Virus record (IMG/VR): IMGVR_UViG_3300050821_002957
Coordinates: 341,632 to 405,631 of that record
Reading direction: 5' to 3' (one strand)
DNA length: 64,000 bases
Under the pieces are notes generated by a model. That model saw nothing but the letters and a program-made list of their open reading frames with translations. It was not told the DNA's origin and searched no databases. This document shows, in pieces, positions 1 to 64,000 of this stretch; positions within the stretch are counted from its first letter, which is position 1, and each line of letters opens with the position of its first letter. The position numbers were made by a program, and so were the translations under genes.

Positions 1-400
1 CCTTTTCGAGTAATCCATGATCGTCTTGAAAGAATCCGAGTGCCTTATTACAGGCTTTGCAGAGTAGCCCACGAACAACGCCAGTTCGATGGTCATGATC
101 CACATCAAGAGACGTTTCATTTAAACAAATCTTACATTGGTTGTTTTGAGCCTTTAAGAGCACAAGGTAATCTTCGTAGGAAAATTCGACAATGCCATGA
201 CGTTGCCACACTCGCTCTCGATATCTTTTGGGATTGTTGGTTCGTTGTTTCTTACTTTCGATTGAAACATATTCTTTGTTGGCTTCGTACCACTGTTTCA
301 AATATTGTGCTCGTTTTTCTTTACTCTGTTTTGTCTGTCGCCAAAGCCGCAAGTAATCAGGATGGCTACGTGGCGGCATATCAAAATACTTTTTGTTCAT
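1..400 (-). CDS. Endonuclease VII-family (His-Me) endonuclease, runs off the left window edge; probably homing-type
   Basis: Not in the ORF track. Minus strand from ATG at 400 reads MNKKYFDMPP...QNNQCKIC..LDVDHDHRTGVVRGLLCKACNKALG, the Endonuclease_7 signature. Confidence 0.85.
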   Translation of the reverse strand, partial: MNKKYFDMPPRSHPDYLRLWRQTKQSKEKRAQYLKQWYEANKEYVSIESKKQRTNNPKRYRERVWQRHGIVEFSYEDYLVLLKAQNNQCKICLNETSLDVDHDHRTGVVRGLLCKACNKALGFFQDDHGLLEK

Positions 401-424
401 ACTCTATATAGGATTCAAAATATC

Positions 425-1123
425 ATGCAGATTTCTAATGAAACTTTGGTTATACTAAAAAATTTCGCTTCCATCGAAAAGAAAATGGAATTCAATCCTG
501 GGCATACGCTCCGCACTCGTACTGGCTCAGTGTTCGTCGAAGCTAAAGTAGCCGAAGAGTTTCCTGATCCTAAGTCAGTCAATCGCTCTGAATTTGGCGT
601 CTATGACATCAGCAATTTGCTCAATGTTCTCTCTCTGTTCGATGAGCCAGACATTGAATTTGGTGAGACAAGTTTGATCATTACTTCGGCGAACGGCACG
701 CATGAAGGGCGCTATGGCTACGCAGGACAAGGATCTCTCGGCCTACTCAAGTTTCCAAAGAAGATGCATCCCTTACCGGAGGAAGTGATTGAGTTCACTC
801 TGCCTGAAGAACAGTTGGTAAAACTTCAGAAGGCTGTCTCGTACATGGAGAAGCCGGAAATGAAAGTTACGTCAGACGGAAAGGTTGTCAAAATTGGCAC
901 CGGCAACCACAAGAACGAAAACAGCAATTCATTTTCGATGGTGTTCGATGCAGAGCCGAACAAATTGAAATGCAACATGTGGGTCGCCAAGGAACACCTG
1001 ATCATGATGAAAGGATCATATAAAGGCTGGATTACGCCGACTTACATCATGCTCAAGAACACCAGTGGCTATGACTTGACTTACTACGTAGGAGTCGAAC
1101 CGAACAGCACCTTTGGAAAATAA
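425..1123 (+). CDS. gp45: T4-like sliding clamp
   Basis: MQISNETLVILKNFASI start, FGVYDISNLL, LTYYVGVEP end; upstream of the clamp loader. Confidence 0.9.
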   Translation: MQISNETLVILKNFASIEKKMEFNPGHTLRTRTGSVFVEAKVAEEFPDPKSVNRSEFGVYDISNLLNVLSLFDEPDIEFGETSLIITSANGTHEGRYGYAGQGSLGLLKFPKKMHPLPEEVIEFTLPEEQLVKLQKAVSYMEKPEMKVTSDGKVVKIGTGNHKNENSNSFSMVFDAEPNKLKCNMWVAKEHLIMMKGSYKGWITPTYIMLKNTSGYDLTYYVGVEPNSTFGK

Positions 1124-1318
1124 ATGACACCAGAATTATTGGCGAACAAATCTGTACTGTACCTATTTCATGGTATCTGTCTTGCAATGTTGCTGGGTGG
1201 AACGTACATGTTGGTCCATAGTGGTAATTGGGCAATCTGCGGTGGCGTCTGGTTGTTGATCATTGGAAATAACATGTCCAACTGGCTGCGTAATGTCGAA
1301 GAAGACGAAGAAAGATGA
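1124..1318 (+). CDS. Small two-TM membrane protein
   Basis: Two hydrophobic stretches; abuts gp45. Confidence 0.6.
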   Translation: MTPELLANKSVLYLFHGICLAMLLGGTYMLVHSGNWAICGGVWLLIIGNNMSNWLRNVEEDEER

Positions 1319-1342
1319 GTGCAATGAGGATTGGGACGATTA

Positions 1343-2317
1343 ATGGCTGAACACGTAATTTGGGTAGAGAAGTACCGCCCACATAAAATCTCGGATTGTG
1401 TCCTCCCGGAAAACATCAAGGAAACCTTTGCACAAATAGTTAAGCAAGGTCTCATTCCAAATTTGATCCTGACCGGCAAGGCAGGCGGCGGCAAGACCAC
1501 AGCAGCTAGGGCTATTTGCGACGAGCTTAATGTCGAAAGCATCTTGATCAATGCATCCGAGAACGGTAACATCGACACTCTTCGCAATGAGATTCGAGAG
1601 TTTGCATCGACCGAAAGTTTTTTACGAGATTTGGACGCTGATGACAATAGTAGTGTAAAGCGCAAAGTAGTCATCCTCGACGAAGCAGACCATCTCAATC
1701 CTAACTCGACACAACCGGCACTTCGTAGCTTTATTGAAGAGTTTGCCTCGAATGTCAGTTTCATTTTCACTTGCAATTCGTTGGGTAAGATCATTCAGCC
1801 GTTGCATTCAAGAACATCGGTCATCGAATACAATATTCCGAATGGTGAAAAGGCTACATTGCAGGGTCAGTTTTACAAGCGTCTGAAATTTATTCTGGAT
1901 ACCGAGAATGTTGAATTTGATCCGAATGTCGTCAAGGCGCTTGTGGTCAAGTTCTGGCCTGATTTCCGGCGCACCATTAATGAACTACAGCGCTACTCTT
2001 TGTCTGGGAAGATTGACGAAGGGATTTTGGCTCAAGTTCGTGATGTTCCTTTGTCGGAATTGATCAAGGCGCTTAAGGATAAAGATTTTCAGTCGATGCG
2101 GAAGTGGTGTGCAGTCCATCACGATTCAGATTCAGTAAAGATCATTAGGAAATTGTACGAAGTGCTGTACGAGGTCTTCAACAAAAATTCGATACCAGAT
2201 GTAGTAATTCTGATGGGTAGGTATCAGTATCAGGCTGCTTTTGTGAACGACCATGAATTGCATCTCGTGGCCTTTCTTACAGAGTTAATGTACGGAGATG
2301 CAATCCAGGAAGCATAG
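1343..2317 (+). CDS. gp44: Clamp loader AAA+ subunit
   Basis: WVEKYRP, Walker A GKAGGGKTT, Walker B ILDEAD, PLHSR. Confidence 0.95.
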   Translation: MAEHVIWVEKYRPHKISDCVLPENIKETFAQIVKQGLIPNLILTGKAGGGKTTAARAICDELNVESILINASENGNIDTLRNEIREFASTESFLRDLDADDNSSVKRKVVILDEADHLNPNSTQPALRSFIEEFASNVSFIFTCNSLGKIIQPLHSRTSVIEYNIPNGEKATLQGQFYKRLKFILDTENVEFDPNVVKALVVKFWPDFRRTINELQRYSLSGKIDEGILAQVRDVPLSELIKALKDKDFQSMRKWCAVHHDSDSVKIIRKLYEVLYEVFNKNSIPDVVILMGRYQYQAAFVNDHELHLVAFLTELMYGDAIQEA

Positions 2318-2319
2318 CA

Positions 2320-2676
2320 ATGGAATTCAGACAAGGTGATCGTGTAGAAATTTTGAAGGGCAAAAGGCAGGGCCAAATTGCCAAGGTGACTGAGGTTCAG
2401 GGTACAGAGAGAGTTCTTGTCGAATTTGAAGGTGGAAAATATGAAGTCTCTTACCTGAAAGAAGATGTCGTTCTAAGAACCAAGGCATCAAAGATTAATC
2501 CGCTGGTAGAAGATGGAACGGTCGGCTGCACTCCATTTCAGGTAACCGGCGACAAAAAGCTCCGGTTGGTTGCACATCTCGTCAAACAAGGAAAATTGTG
2601 TCCGAGTTGGCCTTATTCTTGTTCCGGCGAATGTGAATCATCAAAGGAAGAAAAAGCAAGAGGACAAGCAAAATGA
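2320..2676 (+). CDS. Hypothetical protein with KOW-like N-terminus
   Basis: GDRVEILKGKRQGQIAKV. Confidence 0.55.
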   Translation: MEFRQGDRVEILKGKRQGQIAKVTEVQGTERVLVEFEGGKYEVSYLKEDVVLRTKASKINPLVEDGTVGCTPFQVTGDKKLRLVAHLVKQGKLCPSWPYSCSGECESSKEEKARGQAK

Positions 2677-2879
2677 AAAAGTGGGATGTAAAGATGATCA
2701 GCGTTGGTGCTAACACTGATGTCGAAGCAGAATTGAAAGCAGAGGGACAGAATGGCTGGAGGTTCGCACACGCACTCCAGACACCATTCGGAGTCAAGTT
2801 CGTTCTAGAGCGCCAGTTAGACGAAGAAGTCGAAGTCGTTTCAAAAGACGATGAACTGGCAAAGAAGTTTGGGATCTAA
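2673..2879 (+). CDS. Small hypothetical protein (DUF4177-like)
   Basis: ELKAEGQNGWRF...VLER pattern; overlapping start/stop. Confidence 0.5.
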   Translation: MKKWDVKMISVGANTDVEAELKAEGQNGWRFAHALQTPFGVKFVLERQLDEEVEVVSKDDELAKKFGI

Positions 2880-2880
2880 T

Positions 2881-3195
2881 ATGTACACAGAAAAAATGGT
2901 AAGGACTAACGAATGGTCAAATACTGATCGTATTCCTCGGGAAGATGTCTACAAGGTCATCGACGGGGAACGAGAGTATCAAGAGAACCTTCCCGGCAAC
3001 CGTAGCGAGAATCCAAAGCGTATTCGTGCGGTCAGCGAGTACCTGACGATGCTTGATCACTACGTGCGTCATGCTCAAGACTCCTGGACCACACGAGCCG
3101 GAATCGAAGATCCTCTGAATGACATGAGAAAGATTGCGGCGCTGGCTATTCGTTGCATGGAAGAGTGGGGCGCAATTCCAAGAGAGTTCAAATGA
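2881..3195 (+). CDS. Helical MazG-like hypothetical protein, paralog 1
   Basis: REDVYKVIDGER...RKIAALAIRCMEEWGA. Confidence 0.55.
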   Translation: MYTEKMVRTNEWSNTDRIPREDVYKVIDGEREYQENLPGNRSENPKRIRAVSEYLTMLDHYVRHAQDSWTTRAGIEDPLNDMRKIAALAIRCMEEWGAIPREFK

Positions 3196-3491
3196 CCAGG
3201 GAAGATGTCTACAAATTGATCGATGGTGAGCGGATCTATCTGGATTCTCTTACACTCGCCTGCGAAGAAGCCTCAAGTGATCCAATGTCGCTACTTGTGG
3301 GTCATCAGTACAGCATTGCTGAAGAAGCCATGATGATTCAATATTTCTCTTCGCTCATACCGGCAATTTTCTATAAGACTGCTGGTTATGATGAAACTTT
3401 GGCTCTCATTCGGCAAGTGGCTGCTCTTTGTGTCCGTTGCATGGAAACCCACGGCGCACCAGCACGTCAAAACAAGACTATTGAGGACTAA
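3192..3491 (+). CDS. Helical MazG-like hypothetical protein, paralog 2
   Basis: REDVYKLIDGER...RQVAALCVRCMETHGA. Confidence 0.55.
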   Translation: MTREDVYKLIDGERIYLDSLTLACEEASSDPMSLLVGHQYSIAEEAMMIQYFSSLIPAIFYKTAGYDETLALIRQVAALCVRCMETHGAPARQNKTIED

Positions 3492-3898
3492 TGGCAGCAT
3501 CCAAACTCGGCGACTACCTCACGAGCATCAACAGGTCGAAAGTCAATGTAATGCGGGACCCGAATGCAGAGCCTCAGGTAATTACAGGATATCCCGCATT
3601 CATGATCCGGCGTCTGATGAGTTATCACATGGACACCGTTTTGTTGGCGAATGAGATGAATTTGTTACCTCATCTTGACAACCAAATGCAATATGAATTT
3701 TTGCTTCATTCGGTTCCAAAGAAGAATCGATACGCCACTACTCACAAAGTTCAAAACCCAGATTCGGTCGAACTTATAAAAGAATACTACAAGTACTCTG
3801 ATGAGAAAGCACTTGAGGTCGTTGGTCTACATACTCCTGATGACTTTGCTCGAATGAAGGAGCATCTGTCTGAAGGTGGACTCGTCCGTGAAAAATAA
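3491..3898 (+). CDS. gp62: Clamp loader small subunit
   Basis: YPAFMIRRLMSYHMDTVLLANEMN, IKEYYKYS; synteny. Confidence 0.9.
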   Translation: MAASKLGDYLTSINRSKVNVMRDPNAEPQVITGYPAFMIRRLMSYHMDTVLLANEMNLLPHLDNQMQYEFLLHSVPKKNRYATTHKVQNPDSVELIKEYYKYSDEKALEVVGLHTPDDFARMKEHLSEGGLVREK

Positions 3899-4379
3899 TC
3901 ACCTTGAGGATTTGGTAGAAATCGTCCTCACGAAACCTGACAATTTTTTGATCCTGAAAGAGACGTTGACCAGAATTGGTGTCTCAAACAAAGAAGGCAA
4001 CAAGTTATATCAGACGTGCCACATTCTTTGTAAGAAAAAGAAATATTTTATCGTCCACTTCAAAGAGCTTTTCATGCTCGATGGGCGTCCTTCCAATTTG
4101 ACAGTGACCGATGTGGCTCGCCGGAACAGCATTATTAATTATCTCCAGGATCGCAAATTTTTTACGTTGGCCGATCCTGAAGTAAAGGTGATGGAGCCGT
4201 CACTTCCCAGGAATGAATCGAGCGACGATTTTACGATCATCCCGCACAATGAAAAGAAAAAATGGGAATTGATTCCGAAGTACACCATCGGCAATCCGGC
4301 GAACAAACGCAAACCATCGGCCCGTCGAAAACCAAATGCTGCTGTTGCTACGGCGAACACTTCTGAAGTTTCTAGTTGA
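3888..4379 (+). CDS. regA: Translational repressor RegA
   Basis: FLILKETLTRIGV, LYQTCHIL, YFIVHFKELFMLDG, KWELIPKYTIG. Confidence 0.93.
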   Translation: MKNNHLEDLVEIVLTKPDNFLILKETLTRIGVSNKEGNKLYQTCHILCKKKKYFIVHFKELFMLDGRPSNLTVTDVARRNSIINYLQDRKFFTLADPEVKVMEPSLPRNESSDDFTIIPHNEKKKWELIPKYTIGNPANKRKPSARRKPNAAVATANTSEVSS

Positions 4380-4426
4380 CAGAAGTCAAGAGAAATGTTA
4401 CCTTAGTCCTTAGGAGAACTCTTCTT

Positions 4427-4822
4427 ATGAGACTCACATATCGTGGTAAGGTATACAGGATCGGCTTCAAGCACGGCCAGGAAACAAACGAAATTCCAGG
4501 TCACGGTCCAACCGCTCAGGACTTCACAATTGCAACTATTCGCACTGGTGAGCGTGAGACGGACACAAAGGCAACAGCAGACGACAGCAACATTCTCGCA
4601 ACGGCAAAGGTTCATAGGTTCCATCGTGACGAGCATTCGCATGAGGCAGCACGCAAGGCAGCACTCAAGGCTGCGCTGAAGTCGGTCAAGACGACTCACA
4701 ACTTCCGTGAGGCAATCTGGAAGACCTATCATAGCCGTCCCGGTGGCATTTCTGCTTCACAGGTCGGCGGCGGTGGTGGTGGCGGCATTCCGACCACTGT
4801 TACGGCCAACGCAGTCAGCTAA
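4427..4822 (+). CDS. Hypothetical protein
   Basis: AGGAG RBS before ATG 4427; followed by a terminator. Confidence 0.6.
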   Translation: MRLTYRGKVYRIGFKHGQETNEIPGHGPTAQDFTIATIRTGERETDTKATADDSNILATAKVHRFHRDEHSHEAARKAALKAALKSVKTTHNFREAIWKTYHSRPGGISASQVGGGGGGGIPTTVTANAVS

Positions 4823-4845
4823 ATCATTGACCGTCAAGCATATAA

Positions 4846-4873
4846 GGGCCAGGGAGAAATCCTTGGCCTTTTT
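4846..4873 (+). terminator. Intrinsic terminator
   Basis: GGCCAGGGA-GAAA-TCCTTGGCC followed by a T run. Confidence 0.8.
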
Positions 4874-4884
4874 CATTTCTGCCC

Positions 4885-4920
4885 TTGACATTAGATGTAT
4901 CTAAATGCTAAGATTGGTTT
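4885..4920 (+). promoter_or_regulatory. sigma70-type promoter (leaderless) with operator-like palindrome
   Basis: TTGACA-18-TAAGAT-6 nt-ATG; TAGATGTATCTA at 4892-4903. Confidence 0.75.
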
Positions 4921-5883
4921 ATGGAAAACGTACTTGAACAGAACATCTTCGAGGCAGAAACGTTTGAATTTAAGCCTCTAAAGCGTACCGACATCCATCG
5001 TCCTTCGGCGATCAATCCTAGCGAATATCAATTTGTCGCTTACGAATTTCTTCCTGGTGGAGCATGGCAGTATCTTGCCGTTCAGCGAGAGATCATTCGT
5101 AACCATATGGCCCGGACGGGCGGCAACTATAGCGGACATGATCACGGCGGTAACTGCATGGTCTGCGGTAATGTTCTTGCCATCTACACCGTTCTTTTCT
5201 ATCACGAAAAATCCAACACCTACGTTCGCATGGGTGATATTTGCGCTCGGAAGGTTGAAATGGCCTTCGACAATTCGGCGTTCAACCGCTTTAAGGACAC
5301 CGTGAATGGCTGGCGCAGAGCCGTGGCTGGAAAGAACAAAGCAATGAACACGCTCATGGAGAAGGGCTATGGTGATGCCTGGGATCTCTTTGAGACTCGT
5401 GAGAAAAATTGGAAGGATTACAAATACGAAGAGAACACCATCTGCGATATCGTCGGCAAGCTGGTCAGATACGGGAACATTTCAGACAAGCAGATGAACT
5501 TCATCGGTCGTCTTTTAACTCAGATCGATGGTCGTGTCGTCATCGCCAAGAAACGTGCCGAAGAAAAGGCGTTGGCGGCTCCGGTTCCGACTGGCCGTTT
5601 CGTCATCGAAGGAAAGATCGTCTCTCGCCAGTACAAGAGCGACATCATGTACCCGGCTTTCAAGATTACCGTGAAGCATGTTTCTGGCTGGTGTGTCTAT
5701 GGCACGCTCCCGGCATCGCTCGAAGATGCTAAGGTTGGCGATTTTGTTACGTTCTCTGCCACCGTAGAAGTTTCTGACGGTGATCAAAAATTCGGTTTCT
5801 TCAGCCGTCCAGCGTGCGGTAAGATCCTCCCTGGACCCAGCGTAGATGACATTCTGACCGTGGCGTCGCAAGAGGTAGCGTAA
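4921..5883 (+). CDS. Hypothetical protein, Zn-binding N-terminus and probable OB-fold C-terminus
   Basis: CxxC...GxxC; C-terminal VTFSATVEVSDGDQKFGFFSRP. Confidence 0.6.
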   Translation: MENVLEQNIFEAETFEFKPLKRTDIHRPSAINPSEYQFVAYEFLPGGAWQYLAVQREIIRNHMARTGGNYSGHDHGGNCMVCGNVLAIYTVLFYHEKSNTYVRMGDICARKVEMAFDNSAFNRFKDTVNGWRRAVAGKNKAMNTLMEKGYGDAWDLFETREKNWKDYKYEENTICDIVGKLVRYGNISDKQMNFIGRLLTQIDGRVVIAKKRAEEKALAAPVPTGRFVIEGKIVSRQYKSDIMYPAFKITVKHVSGWCVYGTLPASLEDAKVGDFVTFSATVEVSDGDQKFGFFSRPACGKILPGPSVDDILTVASQEVA

Positions 5884-5926
5884 TACCTCTTGCGTTTTTT
5901 GAGAACACCATGATACAGTAGACATC

Positions 5927-6922
5927 ATGACGCTTCCGACATCGAAAACAGAATTTGCAGTCGTCTATTTCCCTTTTCAATGTAGTAACCTTCTTGCTTG
6001 TCACTCAAGCATCTTAAAGGACGCAGCACAAACTCACAACAGAATTGTCATTGCACTTCCTGTTCGCCGGATCTCACCATCAAAAGATTCTCCGTTGGAT
6101 TTTGTGACTCGCCAACAGATGATCCAACAACAATTTCAGAATGCTATTATTGTCCCGGTGGTAGATACCAAATATCCCCAGAACAAAGTTAAGGCGCTTG
6201 AAACTGCGGTCGCTGCTCCATTTTCAGAAATGCGTGGGAAGTGCGATTTGTACACCGATGTCAATTTTGCAAACCTGTATCGGGCGCATGGTGGGAAATG
6301 GCAATGTGCGGATCTGGCTCAGGATGTTTTCGTACAGGAAGCGGCGAATCGAAAACGAGTTCAATTCAATATCGGAATGGCACAGGATTTCAAATTGGCC
6401 GATGTTCAGCACGCCTACCGGATCGGCCTCATTAAAGGTCTGAACGACCAATTTCCAATCTCATGGACCACCGTCGATATTTGCATCAAGCGAGTGATCA
6501 ACGGTAAAACTTTTATTCTACTCGGTAAGAAACCAGGAGAGAATGGTTGGCGCTTTCCTGGTGGATTTAAAGATCGTGGCGACATGAGCTTCGAGATTGC
6601 TGTTATTCGTGAAGCCAGTGAAGAAATTCTTAAACCCGGCGTCAATCCAGTCAATACATTGATGTTCCCGGAATACATAGGCAGCAAGAACGTTGATGAC
6701 TGGCGCTACAAAGGTGAGATCGACGGCATCAACACGCTGTTCTATCAGGTCACGTTTATTGGCGAAGACGACGACATCAAAGCTGGGGACGATCTTGCAG
6801 AAGCCGAGTGGTTTGAGTTGACCAGAATTGATCCTCCTATTCTCGAAGGCGAACATTTGAATCTGTACAACATGCTTCTAGTGCATGAAGGAATGACACA
6901 TGAAAAATCCACTGGCAAATAA
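5927..6922 (+). CDS. NadM-like (degenerate) / Nudix ADP-ribose pyrophosphatase fusion
   Basis: DSPLDFVTRQQMI (NadM-like), TTVD, Nudix box FPGG...REASEE, AGDDLAEAEW. Confidence 0.8.
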   Translation: MTLPTSKTEFAVVYFPFQCSNLLACHSSILKDAAQTHNRIVIALPVRRISPSKDSPLDFVTRQQMIQQQFQNAIIVPVVDTKYPQNKVKALETAVAAPFSEMRGKCDLYTDVNFANLYRAHGGKWQCADLAQDVFVQEAANRKRVQFNIGMAQDFKLADVQHAYRIGLIKGLNDQFPISWTTVDICIKRVINGKTFILLGKKPGENGWRFPGGFKDRGDMSFEIAVIREASEEILKPGVNPVNTLMFPEYIGSKNVDDWRYKGEIDGINTLFYQVTFIGEDDDIKAGDDLAEAEWFELTRIDPPILEGEHLNLYNMLLVHEGMTHEKSTGK

Positions 6923-7292
6923 AGCCGACTGGACCCTTGTCGGTCACTTCGGAGTTGACGCTGGTCTCTGTTGGATTGGAGATCCATGTTACGTCCTTCA
7001 TACTTCCGAAATGAAAGACGGAAAAGACGTACCAACACCATTACCAGAGACACTCGGAAAAGACTGGAGTGCATTCTGCAATCTACTCGATGGTTCTTAT
7101 CCGACGTTGAAGAGCTTCAACTACGAGGCAGGCCATGAAGGTCTTGGGGTCTGTGTATCGACCGGCTTTGGTGACGGCACCTATCCAGTGTACGCTCTCA
7201 TTCAAGAAGAGGGCACCTGGGGCAAACGAGTAGCAGCGATCTTTATTGATTTTTTTGGATTGCTGGAAGATGGCGCTGAAGACGAAGATTGA
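6900..7292 (+). CDS. DUF4241-like hypothetical protein
   Basis: GVDAGLCWIGDPCY, STGFGDGTYPVY. Confidence 0.65.
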   Translation: MKNPLANKADWTLVGHFGVDAGLCWIGDPCYVLHTSEMKDGKDVPTPLPETLGKDWSAFCNLLDGSYPTLKSFNYEAGHEGLGVCVSTGFGDGTYPVYALIQEEGTWGKRVAAIFIDFFGLLEDGAEDED

Positions 7293-7293
7293 C

Positions 7294-7331
7294 TTGACAA
7301 TAGACACATCTTCCTGATAGGATCTAACTAA
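7294..7331 (+). promoter_or_regulatory. sigma70-type promoter
   Basis: TTGACA-18-TAGGAT; palindrome variant TAGACACATCTT in the spacer. Confidence 0.65.
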
Positions 7332-8555
7332 ATGAATCTACAAAATCCCAAATTGGTTGACAAAATCCACAAGACACCAACGAAAGTAGTTCTTTTCGTA
7401 ACAGGTGGTGGTCTGGAAATTTTCCAAACCTTGACTCATCGTGGCGGCGGCTCGGCTACGCTCCTGTCCGGGCTGATTCCGTATGACACTCAAGAGACCA
7501 TCGAATTGCTTGGTGGAGTCCCAGAAAAACTGGTCAGTGAGAAAACTACACGAGAGATGGCAATGGTGGCCTTCCAGCGTGCTCTGAAGCTCTCAAAAGG
7601 CGAATACCCAGTCATAGGCGTGGCGGCGTCGGCAGTGCTTCAGAAGACGCCGTATGAGCGTGAAGGTCGAAAGCATTTTGTCTATGCTGCACTCCAGACC
7701 GACACTAAGACGGTTTCCTGTGTTCTGGACCTACATGATGGTATTGCAGAACCAAAAGACACCGGACCAATTCCACCGGATCATGGTGTAGGATTGCGAA
7801 TCATGGAAGAAATGATCACAGCCAATTTGATTCTGAATTTGATTGCCGAAGGTTGTGGACTGGAAGAACGAATTACTCTTGGTTATGGTGTCGAAGACGA
7901 TCTGACCCGGCGTGAATCGACCTTGACCGGAATTTCGATCAACAAAATCATGAGTGGTCATCCAGTTTCGTTCGACTTGGGCAAAGACACCAAAAAAATT
8001 GAAACCGCCACATTCAGTTCGACTAGTTACCGAAACATTTTCCCAGGTCGATTCAATCCGATCCATGCTGATCATTGGGAGATGTGCGCTCTCGCCTGCG
8101 AACAATTTGGTTTCGTCGAATTTGAAATCTCCATTGGCAATGTCGAAAAACCCACATTGGATTTGATTTCTCTCGAAGAGACGCTGAAGCAATTCTGCCA
8201 AGAAAGAACGCCACCATTGCCAGTTTACTTCAGAGTGTGGGTGACCAATGCTCCCACTTTTGTCCAGAAAGCCGACATGTTTCCGGGCGCAACGTTCATT
8301 GTTGGCTATGACACAGCAAAACGTATTTGCGACCCAAAGTATGCCGGAAACATCGAAGAAGTAATGGAAGTGTTCAAAAAAAATGACGTTGATTTCCTGG
8401 TGTTCGGACGTGAACTGAATGGAGTCTATAAAGCTGATGTTAGTGAATTTCCGACTTCGTTTCGACAGATTGTTGTTACGAATACTGAGCCACGTCAGTA
8501 CTCAAATATCTCTTCTTCAGAGATCCGTCGCCGCACGTCAGAAGGGCATGAATGA
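7332..8555 (+). CDS. CinA/PncC-like domain fused to a Pof1-like NMN adenylyltransferase (HIGH-family) domain
   Basis: TGGG, GGGSATLL, VSEKTTREMA; FPGRFNPIHADH, APTFVQKADMFPGATFIVGYDT..RICDPKY, ISSSEIR. Confidence 0.75.
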   Translation: MNLQNPKLVDKIHKTPTKVVLFVTGGGLEIFQTLTHRGGGSATLLSGLIPYDTQETIELLGGVPEKLVSEKTTREMAMVAFQRALKLSKGEYPVIGVAASAVLQKTPYEREGRKHFVYAALQTDTKTVSCVLDLHDGIAEPKDTGPIPPDHGVGLRIMEEMITANLILNLIAEGCGLEERITLGYGVEDDLTRRESTLTGISINKIMSGHPVSFDLGKDTKKIETATFSSTSYRNIFPGRFNPIHADHWEMCALACEQFGFVEFEISIGNVEKPTLDLISLEETLKQFCQERTPPLPVYFRVWVTNAPTFVQKADMFPGATFIVGYDTAKRICDPKYAGNIEEVMEVFKKNDVDFLVFGRELNGVYKADVSEFPTSFRQIVVTNTEPRQYSNISSSEIRRRTSEGHE

Positions 8556-8721
8556 GCTAAAGGCTTTGATGTACGTCTACCGAAAGGAATGGAAAGCCTG
8601 TCGGTTAAAAGTTAAGGCAACAAATCGGCAAATGGTTTTGCTGAAGCATAAGTTGAGAAAAGAAATGTTCAGACAGAAAAGAATTCAGAATAGAATGGAG
8701 AGAAGACAAAATGCCAGCTAA
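8548..8721 (+). CDS. Small basic hypothetical protein
   Basis: Overlaps both neighbours in the operon. Confidence 0.45.
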   Translation: MNELKALMYVYRKEWKACRLKVKATNRQMVLLKHKLRKEMFRQKRIQNRMERRQNAS

Positions 8722-10246
8722 CACAGCATGGAGAATGCAAAACGGACTTGATGGCTTCAAGTATCCTCGTGGTTCGAGTGAGCGCATGATGCCGAAGCGC
8801 ACGGACGGCTACAAACCTTCGCACTGGATGTTCGAGGAAGACGGCGTGACCGAGTGTTATGACTACCTCACCAGCCGTGGCGGTATGTTTCAAGACCTGA
8901 CGATGTTTGGAGCACAGTCCATCGTCATGAAGTACTTCTTGGGATGTGTCGTAACCCCGGAACAAGTTCGACGTGCTCGCAAATTTTATAAGAGTTATTA
9001 CGGCATGGACGGCGTGTTCAACTACGAAGCGTGGATGGACATTGCGACTCGTCTCGAAGGTCGCTTGCCTCTAGAATTCTGGGCGCTGCCTGAAGGCATG
9101 AGCGGCATTCCAGTTCAGACGCCGATGATGGCCTACGTCAACACCGATCCGAAGCACGCCCATCTGTCTGGCTACGTCGAGCCGCTGACGTTCAAGGTGT
9201 GGAATACAATCACCGTGGCGTCGTTGTCACAGCACATCAAGAAAATCATCTATCAGTTCCTCGTCGAGACCGGCACGCCCGAAGACATCATTTGGAAGCT
9301 GCATGACTTCGGTTACCGTGGTGTTTCGAGCGAAGAGTCCGCTGAATTTGCTGGGGCCGCACACCTTCTGAATTTCTGGGGCAGCGACACCATTCCGGCT
9401 ATCGATCACATCAACGAATTTTACTCGGATGGTGTGTTCGACGAAGATGGTGACCCTACCTACATGCCTGCCTTCAGCGTCCGTGCCACAGAGCACAGCA
9501 TCATGACGCAGAATGGCCGCAATGGTGAGTCGGCCATCGTTAAGCGTATCCTTCAAAAGTGCCCGAATGGGATCATCGCAATGGTCGGCGATAGCTACAA
9601 CATCTTCGACTTCTCCAGCAAGATCATCGGAACTGAATTCCACACCGAAGTGATCGAGCGTGAAGGTATTGTTGTGATTCGCCCGGACAGCGGTGAACCG
9701 ATTCCGACGATGATGAAAGTGATGTGGGAACTCGGCGAAAAATTCGGCAAGACGGTCAATGACAAGGGCTACTACAATCTCGGCACAGGCAAGGGTCTGG
9801 GCAAGATCAAGGTGCTTCAGGGCGACAAGAACGACTACGATGCTGTCTATAACATGCTCCGTGCCTTCAAGGGCGCTCAGTGGTCGGCGGATAACATTGC
9901 AGCCTTCGGCATGGGTGGCGCACTGTTGCAGGCCAGCACTCGTGATACTCAGAAGATGGCCGTCAAGCTCTCTTCGCAGACTCGTAATGGCGTCTGGGAA
10001 GATATCTTCAAAGATCCGATCACCGATCCTGGCAAGGGTTCCAAGTATGGTCGCTTCGCTGTGACATACGAAGAGAATGCTGGTGTACGTCGTATGGTGA
10101 CCAGTCGTCTGACTCAGAATGGTTCGATTCCGAATGGCAATCTGATGCGGATGATTTCTCGCAACGGTTACCTCGCCGTCCATGACAAATTTGAAACGGC
10201 TCGTGCTCGTGCGGATGAGTGGATGCCGAAATCCAAAGCAGCTTAA
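8711..10246 (+). CDS. nadV: Nicotinamide phosphoribosyltransferase
   Basis: TDGYKPSH, LHDFGYRG, ATEHS, DSY, IRPDSG, FGMGGALLQ, RDT, KDPITDPGKGSK. Confidence 0.95.
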   Translation: MPANTAWRMQNGLDGFKYPRGSSERMMPKRTDGYKPSHWMFEEDGVTECYDYLTSRGGMFQDLTMFGAQSIVMKYFLGCVVTPEQVRRARKFYKSYYGMDGVFNYEAWMDIATRLEGRLPLEFWALPEGMSGIPVQTPMMAYVNTDPKHAHLSGYVEPLTFKVWNTITVASLSQHIKKIIYQFLVETGTPEDIIWKLHDFGYRGVSSEESAEFAGAAHLLNFWGSDTIPAIDHINEFYSDGVFDEDGDPTYMPAFSVRATEHSIMTQNGRNGESAIVKRILQKCPNGIIAMVGDSYNIFDFSSKIIGTEFHTEVIEREGIVVIRPDSGEPIPTMMKVMWELGEKFGKTVNDKGYYNLGTGKGLGKIKVLQGDKNDYDAVYNMLRAFKGAQWSADNIAAFGMGGALLQASTRDTQKMAVKLSSQTRNGVWEDIFKDPITDPGKGSKYGRFAVTYEENAGVRRMVTSRLTQNGSIPNGNLMRMISRNGYLAVHDKFETARARADEWMPKSKAA

Positions 10247-10255
10247 GGAAAACCA

Positions 10256-11455
10256 ATGAGCCATTTTACTGTAATGGTTGCGGGAGAAGATGTCGATGTC
10301 CTTCTCGCACCCTACCATGAATTTGAATGTACTGGGGAAGATAATCAGTACGTCCAAGACATCGACCAGACCGAAGAAGCTCGACAAGAATACGCCGACC
10401 ACAAAGAAACGGTTGTTCGTCATCTGGCTTCTGGTAAGTTGGTCAAGAAGTTTACGAAAGAAGGCGAATACAAAAAGATGTTCGTCCGTGAACCTACACC
10501 AGAAGAATTGGCTCAAATTGGACGCTTTGGTGGCAGCGGCTCCTTGAGCAATGGCCTCAGTTATTATTCAAAAGATTGGGGTGATGGGTTAGGTTATCGT
10601 GCAAAGATCATCATCGTTCCCGAAGGCTACGAAGAAGTCGAAGTGCCTTGTTCTGAAGTGATGACGTTCGCCGAATTTATCGAGTATTGGTACGGGCGCA
10701 AGACGGTGCCTGAAGGCCGGGAACCAAATTTGAAGCGGCAACACAAGTACGGCTATGCGGTCGTAAATGAAGATGGTGAGGTCATTAAAGTCATTGACCG
10801 CACCAATCCCAACAAGAAGTGGGACGGCTATCAAATCGGTGGACGCTGGAACGGTTTCTTCAAGCTGAAGGAAAACAAAATTGGCATCATCGGTGAACCC
10901 GGCTTGCAGTCAATCAGCGAAAACTATAAACCACCTGCTTCAAATCGAGCCGACATCGCACGTAAAGGTGACATTGATTTCGACGGAATGAAATTTGAAT
11001 CAGCGACACGAGCAGCACAGAAGTACGATCTGTTTACGTCGATCACCAAAGCTCTTCCGTTGGCGCTTACATGGCCCTTGATGTTGGAAAAACACAAGAC
11101 CGGCGTCGATGCCAAGGGTGAACCTACATACAACTACAGTGTGGCCCGAGACGAATACGGTGCCCAACCGATGGTTCAGGCGCTTCGTAATCACAAAGAC
11201 GACGATGTTCGCTGGTGGGATTTGGAAGATTTCATGATGACTCGTCAAGAGTACATCGACCTCAGCGCAAAACAATCTATCATGACTTACGCCCTTGTCA
11301 TCGGTGACCAGTGGATTGCTCGTGGACGCATGGGTTGGTTCGGCGTCTCCCTCGACGAGAAAGACGAATACAAAGTTTGGGTAGATCGCTTTCACGAAGC
11401 TCTAAACGCATTGCCCGACGATACGCTGTTGACAATTGTGGATTGTCACATATGA
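10256..11455 (+). CDS. Conserved phage hypothetical protein (MSHFTV...DCHI family), long paralog
   Basis: NPNKKWDGYQIGGRW, GRMGWFG, terminal VDCHI. Confidence 0.7.
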   Translation: MSHFTVMVAGEDVDVLLAPYHEFECTGEDNQYVQDIDQTEEARQEYADHKETVVRHLASGKLVKKFTKEGEYKKMFVREPTPEELAQIGRFGGSGSLSNGLSYYSKDWGDGLGYRAKIIIVPEGYEEVEVPCSEVMTFAEFIEYWYGRKTVPEGREPNLKRQHKYGYAVVNEDGEVIKVIDRTNPNKKWDGYQIGGRWNGFFKLKENKIGIIGEPGLQSISENYKPPASNRADIARKGDIDFDGMKFESATRAAQKYDLFTSITKALPLALTWPLMLEKHKTGVDAKGEPTYNYSVARDEYGAQPMVQALRNHKDDDVRWWDLEDFMMTRQEYIDLSAKQSIMTYALVIGDQWIARGRMGWFGVSLDEKDEYKVWVDRFHEALNALPDDTLLTIVDCHI

Positions 11456-11637
11456 GTACAGAAGAAAACTCATCGTTGTTGGATTCTGTTGTCAACGAAA
11501 CGGAGCATCCGACGTACAAACACTCAGAGCCTCCACAGACGACCAACTTATGTCGATGGGAACCATGTACATTCATTTTGTTTGGTCTGAACGGTGAAAC
11601 TCACGAAGAATACCATAAGCGGAAAGGATGTGCCTGA
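11452..11637 (+). CDS. Small hypothetical protein
   Basis: Overlapping start/stop in the operon. Confidence 0.4.
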   Translation: MSTEENSSLLDSVVNETEHPTYKHSEPPQTTNLCRWEPCTFILFGLNGETHEEYHKRKGCA

Positions 11638-11933
11638 TGACTCGCAGCAAGTACGTACACAGTGCCGATGAATTGCCTCCCGGCGAACATTGGGCTATTA
11701 TCGAAGGATCATCGTTCACGATCCCTGGTGACGAACGCTCCCGAACGCATCCCGGCCACGGTTATCCCGAGAGCACGGAACGGTACATCACTTATGAAGC
11801 CTTTACCGACAAAACGGAATTTGAGACAGAATTGAAGGCTCGTCTCCGTAGCAAAGGTCAATACAGAACAGTCCGGGGAATTCACGTTCAAGTCTACGAA
11901 GCAACAACCGAAATTCATCTCAAGGAAAAGTGA
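11637..11933 (+). CDS. Hypothetical protein
   Basis: IPGDERSRTHPGHGYP motif. Confidence 0.6.
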   Translation: MTRSKYVHSADELPPGEHWAIIEGSSFTIPGDERSRTHPGHGYPESTERYITYEAFTDKTEFETELKARLRSKGQYRTVRGIHVQVYEATTEIHLKEK

Positions 11934-12160
11934 TGCCATTACGACTTCTAATCATCGATGCCAAATGTTCGGACATGTGCAGCTACGCATTGTCTGTCAA
12001 CGGTAACGTATTGAAAAATGGAGAGGGTTATGTGCCTTCTCTGATGCCCAACAAAGGCGGCGATTATGTCAATCTTGCTATTGACATTGACAGTGGGAAG
12101 ATTTTAAACTGGAAGGTGCCAACAGAGGCAGAACTAGAAAAATTCATCGACGAGATCTAA
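11930..12160 (+). CDS. Hypothetical protein
   Basis: GYVP...GDYVNLAIDIDSGKILNWK phage motif. Confidence 0.6.
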   Translation: MMPLRLLIIDAKCSDMCSYALSVNGNVLKNGEGYVPSLMPNKGGDYVNLAIDIDSGKILNWKVPTEAELEKFIDEI

Positions 12161-12161
12161 C

Positions 12162-13163
12162 ATGCCTAACGGACTACAGATTTTTGGTGGGCGTGCAAAC
12201 CCCAAATTGACGAATGACATCTGCATTGCGATGGAGCACAAGAACGGTCAGCGAGAGATCAAACAATTTGCAGATGGAGAAATCTGGATGCAATACACGG
12301 ACAACATTCGTGGTTCTGATGTCTTCATTGTCCAGCCGACCTGTGCTCCGGTGAACGACAATTTGATGGAATTGATGCTGATGATCAATGCTGCAAAGTT
12401 GGCATCAGCGAAGCGAGTCCAGGTGGTGCTGCCATACTTCGGTTATGCCCGTCAGGATCGCAAGGATCGCCCCAGAACGCCACTGTCGGCCAAAGTGGTG
12501 GCATCCATGCTTGGTTCGCAACGCATCAAGCGTGTACTAACGATGGATTTGCATAGCGCACCAATCCAAGGATTCTTTGACATTCCTGTTGATCACTTGT
12601 ATGCTCTACCAGTCTTCATCGACTACATCAAACAAAATTTTGAACTGAGTAATTTGACCATCGTCTCACCGGATGCTGGTGGTACGACGAGAGCACGGAT
12701 GTTGGCAATGAAGCTCGGCCTGCCGCTGGCGATCTTGGATAAGTTTCGTGAAGCTGCCAATGTTGCCGAAGTTATGAACATCATTGGCGATGTCAAAGGT
12801 CGAAATTGTCTCATGATTGATGACATGATCGACACGGCAGGCACGTTGGTCAAGGGTGCAAAAGCTCTAATGAATATGGGTGGCGCTCGCAGTGTCGATG
12901 CAATAGCAACTCATGGTATCCTTTCCTACGACAAAAAAGAAGACATCTCTGCCCTCGACAAAATTGAAAATTCGGTCATCCGAACTGTCACGGTGACGGA
13001 CACAATTCCACAAGAAGAAAACCTGGGTCGCATCTTACGCAACAATCAGGGTGACGCAATTAGAACCACGAAGAAGCTGAAGGTTCTCTCAGTTGCTCCG
13101 TTGTTCGCCAAGGCAATCCAAGCTGTCCATAATAACGATTCGGTGAGTGGCCTTTTCGTATGA
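12162..13163 (+). CDS. prs: Ribose-phosphate pyrophosphokinase (class I-like)
   Basis: FADGE, PYFGYARQDRK, DLHS..IQGFF, VSPDAGG, DDMIDTAGTL, ATHG. Confidence 0.95.
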   Translation: MPNGLQIFGGRANPKLTNDICIAMEHKNGQREIKQFADGEIWMQYTDNIRGSDVFIVQPTCAPVNDNLMELMLMINAAKLASAKRVQVVLPYFGYARQDRKDRPRTPLSAKVVASMLGSQRIKRVLTMDLHSAPIQGFFDIPVDHLYALPVFIDYIKQNFELSNLTIVSPDAGGTTRARMLAMKLGLPLAILDKFREAANVAEVMNIIGDVKGRNCLMIDDMIDTAGTLVKGAKALMNMGGARSVDAIATHGILSYDKKEDISALDKIENSVIRTVTVTDTIPQEENLGRILRNNQGDAIRTTKKLKVLSVAPLFAKAIQAVHNNDSVSGLFV

Positions 13164-13288
13164 TGATTCATGTTCCTGATGAATTGCTTCGAGAGTTGGG
13201 ATTGGACCCAGAATGTTGGGATGAATGCCAGGAAGAAGTAGTTTCAATTTTAGAAGATGTAGCCGAAGAAGAATCTGAAGACTTTTAA
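13160..13288 (+). CDS. Tiny acidic protein (42 aa)
   Basis: Below the track cutoff: MMIHVPDELLRELGLDPECWDECQEEVVSILEDVAEEESEDF; fills the gap exactly. Confidence 0.5.
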   Translation: MMIHVPDELLRELGLDPECWDECQEEVVSILEDVAEEESEDF

Positions 13289-13291
13289 TTT

Positions 13292-13996
13292 ATGAGCCAT
13301 TTTACCGTACTCGTTATTACTCCCAACGGTACGGAGCAGGAAGCCGAAGCTCTGCTTGCTCCATACTGTGAACACACCGAAGTAGAACCTTACCAGACTC
13401 AGTGTTGGTGTGTCGGCATCAATGCTAGGAAATCAGTTCGAGAAGCTGTCACCCTCGAAATGCCCATTGAAAAGGCCAGAGATGAATTCTTGGCCCGAGA
13501 AGATGTCTGCAATCTGATCGAAGAATCCAAAAAGGCCGGAAATTATGGATTTTCTGAAGAAGTAGATAGGTTATGGGACGAGCGATTTGACAAACCTTTT
13601 GAACTTCGAGAAAAGGAATTGCTTGCTGCTCGGCCTGATCGTGATGCAGCAGATCCGACTTGCGATGAATGCAAAGGCACCGGCATCGAGACGACAACGT
13701 ACAATCCTCGGTCAAAATGGGATTGGTACGAACTTGGTGGTCGTTGGTGGGACCTGCTTGCGGTTTTTCAAGGTGAACCTGTTTCCAAATTTCTAGAAGC
13801 CAAAGGTGAAGACGATCAACCGTTCCGCACCTTTGCGATCATTACTCCTGACGGACAGTGGCTCGAAGCTGGTAAATTGCTTTGTTTCGCTGTTGTCGCC
13901 GAAGAAAAAGATCCTAGAGAATGGGAAGCCTGCTATAACGAAACACTAGACAAATATCGAGACCATAGGGCATTGTTTTACGATTGCCATATTTGA
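13292..13996 (+). CDS. MSHFTV...DCHI family protein, short paralog with Zn-finger insert
   Basis: NPRSKWDWYELGGRW, CDECKGTG, YDCHI. Confidence 0.7.
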   Translation: MSHFTVLVITPNGTEQEAEALLAPYCEHTEVEPYQTQCWCVGINARKSVREAVTLEMPIEKARDEFLAREDVCNLIEESKKAGNYGFSEEVDRLWDERFDKPFELREKELLAARPDRDAADPTCDECKGTGIETTTYNPRSKWDWYELGGRWWDLLAVFQGEPVSKFLEAKGEDDQPFRTFAIITPDGQWLEAGKLLCFAVVAEEKDPREWEACYNETLDKYRDHRALFYDCHI

Positions 13997-14017
13997 ACAC
14001 TGTGCTATGATACTCGT

Positions 14018-15088
14018 ATGTCCGTCGAAAACGACAAAACGGGTCTTCTGGATCGGGATTCATTTCGTAATGGGGTGTTTCTGCGTGACGGGTACAAGTG
14101 TGTAATCTGTGGTGCCTCTGGCGTGCGTTTAGACGCTCACCACATCATCGAAAGACGCCTATGGGATGATGGTGGCTATTATCTGGACAATGGCGCTACG
14201 CTCTGCGATGAGGGTCTTGCTCATCACATGCGTGCGGAGGAAACAGTTCTTACTTGTGACCAGATCCGCACTGCCGCAAACATCAAACGAGTAATCATTC
14301 CTGACCATCTGTACAACGACTATAATTACGATAAATGGGGCAATATTCTCAACCCGGACGGCAGTCGCACCAAAGGCGAACTGTTCAACGACGAATCGGT
14401 CCAGAAGGTTCTAAAAGCTGGCGGCGTCCTTGATCAATTTCGAGCATATGTTAAATATCCTCGGACATATCATCTTCCTTGGTCACCCGGTCTGACTGAC
14501 GATGATCGAATGTTGCCCTCGACCAAAATATTTGAAGGTCGTGAAGTTGTCGTTACTGAGAAGATGGACGGCGAGAATACGACGCTCTATCGTGACTACA
14601 TGCACGCTCGGTCTCTTGAAGAAGAGCATCATGAAAGTCGGGGATGGGTGAAAAAACTTCATGCCGAAATCTGTTGGAACATTCCTGAGGGCTGGCGCAT
14701 CTGTGGTGAAAATTTGTATGCGCTTCATTCTGTAGGATATCAAAACCTTCTTTCTTATTTCTTAGTTTTTTCAATTTGGGATCAAAATAACATCTGCCAG
14801 TCGTGGGATGATACAGTAGAGTATGCAGCAGTGCTCGGCCTGCAAATGGTTCCGGTGATCTATCGAGGAATTTGGGATGAACGTCTGGTAAAGTCTTTTT
14901 CGGATAGCATTGATACTAAAAAGCAGGAAGGTTATACCGTTCGTGTGACTGATGCCTTTGCTTATGGTTCTTTCCGAAAATCGATTGCAAAATGGGTCCG
15001 CAAAGGTCACGTCCAGACGACGCATAATTGGAAAATGAGATCGGTAGTAAAAAATGGGCTAAGTCATGAAACCAAAGTTGCAACCTAA
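14018..15088 (+). CDS. HNH domain fused to ATP-dependent RNA ligase (Rnl2-like)
   Basis: CVICG..LDAHHI..NGATLC; KYPRTYHLPWS, TEKMDGEN, GENLYA, EGYTVR, AKWVR. Confidence 0.85.
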   Translation: MSVENDKTGLLDRDSFRNGVFLRDGYKCVICGASGVRLDAHHIIERRLWDDGGYYLDNGATLCDEGLAHHMRAEETVLTCDQIRTAANIKRVIIPDHLYNDYNYDKWGNILNPDGSRTKGELFNDESVQKVLKAGGVLDQFRAYVKYPRTYHLPWSPGLTDDDRMLPSTKIFEGREVVVTEKMDGENTTLYRDYMHARSLEEEHHESRGWVKKLHAEICWNIPEGWRICGENLYALHSVGYQNLLSYFLVFSIWDQNNICQSWDDTVEYAAVLGLQMVPVIYRGIWDERLVKSFSDSIDTKKQEGYTVRVTDAFAYGSFRKSIAKWVRKGHVQTTHNWKMRSVVKNGLSHETKVAT

Positions 15089-15416
15089 AGGCACACCTGC
15101 TTTGAACGTAATCATGACTGAACATGCCGTCTTGCGAATGCGTGAACGGATGCCAGATGATTTTACTTTCCCAACCATTGGATCTTACGTGCGCCTGCTG
15201 ACGATGCAGGACACCTATCACGATCTAAATCTAGAACTGTTACGTCTAAAAGGCGGCATTGTAATCGGAAAGTGGAATGGGTCGCATTTGGCTGTTGTCA
15301 CTATGTTTTCAGAAAAAACATTTCATCGTTTTCAGAAGAGACAAAAATCCAGGTTTCAACCGCTTAACACGACCTGTTACCTGCTCAATAACATCATTTT
15401 TCCAAAGGCAGCGTAG
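15066..15416 (+). CDS. Hypothetical protein
   Basis: MTEHAVLRMRER motif. Confidence 0.5.
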   Translation: MKPKLQPKGTPALNVIMTEHAVLRMRERMPDDFTFPTIGSYVRLLTMQDTYHDLNLELLRLKGGIVIGKWNGSHLAVVTMFSEKTFHRFQKRQKSRFQPLNTTCYLLNNIIFPKAA

Positions 15417-15431
15417 CGATACATAGTTCAT

Positions 15432-15716
15432 GTGTCAGAACAGAAAAGTGGAATCGAGGTCAAGGTCATTGATTGGGGCAACGATCAACGTGAAGTCGCC
15501 ATTCATTTCCTGGACCTAAATCAGATGCTCACCCTGAACCCGGCAGGCGCTCGAACATTTGCATTTCGTCTGATGGAGTGCGCCGATTTTCTTGAACCAC
15601 CATTCGCTGACGACTCTCAAAAATTGCTAGAAGATCCCAACGACAACTCAGAATCCGAACGTTTCTTTGGTCCCTATGAAGATGATGAGGAGGACGAAGC
15701 CGACGAAGGATATTGA
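15432..15716 (+). CDS. Acidic hypothetical protein
   Basis: ORF fills the gap. Confidence 0.5.
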   Translation: MSEQKSGIEVKVIDWGNDQREVAIHFLDLNQMLTLNPAGARTFAFRLMECADFLEPPFADDSQKLLEDPNDNSESERFFGPYEDDEEDEADEGY

Positions 15717-15759
15717 CACATCTATTGACATTGAAAAATAGATGTAGTAAAGTTGAGCT
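15713..15759 (+). promoter_or_regulatory. sigma70-type leaderless promoter with two palindrome variants
   Basis: TTGACA(15725)-17-TAAAGT-6-ATG. Confidence 0.7.
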
Positions 15760-15963
15760 ATGATTCCTGTTATGGAGATGCAAAAGACCGTATCGATTAC
15801 GGCGGAAGAAAAATGGAAGCAAGGCGGAATGGATCAGCAGATTCGTCTTGAAATGTTGGCGGTCATCGGTCAACCTCGTTGCTATGCCAGCGAGTCCTGG
15901 AAGAAGTTACCCCACGTCCTGAAACTCAATCTCAGTGCCCGAAAATGGACCCAAAAAAGTTGA
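15760..15963 (+). CDS. Small hypothetical protein
   Basis: Directly follows the promoter. Confidence 0.5.
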   Translation: MIPVMEMQKTVSITAEEKWKQGGMDQQIRLEMLAVIGQPRCYASESWKKLPHVLKLNLSARKWTQKS

Positions 15964-16008
15964 TGTAGCTACTTGACATTGGCGTCGTTCCAATGTTAAG
16001 ATACATCT
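15960..16008 (+). promoter_or_regulatory. sigma70-type leaderless promoter with palindrome variants
   Basis: TTGACA(15973)-18-TAAGAT-6-ATG; AAGATACATCTA overlaps the -10 box and start. Confidence 0.7.
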
Positions 16009-16341
16009 ATGAGATACGAAATCTGGACCAACGAGACGAACGATCCGGCCAGGGAATATTTTGGGTTTGACGGGTATCGTCCCGGCGCTCACATGAAGCT
16101 GGCTTATTCCAATCTGATCGCTTCCAATCCTGATGCTCACGATGCTGCACTTGAGCGCCTTTTCGAGAAGTTTAACATCGACCAACCGGCTGATTATAAA
16201 GCACATTCTCTTAGTGTCGGTGATGTGGTTGTGCTTATCGATTCCGGTGTCCGTACTGCATACGCCTGTGAATCGTGCGGTTGGAAGGCACTTTTGGTTT
16301 TCGATCCGACCTTGAAGAATCCGGCCTGGGGGACACGATGA
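16009..16341 (+). CDS. YodL-like domain protein
   Basis: LERLFEKFNIDQPADYKAHSLSVGDVVVL. Confidence 0.75.
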   Translation: MRYEIWTNETNDPAREYFGFDGYRPGAHMKLAYSNLIASNPDAHDAALERLFEKFNIDQPADYKAHSLSVGDVVVLIDSGVRTAYACESCGWKALLVFDPTLKNPAWGTR

Positions 16342-16604
16342 GAATCAAGATCGAGTACCGTGACAGTACAAACGTTGCGGCAGCGCTGGTGAAGGCTGGC
16401 ATGAAAGCAGCAGCAAAGGGATACGATGAGTTTCGATTTGGCAAAACTCCCGATGTACTGATTTTCTCGGTCAAGAAACGTTGCCCTCGCTGCGGCGGAA
16501 ACAAGTACATTCTCGGCGTTGTCGGACCCGGCACAGGACCTCAGAATCGTGACATCGGCAGCATTCCTTGTCCTGAGTGTAACAAGAAAGCGAAGAGCAA
16601 ATGA
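16338..16604 (+). CDS. Zn-finger hypothetical protein
   Basis: CPRCGG...CPEC. Confidence 0.55.
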   Translation: MRIKIEYRDSTNVAAALVKAGMKAAAKGYDEFRFGKTPDVLIFSVKKRCPRCGGNKYILGVVGPGTGPQNRDIGSIPCPECNKKAKSK

Positions 16605-16855
16605 CCCCGGATCGTCTGGTTAGTTCTCTTTCAAAAGCCTTGGATGTCGTCAATGTCCAGGTCATCAATCACATTCATAACCGGCACACTCGGGTCAAGA
16701 TTTGCGCCCGTCGCACCCAGAAATTTGGTAATATTACATTGTCGGCGTCTCCCAGCGACTTCAATGTTCAACGTCAACGAGAACGTCAGATCCGAAAGGA
16801 ACTTCAGCGACTCGGCGTCGAAAATTACGACAAGTTTTGCTGGCGCACCGTATGA
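16601..16855 (+). CDS. Small HicA-like fold protein (tentative)
   Basis: H..V..., ITLSASPSD...RKELQRLG pattern. Confidence 0.4.
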   Translation: MTPDRLVSSLSKALDVVNVQVINHIHNRHTRVKICARRTQKFGNITLSASPSDFNVQRQRERQIRKELQRLGVENYDKFCWRTV

Positions 16856-17010
16856 TTGTGATTTTCTTGCTCTGGATTTTTGGGATTTATCTTTCGGTTG
16901 GTATTTCCATAGCACTTCCTGCCTGGGATGACATCAAGAGATTGGCAGGGGGACCGCTGGTATTTGCAATGGTTGTCTTTCTGTGGCCGTTACAATTTTC
17001 GGTAGAGTGA
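16852..17010 (+). CDS. Small membrane protein
   Basis: Below the track cutoff: MIVIFLLWIFGIYLSVG...VVFLWPLQFSVE. Confidence 0.45.
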   Translation: MIVIFLLWIFGIYLSVGISIALPAWDDIKRLAGGPLVFAMVVFLWPLQFSVE

Positions 17011-17013
17011 CCT

Positions 17014-17163
17014 ATGAAATGGATCATGTTATTTTTGAACGGTATGATCGTTTTAGGAATTGTTTTTTCTATGTTACTCTATGGCTTCTTGATTTACGAC
17101 GAACTGAAATGGGAAGCCGCTGACCAACAGTGGAAACACGCATTACAACAGGAGATTCAGTGA
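17014..17163 (+). CDS. Small membrane protein
   Basis: Below the track cutoff: MKWIMLFLNGMIVLGIVFSMLLYGFLIY...; stop overlaps the GTG of nadK. Confidence 0.45.
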   Translation: MKWIMLFLNGMIVLGIVFSMLLYGFLIYDELKWEAADQQWKHALQQEIQ

Positions 17164-17951
17164 AATTTTTCATCTTCTCGAACTTACTCGGCATTGCTCG
17201 TGATCCAGTCTATCAGGAGATCGTTAAATTCCTGAAAGAGATCGGTGCAGAACAGACTTTCAATTACGAAGAAGCCGTTATCAGTATTGTTCTCGGAGGC
17301 GACGGCACAGTTCTCGGAGCCGCACGAGCCGGAATTAAAAGTCCGATGCTGATTGTCAACACCGGCCATATGGGTTTTCTCACTTCGACCAAAGAACTTT
17401 TCAAAGAGAAAATTCAGGCGGCATACGACGGCAAGTTCACAACGACAGAACGACACATGCTCGACGTAATGCAAGAGTCGAACATGGATGAGCCACTCAA
17501 CGCTTTGAATGATGTCGTCATCAAGTCTAGCGCCCATTCCAAACTCATTCGCCTGGGCGTCTACGTCGTCAATAGCGAAGGCGTCGAGGATTTGGTGTCT
17601 GAGTACCGGGCAGATGGTCTGATCGTCGCTACGCCCACAGGATCGACGGCGTACAACATCTCAGCAGGTGGCCCGATCATTCACCCAAGTTGCCAGTCGT
17701 TCGTAGTGACACCGATTTGTCCGCAGGGATTAACGTACCGGCCCATCGTTCTGCCTTCGTATCTGAGTCTTCGTGTGAAACCGATGGAGCTTGGCTTATT
17801 CATGACCATTGACGGCCAGATCGAGCGAGCGTTGGACATGACGGCGATCTCAGTGAAGTACAATTCGGCCAAAATTGCGACAGTCGATCCCGATGGTTCT
17901 TATTTTCAGGTCTTGCGTGAAAAGATGGCTTGGGGTAAAATGCCAATATGA
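17160..17951 (+). CDS. nadK: NAD kinase
   Basis: LGGDGT, GHMGFL, ALNDV, ADGLIVATPTGSTAYNISAGGP, IDGQ. Confidence 0.95.
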   Translation: MKFFIFSNLLGIARDPVYQEIVKFLKEIGAEQTFNYEEAVISIVLGGDGTVLGAARAGIKSPMLIVNTGHMGFLTSTKELFKEKIQAAYDGKFTTTERHMLDVMQESNMDEPLNALNDVVIKSSAHSKLIRLGVYVVNSEGVEDLVSEYRADGLIVATPTGSTAYNISAGGPIIHPSCQSFVVTPICPQGLTYRPIVLPSYLSLRVKPMELGLFMTIDGQIERALDMTAISVKYNSAKIATVDPDGSYFQVLREKMAWGKMPI

Positions 17952-18029
17952 TATATTCCAGATCGGTGTACATCACTGGCATCCGAGTCATTGCAACGAA
18001 CCTTGTCGGCAACTGTAGTGACTACCAAA

Positions 18030-18890
18030 TTATTTATTGTGCTCAGAAGGCAAAGATTCTCTCAGAGCCGGATCGAATGACCAAGGGACTTCGAGAATTG
18101 GACAATCTACCAACGCCATCTCTTCAATTCCATCTTGTTTGAGATCGTGCCAGCGAATCAATTCCAAATTTCCTTGATCATTCTCTACGACTGCGGTCAG
18201 TGATTCGACCCAATCTCCACAGTTGGCATAGATCAGACCATTTTCTGCGATATAAATTTTGGGTGTATGAATGTGGCCGCAGATGACTCCACAGCTACCT
18301 TCGTTTCCAGCGTGCATCAAGACTGCCTTTTCAAAATCTTGAACAAATGAGACTGCCTTCTTTGCTTTCGATTTGAGATAACCAGCCAACGACCAATATT
18401 CATGATAGCCAAGTCTTGTTCGGATGAAATGCAAAATTCCGTTCGACTTTAACAATAAGTCGTAAAGATGATGACCAAGAACTGCCAGCCATTTCATGTT
18501 GCCGACCACTACATCATATTGGTCGCCATGCAAGATTGAAAATTGCAGTCCTGAAGAAGTCACATGCTTCGTCGTATCTACAAATTCAATGTTTGATCCG
18601 AGGCCAAATGGAATGAAGTTACGAATTTGATCGTCGTGGTTGCCAGGAAGATAAACGATCTTGGTTCCACTTTTGACCATCTTCAACAGGCGGCGCAGAA
18701 CTTCGCTCGACGCTAGGTCCCACTGAATGCCCTTTTTCATTTCCCAAAAATCGATGATATCGCCTACGAGGTACAATGTCTCACATTCAATCGATTTCAA
18801 AAAAGAAAGGACCGACTTAGCCTGTGCTCCCCCAAAACCAAGATGAAGATCCGAGATGAAGACCGCCCTATAGTGAGTTCGTTTTTTCAT
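18030..18890 (-). CDS. LpxH-like (UDP-2,3-diacylglucosamine hydrolase family) metallophosphoesterase
   Basis: SDLHLG, GDIID, GNHD, HGD, CGHIH, NCGDWVES. Confidence 0.85.
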   Translation of the reverse strand: MKKRTHYRAVFISDLHLGFGGAQAKSVLSFLKSIECETLYLVGDIIDFWEMKKGIQWDLASSEVLRRLLKMVKSGTKIVYLPGNHDDQIRNFIPFGLGSNIEFVDTTKHVTSSGLQFSILHGDQYDVVVGNMKWLAVLGHHLYDLLLKSNGILHFIRTRLGYHEYWSLAGYLKSKAKKAVSFVQDFEKAVLMHAGNEGSCGVICGHIHTPKIYIAENGLIYANCGDWVESLTAVVENDQGNLELIRWHDLKQDGIEEMALVDCPILEVPWSFDPALRESLPSEHNK

Positions 18891-19327
18891 TGGACGAATC
18901 TCCGTATCAAGGCATCAGATTCTCGTAACAACTCTAGCAATCCAGGATGAAATTGGTGTGGTTTTTCCATTGCAATCTGAATAACTATGCTGTACGGCAA
19001 CCAAGCAATGAAGCTAGTCTCAAATAGATATTCTGGCTCTGCCTTGAATTCAAACTCCTCAGGAACGATTCCGATGAAACTGTGATATTGGAAACCCTTT
19101 CTGCTGCTTATGTGCGCTTGGTGAAGTTCAATGGGGCCGTAGTAGCCAACCTCCTCACCCATCTCTCGGAGAGCGCTAGAGGCCACGGAAGAGCCATCCT
19201 CGACCATTCCACCGACGATGCCCCAGACATCGCCTTGACGGATGCCGGGTGCTCTCCAGGAAAGACATAAATTTTTGGTGTTTGCGGCAATTGGAAGAAT
19301 TCCGCTTGCCAGAGAAAATTTTTTCAT
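18887..19327 (-). CDS. Nudix hydrolase
   Basis: WGIVGG...SALREMGEEVG. Confidence 0.8.
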   Translation of the reverse strand: MKKFSLASGILPIAANTKNLCLSWRAPGIRQGDVWGIVGGMVEDGSSVASSALREMGEEVGYYGPIELHQAHISSRKGFQYHSFIGIVPEEFEFKAEPEYLFETSFIAWLPYSIVIQIAMEKPHQFHPGLLELLRESDALIRRFVQ

Positions 19328-19851
19328 CTTCCGAACCGTTTGAACATCTCTTTGTCAATGGTAGGAAGATCAAATAAATCTGTCGGTTCCTTTGCTGCTC
19401 TGAATTGAGGACGATTGAAATGTCCCATGTGAAGACCAACTTTGGCACACTCTTCGGCGAACAATTGATAGCCGTTTTGGTTGGTAGGACGTTCTTTAAA
19501 ATTGGGTGAATAATTCAGCTTGCGATTGCCATCTACCCAGACGACCGTAGCTGCCTCACCCCAGTTGTGCCAGGAGCAACCAGGAAGATCGTCGGTCATG
19601 AGATTTGTTTCTTTAGGTTTCCCTTTTGCCATGCAGTCGGCTAAGTACGGCGCACCAGCATGTGTCAGTGCCATGACTTTCAATTCTGCATCTGTTGCAC
19701 TGCGGCCTTGTCTCCACATGGCTGCTTGTTCGAGGGGAGAGACAAGTGTAACGAGAGGTTCAAGCAAGAAACGATGCTTTTTCGTCGCTTCAATTGCTTC
19801 AATCAGTTTCTTGCGAAACTCCGGGATCAGTAAGGATAATTCGGTCGCCAT
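19324..19851 (-). CDS. M15-family L-Ala-D-Glu peptidase homolog, probably inactive
   Basis: SPLEQAAMWRQGR, PGCSWHNWGEA; expected Zn-ligand Asp and final His absent. Confidence 0.6.
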   Translation of the reverse strand: MATELSLLIPEFRKKLIEAIEATKKHRFLLEPLVTLVSPLEQAAMWRQGRSATDAELKVMALTHAGAPYLADCMAKGKPKETNLMTDDLPGCSWHNWGEAATVVWVDGNRKLNYSPNFKERPTNQNGYQLFAEECAKVGLHMGHFNRPQFRAAKEPTDLFDLPTIDKEMFKRFGR

Positions 19852-19971
19852 AAATGTATTTAGTGACCGCCTTGGAGATTCGGTTTATAGATGGAAAAAT
19901 CAGCCATGTCATCCAACCGACATATCCACCGATAATCAAAATCGCAACAAAAGTTCCGCAGAATTGTGCAA

Positions 19972-20484
19972 TCATTGTTGAGCCATCCATGAATAGAGAT
20001 TTGAAAGGTCGAAATTGTTCAATTCGTCTAGTGTCTCTGGAATCGTAGTGTGATGAATTGCTATTCCACCGGCCTCACGCCATTCGGCAACGTTACGAGG
20101 ATGGTCGTCGATTAATAAATTCACAACTCCATCAATCACAGCAAAATCTTTCTTCTCACTACGACACACGATGTGAATGTACTCATCTGCAATTCCTAAT
20201 TCCTGAAAGCACCATATTCGTTTCTCTTCCGGGCAAGAAGGTGCATCATCTGGGTGTGGGGATGCTGAAAGAATGTATGGATTGTATATTTTGATTCGTT
20301 CCCACAGTTGCATAGCACCCGGCATCCATTCTAAATTTATCCAAAATCCAGTGATTGCCTGAATTAGTGCCCATTTTTCTTTGTCGGTTCCGAGACATGG
20401 ATCGTTGAATTCTCGGCCAAGTGCCCTGCGTGCGCCGCCAAGAAAATTGACAAGAACTTGGTCCATGTCACAGTAGACTTTCAT
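19972..20484 (-). CDS. HAD-family 5'(3')-deoxyribonucleotidase
   Basis: DMDQVLVNF, LLIDD, WREAGG. Confidence 0.8.
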   Translation of the reverse strand: MKVYCDMDQVLVNFLGGARRALGREFNDPCLGTDKEKWALIQAITGFWINLEWMPGAMQLWERIKIYNPYILSASPHPDDAPSCPEEKRIWCFQELGIADEYIHIVCRSEKKDFAVIDGVVNLLIDDHPRNVAEWREAGGIAIHHTTIPETLDELNNFDLSNLYSWMAQQ

Positions 20485-20576
20485 TGCTTCATCCTACCAT
20501 GTCTTTAGAATCTGTCTACTGTTGACGAAATTTCAAAGGGTGCTAAATTTGTTTTGCCACAGCAATTTCGTGGTCG

Positions 20577-23471
20577 ATGAAAAACCCTATGAACAAGTAT
20601 TATACGAACGTCTACAGGACTGGCAACCGACTTTTTGTCAGAGAAATTAGAGACGGAAAAAGACGCAATTTTAAGACAGAATACAAACCTACTTTGTACG
20701 TCCCGACCAAGGGAAAAGCTGCTCTTCATTCACCAGACGGTACTCCTGTCGAACCTCTCAATCCAGGTACGATGGGCGACTGTTACCAGTTCCTCCAGAA
20801 ATATAAAGATGTAGGTAATTTCCAAATCTTCGGAAATACAGCCTACGAATACACCTTCATTAACGAAGAATATCCCGGCCTACTCAATTACAAAATAAGT
20901 GAGATGGTCATATGCAACCTTGACATCGAAGTCGCAAAGACAGCCGATGGATACTCTGAAGCTCGGGACGCCGCCAACGAAGTCACTGCCATCACCATGA
21001 AAAGTTCTGGCGACGGCATCTATCACGTCTTTGCCTGCCAACCTTTCGATGACAAGCAATACAATTTTGAACATCAGGATACCATCATCGCCTATCACCA
21101 GTGCGAAGACGAAATGGATCTGTTTTACAAATTCCTCGATCTGTGGGAAAGAATCGAACCGGACATTGTGACCGGCTGGAACATCAGGCTGTACGATATT
21201 CCTTATCTCGTCAATCGAATCTCCCGCATCATGTCAACCGATGACGCAAATCGTCTGTCTCCGTGGGGCATGATCAAAGAAAACACAGTCAACATTTTTG
21301 GCAACCCCGAAGTGGTCTATGATGTCGCTGGTCTGAGCATCCTTGACTACTTGCTCATTTACCGAAAGAATGTTCTGGAGCCTCGTGAATCTTACCGGCT
21401 CGATTACATCGCAGAAGTTGAACTTGGTGAACGTAAAGTAGACTACGGCGAGTACAACGATCTCCAAGATTTGTACGAGCGAAACTTCAAGAAATTCATC
21501 GAATATAACATTCATGATGTCCGCTTGGTTGACCGGATCGAGATAAAACGTAAGTTGATAGAACTACAGGTCGTAGTGGCTTATCATGCCAAAATTAACT
21601 TCGTCGATGTCCTCTCCCAAGTCCGCATGTGGGACACCAATATTTGCAACCACCTTCTGAAGGAAAGAATTGTCGTTCCGCAGAGGACAGACACCGCAAA
21701 AGACACTCAATTCGCAGGCGCATTTGTCATGCAGCCAATTCCTGGCATGTATCACTGGATCGCTTCGTTCGACGTTCAATCTCTGTATCCGATGATCATG
21801 CGTACCCTTAACATGGGTATGGAAACAAAGCTCTCGTACAAAGACCTGACGCCGATGATGAAACAGTATCAAAAGTACATCGGCGAAAATTTGATGCAGA
21901 CACTCACCGATGGAAGCCGGGTAGTAAATCCTGATGCAATCATCGACGGCATGACTGAAGAGTTGATGGAACACTTGCGGGAGCAGGATGTCTCGGTCGG
22001 CGCAAATGGTGTCTTCTATCGTCGTGATCCAAAGTCATTCTATTCGGTAATGATCGAAGAGTTGTTTGACAACCGGCTGGAATATAAAAAGAAGTTGAAG
22101 GCTGCAAAACTTGAACTTTCAACTTGCACTGATTCCACCAGAAAAGCAGAGCTTGAAGACATCGCTTCCATTTACGATCTCAAGCAGCACGCTACAAAGA
22201 TCATGCTCAACAGTTTGTACGGCGCTATGGGCAACCAATACTTCCGCTTTTTCGACGTAGCCAATGCCGAAGCGGTAACGACGACAGGACAGTTCATCAT
22301 TCAGTACATCGCTCGTGGTATCAACGCCTACCTGAACAAGATGATGAAGACTGAGAACAAACAATTCATTGTCTATAGTGACACGGACTCCATCTATGTC
22401 ACATTAGAAACCGTCGTCAACAAGCATCATCCTCATGGTACGACGATGGAAAAGGTTGGCTTCGTAGATCGTATTTGTAAGGATGCAATCCAGCCGCAAA
22501 TCAATCGTCTGTTCCGATATCTGACTGAACGATATTTGAACGGTGTCGGCGAATACTTGCTGATGAACCGTGAAGTCATCGGTGACAAAGGTATCTGGAC
22601 GGCCAAGAAACGTTACCTTATCAATGTGCGGGACAAGGAAGGCATTCGTAAAGAAAAGGCCGAACTCAAGTACATGGGTGTAGAGATCGCCAAGTCATCG
22701 GTTCCTAAGTTCTGCCGGGATGCAATGAAAGAAGCTGTAACTATTGTGATGGAACAAGACCAGGAAACTCTGTTCAAGTTCGTTGCCGACACCGAAGCAA
22801 AATTCAAGGCACAGCCAATTGAAAATGTGAGCTTTCCCCGCAGCGTGAATGGCCTTGCTAAGTACGGTCATCACGAGACGATCTATATCAAGGGTACGCC
22901 GTTCCATACCAAGGGTGCTCTGATGTACAATCACATGCTCGATCTCAAGGGAATGTCAAATAAGTATCCCAAGATCAAAGATGGCGAAAAGATGAAGTTC
23001 TTCTATCTGAAAGAACCCAATCCACTCGGTGTCAATGCAATGGCTTTCCTTACGAAATTTCCGGTAGAGTTTAACATGGCGGAATTTATTGATTGGGATA
23101 CACAGTGGGAAAAAAGTTTCATCGAGCCTCTCAAATTGATTCTCAATGCAATCAAATGGGACACTCAACGACGGGCCAATCTGGATGCTCTGTTTATTTG
23201 GGATGACGACGAAGAAGAGACCAACGACGAAAAAGCTGATCGGGCACAGTACGAAGAAACATGCCGTGACGAATCTGACGAAGAAAGTGAGTCGGATTTT
23301 GACCAGAAAATTGAACTTGCCGAACTGGAACTCGCTTTGTACGATATGGAACGAGTTAAGTCAAAAGCTGGTGATATTGAAGATCCAAAATTCGATCAAC
23401 AACTGGCCGATCTAAAGACCCAGGTGCAGATACTTAAGCACCGATTGACAGATTCCGGTTCCGTGGTGTAA
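20577..23471 (+). CDS. gp43: Family B DNA polymerase
   Basis: Exo DIEV, GWNI..YDIPY, YNIHDV; pol SFDVQSLYP, KIMLNSLYG, YSDTDS, KKRY. Confidence 0.97.
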   Translation: MKNPMNKYYTNVYRTGNRLFVREIRDGKRRNFKTEYKPTLYVPTKGKAALHSPDGTPVEPLNPGTMGDCYQFLQKYKDVGNFQIFGNTAYEYTFINEEYPGLLNYKISEMVICNLDIEVAKTADGYSEARDAANEVTAITMKSSGDGIYHVFACQPFDDKQYNFEHQDTIIAYHQCEDEMDLFYKFLDLWERIEPDIVTGWNIRLYDIPYLVNRISRIMSTDDANRLSPWGMIKENTVNIFGNPEVVYDVAGLSILDYLLIYRKNVLEPRESYRLDYIAEVELGERKVDYGEYNDLQDLYERNFKKFIEYNIHDVRLVDRIEIKRKLIELQVVVAYHAKINFVDVLSQVRMWDTNICNHLLKERIVVPQRTDTAKDTQFAGAFVMQPIPGMYHWIASFDVQSLYPMIMRTLNMGMETKLSYKDLTPMMKQYQKYIGENLMQTLTDGSRVVNPDAIIDGMTEELMEHLREQDVSVGANGVFYRRDPKSFYSVMIEELFDNRLEYKKKLKAAKLELSTCTDSTRKAELEDIASIYDLKQHATKIMLNSLYGAMGNQYFRFFDVANAEAVTTTGQFIIQYIARGINAYLNKMMKTENKQFIVYSDTDSIYVTLETVVNKHHPHGTTMEKVGFVDRICKDAIQPQINRLFRYLTERYLNGVGEYLLMNREVIGDKGIWTAKKRYLINVRDKEGIRKEKAELKYMGVEIAKSSVPKFCRDAMKEAVTIVMEQDQETLFKFVADTEAKFKAQPIENVSFPRSVNGLAKYGHHETIYIKGTPFHTKGALMYNHMLDLKGMSNKYPKIKDGEKMKFFYLKEPNPLGVNAMAFLTKFPVEFNMAEFIDWDTQWEKSFIEPLKLILNAIKWDTQRRANLDALFIWDDDEEETNDEKADRAQYEETCRDESDEESESDFDQKIELAELELALYDMERVKSKAGDIEDPKFDQQLADLKTQVQILKHRLTDSGSVV

Positions 23472-23508
23472 TGATTTACGACGCCCGTTTCAGGGCAGGA
23501 AATAACTA

Positions 23509-24786
23509 ATGGCAAAGAAAGATAAGAAAGGAGCAAAAAAATCAGAAGGTAGTTTTTTTGACGACTTACTCAAGAAAGTAGGACTGGATATTCCGGTCGC
23601 TACAGAAGTCAATGACATTCACAAAACGACCTTTTTCAGCACTGGATCGTTGATGTTGAATGCACTGGTCTCAAGCTCGATGAATGGTGGTCTGGCAGGC
23701 AATAAGATCACCGCTCTGGCAGGCGAGGAAGCAACCGGAAAGACATTCATCGCCTTGCAGTGCATCAAACACTTCTTGGACGAACAACCCACCGGCCACG
23801 TTTTCATTTTCGATTCAGAAGATGATCCGTCGAAGACTGAAGCTGTGATGAAAAAGCGTGGCATCGATACAAGCCGTGTCCACGTAAAGTTCGTCAAGAC
23901 TATTCAGGAATTCCGTCAACTGATGATCAACATCATTGATGGTTACCTGGAACAGCCGGTCGAAAAGCGCCAGCCGATGTTCATGGTGCTGGATTCGCTT
24001 GGAAACCTTTCGACCCTCAAGGAACTTCATGATACAGCGAAGGGTGCCTTGAACAAGAAGGGCGAAGATGTCAGGGATATGACTCGTACATCTTTGATTC
24101 GTGGTTTGTTCCGTGTGTTGACGATCAAGTTGGGCGAGGCGAATGTTCCGTTGCTCATCACCAATCACACCTATCAGACGATGAATCCGTATGGCGCTGC
24201 AACTACGATGAGTGGCGGCGGCGGTCTTCGGTACGCAGCTTCGACGATCATTTATTTGACCAAGAAGAAATTGCGTGATGCAGACAAGGACGTGATTGGA
24301 TCGATTCTGACGGCAACCCTCGACAAGAGCCGTTTCACTCCTCCAGGATTGAAAGCAGACCTACTCCTGACGCACGCAGCCGGTCTAGACAAATATTGGG
24401 GCCTGTTTGAATTTGGCCTTGAGACCGGAATCCTCATTAAGGGAACAGGTGTCGCAGAGAAAAACGACAAGTCTGGCAAAAAGAATGGAATCAAGGCGAA
24501 TAGCTACAAGTTCCCTGATGGTCAGATTGCCGACCGAAAGGAAATCGAAGCGAACCCATCCATGTACTTCGACACCGACATTAACTTTGCGGCGTTTGAA
24601 GAGCAGTGTGCCAAGACGTTCCAATTCGGTGAAGGTCAGGATCGTCCGATTAGTGATGAAGACGAGGCAGACGGTGAGATCGATATCGATGCAGCCGTCG
24701 CAGCAATGCAGGAAGCCTTTGAAGCAGTGGACGAAGCTGGCGATGCCGAAGTCGAAGAGCAGCCAAAAAAGAAAGGAAAGAAATAG
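23509..24786 (+). CDS. uvsX: RecA-like recombinase
   Basis: STGSLMLNAL, GEEATGKT, LDSLGNL, TNHTY, GGGGLRYAAS. Confidence 0.93.
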   Translation: MAKKDKKGAKKSEGSFFDDLLKKVGLDIPVATEVNDIHKTTFFSTGSLMLNALVSSSMNGGLAGNKITALAGEEATGKTFIALQCIKHFLDEQPTGHVFIFDSEDDPSKTEAVMKKRGIDTSRVHVKFVKTIQEFRQLMINIIDGYLEQPVEKRQPMFMVLDSLGNLSTLKELHDTAKGALNKKGEDVRDMTRTSLIRGLFRVLTIKLGEANVPLLITNHTYQTMNPYGAATTMSGGGGLRYAASTIIYLTKKKLRDADKDVIGSILTATLDKSRFTPPGLKADLLLTHAAGLDKYWGLFEFGLETGILIKGTGVAEKNDKSGKKNGIKANSYKFPDGQIADRKEIEANPSMYFDTDINFAAFEEQCAKTFQFGEGQDRPISDEDEADGEIDIDAAVAAMQEAFEAVDEAGDAEVEEQPKKKGKK

Positions 24787-24834
24787 TTGATGTAAGTCGG
24801 GAGGTTCTTTTAGGAGCCTCCCTCAAGAGAAAGA

Positions 24835-25518
24835 ATGGAACAAGCAAAATTAACGAATGACCAGTCTATTGAAATTGGACAGACCGATGAAGCACAGCAG
24901 ATACGAACACTCAGAGCTAACGGTTTTGTGATTGAATCCGCAACCAAATCGGAAGATATAAACGAGAAGATCGACTGTTTTTTGGTTTTGAAAAATGGCA
25001 CACGAGAGGCCATTCAAATCAAGGGCAGAGATAGGAATCCAGACAAGGCAAACATTTATGTCGATCTCCTATCCGATGTCTACGAACCTTATTGTGGTTT
25101 GGGACATCCTGATACCAAAATAGGCCGTGATGAATTCAGTGCTTACAAATGGTACACCTGCCGCATCAAGGAAGAAATGGTCTTAGTAAGCGGCGCTGCT
25201 CACAAAGATATCATTAAAACTGTCTTGGCTGAATGGGAAGAATCAGAAAACCGTAAGCAGATTGACAGACGATTGAGTGAATGGGTCACAACACTTCATC
25301 GAGTTGGAAACAAGGTTGATTGGGAACCAAATTTTGAATTGTTCAGAGAATTCCGGCAGTGGACTTTTGAAAGTGAGTCTTATCCGGGAGTGCAAATCAA
25401 ATGTACCCAAGATAAGCGTCGAACCGGCTGGCAGAAAAACAGGCCGAAGTTATTAGTCTTCGTTCCAATTTCTTCGTTCCAGCCAAAACATGTCAGAAGG
25501 TTCAAACTAAATGGATAG
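24835..25518 (+). CDS. PD-(D/E)XK-like nuclease-fold protein
   Basis: EDINEKIDCF...IQIKGR. Confidence 0.5.
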   Translation: MEQAKLTNDQSIEIGQTDEAQQIRTLRANGFVIESATKSEDINEKIDCFLVLKNGTREAIQIKGRDRNPDKANIYVDLLSDVYEPYCGLGHPDTKIGRDEFSAYKWYTCRIKEEMVLVSGAAHKDIIKTVLAEWEESENRKQIDRRLSEWVTTLHRVGNKVDWEPNFELFREFRQWTFESESYPGVQIKCTQDKRRTGWQKNRPKLLVFVPISSFQPKHVRRFKLNG

Positions 25519-27118
25519 AATCGAATCAGTCATCCTCCGCTCACTCATCTACGACGATTTGTATGTGCGCCGGGTACTTCCTTTCTTGGAAGACGAATAT
25601 TTTCTCGACAAGACTGAACGACTTATTTTTTCCAAGCTCAAAAATTACATCGATACGTACAACGTTCCACCGACTAAGGAATCGTTGATCATCGACCTGA
25701 ACACATCCGGCGCTGAGACCGACACCATCGAAGAAGTTGATAGTTATCTCAGTATTCTTGATGCCGAAAAAGAAGAGAAGCCTCATGTAGACTGGTTGGT
25801 CGAGCGTACCGAATCCTGGTGCCAAGAAAAGGCCATTCACAATGCTGTTCTCGAAGTTATCAACATTCTAGATGGCAAGAACAAACACGTAGACAGAGGC
25901 ATGATCCCGAAGTTACTCCAGGATGCTCTTGCCAAATCATTTGATCCTCATGTAGGCCATGATTGGTACGAAGACGCTGGCGCTCGACATGACTTTTACA
26001 AGAAGGTCGATAGTCGCATACCATTCCATCTTGATTATTTCAACATGATCACTAAGAATGGAATTCCGAATAAGACATTGAACATTTGTCTCGCCGGAAC
26101 CAACGTCGGCAAGTCGCTGTTCATGTGCGATCTGTCGGCTAATTATTTGATGAAGGGCAAGAACGTCCTTTACATCACATTGGAAATGGCGGAAGAGCGT
26201 GTCGCAGAGCGTATCGATGCCAATTTACTGGACATTCCGGTCGATGAATTAAGTTTCATCAGCAAGGAATCGTTTCATAAAAAGATCGAACGCATTAACA
26301 GTCAGACCAAAGGCCATCTGATCATCAAGGAATATCCGACAGCCCAGGCGCACGTAGGTCACTTCCGGCATTTGTTGAATGAGCTTTGGCTGAAGAAGTC
26401 TTTCAAGCCAGATGCCATCATGATCGATTATCTGAACATCTGTGCATCAAGCAGAGTCAAGGCCAGCAGCGGCATGTACGAAATGGTCAAAGGGATCGCA
26501 GAAGAATTGCGTGGTCTCGCTGTCGAATTCAATGTCCCGATCTGGAGTGCAACACAGATGAACCGTGCTGGCTTCAACAATCAGGACCCAGACTTGACCA
26601 ACACGTCTGAATCGTTTGGTCTCCCGGCAACGGCTGACTTCATGTTTGCTTTGGTTAACAGTGACGAACTTAAGAACATGAATCAGTTGCTCGTGAAAAT
26701 TTTGAAGAATCGTTACGGCGATGTCAACTTCAGAAACAAAGAAACCGGCAAGATTATGAATAAGTTTGTCGTCGGCGTAGACAAGAGCAAACAGAAACTC
26801 TATAATGTCAGCGATGCGGCGCAGGATTTATCTGATGACGATCCGACTGGTGGTGCTCCGAAACCGAAAATGCCGCCGAGAAAAGAACTGGACATCGGTG
26901 TAGATGAAAGTGATGCTCCGTGGACGGTCGTAGATGAAGGTGTGACCGAACCGACGTTTGACATCGATCTACCAGCGAACGACAGAAAGTTCCGAGAGTC
27001 TGAAGAGGATGCAGAGCGTCGTAGAAACGCAACGATAGCTCCTGCTGCGCCGTACAGCCCAAAGACGGCCACTCCTAGTGCCTTCGCTGCCGGAAAGAAA
27101 CATAACATCAAACTATGA
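25511..27118 (+). CDS. gp41: Replicative DNA helicase
   Basis: LAGTNVGKSL, ITLEMAEE, IKEYPT, DYLNIC, SATQ, SESFGLPATAD. Confidence 0.97.
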   Translation: MDRIESVILRSLIYDDLYVRRVLPFLEDEYFLDKTERLIFSKLKNYIDTYNVPPTKESLIIDLNTSGAETDTIEEVDSYLSILDAEKEEKPHVDWLVERTESWCQEKAIHNAVLEVINILDGKNKHVDRGMIPKLLQDALAKSFDPHVGHDWYEDAGARHDFYKKVDSRIPFHLDYFNMITKNGIPNKTLNICLAGTNVGKSLFMCDLSANYLMKGKNVLYITLEMAEERVAERIDANLLDIPVDELSFISKESFHKKIERINSQTKGHLIIKEYPTAQAHVGHFRHLLNELWLKKSFKPDAIMIDYLNICASSRVKASSGMYEMVKGIAEELRGLAVEFNVPIWSATQMNRAGFNNQDPDLTNTSESFGLPATADFMFALVNSDELKNMNQLLVKILKNRYGDVNFRNKETGKIMNKFVVGVDKSKQKLYNVSDAAQDLSDDDPTGGAPKPKMPPRKELDIGVDESDAPWTVVDEGVTEPTFDIDLPANDRKFRESEEDAERRRNATIAPAAPYSPKTATPSAFAAGKKHNIKL

Positions 27119-27447
27119 AGTATCAATTTCAAGCACCATGTACGACTAAGTATCGTGATCCGAAGGGAAACGAACATCCTCTTCGGTTTGGCATCGGGGA
27201 CATCATTGATGTGGTTCCCCGATCCTCCGAAGATTTCAAGAATCATCCTATGACAGATGACTTGTCTTTTTATTTGGAAAGCAAAAGGGAAATTCCTTTG
27301 GTCGGTGGTGCAGTGATCATAGAATTTTGTGAGCCGTCATGTTTCAAGCATTTTCATGATTTGGAGACACTGCGTGACGACCAAATTCTAATCGACGCTC
27401 AAAGACAAGAAATTTACGAAAAATACTACAGGAAATTGGGAAAATAA
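27115..27447 (+). CDS. Hypothetical protein
   Basis: Operonic ORF. Confidence 0.5.
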   Translation: MKYQFQAPCTTKYRDPKGNEHPLRFGIGDIIDVVPRSSEDFKNHPMTDDLSFYLESKREIPLVGGAVIIEFCEPSCFKHFHDLETLRDDQILIDAQRQEIYEKYYRKLGK

Positions 27448-28013
27448 TGTTCATCACCGACTACATCAAAATTTACGAGAGTGCAATTCCACCGGACATC
27501 GCTGATGAGCTTGTTCGTCGTTTTGAAGCGTCTCCAGACAAGAAGATTGAGTTAGACCAACAAGAAGGCAACGAGAAGCCGGTGCGTTCCTATTTGGAAT
27601 TGTCAATTACCAAAGATCACAAGGACTTTCTGGACATTCAGGCTGTCTTGATGAAGCTGACCGAACTGGCGGCATTGAAGTATCAGTCTGAAATTCCGAC
27701 TCGAACTTTTCCGAAAGAAATTGGTTGTGAGACATTTCGTGTCCAGAAGTTTCGTAATGAGACCGATGATCGATTTCAATATCATGTCGATGTTTCTAAC
27801 TACGCCAGCGCTCGACGATTCCTTGGTCTGTGCTGGTTCCTGAACGATGTCGAAAAGGGTGCCGAAGTTTATTTTCCTCATCCCAACATTAGAGTCCAAC
27901 CAAAGAAGGGCAGACTGGTGGTCTATCCGGCAATGTGGATGTACCCTCATGCGGTCGAGCCTTGTCTGACCGGCGATAGCTACGTCATCACGACCTTCTT
28001 ACATTACATCTAG
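27447..28013 (+). CDS. 2OG-Fe(II) oxygenase (prolyl-hydroxylase-like)
   Basis: HVD, FLNDV.KG, PKKGRLVVYP.MWMYPH. Confidence 0.85.
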   Translation: MFITDYIKIYESAIPPDIADELVRRFEASPDKKIELDQQEGNEKPVRSYLELSITKDHKDFLDIQAVLMKLTELAALKYQSEIPTRTFPKEIGCETFRVQKFRNETDDRFQYHVDVSNYASARRFLGLCWFLNDVEKGAEVYFPHPNIRVQPKKGRLVVYPAMWMYPHAVEPCLTGDSYVITTFLHYI

Positions 28014-28022
28014 TCCATTCCA

Positions 28023-28029
28023 CTAAATA
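28023..28029 (+). promoter_or_regulatory. T4-late-like promoter CTAAATA (one of about 11 copies)
   Basis: Also at 28982, 32408, 40751, 43497, 48278, 54465, 54975 and 19857-19863 (minus); variants ATAAATA 44216, CTAAGTA 54210. Confidence 0.7.
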
Positions 28030-28044
28030 GAAACAGACTCGTAA

Positions 28045-28956
28045 ATGAAGACCTTTGCCCAATTCATGACTGAAGATACGTCCAGCGGTTTCTACGCTTT
28101 TCGTAATCTTAACGCCCAAAGTGCAGAATTCCTCTATGGATGGATGCAGGAACATGGCATTCCTAATCCAATTCCAATGGATAAGCTGCATGTTACGGTA
28201 GTCTGTTCTGAAAACGATGTCCTGGGTTATACACCCGATCCGATGCCACTGCAAATTAGTCCAGCAACTTTTAAACTCGATATGATGAACGAAGCTCTGG
28301 TCATTAAATTCAAAAGTGATGCTCTGGAAGAGCAATGGCAACGAGCAATGAACATGGGTGCAAAGAGTCGATATCCAAAACTCACTCCCCACATCAGTCT
28401 TTCGTACAATGTTCCTCTCGATTACGACTATCATGATCTAAAGCCACCACCATCATTTTTGGTCTTTAATGAAGAGCAGATGCGACCTTTAATCGATGGC
28501 TGGGCGGCGGCAAACAATCTTCGTGAATATACAGGTGACATTATTTCAGACAGGCCGGGGATCTACGTTCCACAAAACAATCTGAACATTCCCCGAGAAG
28601 AGATGCCACAAATCGCCGATCACCACAAAATGGGCTTCGTCGATTGGCTAGAAGAGCAAGGAATTACAGTACAATTTTTAGATATTCCTGTGGCACTTCT
28701 TCGGTCGGTCCAGAATACTATCGACATGAAAAAGGTTCAGCATCTTGCAGATAAGATGCCAGATGCCGCCATGCGAAAGGCGGTTATTGTCTCCAAAGAT
28801 CTCTATATTTTAGATGGTCATCATCGTTGGCTTGCAATTTTGAATCGTGATCCTCATCAGACAATTGAAGCATATCGTGTAAATCTCCCAATCAAGGATC
28901 TACTCGCCATCGCTGGCAATTATCACCAAACCTCCTACAAACTCACAGCGGCTTAA
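28045..28956 (+). CDS. Acb1/gp57B-like 2H phosphodiesterase fused to a ParB-like domain, with capsid-targeting-like N-terminus
   Basis: LHVTVVCS and PHISLSY (2H motifs); IPREEMPQI, VSKDLYILDGHHRW; N-terminus MKTFAQFMTE. Confidence 0.8.
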   Translation: MKTFAQFMTEDTSSGFYAFRNLNAQSAEFLYGWMQEHGIPNPIPMDKLHVTVVCSENDVLGYTPDPMPLQISPATFKLDMMNEALVIKFKSDALEEQWQRAMNMGAKSRYPKLTPHISLSYNVPLDYDYHDLKPPPSFLVFNEEQMRPLIDGWAAANNLREYTGDIISDRPGIYVPQNNLNIPREEMPQIADHHKMGFVDWLEEQGITVQFLDIPVALLRSVQNTIDMKKVQHLADKMPDAAMRKAVIVSKDLYILDGHHRWLAILNRDPHQTIEAYRVNLPIKDLLAIAGNYHQTSYKLTAA

Positions 28957-29005
28957 CAACATACGGTATTTCTGGCGAAGTCTAAATACTTGCTCAGAGA
29001 ACCAT

Positions 29006-29260
29006 ATGATCAATTCACTGCCGCTATCGCTGCTTCAAGCTGCTCAAACCCTCGTCGAAACACAAGATGTTCTTGAGTCTTGCAAAGACTGCGGAGCGGT
29101 TTTAGGATCTTGCATTCATACCGATAACTTGAAAGAGGATAACCTTACAGCACTGGACGTGCCGGATGAGGACGCACCGACTGATCAATTGTCAGGTGAG
29201 AAGGAAGAAATCGTCATCAACCCCGAGTACAAAACCTTCACGCCACGGCGTCCTTACTAA
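29006..29260 (+). CDS. Small acidic late protein
   Basis: Late motif upstream; LSGEKEEIVINP. Confidence 0.55.
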   Translation: MINSLPLSLLQAAQTLVETQDVLESCKDCGAVLGSCIHTDNLKEDNLTALDVPDEDAPTDQLSGEKEEIVINPEYKTFTPRRPY

Positions 29261-29285
29261 TTTGAAATAGGGAGAACACAAAAAC

Positions 29286-32200
29286 ATGTCACTTTGGAAT
29301 AATCAAACCCCTCCGGTTCTGTACCCGGATGCTGTAGCAACGAACGCAGGTTGGGCACATCCCGTAACTGGTGAATTGCTCGTCTGTGTCACAGGTCTGT
29401 CCACATATAAGAATGAAGGCGCAGGCACACAGCTTGTCAATGCTCGAATCTTGGGCGCAAAAGCTCAGGGCGCAGATCCTATCGTCCACAAGAAAATCTT
29501 TGCTGCTGGCGACGTAATTGTTGTCGAAGCAATTTTCTTGGAGCCTGTCACAAAGACTGGCGGCACACCGACGATGGCAATCAACATCAACGGTAACTCT
29601 CGGACCTTTACCCAATTCACTGATCCGACCAATTTTGATGCAAAAACCAAGGACAAAGTAACTGGTTTCACGATCAGTGCTGGTGGTTCTGGATACTTGG
29701 TCGGTGATAAATTGACCTTCACTGGCGGTGGTGGTTCGAGCGCAGAAGCAGTTGTAGCAACAGTTTCAAGCGGCGCAATCACAGGCATCACATTGCTTGC
29801 TGGTGGTTCTGGATACACTTCGGCTCCGACAGTCGGCGGCGGAACTGGAACGGGAGCAACTATCGTAGCAAAACTCGGTTCACTTGCAAACGGCCCTGGA
29901 ACGAATCGTTGGCTCTTCGGATATACAGTTGCATCTAACGAAACCGCAACCTCGGCACAGATTATTTTCCCATCTAGCATCACTGGTGTCTTCGATACCA
30001 CTGAGGATGCTCTTGGAGCTTCGGCAGCAGGCACAGCCGTTATTGGAACTGGAGTAACTTCCGTAACAGTAAGCGCTGGTGGTTCTGGTTATACATCGGC
30101 ACCGAAAGTTAGCTTTACTGGCGGCACTCCAACGACACCAGCAACAGCAGTAGCAGTTCTTGATCAAAGTGTTGGTTCTATCGCAGTTACCGCAGGTGGT
30201 TCTGGATACACCAGCGCACCCACGGTTACCTTTACAGGTGGCGGTGGATCTAGCTCAGTCGCAACAGCAGTTCTTGCATCGAGTGGTTCAATCAAATCGA
30301 TCACGATCACAAACGGTGGTACAGGCGGAACAAACGGCACTGGTGTAGCAGTTTCGATCACTGGTGGCGGCGGCACTGGAGCAACAGCAACAGCAACAAT
30401 CGCAGGCGGTGTTGTCACAGTGATCACCATAACTGCTGGTGGTTCTGGATACACTTCGGCACCTACTGTCTCGGTAACGGGTCAGGCTGGCTCGCCGGTT
30501 TATGCTCCAGTCATTGGCAAGGTAGTCGCATCAGTCACAGTTGGCACCCCAGGAAGCGGATACACTTCGGCTCCGACCATTGGTTTCACTGGTGGTTCTG
30601 GAAGCGGCGCAACAGCAACGGCTACAATGGCAACATTGACTGATGTACTTGCTGTAACTGTCACGAACCCTGGTGTAGGCTATACGGGCACACCAACCGT
30701 TTCGTTCACTCCTCAGGGCGGTGGCGCAGCAGCAACAATCTCGGTACTTGGTGGAACTGAAGGTTCTGGCAATGTAACCGGCGTAACCATCACAAATGGT
30801 GGAACACTTTATACTACAGCCCCTTCAGTCACTACGACAAGCGGTGGTTCTGGTGTCACCTTCACAGCAGTTTTGACGGGTGGTGTTGTAACCAGCGTAA
30901 CTTTCAGTGGAACTGGTACTGGATACACAAACGGTGACGCTTTGATCTTCACTGGTGGTTTGGCAGGTAGTGGCGCAACGGCAACGGCAACGACCGCAGG
31001 CGCAGTTGAATCGGTCACTATCACAAACGGTGGCTCTGGATACTGGAATGTTCCTACAGTCGCCTTCAGTGGTGGCTCTGGAACTGGTGCAGCAGGCACC
31101 GCAGTAGTCAGCCACGGCAAAGTAACAAGTGTGACGATGACCAACCCAGGAACAGGTTATACTGGTGCTCCTACGGTTGCATTCACAGAGCCATCATCGG
31201 CAGTGACCAATCCAACTTTCAACGGAACACCTTCCGCAGCCGGATACACTGTAAATGGTGTCGCACCGACAATCACAGCAGCAGCAATCTCTGGTTACCA
31301 AACCGGAACAACCTTCGTTACAAACAACATTGTGACCTTGACTCTTACGACAAGCGTCCCGGTTTACGTAACTGGTTCTCCGTACATCACGCTTGAAATC
31401 AATAGCAACCCAGAAACGGCTTCGTATGTAAATGGCAGCGGTACAACTACTTTGATCTTCCAGTACGAAGTTCAAGCAAGTGACTTCTGCACGGCAACGG
31501 AATTTACCATCACTTCCCCAGTTGTTCTCAACAGTGGAACGATGACAGACTTCCAGGGCAATGCTTTGGTCTTGACCTTTACGGCACCTACTGTCACGGC
31601 AGTTGTTGTCAACAGTCCGCTGGTTCCTAGCTTCACAGCAGCAGCGGTAACTGGTGGTCCTGCATACACGACATCCGGCACGGTGACGATCACTTTGACG
31701 GCGAATGTCAACGCAACAGTAGTAACGACAAACGGTACGCCTTATATCGAATTGTACATCGGAAGCAGTGTCCAGCACGCTACCTATGCTTCTGGTACAG
31801 GCACAACGAGCTTGGTCTTCACTTATACAGTGGGTTCGGGCGACGTAGCTACACCAAGAGCATTCTCGATTGGTTCACAAATCTTCTTGGCAGGCGGCAC
31901 GATTCAAAATGCTTCGGCAGTCAACTTCCCAGCATTCTTTACGGCACCTGACACTTCGGAAGATACGGTCAATTCTGGTTCGATTGCAGCATGGGCAAGC
32001 TCGGCTATGAGTGGTTTCAACTCTGGCACTGCTTACATCACTGGAAACAACATCACATTGACGCTTACAGCAAGCGAAAATGCAACCGTCAGCACAGCAA
32101 ACGGTACGCCTTATATCGAATTGTACATCGGAAACGCAACACGTTTTGCAATCTACACTTCAGGTTCGGGAACAACAGCCTTGGTATTCAAGTACACGGC

Positions 32201-32345
32201 TCTTTCGACCGACTCGGCAGTAGCAAAGACCTTCTCTACCGGAGACCAGATCCTATTCAATGGCGGCTCTATCGTAGACGGTTCTTCAAATCACTTCCCT
32301 GAGGACTTCATCGTCCCAGCAACATCAACCATCACTGTCAACTAA
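29286..32345 (+). CDS. Large Gly/Thr-rich repeat virion (fibre/decoration) protein
   Basis: MSLWN start; many (T/S)xGGSGYTSAPTV repeats; C-terminal Ig-like repeats with GSGTTxLxFxY. Confidence 0.75.
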   Translation: MSLWNNQTPPVLYPDAVATNAGWAHPVTGELLVCVTGLSTYKNEGAGTQLVNARILGAKAQGADPIVHKKIFAAGDVIVVEAIFLEPVTKTGGTPTMAININGNSRTFTQFTDPTNFDAKTKDKVTGFTISAGGSGYLVGDKLTFTGGGGSSAEAVVATVSSGAITGITLLAGGSGYTSAPTVGGGTGTGATIVAKLGSLANGPGTNRWLFGYTVASNETATSAQIIFPSSITGVFDTTEDALGASAAGTAVIGTGVTSVTVSAGGSGYTSAPKVSFTGGTPTTPATAVAVLDQSVGSIAVTAGGSGYTSAPTVTFTGGGGSSSVATAVLASSGSIKSITITNGGTGGTNGTGVAVSITGGGGTGATATATIAGGVVTVITITAGGSGYTSAPTVSVTGQAGSPVYAPVIGKVVASVTVGTPGSGYTSAPTIGFTGGSGSGATATATMATLTDVLAVTVTNPGVGYTGTPTVSFTPQGGGAAATISVLGGTEGSGNVTGVTITNGGTLYTTAPSVTTTSGGSGVTFTAVLTGGVVTSVTFSGTGTGYTNGDALIFTGGLAGSGATATATTAGAVESVTITNGGSGYWNVPTVAFSGGSGTGAAGTAVVSHGKVTSVTMTNPGTGYTGAPTVAFTEPSSAVTNPTFNGTPSAAGYTVNGVAPTITAAAISGYQTGTTFVTNNIVTLTLTTSVPVYVTGSPYITLEINSNPETASYVNGSGTTTLIFQYEVQASDFCTATEFTITSPVVLNSGTMTDFQGNALVLTFTAPTVTAVVVNSPLVPSFTAAAVTGGPAYTTSGTVTITLTANVNATVVTTNGTPYIELYIGSSVQHATYASGTGTTSLVFTYTVGSGDVATPRAFSIGSQIFLAGGTIQNASAVNFPAFFTAPDTSEDTVNSGSIAAWASSAMSGFNSGTAYITGNNITLTLTASENATVSTANGTPYIELYIGNATRFAIYTSGSGTTALVFKYTALSTDSAVAKTFSTGDQILFNGGSIVDGSSNHFPEDFIVPATSTITVN
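31729..32133 (+). repeat. 36-bp exact direct repeat between duplicated Ig-like domains
   Basis: CAAACGGTACGCCTTATATCGAATTGTACATCGGAA at 31729-31764 and 32098-32133. Confidence 0.8.
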
Positions 32346-32370
32346 CGAACACAGTGATAAGCAAGACATT

Positions 32371-32405
32371 GGGCATCTCGTTCATTCGGGATGCCCTTTC
32401 TTTTT
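32371..32405 (+). terminator. Intrinsic terminator
   Basis: GGGCATCTCG-TTCATT-CGGGATGCCC then a T-rich tail. Confidence 0.8.
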
Positions 32406-32423
32406 GTCTAAATATCGTTTAAG

Positions 32424-33698
32424 ATGAAGAGTTATGTGGACATCGTAGAATTTGTACAACCACCACCAAACAATGGTGATCGTCCAATTACATGGACCGA
32501 AATAGCTCAACTTCGAGACTTTTTGGATCAATTGTGGGAGAAACTCGGCATCGATGTTTCTTTTACGAATCACTTCATGGAAAGAGTGAATGATCCTCGG
32601 AATAAGAAACAGATCACTCTAGCCGAACTATCGAAACTGTTCCTTCAGACGTACAAGCAGCATGGAAAGAACATCAGTCTCAAAGTTAAGCCAGAAAGTG
32701 ATGGCGAATTTGAAGCTGTTTTGACGGATCTAAGTACGAAGATAAATTTGCCGTTTGCGCTGGAATGGAACCGCAAACAAAGAGAATTGAAGATGGTTGC
32801 AAAGACGGTCATGCGAAAAGACAATTTCGTGCCGTCCTATAACAACGGTGGGCATCAGAAGACAGTTCCAAAGTTGACAGTACAGCATTTTGAACCGGAG
32901 AATACTATGAAAAGCAAAACTTATAGCGACCTGAAAGAGTGGGTAAATTCTGACGGCAGCAAACAATTGAACGAGTTTGTTGGCTTCGACACTCCAGAAG
33001 TGGCACCAATCGCTTCTACTCAAGCAGTCGATGACGTAGACTCTGCCGCCTTCGCTGTCGATCAACCGGAAATTTTGGACAAGCTCAACGCATACTGTGG
33101 CGAGATTGCAAATCATCAGTACATCAATCCATATTATCCTCTGAACGCACTCTGGAAGAAGCTCAGTATGGTCGGCATCAACTTCAATTTGAAGTCGGTC
33201 ATGTTGACTGGTCCGATGGGAAGCACGACAGTTCCTCTGAATCGGTTTGGTGGGCGCTACGGCACGTTAGGAGGCCCTGAATACGTCTCCCATGACGATG
33301 GCACCGGAATTCCTGGCGGGTTGTCCTTGATCGTTTCCTGGGCTAAGACTGGCGGTGTGTATTCTTTGAATGCTCACATCGAACACGGCTCGACGGCTAT
33401 GGGGTTCGGTGAGTCAGTCAATGAAGAACTTATTCATGGAAAAAAGTTGAACCCTGAACAACATAAAAAAGTGTTGTCTGCTTACGTCCACCGTCATACC
33501 GGAGAACACAAACCAGCATGGGCAAAGAAGCCAATGCAAAATGGACAAGCATATAAACCGACTCATGCTACAGATAAAGAATGGGTTCATGATCATGCCT
33601 TCCACTTCAATAAGGGTACTAACAATCTAAGCGCAAAACACAAGTACGCTGAACCTGGATTCATGGCCGAAGCAGATCAGCCTTTAAAAAAAAAGTAA
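32424..33698 (+). CDS. Multidomain late/head-associated hypothetical protein; probable -1 frameshift extension to 34024
   Basis: FTNHFMERVNDPRN domain; internal GGAG + ATG at 32907; ends A-AAA-AAG-TAA. Confidence 0.7.
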   Translation: MKSYVDIVEFVQPPPNNGDRPITWTEIAQLRDFLDQLWEKLGIDVSFTNHFMERVNDPRNKKQITLAELSKLFLQTYKQHGKNISLKVKPESDGEFEAVLTDLSTKINLPFALEWNRKQRELKMVAKTVMRKDNFVPSYNNGGHQKTVPKLTVQHFEPENTMKSKTYSDLKEWVNSDGSKQLNEFVGFDTPEVAPIASTQAVDDVDSAAFAVDQPEILDKLNAYCGEIANHQYINPYYPLNALWKKLSMVGINFNLKSVMLTGPMGSTTVPLNRFGGRYGTLGGPEYVSHDDGTGIPGGLSLIVSWAKTGGVYSLNAHIEHGSTAMGFGESVNEELIHGKKLNPEQHKKVLSAYVHRHTGEHKPAWAKKPMQNGQAYKPTHATDKEWVHDHAFHFNKGTNNLSAKHKYAEPGFMAEADQPLKKK

Positions 33699-34024
33699 CC
33701 GCTGAAGTAGCTCATCTTTCCCCTCAGAACAAACCGGGCGGATACTTCCATCAGGAGATCCGCCATCCTGGTAATCACTCATCCGTCAAGATCACAGCAG
33801 AAACCCCACAAGGACCATTTTACGTGCGCCTGTACACTCATTATGCGGACAAGCACACTGATAAGCACTCTCAGGAAAAGACACTCAAAGCTGCTTATGC
33901 ATGGGCATCGAAACATTTAGGTCTGCCAGTAAAGTTGAAAGAGATTGAAGACGATGAAGAGTCAAGAACATTACCTTCATCTTCACCGAATTCTATGATT
34001 GATACAGCTTTCGGGATTTACTAG
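33686..34024 (+). CDS. -1 frame extension of the upstream gene
   Basis: Frame open 33653-34024, no start codon until GTG 33824; begins at the slippery site. Confidence 0.55.
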   Translation, partial: KKKVTAEVAHLSPQNKPGGYFHQEIRHPGNHSSVKITAETPQGPFYVRLYTHYADKHTDKHSQEKTLKAAYAWASKHLGLPVKLKEIEDDEESRTLPSSSPNSMIDTAFGIY

Positions 34025-34043
34025 GTCTACATAGTTTCTGGAC

Positions 34044-34436
34044 ATGAATTTTCCACAACTTACGAATGAAAATATTTTGATGTTTGCTATGAAGCACTAT
34101 GATAATCCTGCTGCTCAAGGCATCCATGAATTCGCCGAAGACTTTGACCGAATCAAATACGTCAAACGATTGTTCAAGAGGTATCAACTCAAGACAGTTC
34201 TAAAGGAGCGGCTTATATTGAACCACATTATCATTGTCTATAATGTGTTTGGACCGGAAGCGGCGACGAGGATATTGTTCTTTCGCCTTGAATCTGATCT
34301 ATGGCCTATCTTAAAGACGTTTTTGGTGTTTTTAAACTTCATGCCAGATCGTATTCATGGGATAGATGGAAAAGACATCATTTCATCGGATATCACTCTA
34401 GACTTGCAGTTGATTGACAAATTGAGGAAGATTTAA
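34044..34436 (+). CDS. Conserved T4-like hypothetical protein
   Basis: FAMKHYDNP, EDFDRIKYVKRLF, ERLILNHII. Confidence 0.8.
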   Translation: MNFPQLTNENILMFAMKHYDNPAAQGIHEFAEDFDRIKYVKRLFKRYQLKTVLKERLILNHIIIVYNVFGPEAATRILFFRLESDLWPILKTFLVFLNFMPDRIHGIDGKDIISSDITLDLQLIDKLRKI

Positions 34437-35012
34437 ATGGGATTGGTTGATACTTACATTGTCTATCGTTTTGTTCGGCTGCTTACTACTCCGTGGGATG
34501 AGACTGATGCTTTTAGAGAAGGTGTCATTGACGGAAATGGGAAGCTCTTGATTGATACCGACAAGATGACTGACAAACAATCGGATGCATACACGTTGTT
34601 TGATCGATTGGTTTACAACATCAAACGTCTGATCGAAAAGATCCCAGGCGGAAAATCAAAAATTGGAACCTATGCTGCGGCGATGTATTTGTTCAAAGAG
34701 CAGATGGGTGATGAAGAGGGAAGAATCGTGCTAGAAAGAAGTTTCATGTCATATCTCAAGGAGAACGACGCCCTTGAAGGCGATTATCTCGCAGAGCAGT
34801 TCAAGCCAGAAGAGACACTACCTCAAGGCAACTATCGGGTCCTAAATACCATGATGGATGTACATGGCAATCTTGTCCAAAAAGGAACCATTGTCATTTC
34901 CCACAGCAACCAAAAGCCGACAGCCAAGGTGCTCGGAATCGATGTTTATGCTCTAAAGACATCCACAGGAAAAACGGTGGTGGTAAGTCATGAAGACATT
35001 TCAGAAATTTAG
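34437..35012 (+). CDS. Conserved T4-like hypothetical protein
   Basis: YRFVRLLTTPW, GVIDGNG, AYTLFDRLVYNIKRL. Confidence 0.8.
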   Translation: MGLVDTYIVYRFVRLLTTPWDETDAFREGVIDGNGKLLIDTDKMTDKQSDAYTLFDRLVYNIKRLIEKIPGGKSKIGTYAAAMYLFKEQMGDEEGRIVLERSFMSYLKENDALEGDYLAEQFKPEETLPQGNYRVLNTMMDVHGNLVQKGTIVISHSNQKPTAKVLGIDVYALKTSTGKTVVVSHEDISEI

Positions 35013-35841
35013 ATCCGACGCTCAATTGAACGAAGCATTAATCACTCGTGCGGAAGCAATAGCTGCATATGAGGAAGGTATCGCCGATGGTTCTATTCGT
35101 ATCTGTGAATCTTGTGGTTCTCCCAACTTGTTTGAGGTCGAGAAATTTGGAATGACTTGTGTGGACTGCGGAAATCGTGGTCCTGGTGTCGTTCCTGTTC
35201 GAGAGATCCAGGAACCGGACGAAGCACTTCAGAGTGGCTTTGACGAATCAGAAGATGGCTATCAAAAATTCTATGCCACACATTTCACCAAAAAGGGTGG
35301 AGCACATACTGACCGATTTGGACATGAATACACCGACGAACGCATAAAACAGATGCATCAACAGGGTGAGACGCCGGATACAGTATGGCCGAAACAATCT
35401 AAAGCAGCACATCGTAAACCATCCTGGATGAATGAAGATGGTGGCGCTGGTGGAGGGGCTGCTGGTGGTGGCGCAGGCGGTTCTGGTGGGGCTGGAGCAG
35501 GGAATGGGGCAGCAAGTGGCGCAGAATGCACTTGCACCGGCACAACGACGGCATCTGAGTCCTGCCCAATCCACGGTGTTGCGACTGGTTTCTATGGCGA
35601 TCCTTCGGGCGACCTTTACAAAAAGAAAAAGAAGGATAAAATTGAATACAACGAAGAAGCACCGACCAATAATGCTGGCTCTGGAAACATTGCCGGTATC
35701 GGTGTAGGTCCGCAAGGAGAACCCGGCGTCGATCCAGTTTATCAGAAGCTCCGCAAACAACTGAAGCTGATGAATGGTCCTGCTGTCGATCCTCGTATGT
35801 TCCAGGCAAAAATTTTTGGGCGTAAACCACCACAGATGTAA
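34990..35841 (+). CDS. Probable internal head protein
   Basis: MKTFQKF N-terminus, xNE sites, EEAPTNNAGSGNIAG. Confidence 0.6.
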   Translation: MKTFQKFRSDAQLNEALITRAEAIAAYEEGIADGSIRICESCGSPNLFEVEKFGMTCVDCGNRGPGVVPVREIQEPDEALQSGFDESEDGYQKFYATHFTKKGGAHTDRFGHEYTDERIKQMHQQGETPDTVWPKQSKAAHRKPSWMNEDGGAGGGAAGGGAGGSGGAGAGNGAASGAECTCTGTTTASESCPIHGVATGFYGDPSGDLYKKKKKDKIEYNEEAPTNNAGSGNIAGIGVGPQGEPGVDPVYQKLRKQLKLMNGPAVDPRMFQAKIFGRKPPQM

Positions 35842-36089
35842 TGCTCTCTTTCAGAGATTTCATAAAGCTAAAAACTAATCCATGTGAAGCATGTGGTGGC
35901 AGCGGTGTGTTCAATAATGCTCTGTGTTCTGGTTGTGCTGGTTGTGGAACCCGAGATTCTCTTGATGTGACATCTTCGGTATTTGGTCCTGGCTTTGCGG
36001 CTCCAAATGTAGACACAACACCGGACAAAAATCCTTGGTATGACGAAAAGGGTAATCAAATCAAAACTCCTGAACCAGAAACTCTATGA
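35841..36089 (+). CDS. Small Zn-finger protein
   Basis: MLSFRDFI start; CEACGGSG...CSGCAGCG. Confidence 0.5.
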   Translation: MLSFRDFIKLKTNPCEACGGSGVFNNALCSGCAGCGTRDSLDVTSSVFGPGFAAPNVDTTPDKNPWYDEKGNQIKTPEPETL

Positions 36090-36184
36090 AGTCGCCATGA
36101 AGAAGCCACACGTAAATGATGTATCTACCAAAGTTGACAGATCGCCGTTCCGTGCTGAAATGGTAGAGATACAAAAGCAATATC

Positions 36185-37261
36185 ATGTCACTCTTTGTAG
36201 ACGAGAAGTTCGTCAACAACATTTCGCACCAATTACGGAACTTCCACAAGAAGAAAAATTATCTGTGGAACTTTTCATGCCCAATTTGTGGTGATAGTGA
36301 AAAGAACCGGCTCAAGGCTCGTGGTTACATCTTTCGTGCCAAAGACAATCTGGTCTACAAGTGCCACAAATGTTCGGTCGCCCTTTCGTTCAGTGATCTT
36401 CTCAAAAGTTTAGATCCGCTGGTCTACAAAAAGTACGTCTATGAAACGTACCTAGAAAAGGGAGAGGCACCTACACCTATTGTAAAAAAAGCGAAGCCGG
36501 TTTTCAAGAAGAAAGAATACAAGCCAGCCAAGCCGACCGTGTTTGCTGGGTGTCCATCGATTGCAACACTTGATTCCACTCATCCGGCACGCAGCTACCT
36601 CGAATCCAGGCAGATCCCACAAAAATATTACGATGAACTTTATTGGACAGACGATTTTCCGGCGCTGGTCCAAAAGATTGATCCGACGAAGACAGATTTG
36701 AAAAAAGAGGGTCGCATTGTCATTCCATTTTTCGACCGGGATCATAACCTCCTGGCGATTCAGGGAAGGTCGCTTGATCCAGAGGCATTGGTACGATACA
36801 TCACCATCAAGGCTCATGAAAATGCTCCTCGGATCTATGGACTGAATCGTCTGTCCAAATCGTACAAGCGCATTTACGTCGTAGAAGGTCCATTCGACAG
36901 TCTTTTCCTTCCAAATTGTATTGCGATGGCAGGCAGCGACATCCCGGCAGAGTATCCACCGGAAAAGACTTTGATCATCTACGATAACGAACCACGCAAG
37001 CCAGAGACCGTCGAAAAAATTCGCAAGGCCATAGACCGTAACTATCGGGTCTGCATTTGGCCGGATAACCTTCACTACAAAGATATCAATCTAATGATCA
37101 TGAACGGCTATAAAGAGTCCATGATTCAGCAGATTGTTGATTCCAATTCGTACACCGGACTGGAAGCACGATTGAAACTACAACATTGGTCAAACCCCAA
37201 GGGAAACAGAAAGGATGGCACAACACAAGTTAATAACGAAAGACACAATCATCAGTTTTGA
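36185..37261 (+). CDS. gp61: DNA primase
   Basis: NFSCPICGDS, KARG, CHKC, IVIPF, QGRSL, VEGPFDSLF, DNEPR, KDIN. Confidence 0.95.
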   Translation: MSLFVDEKFVNNISHQLRNFHKKKNYLWNFSCPICGDSEKNRLKARGYIFRAKDNLVYKCHKCSVALSFSDLLKSLDPLVYKKYVYETYLEKGEAPTPIVKKAKPVFKKKEYKPAKPTVFAGCPSIATLDSTHPARSYLESRQIPQKYYDELYWTDDFPALVQKIDPTKTDLKKEGRIVIPFFDRDHNLLAIQGRSLDPEALVRYITIKAHENAPRIYGLNRLSKSYKRIYVVEGPFDSLFLPNCIAMAGSDIPAEYPPEKTLIIYDNEPRKPETVEKIRKAIDRNYRVCIWPDNLHYKDINLMIMNGYKESMIQQIVDSNSYTGLEARLKLQHWSNPKGNRKDGTTQVNNERHNHQF

Positions 37262-37817
37262 CATTGAGACTACAGGTCTTGTCGGCGGAATTCATTCTAT
37301 GATTGCGCTCGGAGCCGTAGCCTATCGAGATGGAAAAGAAGTCAGTCATTTTTATGGCTGTCTTAAGGAATGGGATGGTTCAGAAAGAGATGTAGATACG
37401 ATGCTCTTTTGGCAGCGTAACCGGGCGGAATGGGATCGGATTAGAAAAGAATCCCGAGATCCCCAAGAAGTAATGCAAGAGTTTGCAGCATGGGTTGATA
37501 CTCTTCCAGCACCACGCACATTAGCTGCATGGCCTGCAAGTTTCGACACTGCATTCTTGTTCTTCTACCTGGAAAAGTTTGTCGGGGGAAACATCGTAAA
37601 TCGGTTGTTCGAGCGGTATCGTGCCTTGGACATTCGGTCGTTTGTTTCGTGTTTGTTGGCAGTACCGTATTCAGAAGCAGAACGGAAGTTGTTGCCGCAA
37701 GAATGGAAAGAAAATACTTCGTACACTCATAACGCATTGGATGATGCCCGTCAGCAAGGTGTCACATTGATGAACATCCTGAAAGCAAGTGTCGGAGAGC
37801 TTGAACTAGGAGCATAA
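37215..37817 (+). CDS. DEDDh 3'-5' exonuclease
   Basis: SFDIETTG, SFD, HNALDDA. Confidence 0.85.
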   Translation: MAQHKLITKDTIISFDIETTGLVGGIHSMIALGAVAYRDGKEVSHFYGCLKEWDGSERDVDTMLFWQRNRAEWDRIRKESRDPQEVMQEFAAWVDTLPAPRTLAAWPASFDTAFLFFYLEKFVGGNIVNRLFERYRALDIRSFVSCLLAVPYSEAERKLLPQEWKENTSYTHNALDDARQQGVTLMNILKASVGELELGA

Positions 37818-37818
37818 A

Positions 37819-38266
37819 TTGGAAGACGAAGGAACAGAAGAAATTGTTAATTTGGCCGCATTGGAGAAGCTCACCGAAGAACAACGGGATGAGCTTCTCT
37901 ATACTCTGGAAGAAAGACGTGACCTCCTTGATCTCAAAATTCAAGAACTACAGTTCGATCTTGACATGGAATTCGGTCCTGCTATTCCTCGGCGATCTAT
38001 TTCAAGAAGACGCCGCCGACCGGAACCAGACAGAAGTTTCGTCTACGTCTGTCAAAAAAGAAGTAGCAAACGTAGACCTGTACGAAGTCATCATCAGACA
38101 TAATACCGAAGAAAAAAGATTGTACACTTATGCTGCCTCTGAAGAAGAAGCCAGCAATAAGTTTCATCGGTACATTGTCTGTCAGTGGGTGGGGTATCCG
38201 TGGGACACTCCAGAGTCATTGATGTGCGGGACATTTGACAAAATTAAGAACAATGATACGCTGTAA
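37819..38266 (+). pseudogene. Hypothetical gene apparently split by a +1 frameshift near 37980-37990
   Basis: Protein-like N-half in the 37819 ORF and protein-like C-half in the overlapping +1 ORF. Confidence 0.4.
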
Positions 38267-38280
38267 AAGGTACAAGACAC

Positions 38281-38526
38281 ATGGCTAAAAGAGTCGCTTA
38301 TTCATTTCGCATTGCCTATCAAACGGAAGAAGAAATGGAGCATCTGGCAAAGGAAGGATCAACGGTCGATCCCGCATCGTTAATCCTTACTATACTTCCT
38401 AATGGTCTTCCAAGCTACAAGACATTGCACGCTTCGGGAGAGACAGAATTAGAAGCCTTGGCGAAGGTTGAAGCCTATGTCAAAAATACATCCTATCGGG
38501 ACATTGAAGATGGGAAAATGGTCTAG
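38281..38526 (+). CDS. Hypothetical protein
   Basis: ORF with upstream AAGG. Confidence 0.5.
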   Translation: MAKRVAYSFRIAYQTEEEMEHLAKEGSTVDPASLILTILPNGLPSYKTLHASGETELEALAKVEAYVKNTSYRDIEDGKMV

Positions 38527-38531
38527 AAAAT

Positions 38532-38900
38532 ATGAACAATACAACGTTAAATCGAATCACAAGAACTGGACGGCCTCGGAGCACACACTTCACCGCCGTA
38601 CAAAAAATCGTTCGGAACTACCGAGTAGATCCGAAGACTGGTCGTATCTACAATCGTAATGGCGTCGAAGTTGGTGGACGGACTTATGAGCCACGAGTTA
38701 CGGTTCATCTTGACGGTAAGAAATTCAATGCCAGAGTGAACAAAGTGATTGCTTATGTCACCTATGGTCCTGAGGCTCTCCGCAAGGGCGTTTCCGTAAT
38801 TCACAAGAACGGAAATAAGTTCGATAATCGTAGCTCGAACTTAGAGCTTCGTTACTCCCCGGCAGCAGAGCGTGCGTATCGTCGGCTGCAAGCTGCTTAG
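38532..38900 (+). CDS. HNH endonuclease-like protein
   Basis: VIHKNGNKFDNRSSNLE. Confidence 0.75.
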   Translation: MNNTTLNRITRTGRPRSTHFTAVQKIVRNYRVDPKTGRIYNRNGVEVGGRTYEPRVTVHLDGKKFNARVNKVIAYVTYGPEALRKGVSVIHKNGNKFDNRSSNLELRYSPAAERAYRRLQAA

Positions 38901-38917
38901 TATTTGGTTTGAGACTA

Positions 38918-38942
38918 GAGCCTCTGGAAACGGAGGCTCTTT
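38918..38942 (+). terminator. Intrinsic terminator
   Basis: AGAGCCTCTG-GAAA-CGGAGGCTCT-TT. Confidence 0.75.
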
Positions 38943-39009
38943 GTGTCTCTATAGATATTGACGAATTTATAATTGATGAGATACTGAATTACACACAAGC
39001 GAAAGGACA

Positions 39010-39849
39010 ATGACATTACAACCAATTAAGAACACACACTCTGGATACCAACTATGGAGTGATGTTAATGCTGCTTTGATGACCCTACCGGCAATTTTCA
39101 AAACCAACATCAACATCTCAGGCATTCAAGCACCGGATCTTTTTGCTCTAAACTCTCTACTCAGTGTTTCTGTTGAAACCGAAGTTGTAAACACACTCAA
39201 CAAACTAAAGCCAGAATGGGGGAGCCACAAACTTTATCCCTTTCATTCTTTCATTCGCCAATCGCAAGTTTTCCCGGATGTCATCTTCGCACGCAGAATT
39301 CCCAACACGAATCAAATTGATACCAGTTCTATTGTGATGGGTGTGGAACTCAAATCATGGTATGTCCTTTCCAAAGAGGAAGAACCCAGTTTTAGATACA
39401 AGATCACGGCAGCGGCTTGCAACGATTTGGATTTGTTGGTCGTCATTCCTTGGCACCTATCTGAGGTAATCTCTGGCGCTCCCTTGACGCTAACGCCGTA
39501 CATTGAATCGGCTAAGTTTGTTGCTGAGGTTCGTAATAATCATTGGGTAAAAACGCACGATGACATCCGAGTACCGGCAGGGGTGGGAATTTATCCAGAT
39601 ATGAAAACAGAATGCTCCGATAACGCCCTCAGAGACAAGGGAAACAACTTTGGACGAATTGCACGAACTGGAATCATGGACTCTTATGTGCGAGACATGT
39701 TATCAGAACCTCTGCTTGGTATACCGGCAAAAAACTGGATTTCCTTTTTGAAAGAGGCAAAAGACACAATGAATGTACAAAGAGTAGCAAACACAAACAT
39801 GATTCAAGGATTATTCGACTTCGAGGAATGCGCTGACGCTGCAATATAG
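39010..39849 (+). CDS. Restriction-endonuclease-like PD-(D/E)XK protein
   Basis: QVFPDVI...GVELKSW. Confidence 0.55.
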   Translation: MTLQPIKNTHSGYQLWSDVNAALMTLPAIFKTNINISGIQAPDLFALNSLLSVSVETEVVNTLNKLKPEWGSHKLYPFHSFIRQSQVFPDVIFARRIPNTNQIDTSSIVMGVELKSWYVLSKEEEPSFRYKITAAACNDLDLLVVIPWHLSEVISGAPLTLTPYIESAKFVAEVRNNHWVKTHDDIRVPAGVGIYPDMKTECSDNALRDKGNNFGRIARTGIMDSYVRDMLSEPLLGIPAKNWISFLKEAKDTMNVQRVANTNMIQGLFDFEECADAAI

Positions 39850-39857
39850 AAAGGACA

Positions 39858-40754
39858 ATGACATCACAAGAATTAGTAGTTAACGACACAAGATACACTC
39901 CGCTGTACGAACATGGCTTCGTCGGCCTAATCGAAACTATGGGTAGTGACGAAGCAATTTGCCAAGCTGCCCGAGTGAGCTATGGCACCGGAACCAAATC
40001 AGTCTCCGATGACAGAAACCTCATTCGATACTTGAAGCGGCATAAGCACACTTCACCGTTCGAGATGGCCGAAGTAAAGTTACATCTAAAAATGCCGATC
40101 TTTGTCATGAGGCAGTGGGTCAGACACCGCACCGCAAATTTGAATGAGTACAGCGCCCGATATTCAGAACTGTCAAACGAATTTTACGTCCCGGCTCCTG
40201 ATTACATCGCTCCACAGTCTACGACCAACAATCAAGGACGTGGTGGTGAATTGTCGCACAATGACAAGATGATCGCAGCCGACATCATGAAGAACTCCAT
40301 TGAGGCCAGCTATCATGATTATGAAGTTCTGTTGGGTAAGCTCGAAGAAGATCGTTTCAGTGATGATTTCGACGGCATCTCCCGAGAGCTTGCACGAATT
40401 CCTGTTCCAGTCGCCAATTACACCGAATGTTACTGGAAAATAGATTTACACAATTTATTTCACTTCCTTGCCCTAAGAATGGACAGTCATGCACAGCGAG
40501 AAATTCGTGACTATGCCGACGCAGTTTATGCTTTGGTCAAAGAGTGTTTTCCACTGTCGTGTGAAGCCTTCGAGGACTATCAGTTCCACGCAAAGACGCT
40601 ATCTCGCATGGATCTGCTGGCTATCGTAGATATGCTTTCTGGCACCTTCGTAGCAGACGCAAAACACTATGGAATGTCGAAGCGTGAATACACGGAATTC
40701 GTTGATTTCTTTAAGCCAAACGCCTCTCACTCACAGAACCTCACCCACTTCTAA
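39858..40754 (+). CDS. thyX: Flavin-dependent thymidylate synthase
   Basis: AARVSY, HTSPFE, RQWVRHRTANLNEYSARY, ELAR, LRMDSHAQREIR. Confidence 0.96.
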   Translation: MTSQELVVNDTRYTPLYEHGFVGLIETMGSDEAICQAARVSYGTGTKSVSDDRNLIRYLKRHKHTSPFEMAEVKLHLKMPIFVMRQWVRHRTANLNEYSARYSELSNEFYVPAPDYIAPQSTTNNQGRGGELSHNDKMIAADIMKNSIEASYHDYEVLLGKLEEDRFSDDFDGISRELARIPVPVANYTECYWKIDLHNLFHFLALRMDSHAQREIRDYADAVYALVKECFPLSCEAFEDYQFHAKTLSRMDLLAIVDMLSGTFVADAKHYGMSKREYTEFVDFFKPNASHSQNLTHF

Positions 40755-40825
40755 ATAGGTACGCCTCGCTCAGTGTGGCCGTCGCTACACTGAGCATTTT
40801 CATTTGTTGGAGAACAAAAAATTTC

Positions 40826-43132
40826 ATGTCTCAGTCAACCGCTACAAAGTTTCCTTTCAGACCCATCGCCGCAGGAATGGGCCAAGCTGTAGCAGAAAGA
40901 ACCATCCTCAGAAAAAAAGAATCCGGTGATTACGAAAATTGGGGAGATGTCGCCGAACGAGTTGCAAAAGGTAATAGCAGTCTTTTTGACGGCCCGATCC
41001 ATTCGAGTGAATCCGAATACAATTTGTTACGCAAACACATTGCGAACGGCAATACTCTCATGTCCGGTCGTCACCTTCAACACGGAGACGCCATGCAATC
41101 CACACGGAACATGGAAGTCTTTACTAATTGTGCAACCTCTTCTACTTCCTTCCTGCTCTTTTACCTTCTTTTGAACGGCTCCGGTGTCGGTCGCTGCTAC
41201 GATGATGATATGATCCTGGTGAATTGGGATCATGCACCAAATCTTCGTTGCGTACTCGATACTTCTCATCCAGATTTCAACTATTCTGCACACGAATCTT
41301 CTCGTGATGCCAAACACAAATATCTCGATTGCATTAGTAAGACCGACAGCAATGTTATGTGGTACGAAGTTCCTGACAGCCGGGAAGGATGGGCTAAAGC
41401 ACTCGAACTTTGGGAAAATGCAGCCTGGGAAAAAATCCATGCAAACAAGATGCTCATTCTCGACTTTTCAAAGGTTCGTCCAAAGGGATCTCCCATTGGT
41501 GGTATGCAAAATCGGCCAGCTTCAGGTCCGGTCGCTCTCATGGATGCGTTCAATAAGGCAGCAAGCCTTAAGGGAGCCGGTTTAGCGCCTTGGAAGCAGG
41601 CGATGTACCTGGACCACTACTTTGCCGAATGCGTCCTCGTAGGCGGCGCTAGAAGAGCAGCACGCATGTCTACAAAGCACTGGTCCGATGAGACTGTCCT
41701 GGATTTCGTGACCATCAAACGTCCCATCGAATTCCGTGGCAAGCGTGTAGATGAAATTCTTGCTCTCCGTGCTGATGATCCAAAATATTGGCAGGGGAAA
41801 GGATTTCTCTGGTCCTCGAACAATTCGATCACTGTAGATGAAGAATTTTGGGAATTGGTTCGTGCAAAAGACAAATCGCCTCGTGCCAAACACGCCAAAA
41901 AAGTTTTCCGCACTGTCTGTGAAGCAGCATATGCAGACGGCACTGGCGAACCCGGTTTCATCAACAGCCACATGTTGGTCCAGAAAGATGATGGCTGGAC
42001 AGATTTGAATCGTGGTGATTACGTCGGATCGGCAAAGTATCAGTTAAATGACGATACACAAATTTTGATGTCTCGTCTGGCGAAGCGTGCAAAGAAAAAG
42101 AAATATCATACGATCACCAATCCTTGTGGCGAAATCGCCTTGAACGTCCTTGGTGGATTTTGTGTCATCGCCGACGTTGTTCCATTTCATTGCGACACAT
42201 TAGATGAAGCGGAAGAGTGCTTCAGGGTTACTACTCGTGCGCTCATGCGTGTCAATACGATGGATTCGATTTATAACAAAGAAGTCAAACGAACCAATCG
42301 TATCGGCGTCGGAATGACTGGTGTTCATGAGTTTGCGTACAAGTTTTTCGGTCTTGGTTTCAAGGAACTGATCGACGAAGAGAAGTCAAAAGATTTCTGG
42401 TTGACAATGGCTCGCTTCAATCGTGCAGTTCATGAAGAGGCTGGTACATTTGCAGCGGAGATGAGTGTTCCTGTGCCTCATACAGAGACCACTATTAAGC
42501 CTGCCGGAACGACTTCTAAGCTGTTCTTGCTGACCGAAGGATGGCACCTACCGACCATGAAGGAATTTTTGCGTTGGGTACAGTTCCGTCATGATGATCC
42601 GCTCGTCAAAGTGTACAAGAACGCTGGATATCCGATACGTGAAGACCTAAAACAGTATACCGGCACTACGATTGTTGGATTCCCTACTGCACCGACGATT
42701 ACAACATTAGGTATGGATGATAAACTCGTGACCGCCGCCGATGCTTCTCCTGAAGATCAGTTCAAATGGTTGATGCTCGGAGAAAAATATTGGATTTGTG
42801 GCACTGACGAAAAGGGCGAGCCTGTTGCTGATGCTTACGGCAATCAGATCAGTTATACACTCAAGTACAGACCAGATGTGACAGACTTCGATCACTTCAA
42901 AAAGATGATCCTCAAGTATCAGTCACAAGTACGCTGTGCTTCTGTAATGCCTCAGGACGATGCTTCTTCTTATGAATATCAACCAGAGCAACCAATCTCG
43001 ACCAGAGAGTTTAAGAAGCTAGTTGCCACCATTAAGGATGTGGCCGATTTGAAGGAAGATATTGGTCGTGAACACGTAGGCTGCGACAATGGTGCATGTC
43101 CAGTAGATTTCAACACTGGATCAAAAAACTAA
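40826..43132 (+). CDS. nrdJ: Ribonucleotide reductase, class II-like
   Basis: GRHL, FTNC, ASGP, VGGARRAA, GEPG, TNPCGEI, RIGVG, TIKPAGT, C-terminal CDNGACP. Confidence 0.85.
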   Translation: MSQSTATKFPFRPIAAGMGQAVAERTILRKKESGDYENWGDVAERVAKGNSSLFDGPIHSSESEYNLLRKHIANGNTLMSGRHLQHGDAMQSTRNMEVFTNCATSSTSFLLFYLLLNGSGVGRCYDDDMILVNWDHAPNLRCVLDTSHPDFNYSAHESSRDAKHKYLDCISKTDSNVMWYEVPDSREGWAKALELWENAAWEKIHANKMLILDFSKVRPKGSPIGGMQNRPASGPVALMDAFNKAASLKGAGLAPWKQAMYLDHYFAECVLVGGARRAARMSTKHWSDETVLDFVTIKRPIEFRGKRVDEILALRADDPKYWQGKGFLWSSNNSITVDEEFWELVRAKDKSPRAKHAKKVFRTVCEAAYADGTGEPGFINSHMLVQKDDGWTDLNRGDYVGSAKYQLNDDTQILMSRLAKRAKKKKYHTITNPCGEIALNVLGGFCVIADVVPFHCDTLDEAEECFRVTTRALMRVNTMDSIYNKEVKRTNRIGVGMTGVHEFAYKFFGLGFKELIDEEKSKDFWLTMARFNRAVHEEAGTFAAEMSVPVPHTETTIKPAGTTSKLFLLTEGWHLPTMKEFLRWVQFRHDDPLVKVYKNAGYPIREDLKQYTGTTIVGFPTAPTITTLGMDDKLVTAADASPEDQFKWLMLGEKYWICGTDEKGEPVADAYGNQISYTLKYRPDVTDFDHFKKMILKYQSQVRCASVMPQDDASSYEYQPEQPISTREFKKLVATIKDVADLKEDIGREHVGCDNGACPVDFNTGSKN

Positions 43133-43158
43133 GATAGCTAAATCAGCTTTATAAGTGG

Positions 43159-43190
43159 GGCAGGTCACTGAAATGGCCTGCCTTTTTTGT
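43159..43190 (+). terminator. Intrinsic terminator
   Basis: GGCAGGTCA-CTGAAA-TGGCCTGCC-TTTTTT. Confidence 0.8.
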
Positions 43191-43290
43191 TGTCATCAGT
43201 CTGAAAATCAAGATTGAAATAAATTAGAATAGGTCAGGCAAAACACGACTTGGCTGTGACAAAAAGAGAACCATACACAGGAGAACCATA

Positions 43291-43494
43291 ATGGCCGATT
43301 TGAGAAAGGGTGTTGAGTGCGATTACTGCGGGGCGGCGTTCCACATCAAGTTCCCAGAAGACGTAAACACACCGACCTTTTGTTGTTTCTGCGGCGAGGC
43401 TTTTGACGATTCCGATGATGTTGATGACGAAGATGATGATGGCGATCTCGATTACATAGACGAAGAAAGGGACGAAACAGAAGACTTCAGTTAA
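43291..43494 (+). CDS. Small Zn-ribbon acidic protein
   Basis: CDYC...CCFCG, acidic tail, GGAG RBS. Confidence 0.65.
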   Translation: MADLRKGVECDYCGAAFHIKFPEDVNTPTFCCFCGEAFDDSDDVDDEDDDGDLDYIDEERDETEDFS

Positions 43495-43508
43495 CCCTAA
43501 ATAGGGGC

Positions 43509-44072
43509 ATGAAGAAGCAAGCAGTTCAGTGGGTAGTGGGTGTTGATTATTCTATGTCATGCCCTGCAATTACTATTTTCAATACAGACCAAGAATTCAA
43601 TTTTGGAAACTGTGTTATCCACTACCTCTCAGAAAAAGTTCCGAACAACAGTCTCCCAAATGTTCACGGCACTCGGCTCAGTGAATACACCAACAATGAG
43701 CAGCGATTTGATTTGATTTCTGAATGGGCCGTTGGTTGTATTCCTCGATCAGCAACAATTTTTATTGAAGACTATTCGTTCGGGTCCAAAGGTAAGACGT
43801 TTCATATTGCTGAAAATGCTGGACTCGTAAAGCACAAGCTGTGGCGTCTCGGCCATTCCATCCACCCCATCCCACCAACCGTCATCAAGAAATTCGCTAC
43901 AGGCAAGGGAAACGCCGACAAAACCTTGATGCATCAGTCCTTCGTCATCGAGACCGGATTTGACTTGATGACAATTTACCAACCTAAATCAATGAACGTC
44001 GGAAGTCCAGCCGGTGACATTGTAGACAGTTACTATATTTGCAAATATGGAGTGGAGAAAGCCGGGGATTGA
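43509..44072 (+). CDS. RuvC-like Holliday junction resolvase
   Basis: GVDYSMSCPA, IEDYS, AENAG, PTVIKKFATGKGNADK, DIVDSY. Confidence 0.85.
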   Translation: MKKQAVQWVVGVDYSMSCPAITIFNTDQEFNFGNCVIHYLSEKVPNNSLPNVHGTRLSEYTNNEQRFDLISEWAVGCIPRSATIFIEDYSFGSKGKTFHIAENAGLVKHKLWRLGHSIHPIPPTVIKKFATGKGNADKTLMHQSFVIETGFDLMTIYQPKSMNVGSPAGDIVDSYYICKYGVEKAGD

Positions 44073-44205
44073 CGGTGTACGCAGCGTAGCTCGGTAGGAC
44101 ACCCGGCTTGCCCTACAAATATGCTCGTACACGCCAGCTAGTTCGATTGCTGATCCTTCCTCGTGGCTAAAATGTCGTCGAACCGACTCATCACAGGAAT
44201 CGATT
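44073..44205 (-). ncRNA. Candidate structured small RNA
   Basis: Two long stems and a minus-strand TTGCTC-17-TATAAT promoter. Confidence 0.35.
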
Positions 44206-44228
44206 TGATTATAGCATAAATACAGAAC

Positions 44229-44969
44229 ATGAGCAAGAACCTAGGTTTTAAATACGAACTTCACACCGAAAAAGGCGAAAATATTCTCATTCAGTCAGTT
44301 TCCGGCGCACGTATCGGCATGATGTTAGAGCATATCGCAAAGACAATTTACGATCAACGCAATGTACACGGACCTTTGGTCTTGAATATGGTTGAGGCTC
44401 GTCTTGAAGATGGTAAGGTGCTCAATGATCCAAAAAAGATGGAATCTCTGAGCACACTGGTAACGCTGGCTGCGGAACATTACAAGCAGAAAGCAGGCAA
44501 GCTCATGGTCGAAACCCAACTCATTAAGAAAGCCGGAATTGCTGAAAATTTGAAAAAGGTTCTTTCAAATCCGAAAAAAACCACAAAACTACTTGAACAA
44601 TTAAAGCTCAAGAAACGCTATGCAACCTGTCCAGAATGCAATCGAGACAATATCAATCTTGGCAAACCAACATCATGGAAACTAAAGGATAAAAAGATGG
44701 TTTGCAATTCATGTGCAAAAAACGTAAATGAACTTGAATTGCCCGATCTTGAAGTGGGCGACATTCTCAAAGTTGGCAAATTCAAAAATCGTGCTGTTGA
44801 GATCAAAGGATTCAGCACAGATGAACATGGTCAACCAGTCGCCGATACAACAAAGGGCGATCAGAAAATTTTCAAACCTCGTGTTGCAAAATTGGAACCG
44901 GGAGCCGAACCGAAGACTGAAGCTGAAGTAATGGATAAACGGGGAAAGAAAACAGCGCAGGTGAAATGA
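44229..44969 (+). CDS. Late hypothetical protein, possibly head-associated
   Basis: ATAAATA upstream; VGDILKVGKFKNR domain after an xNE site. Confidence 0.6.
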   Translation: MSKNLGFKYELHTEKGENILIQSVSGARIGMMLEHIAKTIYDQRNVHGPLVLNMVEARLEDGKVLNDPKKMESLSTLVTLAAEHYKQKAGKLMVETQLIKKAGIAENLKKVLSNPKKTTKLLEQLKLKKRYATCPECNRDNINLGKPTSWKLKDKKMVCNSCAKNVNELELPDLEVGDILKVGKFKNRAVEIKGFSTDEHGQPVADTTKGDQKIFKPRVAKLEPGAEPKTEAEVMDKRGKKTAQVK

Positions 44970-45019
44970 GGGACGAGCAGTAATAAACCCGTCCCCGTCT
45001 TTTGTGGATCGGAAACGAG

Positions 45020-45181
45020 CTACTTGGTGGTAGCGGTCGTCTTTGAAGGAGCCGTGGTCTTCTTTGCTGCCTTCTTGGTTGTTGCTGTCGTGCTCTTCGT
45101 TGTCGGTGCTGTGGTCGGAGCCTGAGCGAACGTCAATGCTGCAAATGCTGCAAATGCTGCTGTCAAAAATGCGATTTTCAT
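45020..45181 (-). CDS. Small secreted Lys/Thr/Ala-rich peptide
   Basis: Signal peptide MKIAFLTAAFAAFAALTFA; GAGG RBS. Confidence 0.6.
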   Translation of the reverse strand: MKIAFLTAAFAAFAALTFAQAPTTAPTTKSTTATTKKAAKKTTAPSKTTATTK

Positions 45182-45262
45182 AGTGTTTCCTCTGCCGTTA
45201 ACCGGCTTGTACAATCACACTGTAGCACATCATTCGAGAGCGTCAAGAAAAAATTTGTTAAT

Positions 45263-45484
45263 CTAACGAATACAAACTAAACCGTCTTCGTGGATTGCGG
45301 TGACGATCAATTTGTTCTTCTTGATGACAGCAAGCTCTTCAAGAAACAGAGCAACATGTGGTAGACTACATTGCATAAGTGGGCGCACAACAATGCCGAA
45401 CTCGTTGCCGACACAATCGTACTGAGAAGGATACAGGTAGTTCAGATACTCCGCAATGGTTACGTAGTCGTCTTTCTTCTTCAT
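45263..45484 (-). CDS. Hypothetical protein
   Basis: ORF with a divergent promoter region upstream. Confidence 0.45.
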   Translation of the reverse strand: MKKKDDYVTIAEYLNYLYPSQYDCVGNEFGIVVRPLMQCSLPHVALFLEELAVIKKNKLIVTAIHEDGLVCIR

Positions 45485-45539
45485 CCAATAGATACATTAA
45501 CACAAATTTGCCAATTGTCAATGATGATGGTATAATTGT

Positions 45540-46307
45540 ATGATGGAAAGAAAATTGGTTGGGATGATCGTGCCCGACGTGCATGAAAATTTTGAGCGTC
45601 TGATCAAAATCTTGGCGAAGTATCCTACGTTGTGGGCAGTCTTCCTCGGCGATTGGTTCGACACATTTGCGAATCATGGCGCACCGACGATCAATACGAT
45701 GCTGGTTGCCAAATGGTTGCGGGACAACATCACGAATCCTCTCTACACTTTTTTGTGGGGCAACCATGATCTTCACTATGCTTTCCCCCTCAACGATCTT
45801 TGTTGTAGTGGCTGGAACCGGAACAAATTAGAAATCATTCGTAATCACATCGGCGATACGGACGATGGTTGGAAAAAATTCAAATTACACAAATGGATCG
45901 AGTTTCCCAACATAGAATTTTTGTTGACGCACGCCGGTCTTCACCCATACCTATTGCATCCGATTCATGGTTTCGGCAAGAATTGGTTGAATGAAATGAC
46001 CGAAGAAACGATGTACAAAGTGCGATACGAAAAACAGGTTACGTCTGCACTTACGATTGGTCCAGGCCGGGAAAGCAGTTCTCGTGCTCGTGTCGGCGGC
46101 ATTGTCTGGCTCGACTGGAAAACTGAATTTATGCCCATCGAAGGATTGAACCAGATCGTCGGCCATACACCAGGAGACCACGTTCGGACGAAAATGCTCC
46201 GCAACGATGAGGGAGTAATCGTCAGCGCCAACTACTGCCTTGACACCCATTTAAAACATGTGATACTAGTCTTTGATGACGGTACACTTCAAATTGAGAG
46301 CATCTAA
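45540..46307 (+). CDS. Calcineurin-like metallophosphoesterase
   Basis: PDVH, LGDWFD, GNHD, THAG, VGHT. Confidence 0.88.
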   Translation: MMERKLVGMIVPDVHENFERLIKILAKYPTLWAVFLGDWFDTFANHGAPTINTMLVAKWLRDNITNPLYTFLWGNHDLHYAFPLNDLCCSGWNRNKLEIIRNHIGDTDDGWKKFKLHKWIEFPNIEFLLTHAGLHPYLLHPIHGFGKNWLNEMTEETMYKVRYEKQVTSALTIGPGRESSSRARVGGIVWLDWKTEFMPIEGLNQIVGHTPGDHVRTKMLRNDEGVIVSANYCLDTHLKHVILVFDDGTLQIESI

Positions 46308-47072
46308 ATGACGAACCATCCACTACGTAATGTAATAGCGCACGGTTTCCAGACCATCCATACCAATGGCGGTTACGTTTCGCCTACGAAGAACAAAGAA
46401 CGCAATACGCAGACAGAAGTTTTGGCTTCGCTGAAAAAGAATTCCTTGGTCGATATTACGTATTGGAATCTTGCCGACGAAGTGATCGATTTCTTTCGCA
46501 CGCTACCAAAAAACCCAGAATACAAGTCGATCATGGCGAGAGCAGATGGCCCGGAATTTCAGACGTGCATTGATGCGGTGAAAGATGACGAAATCAATCA
46601 TCTCACGTTCATGTACGCCGTCTTGATTCCGCATCTTTATTCCAAGCTGAAACCAAAGCTCTCGAAGGCTCCAAAGCTGAATCCAAATAGCACCGTCGCT
46701 AAGATTATCGATCCAGGTGAATTCATGGGCACGCTCAACAAGGCTGATCGTTTCTTCGTCAAGCTAGTGTTCGTCGGCCCAGAATACCCTACAAAGGGTA
46801 CGCTCTTCAAAGTCATTGATCGTAGCGGTAACATTGGGTTTTTCATCGACAGAGCCGAACGATTCGTCAACAAAATCTTCTTGACTGATTGTTTCGCCAT
46901 GCACGCCACGCCCTCTCGACATGTACCTGACGAAAAGACCGGCGAGAAGCATACTATTTTCCGCAATATCGAACTGATCGCAGGCAAAACTGTACCGGGT
47001 AAGGGTAGCATTGATACCTCCAACGACGAAAGCAAGGGAAAGGTCTTCAGCAAAGAAGCCTTGTTCGATTAG
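46308..47072 (+). CDS. Hypothetical protein (possible OB-fold C-terminus)
   Basis: Long ORF in the operon. Confidence 0.55.
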   Translation: MTNHPLRNVIAHGFQTIHTNGGYVSPTKNKERNTQTEVLASLKKNSLVDITYWNLADEVIDFFRTLPKNPEYKSIMARADGPEFQTCIDAVKDDEINHLTFMYAVLIPHLYSKLKPKLSKAPKLNPNSTVAKIIDPGEFMGTLNKADRFFVKLVFVGPEYPTKGTLFKVIDRSGNIGFFIDRAERFVNKIFLTDCFAMHATPSRHVPDEKTGEKHTIFRNIELIAGKTVPGKGSIDTSNDESKGKVFSKEALFD

Positions 47073-47073
47073 A

Positions 47074-47265
47074 ATGTGGATCTCAAACATTGTTTTTGGA
47101 ATTCTCCTGTTCTGGGTTATCAGTGCTAATGATGAAGAAATTATGGATTTCTTCGATGACGGATCACCAACACCAGTCATGGGAGCCAAACTCTTGCTGT
47201 CGATTTTTGTTGTCGTTGTGATCTGGCACCTATATCATCGTTTGTTCGTGTTTTTGATAGGTTGA
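47074..47265 (+). CDS. Small membrane protein
   Basis: Two hydrophobic segments. Confidence 0.5.
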   Translation: MWISNIVFGILLFWVISANDEEIMDFFDDGSPTPVMGAKLLLSIFVVVVIWHLYHRLFVFLIG

Positions 47266-47295
47266 CGAATCCTGAAGTCGTGGGAAAATGGTTCT

Positions 47296-47556
47296 ATGAC
47301 TTCTACACAACAGAAAGGATTCAACCATACAACTCTTTTAGAGATTTTGAACGCACGAGAAGCGAATATCAAGTTCCGAAAGCTCAACGGTGATCTGCGA
47401 ACAATGCGTTGTACGCTGAAAGCTGACCTCCTACCATCGACGATTGCTGAAGCACTAGACAAAACCAACCGGCCCAGCGATCTCATCACAGTATATGACT
47501 TGGACATGAACGGCTGGCGTTCTTTCCACATCGATAGTATAATTGAAGTGCTGTGA
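47296..47556 (+). CDS. WYL/SH3-like small protein conserved in T4-like phages
   Basis: FRKLNGDLRTMRCTL, VYDLDMNGWRSF. Confidence 0.75.
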   Translation: MTSTQQKGFNHTTLLEILNAREANIKFRKLNGDLRTMRCTLKADLLPSTIAEALDKTNRPSDLITVYDLDMNGWRSFHIDSIIEVL

Positions 47557-47864
47557 AAAAATTAATCGTCATTCTCATTGCCCTTCTTGTCGGCTGCACA
47601 TCTTCGCCACCGACAGATGATCATATCAGTGGTTTCAAACGTCGCTCACATACAGCGATTGCACATTTCAAGAAAGCACATCCCTGCCCTGCGAATGGTA
47701 ACGATCATGGCCCATGTCCAGGATACGTGATAGACCACATCAAACCACTCGATTGTGGCGGCGATGACGATCCCTCAAATATGCAGTGGCAGACGATTGA
47801 AGAGGGCAAGGCGAAGGATAAGTGGGAACGCAAGCAACTTGGCTGTCCTGGATTCTTGAAATGA
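47553..47864 (+). CDS. HNH-motif lipoprotein
   Basis: Lipobox LLVGC; GYVIDHIKPLDCGGDDDPSNMQWQ. Confidence 0.7.
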   Translation: MKKLIVILIALLVGCTSSPPTDDHISGFKRRSHTAIAHFKKAHPCPANGNDHGPCPGYVIDHIKPLDCGGDDDPSNMQWQTIEEGKAKDKWERKQLGCPGFLK

Positions 47865-48241
47865 AACTCTTTTGCACCAATTGCAATTTAAAACGAGAGA
47901 CACAAGACTGTTGGCGCACCGTCCCAGGACTGCACCAATTGAATATCTGGCAGTGTTCTGTCTGTTTTCATGAGATAGTCCAACCAATTTTGGTCGGGAA
48001 ATTGATCGACCGATCCTTTGACGATGCTTGCGACCAAAAATTTCAAATTGGAAGAGCAGAGCATGGTCCGGTCTTTCTTAACAATCCTTTAGAAGAGATT
48101 GACATGGAACTCATAGATGCGGTAAACTATTCAAATGAGGGTATTCGTCGAGGATACGACTCGGAAGCGTTGCAAGTCATTATTGCCAAGTTGAAGGAAG
48201 TAGATGCATTGGTGCGGGAGCTATATTTCGCATCAAAATGA
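47861..48241 (+). CDS. Zn-ribbon plus MazG-like helical protein
   Basis: CTNC..CSVC; EEIDMELIDAVNY. Confidence 0.5.
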   Translation: MKLFCTNCNLKRETQDCWRTVPGLHQLNIWQCSVCFHEIVQPILVGKLIDRSFDDACDQKFQIGRAEHGPVFLNNPLEEIDMELIDAVNYSNEGIRRGYDSEALQVIIAKLKEVDALVRELYFASK

Positions 48242-48289
48242 GATAAAAAATCTTTCAGGAAGGGCCATTTCAGACTACTAAATACTACT

Positions 48290-48970
48290 ATGACACGAAC
48301 GATGATACGTGTCGTACTATTCTTGTCTTTATTGATTGGATTGTGCGACATTGCCACCGCTGGTGCTCGTAAAGATTATGAAGGTAGTGCAGAGTGTGAA
48401 CGATCCTTGGAGGGGATTAACTCAGAGCACTTTCTTGATGCAAACAGAATCTATTATGAGGCCGATACAGGCTTGGTTATTTTGGTTACCAGTGACACTA
48501 GCAAAGCCACTGACTACATCATCAGACCACGCATACTCGAACTTATCCCGGCGAAGATAGGCAACAAGCTAACATTCGCTGCTGGGACCGACCCACGAAT
48601 AGAACAGGTTCGCCAGTTCTTAGAGAAACACAGATCGCCAGCCGCTAAGTACGCAGAGCTTTTCATTCAGGTTGCAGATGACAATGACCTGGATTGGAAG
48701 TTGCTGCCCATGTTGTCTTTCATTGAAACAGGCGGCGGCAGATACAAAAACAACAACAACATTTTCGGTTGGGACTCAGGTAGAAAGAAGTTCCACTCCG
48801 TCGAAGAAGGCATCCGATACGTCGGTCATGCTTTGCAAAGTGGTCCGTATAGAAACAAAACCTTGCTGCAAAAACTCAAGGTCTATAATACGTACAAACA
48901 CTATACAGGCGTGGCTTTACGAGTGATGAAACAGATTGAAAATACACCTGTAACTTTTCCTTCAGCTTGA
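48290..48970 (+). CDS. Signal-peptide-bearing lysozyme/glucosaminidase-like protein
   Basis: DWKLLPMLSFIETGGG, NNIFGW, YN; late motif upstream. Confidence 0.65.
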   Translation: MTRTMIRVVLFLSLLIGLCDIATAGARKDYEGSAECERSLEGINSEHFLDANRIYYEADTGLVILVTSDTSKATDYIIRPRILELIPAKIGNKLTFAAGTDPRIEQVRQFLEKHRSPAAKYAELFIQVADDNDLDWKLLPMLSFIETGGGRYKNNNNIFGWDSGRKKFHSVEEGIRYVGHALQSGPYRNKTLLQKLKVYNTYKHYTGVALRVMKQIENTPVTFPSA

Positions 48971-49006
48971 CGAATCTCTAAATCTCGGTATGATGAACAT
49001 TGCCGA

Positions 49007-49786
49007 ATGACGAGACGCCGAAAAGCATCGCCTACAAAAAAGACGACAGTTACATCAAGTCGATCCAAACAGACACCCTGGCCGTTCATATCCGAAGACG
49101 GCCCGGTCTCTGTTGCAATCTCTTACGTTGATGCGATACTGGACAAGATTCGTCTCAACAAGATCAAAGAATTTGACGCAGCCAGCATTACTCAATTGAA
49201 GTCTTTGACCACGGTAGAAATCAAATCTCTGAATCGGCAGTATGAATCCACCTTTGCTGCAATGAAAGAAGCAATCGGTGGAGATGCTTTTTGTCTCGAA
49301 GCCTACAATCATTTCACTAAGCCACAACTCAAAATCGCCGTCGAACATTTGAAACAAATCAAATCCCTCAAGCACGATGACTCCAGTAGCAAACTTCGTA
49401 AGGCAACCGTTCGTAAGAAAAAAGAAAAAGCGCCTACTCTCGTCGTCAAGAAAGTTCTGTACATGGAAAAAGATCCAGAGACCGGCGTTCAAGGTATCAA
49501 GCCAGAAGCTCTCGTCGGTGCTCAACAAATGTGGGTCTACAACACCAAGACCCGTAAACTTGGCTGCTACTACGCCAAGAACGACGCAGGACTCACCGCC
49601 AAGGGCACGACCATCCTCAACTACCACCCAGACAAGAGCACCGTTAAAACGCTCCGTAAGCCGAAAGAACAGCTTTGGAAATTTATTTCGGGCGGTCTGA
49701 AATTTTGGGATAGCATCAAAGCCGTGCCACAAGAAATTTCTCCCCGGCTCAATCGTGAAACTCTGATCCTCAAAGTTGCGTCTTGA
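49007..49786 (+). CDS. Conserved T4-like hypothetical protein
   Basis: VGAQQMWVYNTKTRKL, KGTTI, KTLRKP, RLN..TLILK. Confidence 0.75.
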   Translation: MTRRRKASPTKKTTVTSSRSKQTPWPFISEDGPVSVAISYVDAILDKIRLNKIKEFDAASITQLKSLTTVEIKSLNRQYESTFAAMKEAIGGDAFCLEAYNHFTKPQLKIAVEHLKQIKSLKHDDSSSKLRKATVRKKKEKAPTLVVKKVLYMEKDPETGVQGIKPEALVGAQQMWVYNTKTRKLGCYYAKNDAGLTAKGTTILNYHPDKSTVKTLRKPKEQLWKFISGGLKFWDSIKAVPQEISPRLNRETLILKVAS

Positions 49787-49817
49787 CAAGCAATTCTAAA
49801 GTAGGTACACTTACTTC

Positions 49818-50315
49818 ATGGTATTTGCAATGGACGAATTGGTGTACGCTCACGAAGAGCGATGGGAGAATGATTCTACGCCCGATTCGCATCTAGTTCT
49901 CCGTGAGACTCCAGCGTGGAAGGTCCGAAGCAATTGGGCCACAATCCAAGCGTTTCTGTACGATAAAAAGCTGAAGGACGAGATGATGCTCGCCCATCAC
50001 ATCGAAAATTACGATAATCAACTGGAGCCTCTGCCGCCGAAACCTCTTGAATCAAAATTCTGGAGAGATTTCAAAACGCTTTACGAACAAGCCGGTCTCT
50101 GGTTTTGTTTGGCGTTTCATCGTCCTCCCATGTACAGTCATGGCGACCTATATTCGACGTGTTATTGCGGTCGAAAATTTGCTGTTGCCTGGGCCGATCA
50201 ATCCAAAGTTCCGGCTGGCGTCTACACGCAAGTCCCTTTCGTCATGCCGACTGAGCGCACCATCCAACCAGAGGTTCGAGGCGCACACGCAACGTTGGTG
50301 TCCAATGCCCGTTAA
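49818..50315 (+). CDS. Hypothetical protein
   Basis: Follows TTGACA-17-TACACT-6-ATG. Confidence 0.55.
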   Translation: MVFAMDELVYAHEERWENDSTPDSHLVLRETPAWKVRSNWATIQAFLYDKKLKDEMMLAHHIENYDNQLEPLPPKPLESKFWRDFKTLYEQAGLWFCLAFHRPPMYSHGDLYSTCYCGRKFAVAWADQSKVPAGVYTQVPFVMPTERTIQPEVRGAHATLVSNAR

Positions 50316-50538
50316 GAAAAAAGGTCCTGGCGCACCGGAGTTAATGTTTCCGTCGAAGCCAATCATTCCGTATACCAAAGGCACATTGATGCGTGCGCTG
50401 CAAATGATGGACTGCTCCGACGACACTCCAATTCATCTATACGATTCAGAGTGGCAAGAATTGGAAGTGACTCATATTCGAGTGACGCAACATCCAATGA
50501 GAAAATACAAAATCATTTTGTTGGACGGTGAAGAATGA
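50305..50538 (+). CDS. Hypothetical protein
   Basis: Operonic ORF. Confidence 0.45.
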   Translation: MPVKKKGPGAPELMFPSKPIIPYTKGTLMRALQMMDCSDDTPIHLYDSEWQELEVTHIRVTQHPMRKYKIILLDGEE

Positions 50539-50744
50539 AGCCGTTAGTCACCATTACGACGAAACAGCAAATCGCTCACATCAAAGAAAATCAAAATTTA
50601 TTTGATGAACTGCATGGCTACCATCGGTCGGTGCAGGAATACTTCGATGATTACGATGCCGAATACGAAGATGAAAATGGCTTCGGCGGTCTTTACATCT
50701 GCATCTGCTCCGATCTTGAATTGAAACCCAGAGGCAAAAAGTGA
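50535..50744 (+). CDS. Hypothetical protein
   Basis: Operonic ORF. Confidence 0.45.
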   Translation: MKPLVTITTKQQIAHIKENQNLFDELHGYHRSVQEYFDDYDAEYEDENGFGGLYICICSDLELKPRGKK

Positions 50745-51085
50745 AACCGAAGCTCATTCAGTTGTATCAGGAGATGGCCGACTTGACTGAACCAAAGTGT
50801 CGTCAGTGTCGGGTGCCGCAGTCTTGCTGTAGCGCTGAATATTGTGCGATGGCTATAGAAATCGCCACAGAACACGGTGTGACGCTCCAGGTGACGACGC
50901 ATGACCGTTTGCCTCTGATGGGACCGACCGGCTGTACTGCGCCTCCCTGGACTCGTCCTCTCTGTACCTTCCACGTCTGCTCGATTAACAACATTGGGAT
51001 CGATGTCAAAGATCCAGTGTTTACGAAGGGTTACTTCAAGTTGAGAGAGAAAATCGAAAAGGAAGAATATGCTTCCAGAAGATGA
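50741..51085 (+). CDS. Cys-rich (CxxC..CC, metal cluster-like) protein
   Basis: CRQC..SCC...GC...RPLCTFHVC. Confidence 0.55.
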   Translation: MKPKLIQLYQEMADLTEPKCRQCRVPQSCCSAEYCAMAIEIATEHGVTLQVTTHDRLPLMGPTGCTAPPWTRPLCTFHVCSINNIGIDVKDPVFTKGYFKLREKIEKEEYASRR

Positions 51086-51434
51086 AGTGCTCGACGACGG
51101 CATCAAAATACTTTACGTCGATCAAACTGGTTTCATCATTAGAGCAGCCAACGGAAAAGAAGTTTTCGTCACACTGAACGTTCTCAACAAGATGAATGAG
51201 ATCGTCAGAAAAGACAAGAAAGTGAACGGAGAAATTATGCGAATGGAAAGTTTCACGTTTTCCGGCGAACCTACGTTTTACGGCGTTGGTGTAAACGGTT
51301 TTGTAGAATTCACCGGCCAAGAGTTAGCAACACTCCGACAGATCGCTCTTGAATGTTCCAACGGAGAGCGAGGCAATTATCCGCCCAACGAAGTAAAGTT
51401 GTACGAGATCACCATCCGAGAGATTGAAAAATGA
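51069..51434 (+). CDS. Hypothetical protein
   Basis: Operonic ORF. Confidence 0.5.
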   Translation: MLPEDEVLDDGIKILYVDQTGFIIRAANGKEVFVTLNVLNKMNEIVRKDKKVNGEIMRMESFTFSGEPTFYGVGVNGFVEFTGQELATLRQIALECSNGERGNYPPNEVKLYEITIREIEK

Positions 51435-51661
51435 CCAAACAAGAATGGAAAGAACTCGGTGTTGAGGAAGACGAAAAATATCTAATTAGAGCAATTCGCA
51501 CCCATCTTTTGTCACCTGTGCAACGCCAAGCACTGTTCGACCGGGACCTCAACATCGATGACCTGTTGACTGGGAACTTTGGTGAAAAAGATGAATCCTT
51601 CGTCCAAACTACTCTCAAAGAATGGAACAAGACACTTGGATGGCGTGAGTTTGGATTTTAA
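51431..51661 (+). CDS. Hypothetical protein
   Basis: Operonic ORF. Confidence 0.45.
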   Translation: MTKQEWKELGVEEDEKYLIRAIRTHLLSPVQRQALFDRDLNIDDLLTGNFGEKDESFVQTTLKEWNKTLGWREFGF

Positions 51662-51708
51662 TGTACTGACTAGACAAATTTGAAATCCGTGGGATCATGT
51701 TTTACAGC

Positions 51709-52635
51709 ATGATTCTCATAGATTATTCCCAGATCGCCGTCAGCAACCTGCACCAACAATTGAAGGGCGGCAAGAGTCGGGGTCCAGCGCATTACGAACG
51801 GTACAACAGCTTCGGGATTCCTACTACAAACACTGAAGACATCGAAGATCCTGGTGGCATTATCAAACCAGATTTGCTTCGGCACATGATTCTCAATTCG
51901 ATTCGCCGGGTCAATCGAGAATTTGGTGCCAAGTACGGCCAGATCGTCATTTGCACCGATAATCAGTCCTATTGGCGCAAGGGAGTCTTCAAACATTACA
52001 AAGCCAACAGGAAGAAGACTCGTGACTCTTCTGACATCGATTGGAAGCTCTTCTTTGAAATTTTGTACCAGCTACGTGACGAGATCAAGGAAACATTCCC
52101 ATACAAGGTCATGAATGTTCCGCTCGCCGAAGCTGACGATGTGATCGGTGTCGTCACCAAGCATTTTCATCAGCAAGAGAAGATCCTCATTCTTTCAGGC
52201 GACAAAGATTTCATGCAATTACAGGTCTATCCGAACGTCGAACAATACAGCCCCACCAAGAACGAATTCATGAAGACCAACGAGCCAGAGCTTTTCCTTC
52301 GTGAACACATTTTGCGTGGTGATGTCGGTGACGGTGTTCCGAATTACTTGAGTCCCGATGATGTCTTTGTTACGGGCGGCAGACAGAAACCCATGATCAC
52401 TACCAAGGTCGATGTCTGGGTTCATCAGCAACCATCGGAATTTTGTGACGAAACCACGATCAAGAATTATGAGCGCAATAGGAAGCTGGTGGACTTGAAA
52501 GAAATTCCGGCTGATGTCCAGGAAGCGATCCTCAAAGAGTTTGCGCTGCCCATCATCGGAAATACCAACAAAATTTATAGCTATCTGATCAAGCATCGGA
52601 TGAGAAATTTATTGGAGTTGATCAGAGAATTTTGA
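51709..52635 (+). CDS. rnh: T4-type RNase H (5'-3' flap exonuclease)
   Basis: ILIDYSQ, YWRK..YKANR, EADD, SGDKDF.QL, GDVGDGVPN. Confidence 0.95.
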   Translation: MILIDYSQIAVSNLHQQLKGGKSRGPAHYERYNSFGIPTTNTEDIEDPGGIIKPDLLRHMILNSIRRVNREFGAKYGQIVICTDNQSYWRKGVFKHYKANRKKTRDSSDIDWKLFFEILYQLRDEIKETFPYKVMNVPLAEADDVIGVVTKHFHQQEKILILSGDKDFMQLQVYPNVEQYSPTKNEFMKTNEPELFLREHILRGDVGDGVPNYLSPDDVFVTGGRQKPMITTKVDVWVHQQPSEFCDETTIKNYERNRKLVDLKEIPADVQEAILKEFALPIIGNTNKIYSYLIKHRMRNLLELIREF

Positions 52636-52940
52636 GACTAAAAACCGATTGGCGCACGAAAGATGCAGTGCTCGCAGAGTGGGCCTATTACGTCTACCTG
52701 AATCGTATTGCAAATGGTATCCCTGGTGATGCGGTTTCTGATTGGTTTCAAGCGGAGCAAAATTATGAAGATGCTTGTGAGAAAAGTAGAATAGAAATGA
52801 TAGCTATCTTATGGGAAGAAATTCAAAGAGAGTTTTTGGAGAGGACTATGAGATGCTCAAAATGTGGCGGCGAGATCGTCGAGGACAACCTGATGTGGTG
52901 GTGTAAGAAGTGCGGAAAAGGCGGCGGCGCTAATCAATAA
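52632..52940 (+). CDS. DUF2934-like domain plus Zn ribbon
   Basis: AYYVYLNR...GDAVSDWFQAE; CSKC..CKKC. Confidence 0.55.
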   Translation: MRLKTDWRTKDAVLAEWAYYVYLNRIANGIPGDAVSDWFQAEQNYEDACEKSRIEMIAILWEEIQREFLERTMRCSKCGGEIVEDNLMWWCKKCGKGGGANQ

Positions 52941-52958
52941 CTGAGATATATACTTATC

Positions 52959-53369
52959 ATGGCAAGAAAATTATTTTCTCAAATCCTTACAGAAGTTCAA
53001 GAGGCACACGAAGACGACAAATCACTCGTGCTTCAGCAGAACGACAATCCAATGGTGCGTCAACTTCTTTTGGCGACCTTCGATCCGGCAGTAAAATTTG
53101 ATGTAGTGGTTCCAGAGTATCGTGAAAACACGGAAACCGATGGCTACTCGTCAAACAGCTTGTACGTAGAGTATCGTCGGCTCTATATTTTCATGGAGGC
53201 GTACAAGAAGATCGCTCCTGGACGGAAGAGCACTTTGTTAGCACAGATCCTCGAATCCATTGATGTTTCTGATGCACCATGTCTCATTGAAGTGATCAAC
53301 AAAGACCTCAGCAAGTATGGTCTCACCAAAGAGATCGTCAACGAAGCGTTTCCAGGACTGATCAAATGA
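52959..53369 (+). CDS. Conserved T4-like hypothetical protein
   Basis: EYRRLYIF, QILESI, GLTKEIVNEAFPGLI; adjacent to rnh. Confidence 0.75.
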   Translation: MARKLFSQILTEVQEAHEDDKSLVLQQNDNPMVRQLLLATFDPAVKFDVVVPEYRENTETDGYSSNSLYVEYRRLYIFMEAYKKIAPGRKSTLLAQILESIDVSDAPCLIEVINKDLSKYGLTKEIVNEAFPGLIK

Positions 53370-53540
53370 ATCTAACATACCAAATCATCAATATCAAACT
53401 GGAAGATAACCAAATTTGGTACACACTCAAGAAGTTGACAGATTCCAGCACTCGTATATGGGGGTCCATGCAAAACACCAATGCCGGTCCAGATTGGAGA
53501 ACAAGTTGAAGTTGGTGTGATAAACGTGATAAACTGAAGC

Positions 53541-54209
53541 ATGGGTAAGCGTACACACGAGTTTTATATTAGTATCGACATCGAAGCGAACGGGCCGTGT
53601 CCTGGCGTGCATTCGATGTTGCAATTTGGAGCAGTCTTCTACGACCCGAACGGTGTGGTGCTGGAAGAGTATTGCGCCAATATTCACGAGATCGAAGGCG
53701 GCATCGAAGATCCTGACACAATGAAATGGTGGGCCGAACAGGAAGTTAAAAATCCTGGTCTCTGGGCGTCCATGCGAGAGAATTTGGTCACGCCGAAATA
53801 TGCAATGGCTATGTTTGACAGCTTAGTCAGGAAGTACATGGTGGTTTTAAATTGTGCTCCACTGGTAGTCGCATACCCGGCTGGCTACGATTTCACTTGG
53901 CTCTATTACTATCTCTGCAAGTACATGGGAAAATCGGTCGTCGGTTTCTCGGCGCTGGACATGAAGACGATGGCAATGACGATCATCCAGAAGCGCTTCC
54001 ACGATTCGTCAAAGGCACGGTTTCCACGCTCCTGGTTCGATCCCAAATTGAAACACACTCACAATGCCCTGGACGATGCACGAGGCCAAGGGTACACGTT
54101 CTTTCAAATGAAACAGGCATTGGAAGACATTTGGGAAGTGCTCGGCCAAAGTGGAAACGAATGGGCCAATACCAAATACGCCAAAGTCCACAGTGACAAA
54201 AGTGAATAG
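53541..54209 (+). CDS. DEDDh 3'-5' exonuclease (second paralog)
   Basis: SIDIEANGP, AGYDF, HTHNALDDA. Confidence 0.85.
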   Translation: MGKRTHEFYISIDIEANGPCPGVHSMLQFGAVFYDPNGVVLEEYCANIHEIEGGIEDPDTMKWWAEQEVKNPGLWASMRENLVTPKYAMAMFDSLVRKYMVVLNCAPLVVAYPAGYDFTWLYYYLCKYMGKSVVGFSALDMKTMAMTIIQKRFHDSSKARFPRSWFDPKLKHTHNALDDARGQGYTFFQMKQALEDIWEVLGQSGNEWANTKYAKVHSDKSE

Positions 54210-54221
54210 CTAAGTAGTGGC

Positions 54222-54401
54222 ATGGATTTAATTACAGTATTACTTACGTTGGTCATTTGTGGAGTAGCCGTCTACTTGATTGAACGATTTGTTCCGATGG
54301 CTGAACCGTTCAAGACAATTTTTCGAGTTGTCATTGTGATTGCTTTTGTCATCTATTTGCTCAAACTGATTGGCTACAACGTTCCCTTACATTTGCATTA
54401 A
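54222..54401 (+). CDS. Small two-TM membrane protein (Thivi_2564-like)
   Basis: Below the track cutoff: MDLITVLLTLVICGVAVYLIERFVPMAEPFKTIFRVVIVIAFVIYLL; CTAAGTA upstream. Confidence 0.65.
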   Translation: MDLITVLLTLVICGVAVYLIERFVPMAEPFKTIFRVVIVIAFVIYLLKLIGYNVPLHLH

Positions 54402-54497
54402 AGCAATTGGATATCACAATAGTTCCTTTACACTCAGTAGTTTGCAGTGGGTTTCGTGGTCCCTCTAAATACTCCCTCAAAGAGTGCGGAGGGGCCA

Positions 54498-54968
54498 ATG
54501 ATTCTGGAACAATTAAAAGTTCGAGTTAAAGGAAAAGTTGTAAAGGCTTTCAAAAAGGCCGCAAAAGAAGCATTTCCCAAAGAAACTCTTGCGTACATGC
54601 TCGGCACCATTCGTGGTAAGAATTTGACCATCGAAAGCCTTTATTTCCCACCAGATGTCGATGAGCATTGCACTGCCAAAGCAGTTTTTGTCCAAAAAAG
54701 TTGGGTGAAGGCAGCAAAAAAAGAAGCAAAAACTATGGGCCTGGAAGTGGTCGGCGACATCCATAGTCATCCTTACGAATGGTCGGCGCTCAAATCCATC
54801 AAAACTGGTTGTCCTCTCCCGGATGCAGCACCATCGGAAAGCGATTGGGATTCTGAATCGGTCGGTCTTGTCGGTATTTGTCTGGTCAAAGAGCAAAAAG
54901 GCGGCAAGAAAATTGCAAGAGTCAAATTTTTCGCTCCTATGCTTCCGCAAGTCGCAGTAATCGAATAG
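54498..54968 (+). CDS. JAB/MPN+ (JAMM) metalloprotease
   Basis: PKET..YMLG, GDIHSHP...PSESD; GGAGG RBS; late motif upstream. Confidence 0.8.
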   Translation: MILEQLKVRVKGKVVKAFKKAAKEAFPKETLAYMLGTIRGKNLTIESLYFPPDVDEHCTAKAVFVQKSWVKAAKKEAKTMGLEVVGDIHSHPYEWSALKSIKTGCPLPDAAPSESDWDSESVGLVGICLVKEQKGGKKIARVKFFAPMLPQVAVIE

Positions 54969-54986
54969 TTTGAGCTAAATACGTAC

Positions 54987-56363
54987 ATGGATATCAATCG
55001 CCTACCAGATCCGGCACCGCAGCAACCACTCCAGCCACTTCAATGGACTTGGATTGTACAGCGACACGAAACACCGGATGCGAAAGCCAATTCAATTTGG
55101 AAGTTTGGTTTTATCGCTCCTGATGGTGCAGAAGTACGAGTTACCTTCCATCAAGTTGGTGATAATGTAGAAGCTCTCGACCAACAAAAAGAACAGCAGA
55201 AACAGCAGGCCGCATCTTCCGCAGCAGCGATGGGAATGCCGCCGTCTTCGGACCCTACTGACTTTGCACCACCGGGCCAACCAAATACAGATGCAACTGA
55301 AGATGCAACATATTACGTAACATTCTTCTCAAATCGATCTCCAGAGTTTTTTATGAAGTGGGACACGAGCTTGTCACACGAAGATTCACTCATTACTTGG
55401 ATTACGATTACACACGGCATTATTGATTTCGTCCGTAAAGCAAAACCAGCGAATGTGATTTTAGACGATCTTTCAAATGGAAAAATGAAGATGGTCCTTC
55501 GTTCCGTCGCAATGGATGTCGCCGCATCGAATCCAGAATACCAGTTAGAACAGACACAAAAACATCATTATCGTAGTTTTTTTCAAATCAAAAAAGTTGG
55601 TGTTCAATCAGCATTTCAAAACACAGTCCAAGGAACAGGCCGGGAAGGTGAAACACAACAGCCTGGACAAAATCAGCAGCCACAAGCTACGCCGCAACCG
55701 GGCCAAGATGCACAGACGCCGCCAGGACAGCAACCACCAGAGCAAAGCAACGCATTCCAGTCTGGTGACGTTCATACGAAGCCACAGGACAGCGACAATG
55801 GTGTCTCTGCCGACAGCAGCCCTGCACCTGGAGATCAACCAGCATTTCCTTCACATGAACCTGTGCAGATCAAACAGACGCCGGTTCAGAAGAAAGGTCT
55901 GTCCGTAGAAATTGGAATGAATGACTATTCGGTCGCCATCAAGAATAAAGAAGGCGATGCGATTGATCGTTATCGTGCAAAGGGACCAGCCGACATTCTC
56001 CGTTGGATCAATGAAAAAGGCTACGGCTCGAATCCAATGAAAATCGTAGATCGTGAGATGCCTTCGTACACAATCAAACCGAAGATCATTCTCGCTCGAA
56101 CCCCGGCGACGGACTCGACAGTCAAGCCGGTCACTGGAAGTGCGCTCGGTGTGCAGGAAGAAATCGTTGTCGCCGGAAATTCAGTCCGAATAATGAAAAT
56201 CATTCCTGCAAAACAAGCAGCAATGATGAACTATCTCATAAATGCAACCGAAGTAAAATGCACAAACGAAGCGGTCGAATTCGTTTTTGAAACCGATAAG
56301 GACATGAACTTCAAACGTGCCATCGTCGAACTTGCTTACGCTCAGTTAAACCTTCGAGACTGA
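54987..56363 (+). CDS. Late Gln/Pro-rich hypothetical protein
   Basis: CTAAATA 5 nt upstream of the ATG; low-complexity linkers. Confidence 0.6.
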   Translation: MDINRLPDPAPQQPLQPLQWTWIVQRHETPDAKANSIWKFGFIAPDGAEVRVTFHQVGDNVEALDQQKEQQKQQAASSAAAMGMPPSSDPTDFAPPGQPNTDATEDATYYVTFFSNRSPEFFMKWDTSLSHEDSLITWITITHGIIDFVRKAKPANVILDDLSNGKMKMVLRSVAMDVAASNPEYQLEQTQKHHYRSFFQIKKVGVQSAFQNTVQGTGREGETQQPGQNQQPQATPQPGQDAQTPPGQQPPEQSNAFQSGDVHTKPQDSDNGVSADSSPAPGDQPAFPSHEPVQIKQTPVQKKGLSVEIGMNDYSVAIKNKEGDAIDRYRAKGPADILRWINEKGYGSNPMKIVDREMPSYTIKPKIILARTPATDSTVKPVTGSALGVQEEIVVAGNSVRIMKIIPAKQAAMMNYLINATEVKCTNEAVEFVFETDKDMNFKRAIVELAYAQLNLRD

Positions 56364-56585
56364 ACGAGAATATTCCTTCATAGCCACACTCACTTTTGCC
56401 AACGTCCAGTAAGATGATGGCTCATAGGAAAATTCCAAAACCAAAGTATGGTATCCGTGAACAGTTTGACTGATGGCGCATTCACGCCGTAGCTCTCCGA
56501 GGCTAAACGTGATCCATTCCCAACGTTCGTGCCATTGGTTGGCATCCATCGAAGTTCCAATCATTGAAACAAAAATGTCGATCAT
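56346..56585 (-). CDS. Hypothetical protein
   Basis: Follows the upstream minus-strand gene. Confidence 0.4.
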   Translation of the reverse strand: MIDIFVSMIGTSMDANQWHERWEWITFSLGELRRECAISQTVHGYHTLVLEFSYEPSSYWTLAKVSVAMKEYSRSVSKV

Positions 56586-56596
56586 AATTTTTCATT

Positions 56597-57055
56597 TCAT
56601 CGTGCTAATGGACACGGCGATTTGAACTTCAGAAACGCCTGCTCCCACGGAGTGTATAACGAAACCAAAGTTCTATCGGTTGTGGACCAGAGAACCTCAG
56701 GAGTTTGTAATACACGACCAGCAGTATTAGCTATGTCGTCGTACAGGCGCTCAGGGATGACGATGCCGATGCTCGATACCGCATAGTTCATACCCGGCTC
56801 ACGGAACAATGCACACGGATAGGGATTGTTCTCGTCCAAAAACAACGTCGCAAATGCATCCGACAAAGCCTTGTGATCACCGGCATGAAGGATGATGGTC
56901 GTCTTGTGGTTCCGAACGAAATCCACCATCGTAGCAAATTGAGCACTTGCCGTGTTTTTGGTCACGCTTGCCCAGATCTCATCCTTGGCGTGATCGGCCT
57001 GAATTCCATTGTGGATACCAGCCCAGTACATGTTGTTGAATGCGTAGAATCTCAT
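56597..57055 (-). CDS. PTH2 (peptidyl-tRNA hydrolase II)-like phage protein
   Basis: GIQADHA, KTTIILHAG, FREP. Confidence 0.5.
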   Translation of the reverse strand: MRFYAFNNMYWAGIHNGIQADHAKDEIWASVTKNTASAQFATMVDFVRNHKTTIILHAGDHKALSDAFATLFLDENNPYPCALFREPGMNYAVSSIGIVIPERLYDDIANTAGRVLQTPEVLWSTTDRTLVSLYTPWEQAFLKFKSPCPLAR

Positions 57056-57211
57056 GTCGAAAACCAGAATAACACACACCAGTTCTCAATGTCAAGATGC
57101 ATCTAATTGAAATGTGAATCAACCAGTAGATGGAACATGTGCTGGGTCATCCAATCGCTGAAGAAAATTTTCGATTCCAGACATACGCCAATAGTATGCT
57201 ATGATGGTGAC

Positions 57212-57793
57212 ATGAAGGTAATTCGGATCACCAGAGGCGTTCCTCGTTTCAACATTCAGATTGGGCCTGTCAGCCAAGCGCTCAATCACAACCCGACGTG
57301 TATTCTTTCGGTCACGGATTATTACGAAACGGCGATTGCTCAATTTCCAAATTACCACTGGATTCCTGTCAATGAAGTCTCCCAAAGCTGGGGCTACTTA
57401 CCGTTTTATGCAGCCAAACGAATTCTTGATTTTCATTGCCTGGATCTTGGTGAACCATTAATGTTCGTCGGATGCACGGCTGGAAAACATCGTTCTCCGA
57501 TGATGGCATTCTGCTGGTTAATGTCGTTGCCTTCAGCGGCATTAGATGGCCCACCAGAAAAATTTGGCGGCGCTTCCCCGGAAACTGTCGGCAAGGAATT
57601 TTATGGTTCGTTCAAAGATGGAATCGAAGACGGCAATCTCGTCAAAAAATATTATCAGGACGTAAAGCTCGGTTACATTCCTGATCGTCTACCAGAAATG
57701 TATCAACTTATGCGGCAATTACCATCGGCTTCGTACCGAGACATCATGCACAACATGTGCCTGTTGGAACGAATCACATACCCGGAAACTTAA
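57212..57793 (+). CDS. Cys-based (PTP/DSP-like) phosphatase
   Basis: CX5R motif VGCTAGKHRSP. Confidence 0.6.
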   Translation: MKVIRITRGVPRFNIQIGPVSQALNHNPTCILSVTDYYETAIAQFPNYHWIPVNEVSQSWGYLPFYAAKRILDFHCLDLGEPLMFVGCTAGKHRSPMMAFCWLMSLPSAALDGPPEKFGGASPETVGKEFYGSFKDGIEDGNLVKKYYQDVKLGYIPDRLPEMYQLMRQLPSASYRDIMHNMCLLERITYPET

Positions 57794-58060
57794 ATGCAGC
57801 TTGTAGACTTAGGGACGACTGTTGTGCTCGACGCACACAACATGTACGAAGGAATGAACGTCGAATTGGTGGACGCAAATGGAAGGAAAAAAATGTTCGC
57901 AATTTCCAAAATTGTCGATAATAGCCAAATCATTTTGCGTCCAATTGTCGGCTGGGAACGTTTTATGGTCTGGGTATCCGACCACATAGTTCTAGCCGCA
58001 TTATCTTTTGCATTTCCGATCATTTGTGTTATAATAACCGTTCTGTTCTGGAAAAGGTAA
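57794..58060 (+). CDS. Membrane-anchored hypothetical protein
   Basis: C-terminal TM segment. Confidence 0.5.
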   Translation: MQLVDLGTTVVLDAHNMYEGMNVELVDANGRKKMFAISKIVDNSQIILRPIVGWERFMVWVSDHIVLAALSFAFPIICVIITVLFWKR

Positions 58061-58072
58061 AACGTACCGCTA

Positions 58073-58705
58073 ATGAAATGGCATCAACATCAATTAGAAA
58101 CTCGGGACTCCTTAACCGAGTATTTTACACGTTATCTTTCGAGGGAGTTGAAGAAAATCAATCCGGCATTTCAGTTCATGCGGATTGAAACCCCAATTCT
58201 ACTTCCGTTCATTGCAGACAAAGGAAAACTTCAGACCGTTCAGATTCGTCTCGACAACGAAGAACTTGCACTACGGCAAAACACGGTCACCGGAGCCTAC
58301 GAAGCAAGCAAAGATATTCTCTCTGGAAAAGTTGGACCGAAACAACGACTCCCCATTGTCGTCTGGCAGCATGGAAAAGTTTTTGAAAAATTGAACGGCA
58401 ATCTCCAAGAACATTATCACTTGGAATATCAAATTCTTTTTTCAAAAACCACCGGAATGCCATACGATCCAGTCATCGCTCAGGCGTGCGGCAACATGGT
58501 TCACAAACAGTGCGGCCCAATCAATGAAGATGCAAAACCAGAATCCTATCATGCATACGTCGAAGATAATAAGGATCTCCTGATTTCGATGCGCCAACGT
58601 GACGATTTTTGGGCCGGTAAAAACATTGAAGTGATTTTGCACATGGATCAATGTACGTTGGCGGCGATTCGACACGAAAAAACGTTAGCCTCACATCGCT
58701 CTTGA
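58073..58705 (+). CDS. Class II aminoacyl-tRNA synthetase (GlyRS)-like core, degenerate
   Basis: IETPILLP, LALRQNT, LPIVVWQHGKVF, HLEYQ. Confidence 0.6.
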   Translation: MKWHQHQLETRDSLTEYFTRYLSRELKKINPAFQFMRIETPILLPFIADKGKLQTVQIRLDNEELALRQNTVTGAYEASKDILSGKVGPKQRLPIVVWQHGKVFEKLNGNLQEHYHLEYQILFSKTTGMPYDPVIAQACGNMVHKQCGPINEDAKPESYHAYVEDNKDLLISMRQRDDFWAGKNIEVILHMDQCTLAAIRHEKTLASHRS

Positions 58706-58755
58706 CATCCAAAGCACAGCGGTGTTAAAGTAGGTACGTCTACTATAGGAGAAAT

Positions 58756-59430
58756 ATGGCAACTTTCAAAACAGATATTTGGAATCGTATGGGCCGGTAC
58801 AATAACATCGGCGACGACATCTCGACAAACGTCTTCAATCTGGTTATTACATTCACCGTGATGTTTGGGTTAGCCCTTTACGGTGTTCTGGCGGATACTT
58901 TCTCGACCACGAAATTCGGCTTCTGGACTTCGATCTTAATCCTGATTGGAACTTTTGGCGGCTGTTTTTTTGCAGCGATGGATTTTACACCTGCGAAACT
59001 CGTCGGATTGAGCTTGATCGCAGGTGGTCTCGGTACGCTATCGGGATCGTTTTATCACCAATTCACTAAAGGTTCCATTCTGAATGTCATCGTAATGGTC
59101 GCCGCTATTACAACGATATTAGGTGCAATCGGAACTCTTATCCCCCGAAGCCTTGCCAACTGGGGAAGTACATTGCTTACGCTTCTGACAGCATTAATCA
59201 TCGGTCAATTGGTGTGTGTTCTCTTTCTGCCTACGTATCAAGCACACACATTTCTGGACTGGTGTGGTGTTCTGCTCTTTAGTGCCTACATCGTCTTCGA
59301 TTTTAACCGTGCTCAATACGTCGAGAAGACAGTCGATAATGCTATGGACTGCGGCATCAGCATCTTCCTGGACATTGCCAATCTGCTTATCTACTTGATG
59401 GAACTCTTCGGACAAAAAGACAATGACTAG
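58756..59430 (+). CDS. Bax inhibitor-1/YccA family membrane protein
   Basis: About 7 TMs; LFSAYIVFDF, SIFLDIANL. Confidence 0.8.
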   Translation: MATFKTDIWNRMGRYNNIGDDISTNVFNLVITFTVMFGLALYGVLADTFSTTKFGFWTSILILIGTFGGCFFAAMDFTPAKLVGLSLIAGGLGTLSGSFYHQFTKGSILNVIVMVAAITTILGAIGTLIPRSLANWGSTLLTLLTALIIGQLVCVLFLPTYQAHTFLDWCGVLLFSAYIVFDFNRAQYVEKTVDNAMDCGISIFLDIANLLIYLMELFGQKDND

Positions 59431-59707
59431 TCATCATGCGCCGCCGATCCGGGCAACTTTGACGATGGCTGTAAACGAGAAGCCACCGGAGCTTCTTGCT
59501 ACATCGACGATTAGCGATATTTCGTTGACAGAGCACGCCAATACGTCGGTCAAGGCATTGGCGATTGTCGGCTTCCGGGGATCGGTGACATTTCAGGCTA
59601 CAAAAAACGACGGCAACATGATCTGGGGCGCAGTGGTGTCTTTCACTGATGACCTACCAACCGGCACATGGTTGAATACTCATACTGCATTGAAAGGGAA
59701 AGAATGA
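59423..59707 (+). CDS. Hypothetical protein
   Basis: Operonic ORF. Confidence 0.45.
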   Translation: MTSHHAPPIRATLTMAVNEKPPELLATSTISDISLTEHANTSVKALAIVGFRGSVTFQATKNDGNMIWGAVVSFTDDLPTGTWLNTHTALKGKE

Positions 59708-60939
59708 CCTTCAACGATACACTCAAGTACAAACTCGCCGTTTTTAGTTATCCAAATCGAGCCGCCGTCCTGGATCATCTATTCTGCGTCAACGGCAATG
59801 GTTATGAATTTGACGAGACCGGAGAAATGGTCGAACGTGGTGGCAGCAGTGGAAGTACTTTAAACGAACTCGTTGCCATCGAACATTGGGTCGGTGCAGG
59901 CAAACACAAAAAGCCGATTGATGACATGGAAGAAATACCGAAAGAACTTCGTCGTCACTTTCTTTCTATCACTGTTCCGGCTGACATCGAAGAGCGTCTG
60001 GACCGAGTGAACTATGATCATTGGTATCCGATGTCGGTAGGTTACAATTCTCTTGAAAAATTGCCTGATAACATTCCGGCAGATTGGCTTAACGCCGCTT
60101 GGGAATGCGCTAACCTGATCATTCTTACTCCACTCGACATCAACTTGGAGAAAGAAGCCAAATCGACCAGCTACCAGTTCCTTGACATGCCGATCTTCGA
60201 CAAAGATGGATACAAAGTCATCGGTCGTGAGAAAAACACTCCTGCGGAAGCTCTAAAAAAGGCACGGAAAAGTGTCATTGAAACTCGACATCGTGTCTTC
60301 AACATCGCTGACCAAGCGCTGAAACGCATGAAAGAGCAATTTCCGAATCATAAGTTCGAGCGCAATCCGACTCCGACATTTGATGCAACCCGTAAGATGC
60401 CGAAACAGGGAATCGTTCCGTGGCCGCTGGATGAATCACCGGCTGATATTGATCTCTGCATCGAACCATTCAAGAAGGCTCTCAAGTTTGCCTATTCAAT
60501 GCGCCGACGCAACCAGACGAAAGACATTCCGTATCATGGCCTGCCTCTTGGTCGTGACGAACGTGCCTGTTCCTTTTCACCAGAGCATCGTTTCGTAGTC
60601 GAGCAAATGGACTACGACAAATACGATCAAGGCCGAGATGCTCTTGAAGTAATCCTGTGCTGCATGGCCCAAATTTGCATCGAACAGGGACGCCGGGACG
60701 CCAAGAAGAAAATCATGGAACCACTCAATCGTCATTTCGAGATGGAAAAATTCCGCAAGATAGCAGACGAACGTGCCAAGACGGATCTCGTTTTTGCCGC
60801 TCGTCTACGAATCGTCGATCAGATGCAAGCTGGCGAACAAATCACCATCAACGACAACGATCCAAATGAAGTCCAGGCTCTCAAAGAACTTCGTGAGGGT
60901 ATGGCGAGAATGACGGCAGACTTGGATGTTAATGCATGA
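59704..60939 (+). CDS. Hypothetical protein
   Basis: Long ORF; VLDHLFCVNGNGY. Confidence 0.65.
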   Translation: MTFNDTLKYKLAVFSYPNRAAVLDHLFCVNGNGYEFDETGEMVERGGSSGSTLNELVAIEHWVGAGKHKKPIDDMEEIPKELRRHFLSITVPADIEERLDRVNYDHWYPMSVGYNSLEKLPDNIPADWLNAAWECANLIILTPLDINLEKEAKSTSYQFLDMPIFDKDGYKVIGREKNTPAEALKKARKSVIETRHRVFNIADQALKRMKEQFPNHKFERNPTPTFDATRKMPKQGIVPWPLDESPADIDLCIEPFKKALKFAYSMRRRNQTKDIPYHGLPLGRDERACSFSPEHRFVVEQMDYDKYDQGRDALEVILCCMAQICIEQGRRDAKKKIMEPLNRHFEMEKFRKIADERAKTDLVFAARLRIVDQMQAGEQITINDNDPNEVQALKELREGMARMTADLDVNA

Positions 60940-61358
60940 CCTATCCTGAACTGGTTGCACAACTCGATTCATTGTTGACAATTGACACACCCAATGAAAT
61001 CGCAATCATCAATGCTCGATTTGTGATTGAATTCATGAAAGACAATCTTGAAGCCAATCGAGTGGTTGCAAGTTCTGAAGTCGGCATCGGCATCGTTTGG
61101 GAAAGTGAATTCAATAAAGGCCACTATGCTACCATTGAGTGTGCCAATACCGGAATGGTCACTGGCCTTACTCATGATCGAAACATAGCCGATTGCAATG
61201 ATCCAGCGTTCATGAAATTTTGGTGGATCTCCGAATTTAATTTGGATCACGGCATAATCGGTGTTGATCGCCCGGACGAACACGATCTACAACTCAGTCT
61301 CATTGAATCTCTGGAGTACATTCGCCATTACATCTGGGCGAATCATGATATAGTATGA
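60936..61358 (+). CDS. Hypothetical protein
   Basis: Operonic ORF. Confidence 0.5.
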   Translation: MTYPELVAQLDSLLTIDTPNEIAIINARFVIEFMKDNLEANRVVASSEVGIGIVWESEFNKGHYATIECANTGMVTGLTHDRNIADCNDPAFMKFWWISEFNLDHGIIGVDRPDEHDLQLSLIESLEYIRHYIWANHDIV

Positions 61359-61795
61359 CCTTACCCACACAAGAAACAGTTTACGGTTACATCGATGGCT
61401 ATCATTGGTTGTCGAACAGGATCAGAAAAGTTGGGTGTGTTGTTGCAGACATCCGCAAAGCAATGTACAAGCATCAGGCGGAAAGTTGCTACGAAGATTA
61501 TCAGATCGAAGCCGAAGAAGTAACAGCACACTTTTCAGAATCATGCTGTAGTTGTTGCTCGAACGAAGAACATTATGTCGGCTTTCCCGTATCATATCTC
61601 TGGACTGAGAATTACGCAGAGATAGAGACTGAAGCACACGCCGAACGACTGGCAAAGGCCGAACGTGATGCAGCAGCAAAAAAGAAACGAGATGAAGCCG
61701 CCGAAGTACGAAAGAAGGAACAAAAAGATTTGGCCGACTTCAAAAGACTGAAAGAGAAGTTTAAGGATCTTCCAAATGACACTCAACCATCATGA
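61355..61795 (+). CDS. Hypothetical protein with coiled-coil tail
   Basis: Operonic ORF; ends FKRLKEKF. Confidence 0.55.
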   Translation: MTLPTQETVYGYIDGYHWLSNRIRKVGCVVADIRKAMYKHQAESCYEDYQIEAEEVTAHFSESCCSCCSNEEHYVGFPVSYLWTENYAEIETEAHAERLAKAERDAAAKKKRDEAAEVRKKEQKDLADFKRLKEKFKDLPNDTQPS

Positions 61796-62051
61796 AATGG
61801 ATTTTCGACTCACGATCAAAGAGATTGGTATTTGGTTAGTTGCGCTTCGGATGGCAGCAAAACAACATGGAGTATCTGTGCCTTGGGATGCTAATCCATT
61901 CTTACAGCAGCATAAAGAACTCGTGCGATTAACCGGCTATGGCACAGCAGACCATGAAGAGTTATATGCCTTTCTCGAAAAAAAGGCCAAGGAACAAGGA
62001 ATCAGTTCAATGAAAGAGTTAACCGATGCCACTAAGAAACTGGATCGTTAG
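61776..62051 (+). CDS. Hypothetical protein
   Basis: Operonic ORF. Confidence 0.45.
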   Translation: MTLNHHEMDFRLTIKEIGIWLVALRMAAKQHGVSVPWDANPFLQQHKELVRLTGYGTADHEELYAFLEKKAKEQGISSMKELTDATKKLDR

Positions 62052-62052
62052 T

Positions 62053-62349
62053 ATGCTTCAAGACATAAAATCTCTGTTCTTGATTCAGCACGGCTGGCGA
62101 GAAGTAATGTCCGATGGTACTGTCACATGTTGGCTCTCTCCCCCGGTGTGCTGCCAGACACCCCTTTATTTCGCATTAGACGACGCCTACGCTCTTGAGA
62201 CGGTCGGAGAGGGTATCCACGCTTACGCTGCACAACAGGCTCTTATAGAGACGCTACAGGCCGAAGATGCACGACTTGAGGACGAAAAAGAAGCAAGAGC
62301 CTTTCAACTCGTTCAAAACAATGGAAAAAATCCATTGCCCATACTGTAA
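62053..62349 (+). CDS. Hypothetical protein
   Basis: Operonic ORF. Confidence 0.45.
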   Translation: MLQDIKSLFLIQHGWREVMSDGTVTCWLSPPVCCQTPLYFALDDAYALETVGEGIHAYAAQQALIETLQAEDARLEDEKEARAFQLVQNNGKNPLPIL

Positions 62350-62418
62350 CTACTTCATGCGGCCCATAAAAGTAAATGCATCTTGACTTTGATACATCGA
62401 AGATGATATTCTTGATTC

Positions 62419-63435
62419 ATGAAATCGTTCAGCGAGTCTTTTAGCTTTGAATCCTACAGCATTCTGACCAAACGAGGATTGGAGCCGTCCGAATATCAAA
62501 AGCTCTTCGCCGACTTGCTCATTCCGGCTTTTGGTACGTTCTTTTTTGAACTAGTCGAAGCTGGCCGGATCGTTCCTGCGGACACATTGGGCCGGGAAAT
62601 CCGTCTGATTGCATATTGGAATCGGGCAGTCACAAAGGACGAGTATTACGAACATTCGATCCATGACATCGCCTGGAAAATTCTGCATCATCCGATGTTC
62701 ATGAGTGGTATGCTTTTCGAGAAAGAAGAAAATGGCCTGAAAAAGGGCTATGATCTCTTCATCAGCCAAATGGACGCAGGCAACATTCCGTTTACATCGT
62801 CAGACAACGAAGACAACATCACTGGCGAAAATTTTCAATTAGAGATCAAGAATTGGGTGCCGATGTTCTACCAATACGGCAAAGGAACTGAACATGTTCC
62901 AGCTACTCAATTGGCTCCGGTGAATCCCATCGATACTGTCGAAGTGAAGTTTGAATCCGGCGAAGTTTTGGTTGCCGACTGGTTCCGCATCGACGAATTC
63001 ACCAGCAAAACTAAGAATGACGCCAGCATCAACAACGACCGTGGCATTCGGGAAGCGGTCAACCACTATGCGGCGCTTGGGTTTGTTTCGGTCTTCGTCG
63101 GTAATTCCTGTCCGAACGTCTGGAAGCGTGGCAATACCGTCATCGTTGGTCGCTCTGCGGATTGTGACGTTGACATCGAGAATGGTCAGGAAATGTCAGT
63201 CTGCACCGATTTGTGGTGGGTCACGATGATCGACCGCAAGCAACTGGAGCGCATGGTCGGCGTGGAAATCGCTGCAAAGTACATCGCCGATCACGACACG
63301 GACATTCTTAACCTGGAGCCAGGAACCTACACTGTCTCGTACACCCCAAAATACCACAATTTTGGCGATCATTTCAAATCGGAATCATTCGACATGACCG
63401 GAATTGAAGCATTCTTCGCCCTTGAGAAAAAGTAG
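62419..63435 (+). CDS. Hypothetical protein
   Basis: VFVGNSCP, VCTDLWW; follows TTGACT-18-TATTCT-6-ATG. Confidence 0.65.
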   Translation: MKSFSESFSFESYSILTKRGLEPSEYQKLFADLLIPAFGTFFFELVEAGRIVPADTLGREIRLIAYWNRAVTKDEYYEHSIHDIAWKILHHPMFMSGMLFEKEENGLKKGYDLFISQMDAGNIPFTSSDNEDNITGENFQLEIKNWVPMFYQYGKGTEHVPATQLAPVNPIDTVEVKFESGEVLVADWFRIDEFTSKTKNDASINNDRGIREAVNHYAALGFVSVFVGNSCPNVWKRGNTVIVGRSADCDVDIENGQEMSVCTDLWWVTMIDRKQLERMVGVEIAAKYIADHDTDILNLEPGTYTVSYTPKYHNFGDHFKSESFDMTGIEAFFALEKK

Positions 63436-63479
63436 ATACATCTATTGACTTCCAATTTGAAAGTTGGTAAGATGTATTC
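63433..63479 (+). promoter_or_regulatory. Leaderless sigma70-type promoter with palindrome
   Basis: TAGATACATCTA, then TTGACT-17-TAAGAT-6-ATG. Confidence 0.75.
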
Positions 63480-63986
63480 ATGAGCGAACAACTACAGAAC
63501 GAAGACGTAAAACTCACTGAAGCCCGGTCATTGGCTTTCATGTTGGCAGGCAATGCCACGGTTACTTTACGAAGCGTCAGAACCGGCACTCGTTACACGT
63601 TCAAGATCCAAAAGGCAAAACCCAGCAAAGATCCGCTCAAGCCGAAGCAACCGGACACTTGGTTCGTGAATCTGTTGACTGGTCCCAACAATGAGGCCGA
63701 CTATCGCTACATGGGCATGATTCGCAATGGTGTCTTCAATGTCGCCTTCACGTACAAGGATCGTAATTCAGGTCTTCGCAAACCGACCGGCTTTACTGTC
63801 ACGACGCCTTCGGTAGTTGCTTTCATGTGGACACTCCGCAAGCTGAACGAAGCAGCGACCAACTTCGGCGTCGAAATATTTCACTCTGGCACCTGCGGTC
63901 GCTGCGGACGTAAGCTGACGGTGCCTGAGAGCATCGAGACTGGTCTAGGACCGGAATGCGCTGAGAAAGGTTTTGGTGGTTTCTAG
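63480..63986 (+). CDS. DUF6011-like Zn-finger protein
   Basis: AGNATVTL, LTGPNN, CGRCGRKLTVPESIETGLGPEC. Confidence 0.75.
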   Translation: MSEQLQNEDVKLTEARSLAFMLAGNATVTLRSVRTGTRYTFKIQKAKPSKDPLKPKQPDTWFVNLLTGPNNEADYRYMGMIRNGVFNVAFTYKDRNSGLRKPTGFTVTTPSVVAFMWTLRKLNEAATNFGVEIFHSGTCGRCGRKLTVPESIETGLGPECAEKGFGGF

Positions 63987-64000
63987 TAGATACATCTATT

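What the first reader, a model, noticed from the sequence alone, without database searches (positions are those of the whole stretch)
4892..63998. Dispersed palindromic operator TAGAT-RY-ATCTA overlapping sigma70-type promoters
Copies with perfect arms occur at 4892-4903, 63433-63444 and 63987-63998. Variants occur at 7301, 15713, 15739, 15960, 15998, 45489, 57094, 62373, 62389 and 63469. All those noticed abut or overlap a -35 box, spacer or -10 box (the last is cut by the window edge), often in pairs. Inference: a binding site for a dimeric regulator controlling a regulon of early genes, including the NMNAT-NAMPT operon. A repressor-type regulon is unusual for a T4-like phage and could reflect early-gene shut-off, a host-state-sensing switch or a carrier state.
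Basis: partly seen in the sequence, partly recalled or inferred. Interest (0 to 1): 0.72.

Follow-up and report, generated by a model that had tools for sequence, protein, structure and literature searches.

The report
Palindromic operator on phage early promoters
A 12-base palindrome (TAGAT-RY-ATCTA) sits beside or inside about fifty strong host-type early promoters of a 405-kb T4-like soil phage and its relatives, and it is most likely the docking site of a phage-encoded repressor that turns the early genes off.

Summary
TAGATRYATCTA occurs perfectly 3 times in the window (0 expected) and 17 times in the 405,631-bp phage genome (0 in the control). Of these, 15 are intergenic and 16 touch a TTGAC -35 box. 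The site has fixed positions. Most copies directly abut the -35 box (centre -41.5, 17-bp spacer). Fewer lie inside an 18-bp spacer. A few lie over the -10 box and the start site. Both halves are equally conserved, and the flanking spacers are not. The same arrangement is kept in at least ten related soil-phage contigs (42-52% GC).

The promoters have near-consensus cores. Their ATG lies exactly 6 nt after the -10 box, so the mRNAs are predicted to be leaderless. The best reading is an operator for a symmetric phage-encoded repressor that shuts off early genes; the phage has no detectable AsiA or MotA. The best candidate binder is a conserved 120-aa ribbon-helix-helix protein (genome 5637-5999, outside the window). 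This matches the CopG and Arc precedents, but binding is untested.

A carrier state or host-state sensing has no support. Verdict: a new variant of a known kind.

The parts
4892..4903 (+). Perfect box inside the 18-bp spacer (class B) of promoter TTGACA(4885)-18-TAAGAT(4914). The ATG at 4921 lies 6 nt after the -10 box. A strong terminator-like hairpin at 4844-4871 lies just upstream.
4921..6922 (+). Genes driven by the 4885 promoter: a 320-aa protein of unknown function (PHROG families without annotation) and a 331-aa NUDIX protein.
7301..7312 (+). Box with 2 mismatches inside the 18-bp spacer (class B) of promoter 7294-7323. The ATG at 7332 lies 8 nt after the -10 box.
7332..10246 (+). NMNAT-like cytidylyltransferase (407 aa) and NAMPT (511 aa; NAPRTase and NAMPT_N domains), downstream of the 7294 promoter.
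15713..15724 (+). Box with 2 mismatches directly abutting the -35 box (class A) of promoter 15725-15753. There is a weak second copy at 15739 in the spacer. The leaderless ATG at 15760 opens a 67-aa ORF.
15960..16009 (+). Two boxes on one promoter (15973-16002). One lies 1 nt upstream of the -35 box (15960-15971). The other covers the -10 box TAAGAT through the A of the ATG (15998-16009, 1 mismatch). The ATG at 16009 opens a 110-aa ORF.
45489..45500 (+). Box with 2 mismatches 7 nt upstream of the -35 box of promoter 45508-45536 (TTGCCA-17-TATAAT). The leaderless ATG at 45543 opens a 254-aa ORF.
57094..57105 (-). Box with 1 mismatch that overlaps the -35 box of the minus-strand promoter 57095-57066. 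That promoter drives the minus-strand gene ending at 56597. Its orthologue in relative G004 carries a box-like site in the spacer instead.
58731..58742 (+). Box with 2 mismatches that overlaps the end of the -10 box and the start site of promoter 58702-58731. The gene 58756-59430 here has a leader with a ribosome-binding site.
62373..62400 (+). Two boxes flanking the -35 hexamer (62383-62388) of promoter 62383-62412. The leaderless ATG at 62419 opens a 338-aa ORF.
63433..63444 (+). Perfect box abutting the -35 box (class A) of promoter 63445-63473. The leaderless ATG at 63480 opens a 168-aa DUF6011 protein. A weak box-like stretch lies at 63469 over the -10 box.
63987..63998 (+). Perfect box after the stop codon of the DUF6011 gene, cut by the end of the record. 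The near-identical copy at genome 1447 continues with TTGACA, a -10 box and an ATG.

Best explanation
The palindrome is an operator: a binding site for a symmetric, sequence-specific protein, placed where it competes with RNA polymerase on strong host-sigma70 early promoters. At infection, the host polymerase fires about 50-70 near-consensus promoters (TTGACA, 17-18 bp, TG-extended -10). Their ATG sits at the predicted start site, so the mRNAs would be leaderless. A phage protein then accumulates, occupies the 12-bp sites and blocks sigma region 4 and polymerase access. The sites lie at -47 to -36 abutting the -35 box, inside the spacer, or over the -10 box and +1. This shuts off the early set, which includes NAD salvage, a Ku-like protein and many small unknown proteins, as the gp55/gp33-type late programme (CTAAATA promoters) takes over. 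The best candidate binder is a conserved 120-aa ribbon-helix-helix protein at genome 5637-5999, outside the window. By analogy with CopG, two dimers would each read one half of the palindrome. Shown: the motif, its enrichment, its fixed positions, its symmetry, its conservation across a clade, the quality of the promoter cores, and the presence and conservation of the RHH protein. Inferred: binding, repression rather than activation, timing, and that the start site is the A of the ATG.
For: Enrichment: 3 versus 0 in the window and 17 versus 0 in the genome. 15 of 17 perfect copies are intergenic and 16 of 17 lie next to TTGAC. Positions relative to the first base of the -35 box: -12 in 22 promoters, -13 to -16 in 10, +5 to +9 in 13, and over the -10 box/+1 in 4. 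Both halves are equally conserved (G3 and C10 in 37 of 38 sites). The centre is AC/GT in 31, GC in 7 and AT in none. Outside the box and the core elements the promoters are unrelated: mid-spacer identity is 33%. Upstream boxes go with 17-bp spacers (25 of 28) and spacer boxes with 18-bp spacers (8 of 10); Fisher p = 1.3e-4. Eighteen bp is just enough to fit a whole box between the -35 box and the TG of the extended -10 box. Box-bearing promoters have the best cores: -35 match 5.6-5.7 of 6, and a TG extension in 34 of 38 against 12 of 23 without a box, p = 0.002. This fits a brake better than an activator. The architecture is the same in relatives G001-G006, L182, L184, L186 and L187 at 42-52% GC. 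No AsiA was found, MotA_activ was found only below threshold, and no HTH_3 or MerR was found. The RHH protein matches Pfam RHH_1 in 28 of 33 homologues, all at weak E-values (best 1.8e-4). Its model has an extended N-terminal segment followed by two helices, then a helical hairpin, at pLDDT 82. Its strand (D8, K10, L12-L15) and the start of helix B (R36-F39, R41, R42) are invariant. It is 57-88% identical across the clade, while neighbouring proteins are 35-55% identical. It is present in every contig that covers its region. It lies downstream, on the same strand, of box-controlled early genes. It has no conserved toxin partner. Precedent: CopG binds a 13-bp pseudo-symmetric element overlapping a -35 box, one dimer per half, and keeps polymerase off (PMC2724298). 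Arc reads TAGA boxes through strand residues that include an Arg two residues before a Pro, as here (PMC12645479).
Against: There is no binding or expression data. The centre at -41.5 is also the classic position of class II activators and of lambda cI at PRM. The RHH assignment is below Pfam's cut-off, and Foldseek gave no significant match. The RHH gene has no box of its own; it has a conserved TATATACC element and a ribosome-binding site. I could not annotate all ~600 genes, so another DNA-binding protein may have been missed. A ParB-like HTH protein sits under a box promoter. The host is unknown, so a host factor cannot be excluded.
Confidence: 0.55

Rival explanations
1. The factor is an activator, or a dual regulator. 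Bound at -41.5 next to the -35 box, it contacts sigma region 4 or the alpha subunit and boosts upstream-box promoters, as lambda cI does at PRM or a class II activator does. The same protein represses the smaller set with the box in the spacer or over the -10 box.
For: The dominant position is exactly -47 to -36, with zero spacing to the -35 box in 22 promoters. An A-tract lies just upstream of the box, where an alpha-subunit contact would fit. The two position classes are distinct.
Against: Upstream-box promoters already have consensus -35 boxes and TG-extended -10 boxes. Promoters that depend on an activator usually lack a good -35 box (general knowledge). The offset varies (-10, -13, -15, -16, -19), which breaks helical phasing. 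RHH proteins are mostly repressors (general knowledge; PMC2724298).
Confidence: 0.2
2. The box is bound by a host transcription factor, so the phage ties its early genes to a host state.
For: The promoters use the host sigma70 polymerase. T4-like cyanophages are known to carry host NtcA sites (from memory). No binder has been shown. The box resembles the outer arms of the NsrR-type inverted repeat (from memory, not tested).
Against: An exact scan of 185,579 species genomes for box+TTGAC gave 91 hits, below my rough estimate of about 140 chance hits. None had the promoter arrangement apart from two chance cases, and no genome had a cluster of sites. The box is identical across phages of 42-52% GC, which probably infect different hosts. 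A conserved phage RHH with invariant DNA-reading residues is available.
Confidence: 0.13
3. The binder is the phage's ParB-like HTH protein (genome 272202-273104, minus strand). It would act like KorB of plasmid RK2, a ParB-family global repressor that binds a short palindrome at many promoters and regulates its own gene.
For: The protein matches HTH_ParB above the cut-off. Its gene lies behind a promoter with the box in an 18-bp spacer, which would give autoregulation.
Against: It is only 30-32% identical to the one homologue found, in L186. It is absent from G001-G004 and from G006 (79% complete), all of which carry boxes. At the matching place in G003 the same promoter drives a different gene.
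Confidence: 0.07
4. No separate factor exists. The palindrome is part of the promoter itself (an UP-like element read by polymerase), or a repeated promoter cassette spread by recombination, like the PeSL cassettes of T4-type phages.
For: The box is tightly coupled to the -35 box. T4-type genomes are known to shuffle early-promoter cassettes (PMC2839356, listed).
Against: The box is symmetric, works in either orientation, and occurs at three different places relative to the core elements. 23 of 67 otherwise similar promoters lack it. The sequence between the conserved blocks is unrelated, so these are not recent copies. UP elements are A/T-rich and not palindromic (general knowledge).
Confidence: 0.05

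Closest known systems
CopG repressor and its 13-bp pseudo-symmetric element at promoter Pcr of plasmid pMV158 (ribbon-helix-helix)
   Same: A 12-13-bp (pseudo)palindrome lies at or over the -35 box. Two RHH dimers bind, one per half. Repression works by keeping polymerase off the promoter (PMC2724298).
   Different: CopG controls one promoter, its own operon. Here about 50 dispersed promoters carry the site. The candidate protein has an extra C-terminal helical hairpin and is not encoded behind a box of its own.
P22 Arc/Mnt and the Pant operator
   Same: A phage RHH repressor reads TAGA boxes with its beta-strand and binds as a dimer of dimers (PMC12645479). From memory, its operator lies between the -35 and -10 boxes of a strong early promoter. 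The strand pattern ends in Arg-x-Pro in both proteins.
   Different: The Arc operator is 21 bp with wider half-site spacing, at a single locus. No sequence homology beyond the fold class was shown here.
Anti-CRISPR-associated (Aca) repressors and the early-gene regulatory sequences of archaeal viruses
   Same: Very strong early promoters of anti-defence genes carry inverted repeats that overlap the promoter. A small virus-encoded repressor binds them and damps expression after the first burst. One motif marks a set of small early genes (PMC9410906, PMC6765145, PMC11065993).
   Different: Aca proteins are mostly HTH or wHTH and usually sit in the operon they control. The regulon here is far larger, lies in a T4-like phage, and is not tied to known anti-CRISPR genes.
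KorA/KorB global regulon of plasmid RK2 (from memory)
   Same: One mobile element has many promoters. 12-13-bp palindromic operators lie at fixed positions, just upstream of the -35 box or over the -10 box.
   Different: That system is a plasmid, with HTH and ParB-family proteins. The ParB-like protein of this phage is poorly conserved and absent from relatives.
T4 early-to-middle switch (AsiA/MotA) and T4-type early promoter cassettes (PeSL)
   Same: The phage lineage is the same. The task is the same: silence strong sigma70 early promoters and move on. Early promoters precede many small, variable genes (PMC2988021, PMC2839356).
   Different: T4 does this by remodelling sigma, with AsiA blocking -35 recognition and MotA reading a non-palindromic box at -30. 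No AsiA or MotA is detectable here, the -35 box is kept, and the extra element is a palindrome.

Membership tests
Repressor operator overlapping a sigma70 promoter (generic) | Sequence-specific site far above chance and confined to promoters | tested here: met
   17 versus 0 in the genome; 15 of 17 intergenic; 16 of 17 next to TTGAC.
Repressor operator overlapping a sigma70 promoter (generic) | Dyad symmetry with both halves conserved, independent of orientation | tested here: met
   the mirrored positions have equal information. There is only a weak orientation bias of the centre (22 versus 9, p = 0.03).
Repressor operator overlapping a sigma70 promoter (generic) | Position within the polymerase footprint | tested here: met
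   -47 to -36, the spacer, or the -10 box/+1.
Repressor operator overlapping a sigma70 promoter (generic) | Protein binding, and lower transcription when the site is bound | not testable with these tools
The RNA run was uninformative.
Ribbon-helix-helix (CopG/Arc/MetJ) regulator, for the candidate protein at genome 5637-5999 | N-terminal beta-strand followed by two helices; match to the RHH profile | tested here: inconclusive
   RHH_1 scores 16.6-17.6 bits against a cut-off of 20.5. 28 of 33 homologues match at E <= 0.1. The AF2 model has an extended residue 8-16 segment and helices 17-30 and 36-49. Foldseek gave only local, non-significant matches to HicB3, ParD and NikR RHH domains.
Ribbon-helix-helix (CopG/Arc/MetJ) regulator, for the candidate protein at genome 5637-5999 | Binds a short (pseudo)palindrome or repeats as a dimer of dimers | not testable with these tools
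   Only an analogy with CopG and Arc is available.
Type II antitoxin of RHH type | Conserved adjacent toxin gene | tested here: not met
   The downstream neighbours differ between relatives: a GIY-YIG endonuclease, small unknown ORFs, or nothing.
Aca-type anti-CRISPR-associated repressor | Encoded in the same operon as the controlled anti-defence genes, and autoregulated through a site in its own promoter | tested here: inconclusive
   The RHH gene lies on the same strand downstream of box promoters; in L187 it is the third gene after one. Its own upstream region has no conserved box. No known anti-CRISPR gene was identified.
T4 middle promoter (MotA/AsiA sigma appropriation) | MotA box at -30 replacing the -35 box; MotA and AsiA genes present | tested here: not met
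   The -35 box TTGACA is retained. No AsiA was found, and MotA_activ scored only 14 bits, below its cut-off.
UP element (alpha-subunit contact) | A/T-rich, non-palindromic, at -59 to -38 | tested here: not met
   The box has invariant G and C positions and dyad symmetry, and it also occurs in the spacer. The separate A-tract upstream of the box could be an UP-like part.
T4-like phage (Straboviridae/Kyanoviridae-type core) | gp43-type polymerase, gp23 capsid, gp25, prohead protease, gp55-like sigma and gp33-like coactivator | tested here: met
   (41% identity to cyanomyovirus gp43).

The most novel reading that the evidence does not exclude
A clade of huge (about 370-405 kb) T4-like soil phages has no sigma-remodelling switch of the T4 kind. 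Instead it runs its early programme with a classical operator-repressor regulon. One ribbon-helix-helix protein reads a 12-bp palindrome on about 50 dispersed promoters. This happens in a system where both early (sigma70) and late (gp55-type CTAAATA) transcripts are built to start at the AUG, and where the phage brings its own IF3, release factor and deformylase.
Probability: 0.35. Interest if true: 0.78.

Novelty: new variant of a known kind. Interest (0 to 1): 0.64.

Why it matters
T4 is the textbook case of a phage that reprogrammes the host polymerase by modifying and remodelling it, not by operators. Most distant T4-like phages lack AsiA and MotA, and how they end early transcription is an open question. 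A single dispersed operator with a conserved small repressor would be a simple answer, and it can be tested directly. The motif also has a practical use. It marks the early gene set of an uncultivated phage clade, about 40 mostly unknown small proteins plus NAD salvage and a Ku-like protein. That is where host-takeover and anti-defence functions are usually found. Finally, the promoter geometry predicts leaderless mRNAs for both temporal classes, which bears on the unknown host and on why the phage carries translation factors.

Tried and rejected
- Public reads: one soil metatranscriptome holds the phage. It gave only three contigs (58910-59203 and 59644-59872), away from any promoter, so there is no start-site information.
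- Host regulon: an exact scan of all species genomes for box+TTGAC gave a chance-level number of hits and no promoter-like contexts. A two-hit 'Thermoplasmatales' contig was a repeated coding sequence.
- Many viral-contig hits were a conserved coding sequence in unrelated low-GC phages.
- An RNA hairpin is ruled out: with a 2-nt centre the palindrome cannot fold, and upstream-box copies lie upstream of the start site.
- No Rfam family and no tRNA occur in the window.
- No AsiA, MotA, HTH_3 or MerR was found in the genome.
- A ParB-like HTH protein was considered as binder and demoted.
- Foldseek and a PDB profile search of the RHH gave no significant hit.
- A conserved TATATACC upstream of the RHH gene was tested as a promoter class. 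It occurs only twice in the genome.
- An ESM Atlas look-up of the phage IF3 gave mixed phyla, so the host was not identified.
- The literature holds no report of this sequence as an operator.

Full report
**Where the window lies.** The window is the last 64 kb of a 405,631-bp virus record that CheckV rates as complete. The source is a soil metagenome. The phage is a distant T4-like phage:
- Its family-B polymerase is 41% identical to gp43 of cyanomyoviruses.
- The genome encodes a gp33-type late coactivator, gp25 and the T4 prohead protease.
- It encodes one Sigma70_r2 protein whose sequence, by my reading, resembles T4 gp55.
- Relatives show gp23 and the T4 capsid assembly protease next to homologous genes.

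Contigs of 370 and 375 kb carry close homologues of its genes, so the size is real for this clade. Synteny with relative G002 runs from the end of the record into its start. A contig from the probable source run extends 2,248 nt past the window end. The record is therefore circularly permuted rather than truncated.

**The observation.**
- TAGATRYATCTA is perfect at 4892, 63433 and 63987, with none expected.
- With up to 2 mismatches there are 20 sites, against 4.8 expected.
Two of them (15739 and 63469) are weak, with 3 mismatches. One more site, at 58731, was missed.
- Genome-wide there are 17 perfect copies, against 0 for the reversed pattern, and 37 with up to 1 mismatch, against 1.
- About 90% of the genome is coding, yet 15 of 17 perfect copies are intergenic. 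16 of 17 lie next to TTGAC, against 9% of random windows.

So the motif is real, non-random and confined to promoters.

**Anatomy.** Sixteen promoters are in perfect register and give this consensus:
- an A-tract;
- TAGATaCATCTA;
- TTGACa;
- a 17-bp spacer ending in TGgTA (a TG-extended -10 box);
- six bases;
- ATGA.

If the -10 box occupies -12 to -7, the box covers -47 to -36, with its centre at -41.5.

Among 151 TTGAC-N16-18-TAnnnT candidates, boxes with up to 2 mismatches start at these offsets from the first base of the -35 box:

| Offset | Number of promoters |
|---|---|
| -12 | 22 |
| -13 to -16 | 10 |
| -10 | 2 |
| +5 to +9 (inside the spacer) | 13 |
| over the -10 box and +1 | 4 |

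Upstream boxes go with 17-bp spacers (25 of 28) and spacer boxes with 18-bp spacers (8 of 10), p = 1.3e-4. Eighteen bp is the shortest spacer that holds a complete box between the -35 box and the TG of the extended -10 box. That looks like selection to keep both elements intact.

The two halves are equally conserved, with G3 and C10 present in 37 of 38 sites. The centre is AC/GT in 31 sites, GC in 7 and never AT. Between the conserved blocks the promoters are unrelated (33% identity), so these are not recent copies of a cassette.

**Leaderless architecture.**
- 67 sigma70-like promoters have the ATG of an ORF of at least 40 codons 5-8 nt after the -10 box, and 45 of them at exactly 6 nt. The reversed genome gives 4. 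This places the A of the ATG at the expected start site.
- 38 of the 67 carry the box.
- The commonest upstream 7-mer in the genome is CTAAATA (46 observed against 4 expected). This is the late-promoter type of T4-like cyanophages, as far as I recall.
- 22 of its 79 copies are followed after exactly 5 nt by an ATG. For a T4-type late promoter this again puts the start site on the ATG.

Leaderless design is thus general in this phage, not specific to the box. It is inferred from geometry only.

**Conservation.** An exact scan of IMG/VR for box+TTGAC found several unrelated coding hits. It also found a set of contigs with the full architecture. I fetched six viral contigs (G001-G006; 16-167 kb; 42-51% GC; proteins 35-80% identical to the window's phage) and four metagenome loci. 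Every one has the same box, at the same offsets, on leaderless promoters, and the reversed controls give 0-1. Orthologous genes keep a box even when its position shifts. The DUF6011 gene has an upstream box in G000, G004, L182 and L184. The gene at window 56597-57055 has the box over its -35 box, while its G004 orthologue has a box-like site in the spacer.

**Controlled genes.**
- In the window: the NUDIX cluster, the NMNAT-NAMPT cluster, two DUF6011 paralogues and several small ORFs.
- Elsewhere: a Ku-like end-binding protein, HD phosphohydrolases, and DUF7007, YodL-like, DUF2958 and DUF5658 proteins. Most of the rest have no family.

This is the profile of an early, host-takeover gene set.

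**Who binds.**
- No HTH_3, MerR or AsiA match exists, and MotA_activ reaches only 14 bits.
- A weak RHH_1 match led to a 120-aa ORF at genome 5637-5999 with a clear strand-helix-helix pattern.
- It has 62 homologues at 57-88% identity. JGI names them CopG/Arc/MetJ regulators.
- 28 of 33 homologues hit RHH_1 at weak E-values (best 1.8e-4).
- The strand residues and the start of helix B are invariant.
- The AF2 model (pLDDT 82) shows the RHH unit plus a C-terminal helical hairpin, which could join dimers.
- The protein is better conserved than its neighbours, and it is present wherever its region is covered.
- It has no conserved toxin partner.
- It lies downstream, on the same strand, of box-controlled genes.

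Its invariance matches the invariance of the box across the clade.

CopG gives a direct precedent. A 13-bp pseudo-symmetric element over a -35 box is bound by two dimers, one per half, and polymerase is excluded (PMC2724298). Arc reads TAGA boxes with strand residues that include an Arg placed as in this protein (PMC12645479).

A rival candidate is a ParB-like HTH protein behind a spacer-box promoter. It is only 30-32% identical to its one homologue. It is absent from five box-bearing contigs, one of them 79% complete.

**Direction of control.** I favour repression, for three reasons:
- Box-bearing promoters have the best cores, with a TG extension in 34 of 38 against 12 of 23, p = 0.002.
- The offset varies.
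- The site can lie in the spacer or over the -10 box.

The position at -41.5 would also suit an activator, so a dual role is kept as the main rival. A host factor cannot be excluded. However, no species genome shows the composite site in a promoter context or in clusters.

**Comparison with known systems.** In mechanism this is closest to CopG, to Arc, and to Aca-type control of strong early anti-defence promoters (PMC9410906, PMC6765145, PMC11065993). In layout it is closest to the RK2 KorA/KorB regulon. It is not the T4 AsiA/MotA switch, not an UP element and not a PeSL cassette. The searchable literature has no report of this sequence as an operator. I therefore rate it a new variant of a known kind: a classical operator regulon in a phage lineage known for a different strategy.

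**Limits.**
- There are no binding, expression or start-site data.
- Gene calls are my own crude ones.
- Only part of the proteome was screened for DNA-binding domains.
- The relatives are fragments of one clade, so co-occurrence of the box and the RHH gene is not independent evidence.

Noticed in passing
whole genome G000; in the window e.g. 14018, 15760, 16009, 45543, 49818, 62419, 63480: 67 sigma70-like promoters place the ATG of an ORF 5-8 nt (45 at exactly 6 nt) after the -10 box, against 4 in a reversed-genome control. This predicts leaderless mRNAs for a large early gene set, with or without the palindrome.
   Followed up: yes
whole genome G000; in the window e.g. 19863 (minus strand), 43497, 48278, 54975: CTAAATA is the most enriched upstream 7-mer (46 observed against 4 expected), so it is probably the gp55-type late promoter. 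22 of its 79 copies are followed after exactly 5 nt by an ATG, so many late genes also look leaderless.
   Followed up: partly
G000:127026-127565 (minus strand) and elsewhere outside the window: The phage encodes a full IF3 (IF3_N + IF3_C), an RF-1/PCRF release factor, peptide deformylase and PTH2. The IF3 gene has CTAAATA 10 nt before its ATG. In E. coli, IF3 is known (from memory) to disfavour leaderless mRNAs, so its role in a phage built on leaderless genes is puzzling.
   Followed up: partly
G000:5637-5999 (plus strand), with L182, L184, L186 and L187: The conserved RHH gene is preceded in three phages by a shared TATATACC element about 40 nt before the ATG and by a ribosome-binding site, not by a sigma70 -35 box. 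TATATACC occurs only twice in the genome, so its promoter class is unclear.
   Followed up: partly
G000:272202-273104 (minus strand): A ParB-like HTH protein (301 aa) lies behind a promoter with the box in an 18-bp spacer and a long leader. It is poorly conserved and absent from the relatives sampled.
   Followed up: yes
G000:60665-61585 (plus strand; L076:3665-4585): A Ku-like DNA-end-binding protein (306 aa) is expressed from a leaderless promoter with the box in the spacer. It may protect the genome ends early in infection.
   Followed up: no
window 63480-63986 and G000:997-1446: There are two paralogous DUF6011 proteins, each behind a perfect upstream box. The last 108 nt of the record are 97% identical to 1353-1460. 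The record end joins its start: synteny with G002 runs across it, and a contig of the probable source run extends 2,248 nt beyond it.
   Followed up: partly
window 29650-31700, inside ORF 29286-32345: The 1019-aa ORF without a Pfam match contains at least eight copies of a roughly 35-40-nt coding repeat (GCTGGTGGTTCTGGATACAC...), spaced 111-624 nt apart. It is therefore a protein of repeated modules.
   Followed up: no
window 4844-4871: A strong terminator-like hairpin (12 pairs followed by a T-run) lies directly upstream of the 4885 promoter. It would insulate the NAD-salvage cluster from upstream transcription.
   Followed up: no
G000:188658-188669: One perfect box overlaps a CTAAATA late motif on the opposite strand, followed by 5 nt and the ATG of a 65-aa ORF. 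The same site could therefore sit on a divergent early/late promoter pair. This may be chance.
   Followed up: no
G000:6027-6662 (plus strand): A GIY-YIG homing-endonuclease-like gene lies directly after the RHH gene in G000 and in L182, but not in the other relatives. It is a mobile insertion next to the candidate regulator.
   Followed up: no

What the first reader, a model, noticed from the sequence alone, without database searches (positions are those of the whole stretch)
28023..28956. Acb1-like anti-CBASS enzyme apparently built to be packaged in the capsid, fused to ParB
Seen: 2H motifs HVT and HIS in a gp57B/Acb1-like domain. The N-terminus MKTFAQFMTE closely resembles the T4 internal-protein capsid targeting sequence (MKTYQEFIAE). 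A late promoter motif lies upstream, and an LRE site sits at the junction with a ParB/Srx-like domain (DGHHRW). Known: Acb1 degrades cyclic oligonucleotide signals, and T4 prohead protease cuts after L/I-x-E. Inference: a virion-delivered polyprotein, processed into a signal-degrading enzyme and a ParB-like nucleotide-processing domain that act immediately on injection.
Basis: partly seen in the sequence, partly recalled or inferred. Interest (0 to 1): 0.85.

Follow-up and report, generated by a model that had tools for sequence, protein, structure and literature searches.

The report
Capsid-targeted Acb1–ParB anti-defence protein
A 405-kb T4-like phage encodes an anti-CBASS signal-degrading enzyme fused to a ParB-like domain and carrying the short N-terminal tag that T4 uses to load proteins into its head, so it is probably injected with the DNA; this is predicted, not shown.

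Summary
ORF 28045-28956 (+, 303 aa, no internal stop) has four parts. There is a 10-residue leader, MKTFAQFMTE. There is a complete Acb1 2H phosphodiesterase domain (Pfam 5e-22; TM 0.81 to phage FBB1 Acb1; HVT and HIS intact). There is a disordered linker holding L-R-E. There is a ParB/sulfiredoxin-fold domain with DGHHRW.

About 45 metagenomic relatives keep the fusion. All 29 with an N-terminus keep the leader, and 30 of 31 keep [LIV]-x-E in the linker.

The same genome has a T4-type head module about 20-30 kb past the window end: portal, Peptidase_S77 (gp21) protease, gp22-type scaffold and gp23. Its gp22 and gp23 genes sit behind the same CTAAATA motif that lies 16 nt upstream of this gene.

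The leader recurs on unrelated proteins of this phage (a SprT-like peptidase, a 283-aa protein). It also recurs on solo ParB-like proteins and on at least 34 other protein families in viral contigs, often beside T4-type genes.

Capsid targeting is therefore well supported by comparison but unproven. Cleavage at LRE, delivery and substrate are inference. 2H-portal fusions and virion ParB domains were described in 2017, so this is a new variant of a known kind.

The parts
28023..28029 (+). CTAAATA late-promoter-like motif, 16 nt upstream of the ATG
   Evidence: 9 of 10 window copies are intergenic and sit just before gene starts. The same motif lies 38 and 41 nt upstream of the gp22 and gp23 genes of the same genome. 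It is kept upstream of the orthologues in L006, L008, L009, L010 and L011.
28045..28956 (+). Acb1-ParB fusion gene, 303 aa, uninterrupted
   Evidence: ORF list and sequence. 47 homologues share the Acb1 Pfam domain, and about 45 of them have the full architecture.
28045..28074 (+). Capsid-targeting-like leader MKTFAQFMTE (residues 1-10); predicted cleavage after E10
   Evidence: Family consensus is MKTYxQFxxE, kept in 29 of 29 N-termini. The segment is modelled as detached from the fold, pLDDT below 50. The T4 CTS sequence and its functional positions come from PMC8442874 and PMC9026906.
28087..28509 (+). Acb1 2H phosphodiesterase domain (residues 15-155)
   Evidence: Pfam PF23474 E = 5.3e-22; PDB 7t26 E = 4e-11; Foldseek match to 7t26 with target-normalised TM 0.81.
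28189..28197 (+). First catalytic motif, H49-V-T51
   Evidence: Aligns with the first H-x-T of FBB1 Acb1. H49 is invariant. The tetrad is defined in PMC9117128.
28390..28398 (+). Second catalytic motif, H116-I-S118
   Evidence: Aligns with the second H-x-T of FBB1 Acb1. H116 is invariant.
28501..28557 (+). Disordered inter-domain linker (residues 153-171)
   Evidence: AlphaFold2 pLDDT is below 50 over 153-171.
28519..28527 (+). L159-R-E161, candidate prohead-protease site
   Evidence: [LIV]-x-E is found at this aligned position in 30 of 31 relatives, and E161 in 30 of 31. It is one of only three [LI]-x-E sites in the protein.
28558..28944 (+). ParB/sulfiredoxin-fold domain of the phage polyvalent-protein type (residues 172-300)
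   Evidence: phrog_2859 E = 2e-28 and phrog_11358 E = 4e-7. Foldseek matches sulfiredoxin 1xw4 and ParB-N 5k5d and 6sdk. 3277 representative clusters carry the domain. It also lies inside DarB-like giant proteins.
28813..28830 (+). D-G-H-H-R-W motif (residues 257-262)
   Evidence: D, G, H260, R and W are each kept in at least 90% of the fusion family. D-G-x-H is invariant, and R kept in at least 90%, in 35 solo-domain relatives.
34990..35841 (+). Second protein with the same kind of leader (MKTFQKFRSDAQLNE...), 283 aa
   Evidence: Found. Orthologues start MKTFEKFRKDAQLNE (L008) and MKTFYEFRKKINE (L011). The only family hit is a weak A2L zinc-ribbon match.

Best explanation
The gene encodes a late-expressed, two-module anti-defence protein of a T4-like jumbo phage.

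Shown by computation:
- The N-terminal module is a complete Acb1-type 2H phosphodiesterase with an intact catalytic tetrad.
- The C-terminal module is a ParB/sulfiredoxin-fold domain of the family that also occurs solo or inside giant DarB-like and polyvalent virion proteins.
- The two are joined by a disordered linker.
- The protein starts with a 10-residue leader of the T4 capsid-targeting type.
- The genome encodes a gp21-type prohead protease, a gp22-type scaffold and gp23.

Inferred:
- The leader docks the protein on the scaffolding core, so it is enclosed in the prohead.
- The prohead protease removes the leader after M-T-E10.
- The protease possibly also cuts after L-R-E161, releasing a roughly 17-kDa Acb1 and a roughly 16-kDa ParB-like protein.
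- The products are ejected with the DNA into the next host. There Acb1 hydrolyses cyclic di- and trinucleotide alarm signals (CBASS, possibly type III CRISPR) before any phage gene is expressed.
- The ParB-like module acts on nucleotides or DNA (NTP binding or hydrolysis, or nicking).
- Copies that are not packaged would also protect the producing cell late in infection, when prohead protease activity is reported to switch CBASS on.
For: Domains:
- Acb1 by Pfam, PDB sequence match and fold.
- ParB/Srx by fold and PHROGs.

Leader:
- Kept in 29 of 29 family N-termini at positions 2, 3, 4, 6, 7, 8 and 10, while residues 11-14 vary.
- T4 genetics places targeting at residues 4 and 7 and processing at 8 and 10 (PMC9026906).
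- The same leader type heads a SprT-like peptidase gene two genes downstream of gp23 (MLKFQQWLAE; homologues MLSFLQFLTE, MLSFQQFIVE, MLSFVAWLTE).
- It also heads the 283-aa protein at 34990.
- P0048 carries it on an unrelated N-domain fused to the ParB-like domain, with L-S-E in its linker, and solo ParB-like proteins carry it, for example MKTLHEFLKE and MKTFKQYLNE.
- By the relaxed leader pattern, solo or N-terminal ParB-like proteins match in 9 of 89 cases against 8 of 917 control ORFs, Fisher p = 3e-6.
- 77 of 85 matches are at ORF starts. The 53 proteins of 90 aa or more fall into 34 homology groups. Tandem clusters occur. 34 of 80 loci carry T4-type marker genes.

Machinery:
- Portal_T4, Peptidase_S77 (E = 9e-38), T4_CASP and Gp23 lie about 20-30 kb beyond the window end on an almost identical contig. 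The neighbouring SprT gene maps to the window's own IMG/VR contig.
- gp23 has an L-M-E|A-A site before its conserved core.

Timing:
- CTAAATA precedes this gene and the gp22 and gp23 genes.

Precedent:
- Portal-Acb1 fusions in two portal families.
- 2H-portal and 2H-MuF fusions and virion ParB domains (PMC5512222).
- A solo ParB-like homologue is annotated as a structural protein of Limestone-type phages.
Against: - There is no virion proteome or any other experiment. The phage is uncultured.
- The mature parts are acidic to neutral (pI 5.0 and 6.4), unlike the basic T4 internal proteins. Foreign proteins carrying a CTS are nevertheless packaged in T4 (PMC9026906).
- The window protein has Met, not Leu or Ile, at position 8.
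- Tyr follows E161, and the adjacent E-Y-T-G-D is itself conserved, so conservation of the linker may have another cause.
- Acb1 proteins of cultured T4-like phages have related N-termini that lack E10 (MKSFKDFVNP, MEFKDFSTG). Part of the leader could therefore be an inherited Acb1 feature rather than a tag.
- CTAAATA also lies 69 nt upstream of a ribonucleotide-reductase gene and 6 nt upstream of a RuvC-like gene, so it may not be strictly late.
- Only about 105 of 405 kb of the genome was read.
Confidence: 0.55

Rival explanations
1. The protein is a late cytoplasmic enzyme and is not packaged. It is made late because that is when prohead protease activity triggers CBASS. The N-terminal motif is then either an inherited feature of T4-lineage Acb1 proteins or serves translation or stability.
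For: - CBASS CD-NTases are reported to be activated late, by prohead protease cleavage (PMC12991175).
- Acb1 of cultured T4-likes starts MKSFKDFVNP, MKSFLEVAKP or MEFKDFSTG, with no E10.
- The protein is not basic.
- Nothing on packaging, virions, portal or fused proteins was found in the founding Acb1 paper, and nothing on fusions, portal, virion or capsid in a 2025 survey of viral 2H phosphodiesterases.
Against: - The same leader, with [LIVM]-x-E, heads unrelated proteins in the same genome and in many T4-like contigs, sometimes in tandem clusters. This is the behaviour of T4 internal-protein loci, not of a domain-specific feature.
- The leader is modelled as detached from the fold.
Confidence: 0.25
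2. The protein is packaged and the leader is removed, but it stays a single two-domain protein. The conserved L/I-x-E-Y-T-G-D stretch is then an inter-domain or ligand-contact motif, not a cleavage site.
For: - Tyr at P1' and conservation extending beyond [LI]-x-E (E-Y-T-G-D).
- The fusion is maintained in about 45 relatives down to 42% identity. That would be less expected if the two halves acted independently.
Against: - The site is kept in 30 of 31 members within a disordered linker of variable length.
- Solo ParB-like proteins carry a leader ending in [LIV]-x-E directly before the point where the domain starts.
- P0048, with a different N-terminal cargo, also has L-S-E in its linker.
Confidence: 0.3
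3. The 2H domain is not an anti-CBASS enzyme. It acts instead on RNA ends (2',3'-cyclic phosphate), on 2'-5' oligoadenylate-like molecules, or as an RNase.
For: - PHROG 755 is labelled 'RNA ligase'.
- LigT-type 2H enzymes are the next structural neighbours after Acb1 and a Burkholderia phage BCSR5 phosphodiesterase (9q2y).
- Both possibilities were raised for phage 2H domains in PMC5512222.
- Viral 2H phosphodiesterase groups are reported to differ in specificity (PMC13728456).
Against: - The best matches by sequence and by fold are Acb1 itself.
- The gene occupies the same slot after gp41 as a stand-alone Acb1 in another T4-like contig.
- The genome carries other signal-directed counter-defences: an Acb2/Tad1-hairpin protein and NAD-salvage genes.
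Confidence: 0.1
4. The protein is a protease-gated enzyme. The leader and linker sites make it a substrate of the prohead protease, so that it is activated or released at the moment the protease would otherwise trigger CBASS. Delivery to the next cell is not the point.
For: - Two conserved, exposed [LIVM]-x-E sites.
- The report of protease-triggered CBASS (PMC12991175).
Against: - T4 gp21 acts inside the prohead on core-bound substrates (established knowledge; PMC9026906).
- The leader occurs on many cargo types unrelated to CBASS, including SAM lyase, GNAT and HNH proteins.
Confidence: 0.07

Closest known systems
[quoted passage not shown]
   Same: - A 10-residue N-terminal leader, MKT-aromatic-x-(Q/E)-F-aliphatic-x-E.
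- The genome encodes a gp21-type protease, a gp22-type scaffold and gp23.
- The leader is shared by unrelated cargo proteins.
- The predicted role, an injected counter-defence, matches IPI* acting against GmrSD.
   Different: - The cargo here is a 33-kDa, two-domain, acidic enzyme rather than a small basic or inhibitor protein.
- A second candidate cleavage site would split it in two.
- The host phage is a 405-kb uncultured relative whose DNA polymerase is only about 41% identical to its closest cultured relatives, T4-like cyanophages.
- Packaging has not been tested.
Acb1 (T4 gp57B; Erwinia phage FBB1 Acb1, PDB 7t26 and 7t27)
   Same: - The fold (target-normalised TM 0.81).
- The Pfam family.
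- The HxT/HxT-type catalytic tetrad, here HVT and HIS.
   Different: - Known Acb1 proteins are stand-alone, about 150 aa, and described as cytoplasmic.
- This one has the CTS-like leader, a late promoter motif and a fused ParB-like domain.
- T4-type 57B starts MEFKDFSTG and has no [LI]-x-E.
Polyvalent proteins of phages and conjugative elements (Iyer et al. 2017, PMC5512222), including 2H-portal and 2H-MuF fusions and DdrB-like ParB domains
   Same: - They combine effector domains, 2H and ParB/Srx among them, that are predicted to enter the host with the DNA.
- They sit in a late or virion gene context.
- Partners of the ParB-like domain found here are typical of that class: Zeta-toxin/AAA_33 kinase-type domains, a Strawberry-notch-type helicase domain and ART-PolyVal.
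   Different: - The predicted route into the virion is a cleavable T4-type leader, not covalent fusion to a portal, MuF or giant protein.
- Only two domains are present.
- A profile comparison with P1 DdrB was inconclusive.
Portal-Acb1 fusion proteins in IMG/VR contigs
   Same: An Acb1 domain physically attached to a virion component. Seven long Acb1-containing ORFs were scanned. Six are portal fusions, four in Phage_portal_3 and two in Portal_Mu. The seventh is fused to a nucleoside 2-deoxyribosyltransferase-like domain.
   Different: There the Acb1 domain is the C-terminal extension of the portal itself, about 12 copies per virion and fixed in place. Here it would be a free, processed internal protein.
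Vibriophage ICP3 Gp15 ejectosome protein (bioRxiv 10.1101/2025.07.23.666291)
   Same: A virion or ejection protein that counteracts CBASS.
   Different: Gp15 inhibits the CapV effector stoichiometrically and does not degrade cGAMP. It is not homologous to this protein.

Membership tests
Acb1 (Pfam PF23474) | Profile match above the curated cut-off over the whole domain | tested here: met
   78.6 bits against a cut-off of 27; residues 15-155 on profile positions 2-143 of 144.
Acb1 (Pfam PF23474) | HxT/HxT catalytic tetrad (H44, T46, H113, T115 in the Acb1-3'3'-cGAMP crystal structure; PMC9117128) | tested here: met
   H49-V-T51 and H116-I-S118 align with the two motifs. H49 and H116 are invariant and T51 is kept in at least 90% of relatives. 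The second motif has Ser in place of Thr.
Acb1 (Pfam PF23474) | Acb1 fold | tested here: met
   Foldseek match to 7t26: E = 4.6e-11, target-normalised TM 0.81, rmsd 2.8 Å. The domain is modelled at pLDDT mostly 80-95.
Acb1 (Pfam PF23474) | Cleavage of CBASS cyclic di- and trinucleotides | not testable with these tools
   Needs a biochemical assay.
T4-type CTS-bearing internal (capsid-targeted) proteins | N-terminal leader of about 10 residues with the targeting residues at positions 4 and 7 and the processing residues at 8 and 10 | tested here: met
   The window protein has F4, F7, M8 and E10. The family has Y/F4, F/L7, L/I/M/V8 and E10 in 29 of 29 N-termini. The functional positions come from PMC9026906.
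T4-type CTS-bearing internal (capsid-targeted) proteins | The genome encodes a gp21-type prohead protease and a gp22-type scaffolding core | tested here: met
   Peptidase_S77 at L056:5686-6378 (E = 9e-38); T4_CASP at 7020-8534; Gp23 at 8622-9935; Portal_T4. The same region maps to the window's own IMG/VR contig.
T4-type CTS-bearing internal (capsid-targeted) proteins | The same leader is shared by unrelated cargo proteins | tested here: met
   - SprT-like protein, the 283-aa protein, P0048 and solo ParB-like proteins.
- 34 homology groups in IMG/VR, with tandem clusters.
T4-type CTS-bearing internal (capsid-targeted) proteins | Late transcription | tested here: inconclusive
   CTAAATA is shared with the gp22 and gp23 genes, but it also lies upstream of nrd-like and RuvC-like genes. 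No transcript data exist.
T4-type CTS-bearing internal (capsid-targeted) proteins | Small, highly basic protein (as T4 internal proteins are described in PMC8442874) | tested here: not met
   The protein is 33.5 kDa after leader removal, with pI 5.6; the halves have pI 5.0 and 6.4. This is not a requirement for packaging, because CTS-tagged foreign proteins are packaged (PMC9026906).
T4-type CTS-bearing internal (capsid-targeted) proteins | Presence in the virion and a processed N-terminus | not testable with these tools
   The phage is uncultured and no proteome exists.
ParB/sulfiredoxin superfamily | ParB/Srx fold | tested here: met
   Foldseek matches sulfiredoxin 1xw4 (probability 1.0, target-normalised TM 0.53, 26% identity) and ParB-N 5k5d and 6sdk.
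ParB/sulfiredoxin superfamily | Conserved Gly-x-x-Arg pocket motif (here D-G-H-H-R) | tested here: met
   D257, G258, H260 and R261 are each kept in at least 90% of relatives. D-G-x-H is invariant in 35 solo relatives.
ParB/sulfiredoxin superfamily | Sequence-profile match to a curated ParB family | tested here: inconclusive
   Pfam ParBc_2 scores 13.7 bits against a cut-off of 23.6. phrog_1033, a ParB-like family, matches at E = 1.3e-3. The domain profile weakly matches the free serine kinase 5x0j at E = 0.07.
DdrB-like ParB domains of polyvalent proteins (Iyer 2017) | Homology to the N-terminal domain of P1 DdrB | tested here: inconclusive
   hhalign of the domain profile against P1 DdrB gives E = 0.44 and probability 0.13. 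It aligns only the D-G-H-H-R region to residues 103-137 of DdrB.
DdrB-like ParB domains of polyvalent proteins (Iyer 2017) | Found solo or inside multi-domain phage proteins next to late or virion genes | tested here: met
   - The domain occurs solo at 117-170 aa and inside proteins of up to 2209 aa among the representatives, and in the roughly 4650-aa DC1 gp67.
- DC1 gp67 is annotated DarB-like.
- Partner domains are ART-PolyVal, Zeta/AAA_33 and a Strawberry-notch-type helicase domain.
- pf16 gp103 lies beside head genes.
- The Kuttervirus homologue is annotated as a structural protein.

The most novel reading that the evidence does not exclude
T4-like phages, from jumbo relatives to ordinary marine and freshwater ones, use the CTS leader as a general loading tag for a 'disaggregated polyvalent protein' arsenal. 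Candidate cargoes seen here are Acb1, ParB-like, SprT-like peptidase, Zeta-type kinase, SAM lyase, GNAT and HNH proteins. On this reading, signal-degrading Acb1 is pre-loaded in the capsid and is active from the instant of DNA entry. The N-termini of Acb1 in cultured T4-likes, which keep the aromatic pair but lack E10, may be remnants or unprocessed versions of the same tag. That would make virion delivery an overlooked property of Acb1 more widely.
Probability: 0.35. Interest if true: 0.8.

Novelty: new variant of a known kind. Interest (0 to 1): 0.62.

Why it matters
Acb1 is treated as an enzyme the phage must first express. A pre-packaged copy would close the window between DNA entry and gene expression against CBASS and other cyclic-oligonucleotide defences. 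It would also change how escape from these systems is modelled.

The work gives a simple, searchable signature for predicting injected effectors in uncultured T4-like phages: an MKT[FY]xQFxxE-type leader, a gp21-type protease in the genome and a CTAAATA motif upstream. A first pass already recovers SAM lyase, GNAT, HNH, transglycosylase and nucleotidyltransferase cargoes.

It also links two bodies of work that have been separate. One is the T4 capsid-targeting system. The other is the polyvalent-protein concept.

Tried and rejected
- Megablast of the region against 50,697 phage records found nothing. No cultured phage has the fusion at 80% coverage or more.
- NCBIfam gave no hit for the fusion, the SprT-like protein or the 283-aa protein.
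- A look-up of the first window ORF found no record.
Walking downstream through an almost identical ENA contig worked.
- tblastn of the pf16 protease and major capsid protein against the loci held at that stage found no head genes.
- Single-protein scans of viral contigs with the SprT-like and 283-aa proteins returned only the source contig.
- hhalign against P1 DdrB was inconclusive, so the C-domain is not filed as 'DdrB-like'.
- Searches for 'Acb1' with 'portal', and with 'virion' or 'packaged', surfaced no paper describing virion-packaged Acb1 among those listed and opened. Five of them were opened and had nothing on it.
- The detection of a gp57B homologue in Morganella phage MP1 virions rests on 2 peptides, and the authors flag such identifications as possible impurities. 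It is kept only as a weak hint.
- No sigma-70-like promoter or intrinsic terminator of note flanks the gene.
Full report
**What is there**

The finding's coordinates run from a CTAAATA motif (28023-28029) to the stop of a single open reading frame, 28045-28956 on the + strand, 303 aa. An in-frame TAA lies directly before the ATG, and there is no internal stop.

The gene sits in a T4-type replication block. A DnaB/gp41-like helicase and a 2OG-Fe(II) oxygenase lie upstream. A conserved 84-aa gene, a 1019-aa repeat-rich virion structural protein and, further on, a gp61-like primase lie downstream. A family-B DNA polymerase, UvsX and a gp44 clamp loader are also in the window. The polymerase is only about 41% identical to its best cultured relatives, T4-like cyanophages.

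The window is the last 64 kb of IMG/VR contig IMGVR_UViG_3300050821_002957, which is 405,631 bp long.

**Domains**

- Residues 15-155 match Pfam Acb1 (PF23474) end to end: 78.6 bits against a cut-off of 27, E = 5e-22. They also match the crystallised FBB1 Acb1, 7t26, at E = 4e-11.
- H49-V-T51 and H116-I-S118 align with the two H-x-T motifs that form the Acb1 catalytic tetrad (PMC9117128). Both histidines are invariant in 31 relatives.
- An AlphaFold2 model built on that alignment (mean pLDDT 80) has two well-folded domains, residues 13-152 and 172-300. Residues 1-12 and 153-171 fall below pLDDT 50.
- Foldseek places the first domain on Acb1 (target-normalised TM 0.81). It places the second on sulfiredoxin and ParB N-terminal domains.
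- By sequence the second domain is phrog_2859 (E = 2e-28) and phrog_11358. It matches curated ParB families only weakly.
- Its D-G-H-H-R-W motif is conserved.

**The fusion is a family**

An indexed search of 5.8 billion proteins found 47 homologues carrying the Acb1 Pfam domain. About 45 of them have the same two-domain architecture, down to 42% identity. Several sit on contigs of 370-405 kb. Gene order around the fusion is conserved in the IMG/VR relatives. No cultured phage has the fusion.

**The leader**

The T4 capsid targeting sequence is MKTYQEFIAE (PMC8442874). Genetics on IPIII places targeting mainly at residues 4 and 7 and processing at residues 8 and 10. gp21 cuts after L/I-x-E (PMC9026906).

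The window protein starts MKTFAQFMTE. In all 29 family members that have an N-terminus:

- position 2 is K;
- position 3 is T or S;
- position 4 is Y or F;
- position 6 is Q or E;
- position 7 is F or L;
- position 8 is L, I, M or V;
- position 10 is E.

Residues 11-14 vary in sequence and number.

Four lines of evidence show that this is a modular tag and not just the start of this one domain.

1. Other proteins of the same phage carry it.
   - A SprT-like zinc-peptidase gene two genes downstream of gp23 starts MLKFQQWLAE. Its homologues start MLSFLQFLTE, MLSFQQFIVE and MLSFVAWLTE.
   - A 283-aa protein at 34990 starts MKTFQKFRSDAQLNE. Its orthologues start MKTFEKFRKDAQLNE and MKTFYEFRKKINE.
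2. The ParB-like domain occurs with the leader in other settings.
   - P0048 has an unrelated N-terminal module, starts MKTFAAYITE and has L-S-E in its linker.
   - Solo versions start MKTLHEFLKE, MKSFNTFILE, MKTFKQYLNE or MLSFKQFLRE, directly before the first strand of the domain.
   - By the relaxed leader pattern, 9 of 89 such proteins match against 8 of 917 control ORFs, p = 3e-6. The controls that do match are themselves in T4-like contexts.
3. The leader is widespread in viral contigs.
A permuted control pattern hits 20.
   - 77 of 85 matches sit at ORF starts.
   - The 53 proteins of 90 aa or more fall into 34 homology groups.
   - One contig has four consecutive leader-bearing genes.
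   - 34 of 80 loci carry T4-type marker genes.
   - Recognisable cargoes include SAM lyase, GNAT, HNH, a lytic transglycosylase and a cytidylyltransferase.
4. Another T4-like contig, L048, has a stand-alone Acb1 starting MMGFKDYLQE. It lies in the same slot after gp41, next to a second leader-bearing gene.

**The machinery and the timing**

Walking through an almost identical ENA contig (3 mismatches in 20.5 kb between two independent assemblies of that stretch) reached a T4-type head module about 20-30 kb past the window end. It contains Portal_T4, Peptidase_S77 (the gp21 family, E = 9e-38), T4_CASP (gp22-type scaffold) and Gp23. The adjacent SprT-like gene maps to positions 13,297-26,364 of the window's own contig.

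The gp23 homologue has L-M-E followed by A-A just before its conserved core. That is where a T4-like propeptide cut would be expected (inference).

CTAAATA occurs 10 times in the window. Nine copies lie in the 8.9% of sequence that is non-coding, each just before a gene. In the head module the motif lies 38 and 41 nt upstream of the gp22 and gp23 genes. It is kept upstream of the fusion gene in relatives with 42-55% protein identity. I read it as the late promoter. The caveat is that it also lies upstream of an nrd-like and a RuvC-like gene.

**The junction**

L159-R-E161 is one of three [LI]-x-E sites in the protein, and the only one in a disordered segment. At the aligned position, 30 of 31 relatives have [LIV]-x-E, while linker length varies. 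Solo ParB-like proteins with a leader end that leader in [LIV]-x-E where the fused domain begins. This fits a second protease cut. However, Tyr follows E161 and the following Y-T-G-D is also conserved, so cleavage is less secure than removal of the leader. I put it near 0.35-0.4.

**The C-terminal domain**

An exhaustive HMMER search found 3277 representative clusters. The domain occurs solo at about 117-170 aa, or at any position in proteins of up to about 2200 aa. Its partners include Zeta-toxin/AAA_33 kinase-type domains, a Strawberry-notch-type helicase domain and ART-PolyVal.

In cultured phages it occurs in several settings:

- as a solo gene in Ackermannviridae, where one copy is annotated as a structural protein by reference to Dickeya virus Limestone;
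- in T4-like Aeromonas phages and in pf16, beside head genes;
- inside the roughly 4650-aa DarB-like protein of Bcep22-type podophages.

This matches the description of ParB domains of polyvalent proteins in PMC5512222. A direct profile comparison with P1 DdrB was inconclusive. What it does here is unknown. NTP binding or hydrolysis, or nicking, are the activities known for this fold.

**Prior knowledge and novelty**

- PMC5512222 already noted 2H domains fused to portal or MuF proteins. It suggested they might degrade nucleotide signals of defence systems.
- I found such portal-Acb1 fusions to be common in IMG/VR. Seven long ORFs were tested by Pfam. Six were portal fusions from two portal families, and one was a fusion to a nucleoside 2-deoxyribosyltransferase-like domain.
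- The founding Acb1 paper and the other Acb1 papers opened do not mention virion association.
- The MP1 virion proteome lists a gp57B homologue with 2 peptides. The authors treat such identifications as possible impurities.
- A 2026 preprint reports that prohead proteases switch on CBASS late in infection (PMC12991175). That gives late expression a value of its own, and it is the basis of the main rival explanation.

The finding is therefore a new variant of a known kind: a virion-delivered counter-defence effector in which Acb1 rides on the T4 CTS route.

**Verdict**

Capsid targeting is about 0.55-0.6 likely and junction cleavage about 0.35-0.4. Acb1-type activity is likely but untested. Everything beyond sequence, fold and comparative pattern is inference.

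Noticed in passing
window 19857(-), 28023, 28982, 32408, 40751, 43497, 48278, 54465, 54975; L056 1960, 6975, 8574: CTAAATA is a promoter-like motif placed just before genes. In four cases (19857-, 43497, 48278, 54975) only 6 nt separate it from the ATG, which would make those late mRNAs leaderless or nearly so. Few of these genes show a Shine-Dalgarno sequence.
   Followed up: partly
window 5927-13163: A run of NUDIX, cytidylyltransferase-like (faint hit), NAMPT and PRPP-synthase genes. It looks like an NAD+ reconstitution (anti-NADase-defence) cluster. The domain names come only from the precomputed Pfam list.
   Followed up: no
about 9-10 kb upstream of window position 1 on the same contig (no DNA served): A gene with the Acb2/Tad1 hairpin Pfam domain. 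The phage seems to carry a signal sponge as well as Acb1.
   Followed up: no
window 34990-35841: A 283-aa protein with the same kind of leader (MKTFQKFRSDAQLNE). It has a weak zinc-ribbon hit and orthologues of variable length (190-400 aa). It is a candidate second internal protein.
   Followed up: partly
L056:10492-11562 (same genome, two genes downstream of gp23): A SprT-like zinc peptidase starting MLKFQQWLAE. The leader is conserved in its four homologues that have an N-terminus (five found in all, one truncated). It is a candidate packaged protease.
   Followed up: partly
L013, L015-L019, L022, L024-L028, L030-L044 (IMG/VR loci): Many Acb1 domains form the C-terminal end of 620-715-aa proteins. 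Six such proteins were checked by Pfam (L015, L018, L019, L022, L026, L041). All are portal proteins, four Phage_portal_3 and two Portal_Mu. L012 instead has a nucleoside 2-deoxyribosyltransferase-like domain fused to Acb1.
   Followed up: partly
L065-L144 (IMG/VR loci found with the leader pattern), e.g. L132:6505-9422(-): The MKT[FY]xQFxxE leader heads at least 34 unrelated protein families, sometimes as tandem gene clusters (four in L132). Cargoes include SAM lyase, GNAT, HNH, a lytic transglycosylase and nucleotidyltransferases. Several have CTAAATA or ATAAATA upstream.
   Followed up: partly
L062:1501-2049, L063:1501-2124, L064:1501-2124, L001:2492-2941: Acb1 of cultured T4-like phages begins MKSFKDFVNP (POP12), MKSFLEVAKP (EC-F1), MKSFLEITKP (K14-2) or MEFKDFSTG (T4-type). 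POP12 and T4-type keep an aromatic pair three residues apart, as in the leader (FKDF), but none has E at position 10. In ECO4 the gene lies next to ipI. This is possibly a degenerate or unprocessed tag.
   Followed up: partly
L003:2285-3136 (Aeromonas phage Aswh_1): A Zeta-toxin-like 283-aa protein starting MKRFKDFVLE. It lies two genes upstream of the solo ParB-like gene and next to a head outer capsid gene.
   Followed up: no
window 29286-32345: A 1019-aa protein made largely of G-G-S-G-Y-T-S-A-P-T-V-type repeats. It hits many 'virion structural protein' PHROGs. It follows a conserved 84-aa gene that has its own CTAAATA.
   Followed up: no
L005:8834-9547, L008:8199-8975, L010:3726-4514: Relatives carry an extra gene starting MYGI(V/I)Y...T/ITN...GK.Y (GIY-YIG-like by eye) upstream of the fusion gene, separated from it by one small ORF. 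This points to homing-endonuclease traffic in this slot.
   Followed up: no
window about 50300 (inferred from the contig ranges): An independent 404,282-bp ENA assembly of the same phage breaks inside the window, while the IMG/VR contig breaks at the window end. This is consistent with a circularly permuted genome of about 404 kb.
   Followed up: no

What the first reader, a model, noticed from the sequence alone, without database searches (positions are those of the whole stretch)
33653..34024. Probable programmed -1 frameshift extending a late protein
The 32424 gene ends CCT TTA AAA AAA AAG TAA, with the canonical slippery heptamer A-AAA-AAG (33689-33695) in the correct phase just before the stop. 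The -1 frame stays open for about 110 codons (VTAEVAHLSPQNKPGG...TAFGIY) to 34024, fills the gap to the next gene and has no start codon for about 45 codons after the site. With the internal RBS + ATG at 32907, up to four isoforms are possible. Transcriptional slippage on the A9 run is an alternative mechanism.
Basis: partly seen in the sequence, partly recalled or inferred. Interest (0 to 1): 0.68.

Follow-up and report, generated by a model that had tools for sequence, protein, structure and literature searches.

The report
Conserved A9 frameshift site, phage gene
A run of nine A's at the very end of a probable late gene in a 405-kb T4-like phage is a slip site conserved across many related phages; it most likely lets some transcripts or ribosomes change reading frame and add a 109-residue domain, so that one gene gives a short and a long protein.

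Summary
ORF 32424-33698 ends CCT TTA AAA AAA AAG TAA. The A9 run (33686-33694) is the longest homopolymer in the window. The -1 frame is open for 109 codons to 34024 and has no start codon before codon 44.

Comparison with relatives decides the case. At least 14 distinct metagenomic relatives share only 47-64% identity (89% for L087) in the middle domain and have unalignable flanks. All end NTA AAA AAA AAG TA[A/G] and continue in the -1 frame for 84-468 codons. The extension evolves as protein (dN/dS 0.12). One relative carries it fused in frame through an A10 run. 25 of 35 called homologues end in KKK. In-frame copies of the same KKVTE linker mostly have interrupted A runs.

A sequencing error is unlikely, because the identical 424-residue product occurs on 7 contigs from at least 5 samples.

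So this is a conserved programmed recoding site (about 0.85). Mechanism is not settled. I favour RNA-polymerase slippage on A9, adding one A (about 0.5). Ribosomal -1 shifting on A_AAA_AAG is the close rival.

The gene looks late and possibly head-internal, but that is a lead only. Read evidence could not be obtained.

The parts
32371..32406 (+). Terminator-like hairpin plus T-run that ends the upstream 1019-aa repeat-protein gene
   Evidence: 10-bp stem, 7 GC pairs, T-rich tail. The same arrangement is present in relative L087.
32408..32414 (+). CTAAATA motif, late-promoter-like, 9 nt upstream of the ATG
   Evidence: Sequence. It is conserved with its flanks in L087. 47 of 79 genome copies lie within 40 nt upstream of ATG ORFs, including the Gp23 major capsid gene. 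Function is inferred by analogy with T4 late promoters.
32424..33698 (+). Zero-frame gene, 424 aa (P0001). It has a CTS-like N-terminus, a RegB/RelE-like N domain (about 20-150), a middle domain (about 165-332) and a variable C module (336-424), and ends LKKK-stop.
32897..32909 (+). GGAG plus 6 nt plus ATG (M162): a possible internal start that would give a product lacking the N domain
   Evidence: Stand-alone homologues start here (P0026, P0033, P0035, P0038, P0040), and the L087 gene starts at this Met. It has not been shown to be used in this phage.
33686..33694 (+). A9 run, the slip site. Heptamer A_AAA_AAG is 33689-33695.
   Evidence: A pure A9 (A10 in one case) is found at every out-of-frame junction of relatives. 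It is kept by the rare NTA codon.
33696..33698 (+). Zero-frame TAA stop directly after the slip site, overlapping the first -1 codon GTA
   Evidence: It is TAA or TAG in all relatives, made possible by Val always being GTA.
33695..34024 (+). -1 frame extension, 109 codons plus stop (P0002): a conserved small beta-sheet-plus-helix module and a short acidic/hydrophobic tail

Best explanation
The A9 tract at 33686-33694 is a conserved programmed recoding site. Standard decoding gives a 424-residue protein that stops at TAA right after LKKK. A fraction of expression events enter the -1 frame and give a 533-residue protein (...PLKKK-VTAEV...GIY) that carries an extra 109-residue C-terminal module.

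I judge recoding of either kind about 0.85 likely. The mechanism I commit to is transcriptional slippage, at about 0.5; the confidence given for this field is for that specific mechanism. In this view the host RNA polymerase realigns on the 9-nt homopolymer and adds one A. A subpopulation of mRNAs then has A10, and normal ribosomes read these straight through.

Shown: the site, its phase, its conservation, coding selection on the extension, and the absence of a start codon in the extension. Inferred: that slippage happens, its level, and which enzyme slips.

The gene itself is probably late. It may be a head-internal, injected protein with swappable C-terminal modules joined by KKKVTE linkers. 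That is a lead, not a finding.
For: Evidence for recoding:
1. At least 14 distinct loci end NTA AAA AAA AAG TA[A/G] and carry -1 ORFs of 84-468 codons. These are L003-L006, L009, L010, L087-L092, L096 and L097. They share 47-64% identity with the window in the middle domain (L087 89%), and their flanks cannot be aligned.
2. The extension is homologous across these loci (alignment A3).
3. Against L087 the extension has dN/dS 0.12 at dS 1.07 in the -1 frame. The other two frames give values above 1 and contain 6-7 stops.
4. P0015 has the module fused in frame through A10, with LKKKVT matching the window exactly if one A is added.
5. 25 of 35 called homologues with a complete middle domain end in KKK.
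6. There is no consistent start codon in the first 40-60 codons of the extensions.
7. A sequencing error is unlikely. The identical 424-aa product lies on 7 contigs from at least 5 samples, and on L001 and L086 the A9 can be read directly. Assemblies do report A10 elsewhere. One contig, L006, has both an in-frame and an out-of-frame A9.
8. There is nucleotide-level selection. The preceding Leu/Val codon is always NTA (14% and 19% usage) and the following Val is always GTA. In-frame KKVTE linkers in the same family mostly have interrupted runs and other Val codons.

Evidence for slippage rather than ribosomal shifting:
1. The run is never shorter than 9. That is the length at which bacterial RNAP slips efficiently and the length of the RNA-DNA hybrid (PMC5009743). 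It is two A's more than the heptamer needs.
2. There is no conserved 3' structure (mean z -0.19 over 13 loci) and no 5' SD-like element.
3. The phage encodes both tRNA-Lys(UUU) and tRNA-Lys(CUU). The review links this situation to the use of slippage instead of frameshifting in Thermus dnaX.
4. Reporter data show that efficiency grows with A-run length: 7 As 10%, 9 As 40% (PMC3711429).
Against: - There are no RNA, read or protein data.
- The G after the run and the phase give a perfect A_AAA_AAG heptamer with an adjacent stop. That fits ribosomal -1 shifting equally well.
- Both mechanisms give the same protein.
- Host and host tRNA/RNAP properties are unknown.
- DNA-level length variation of the run within the phage population was not examined.
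Confidence: 0.5

Rival explanations
1. Ribosomal -1 programmed frameshifting. Lys-tRNAs slip back one base on A_AAA_AAG (33689-33695), or a P-site tRNA-Lys slips while the adjacent TAA waits in the A site, and translation continues in the -1 frame.
For: - The canonical heptamer is in the correct phase in the window and in every relative, with a zero-frame stop directly after it.
- A_AAA_AAG is the most shift-prone heptamer in E. coli and is the dnaX site. Some dnaX genes have the stop directly after the shift site (PMC5009743).
- The evidence for recoding in general applies equally here.
Against: - There is no conserved downstream hairpin or pseudoknot and no upstream SD-like stimulator.
- The two extra 5' A's, kept by a rare NTA codon in all sites, are not needed for tandem slippage.
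- The phage carries tRNA-Lys(CUU), which should hold AAG firmly (reasoning).
- The invariant G is also required to make Val GTA and the stop, so it is not specific evidence.
Confidence: 0.33
2. DNA-level phase variation only. The A9 tract changes length during phage DNA replication. Genomes with A10 make only the long protein and genomes with A9 only the short one. There is no RNA-level recoding.
For: - In-frame variants exist in nature (L002 with A10, P0017).
- Homopolymers are slippery for DNA polymerases (PMC3711429).
- Three short contigs of this phage break about 74 nt after the stop, which hints at population heterogeneity nearby.
Against: - 16 of 18 junctions in independent assemblies are in the out-of-frame state, and all 7 contigs of this phage give the 424-aa product. 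The out-of-frame state is therefore the stable majority.
- The extension nevertheless shows strong purifying selection.
- The run length is fixed at 9, not scattered.
Confidence: 0.08
3. Artefact or decay. Either the true sequence is A10 and the A9 is a homopolymer miscall, or the gene is a recent frameshift pseudogene and the extension is not made.
For: Homopolymers are the classic place for indel errors. A relative with A10 reads through.
Against: - The same A9 is found in 7 contigs from at least 5 samples and pipelines.
- The same state is found in at least 14 diverged relatives.
- L006 carries an in-frame A9 and an out-of-frame A9 on one contig.
- The extension has dN/dS 0.12 and no stops, which is not decay.
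Confidence: 0.03
4. The downstream ORF is a separate gene, translated from its own (possibly non-canonical) start or by termination-reinitiation.
For: Gene callers call a 66-aa ORF from GTG 33824. In L005 a TTG with GAGG lies at codon 6.
Against: - GTG 33824 lies in the middle of the conserved module (GPFYVRLY) and has no SD.
- L004 has no start codon in its first 60 codons, and start positions are not conserved.
- Protein conservation begins at the junction itself (KKKVT).
- In P0015 the module is part of the upstream protein.
Confidence: 0.03

Closest known systems
Thermus thermophilus dnaX (tau/gamma) by transcriptional slippage on a 9-nt A/T run
   Same: A homopolymer of 9 sits inside a coding region. 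RNA polymerase adds extra A's, and two protein lengths come from one gene. Two Lys tRNAs are present, as in this phage (PMC5009743).
   Different: In Thermus the long product is the unshifted one and slippage truncates it. Here the unshifted product is short and slippage would extend it. The gene family is unrelated, and this is a phage gene. Slippage is not demonstrated here.
E. coli dnaX and IS3/IS911-type -1 frameshifting on A_AAA_AAG
   Same: The heptamer and phase are identical. In some dnaX genes the zero-frame stop lies directly after the site.
   Different: Those sites rely on an upstream SD-like element and a downstream hairpin or pseudoknot. Neither is conserved here. Here the run is always at least 9 A.
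Shigella spa13 / mxiE transcriptional slippage
   Same: Slippage on a homopolymer adds a C-terminal extension of about 110 residues to a fraction of the product (25-30% for spa13).
   Different: That is a bacterial secretion-system gene. There is no family relationship.
Tail assembly chaperone G/GT -1 frameshift of dsDNA phages
   Same: It is a conserved phage recoding event that gives a fixed ratio of a short and a C-terminally extended late protein.
   Different: The gene, the position in the genome (here among replication genes, next to DUF7207) and the slippery sequence (G_GGA_AAG type) all differ. P0001 has no similarity to chaperones.
T4 internal head proteins IPII/IPIII (capsid targeting sequence)
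   Same: The N-terminus MKxYxx[IL]hxE resembles the T4 sequence MKTYQEFIAE. The C-terminal parts are hypervariable, as described for T-even internal proteins (PMC3012670). The upstream motif is late-promoter-like.
   Different: There is no sequence homology beyond about 10 residues. The protein is much larger. Packaging and cleavage are untested.
T4 endoribonuclease RegB / RelE-family toxins
   Same: The best structural match of the N domain is RegB (2hx6: Z 6.4, rmsd 4.6, 116 residues aligned), followed by many RelE-type toxins. The invariant H50-x3-R54 aligns with an H-x3-R in RegB.
   Different: Z is in the range the tool calls common. hhalign is not significant (E 0.08). No activity is known.

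Membership tests
Programmed transcriptional slippage (realignment) sites | Homopolymeric A or T run of about 9 or more within the coding region | tested here: met
   A9 at 33686-33694. The run is A9 (A10 once) in all 15-16 out-of-frame junctions of relatives. The threshold is taken from PMC5009743.
Programmed transcriptional slippage (realignment) sites | Frames arranged so that insertion of one base gives a conserved, functional alternative product | tested here: met
   A10 would read LKKKVTAE..., which is identical in register to the natural in-frame fusion P0015. Extension dN/dS is 0.12.
Programmed transcriptional slippage (realignment) sites | mRNA population heterogeneous in run length while the DNA is homogeneous | not testable with these tools
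-1 programmed ribosomal frameshift sites (bacterial/phage) | Slippery heptamer X_XXY_YYZ in zero-frame phase | tested here: met
   A_AAA_AAG at 33689-33695 is in phase and conserved in relatives.
-1 programmed ribosomal frameshift sites (bacterial/phage) | Open, conserved -1 ORF without its own start | tested here: met
-1 programmed ribosomal frameshift sites (bacterial/phage) | Stimulatory element: a 3' hairpin or pseudoknot 5-9 nt downstream and/or a 5' SD-like sequence | tested here: not met
   Downstream 60 nt of 13 loci: mean z -0.19, no shared structure, sequence not alignable. No SD-like motif lies upstream. Stimulators are usual but not obligatory.
-1 programmed ribosomal frameshift sites (bacterial/phage) | Transframe protein detected | not testable with these tools
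   No proteomic data.
T4-type internal head proteins | N-terminal capsid targeting sequence ending in a prohead-protease site (hydrophobic-x-E) | tested here: inconclusive
   The window protein starts MKSYVDIVE and the family follows MKx[YF]xx[IL]hxE. T4 IPII/IPIII start MKTYQEFIAE. This is a resemblance over about 10 residues only.
T4-type internal head proteins | Late expression and presence in the virion | tested here: inconclusive
   A CTAAATA motif is shared with the major capsid gene. Virion content is not testable.
RegB/RelE-fold endoribonucleases | Fold: N-terminal helices packed on an antiparallel sheet, with catalytic His/Arg | tested here: inconclusive
   AF2 N domain has pLDDT above 90. 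RegB Z 6.4 and RelE Z 5-6. The H-x3-R alignment is not significant. Foldseek E is about 0.1.

The most novel reading that the evidence does not exclude
T-A9-GTA(A/G), read as [L/V]KKK-stop in frame 0 and KKKVT[E/D] in frame -1, may be a portable module-junction cassette in environmental phages.

In this reading it does two things at once. It serves as a recombination joint for swapping C-terminal modules. It also acts as a built-in stochastic isoform generator through polymerase slippage, so that a packaged or injected protein is made with and without its last module.

The same 18-mer also ends unrelated phage ORFs, each followed by a -1 ORF of 95 codons or more. These include an SSB-like gene, phrog_14154 virion proteins and an endolysin-like gene. 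The device may therefore be general rather than specific to one gene family.
Probability: 0.25. Interest if true: 0.75.

Novelty: new member of a known kind. Interest (0 to 1): 0.58.

Why it matters
Recoding sites in phages are known mainly from tail chaperones, T7 gene 10 and a few others. Here an uncultured family of very large T4-like phages keeps a homopolymer slip site at the end of a hypervariable, probably late gene.

Three consequences follow.

1. Gene callers systematically miss a conserved 84-468-residue C-terminal part. 25 of 35 database entries stop at KKK, and the extension appears only as orphan fragments.
2. The contrast between pure A9 at out-of-frame joints and interrupted runs at in-frame joints is a clean natural experiment on selection for slippery homopolymers.
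3. If the protein is an injected effector, the site would set the ratio of two effector forms. That is directly testable.

The site also offers a compact, stimulator-free cassette for comparing polymerase and ribosome slippage.

Tried and rejected
I sought run or read evidence by no other tool. A-run length therefore rests on independent assemblies only.
- Cultured phages. megablast of the region found nothing. tblastn of the extension found nothing. P0001 matched only domain by domain.
- Family scans. Pfam and PHROGs gave nothing for the extension, and only unnamed PHROGs for the N domain of P0001. Longer extensions of relatives gave nothing except a sub-threshold Gp23 stretch.
- Word searches. 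P0015 residues 376-484 found only itself. P0002 found 5 short fragments. The large representative search was not run, because it carries no annotation and the claim does not rest on absence of relatives.
- Fold searches. The extension had no PDB match. For P0001, Foldseek gave only E of about 0.1, and VIA-align gave RegB/RelE at middling Z. hhalign against RegB was not significant.
- Downstream stimulatory RNA structure: none, and none conserved. Upstream SD: none.
- The T4 late promoter consensus TATAAATA has 0 copies in the window. The variant CTAAATA is the enriched motif.
- Ribosome sliding on poly(A) was considered and set aside. It is reported weak at A9/A10 (PMC4363877).
- Alternative genetic code or stop read-through was rejected, because the extension is in another frame.

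Full report
**1. What is in the sequence**

The window is the last 64 kb (C1:341632-405631) of a 405,631-bp virus record rated complete. Its genes mark it as a very large T4-like phage. They include a UvsX-like recombinase, a DnaB-type helicase, a primase and an Acb1-like protein in the window, and a Gp23 major capsid protein elsewhere in the genome.

ORF 32424-33698 (424 aa, P0001) ends CCT TTA AAA AAA AAG TAA. The features at the site are:
- A9 run: 33686-33694.
- Heptamer A_AAA_AAG: 33689-33695, in phase.
- Zero-frame stop: 33696-33698.

The -1 frame from 33695 is open for 109 codons, to a stop at 34022-34024. That is 20 nt before the DUF7207 gene at 34044. The first start codon in that frame is GTG at codon 44.

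On its own the site would not be remarkable. There are 9 in-phase A_AAA_AAG heptamers in long open frames in the window, and about 0.65 A9 runs are expected by composition. Even so, it is the longest homopolymer in the window and one of only two runs of 9 or more in 405 kb.

**2. Comparative evidence**

P0001 has no Pfam family, but it has many metagenomic homologues. They share an N domain (about 17-138), a middle domain (about 165-332) and very variable C-terminal parts.

I fetched DNA for relatives by exact-protein look-up and by pattern scans. The window's own junction recurs on two further contigs of this same phage, L001 and L086, and in 14 distinct relatives: L003, L004, L005, L006, L009, L010, L087-L092, L096 and L097. 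Each zero-frame gene ends NTA AAA AAA AAG TA[A/G]. L009 has GAA and A10 in the same 3' phase. In each, the -1 frame continues for 84-468 codons, except where the contig ends.

Flanks on both sides are too diverged to align. Only T-A9-GTA is shared.

Most of the -1 ORFs begin KKKVT and are built of modules. One module is the one present in the window, with the pattern GYFHQE[IV]R..VKITA..GPF.[VI]R..LK.AY.WA. Most end in an acidic tail with the pattern ..IGLDDRLYTE..SGRLYTx. The window has a short version..MIDTAFGIY.

Further points:
- Against the close relative L087, the extension has 73 differences in 327 nt, 44 of them at third positions. dN/dS is 0.12 at dS 1.07. The other two frames give values above 1 and contain 6-7 stops.
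- One relative, P0015 (locus L002), has A10 and reads ...DLKKKVTTE... straight into the same module (59% identity, E 2e-22). The window matches this register exactly if one A is added.
- Among 35 called homologues with a complete middle domain, 25 end in KKK.
- More distant relatives (L007, L008; about 37% identity) lack the site.

**3. Selection acts on the nucleotides, not only on the peptide**

The codon before the lysines is always TTA, CTA or GTA, and the Val codon after them is always GTA. In this genome NTA makes up 14% of Leu codons, GTA 19% of Val codons and AAA 47% of Lys codons.

The same KKV[T]E linker also occurs in frame inside these proteins. There it is mostly written with interrupted runs (AAG AAA, AAA AAG) and with GTC, GTT or GTG for Val: L005 3593, L096 3692, L097 4066 and L091 3154. 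L010 4776 has AAA AAA GTA, only six A's. Only L002 (A10) and L006 3973 (A9) are pure in-frame runs.

So a perfect run of 9 or more is kept where, and almost only where, a frame change is needed.

**4. Alternatives excluded or weakened**

*Sequencing error.*
- The identical 424-residue product is on 7 contigs from at least 5 samples and 3 pipelines.
- On L001 and L086 I read the A9 directly.
- Assemblies do report A10 elsewhere.
- Contig L006 carries one in-frame and one out-of-frame A9.

*Pseudogene.* The extension is under purifying selection.

*Separate gene.* There is no conserved start. L004 has none in 60 codons. The window's only candidate, GTG, sits inside the conserved core and has no SD.

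*DNA-level phase variation alone.* This cannot be excluded without reads. It fits poorly with 16 of 18 junctions being out of frame and with the fixed run length.

I looked for read evidence by no other tool.

**5. Mechanism**

Both candidates give the same 533-residue protein.

In favour of ribosomal -1 shifting: a perfect A_AAA_AAG heptamer in phase, with an adjacent stop. This arrangement is also seen in some dnaX genes (PMC5009743).

In favour of RNA-polymerase slippage:
- The run is never shorter than 9. That is the length at which bacterial RNA polymerase slips efficiently and the length of its RNA-DNA hybrid. The two A's beyond the heptamer are held by a rare codon.
- No downstream structure is conserved or unusually stable (mean z -0.19 over 13 loci), and there is no upstream SD-like element.
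- The phage encodes tRNA-Lys(CUU) as well as tRNA-Lys(UUU). The review links that situation to the use of slippage rather than frameshifting in Thermus dnaX.
- Reporter efficiencies rise with run length: 7 As 10%, 9 As 40%, 11 As 63% (PMC3711429).

Ribosome sliding is reported weak at A9/A10 (PMC4363877).

My estimates are:

| Explanation | Probability |
|---|---|
| Recoding of either kind | about 0.85 |
| Transcriptional slippage as the main route | about 0.5 |
| Ribosomal -1 shifting as the main route | about 0.33 |

**6. What the gene is (leads, not findings)**

*Upstream region.* A terminator-like hairpin (32371-32396 plus T-run) is followed by CTAAATA (32408-32414), 9 nt before the ATG. 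This motif and its flanks are conserved in L087. 47 of its 79 genome copies lie within 40 nt upstream of ATG ORFs, and one lies 41 nt before the major capsid gene. T4's own late consensus TATAAATA is absent from the window. By analogy, this is a late promoter.

*N-terminus.* The window protein starts MKSYVDIVE, and the family follows MKx[YF]xx[IL]hxE. This resembles the capsid targeting sequence MKTYQEFIAE of T4 IPII/IPIII. Those proteins are described as a hypervariable set of injected anti-defence proteins sharing only that sequence (PMC3012670).

*N domain.* It models confidently (pLDDT above 90). Its best structural match is T4 RegB (Z 6.4, 116 residues), followed by RelE-type toxins. Sequence support is not significant. 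In other phages this domain is fused to various enzymes, including PAP2 and cytidylyltransferase-like domains.

*Extension module.* It models as five strands plus a helix (pLDDT 68) and has no PDB match.

*Internal start at 32907.* The ATG has GGAG 6 nt upstream. It is where stand-alone homologues and the L087 gene begin.

**7. Comparison with known systems and novelty**

The site works like known homopolymer or heptamer recoding sites: Thermus and E. coli dnaX, Shigella spa13/mxiE, IS elements and phage G/GT. It meets the sequence-level criteria of both classes, except for the usual stimulators of ribosomal frameshifting.

The gene family, its position in the genome and the phage group are new for recoding as far as the libraries I searched show. 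I file it as a new member of a known kind.

A wider possibility remains untested. The exact 18-mer T-A9-GTAACTGA occurs in 40 IMG/VR loci. In about 13 of them it ends a long ORF and is followed by a -1 ORF of 95 codons or more. These are unrelated genes: SSB-like, phrog_14154 virion protein, endolysin-like and unknowns. That search was biased by the pattern I chose and was not controlled.

Noticed in passing
outside the window: G000:C1:72151-72159 (minus strand): The only other homopolymer of 9 or more in the 405-kb genome is a T9. It reads as an in-frame CCT AAA AAA AAA GTT (DPKKKVSA) linker inside a 583-aa minus-strand ORF. If RNA polymerase slips on A9, that gene would also give truncated forms. 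The ORF's own end (AAG AAG AAG TAA ATG) is not slippery.
   Followed up: partly
L108 9026-9043, L109 10695-10712, L116 909-926, L111 37-54, L120 2239-2256, L123 10714-10731, L102 7071-7088: The exact 18-mer T-A9-GTAACTGA ends long ORFs of unrelated phage genes, each followed by a long -1 ORF (95-135 codons where the contig allows; the L111 contig ends after 14). The genes are SSB-like, phrog_14154 virion structural protein, endolysin-like and unknowns. About 24 other hits carry the 18-mer in frame. The search was biased by the chosen pattern and had no control.
   Followed up: partly
L010 4668-6071 (extension residues 370-396): The 468-codon -1 extension of this relative contains a stretch (..IGVQPMNGPTGQMF..) that weakly matches positions 18-44 of the Gp23 major capsid Pfam model (E 5.6e-4, below the cut-off). 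This may be a hint of capsid association.
   Followed up: no
window 32408-32414 and genome-wide: CTAAATA behaves as a promoter-like motif. 47 of 79 copies lie within 40 nt upstream of ATG ORFs, often only 5-10 nt before the ATG, which suggests very short leaders. It also precedes the gp23 gene. TATAAATA is not enriched.
   Followed up: partly
outside the window: G000:C1 3664-296296 and 183192-183533: The phage encodes 44 tRNAs, including both Lys isoacceptors and the tRNAs for the rare NTA codons, and a tmRNA with tag ANAPAFAFAAAA.
   Followed up: no
L001 (ends at 1856); two further short contigs: Three independent short contigs that carry the identical gene all start about 470-510 nt before it and break about 40-75 nt after its stop, inside the extension. 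This suggests strain-level divergence of the extension within samples.
   Followed up: no
window 24765-24771: Another in-phase A_AAA_AAG lies 4 codons before the stop of the UvsX-like gene (23509-24786). Its -1 frame is open for only 29 codons. It is probably chance.
   Followed up: no
locus of P0009 (no DNA held): In this relative a GIY-YIG homing-endonuclease gene and a 325-aa ORF lie between the KK-ending gene and DUF7207. The junction region may be a target for mobile endonucleases.
   Followed up: no
window 28045-28956: A 303-aa protein has an N-terminal Acb1 (anti-CBASS phosphodiesterase) domain (Pfam E 5e-22). It lies two genes upstream, with the 1019-aa repeat protein between them. Some N-domain homologues of P0001 are themselves fused to Acb1.
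   Followed up: no
window 29286-32345: The 1019-aa upstream protein consists of repeats that match many PHROG 'virion structural / baseplate / fibre' families. Its length varies in relatives (684-1025 aa).
   Followed up: no
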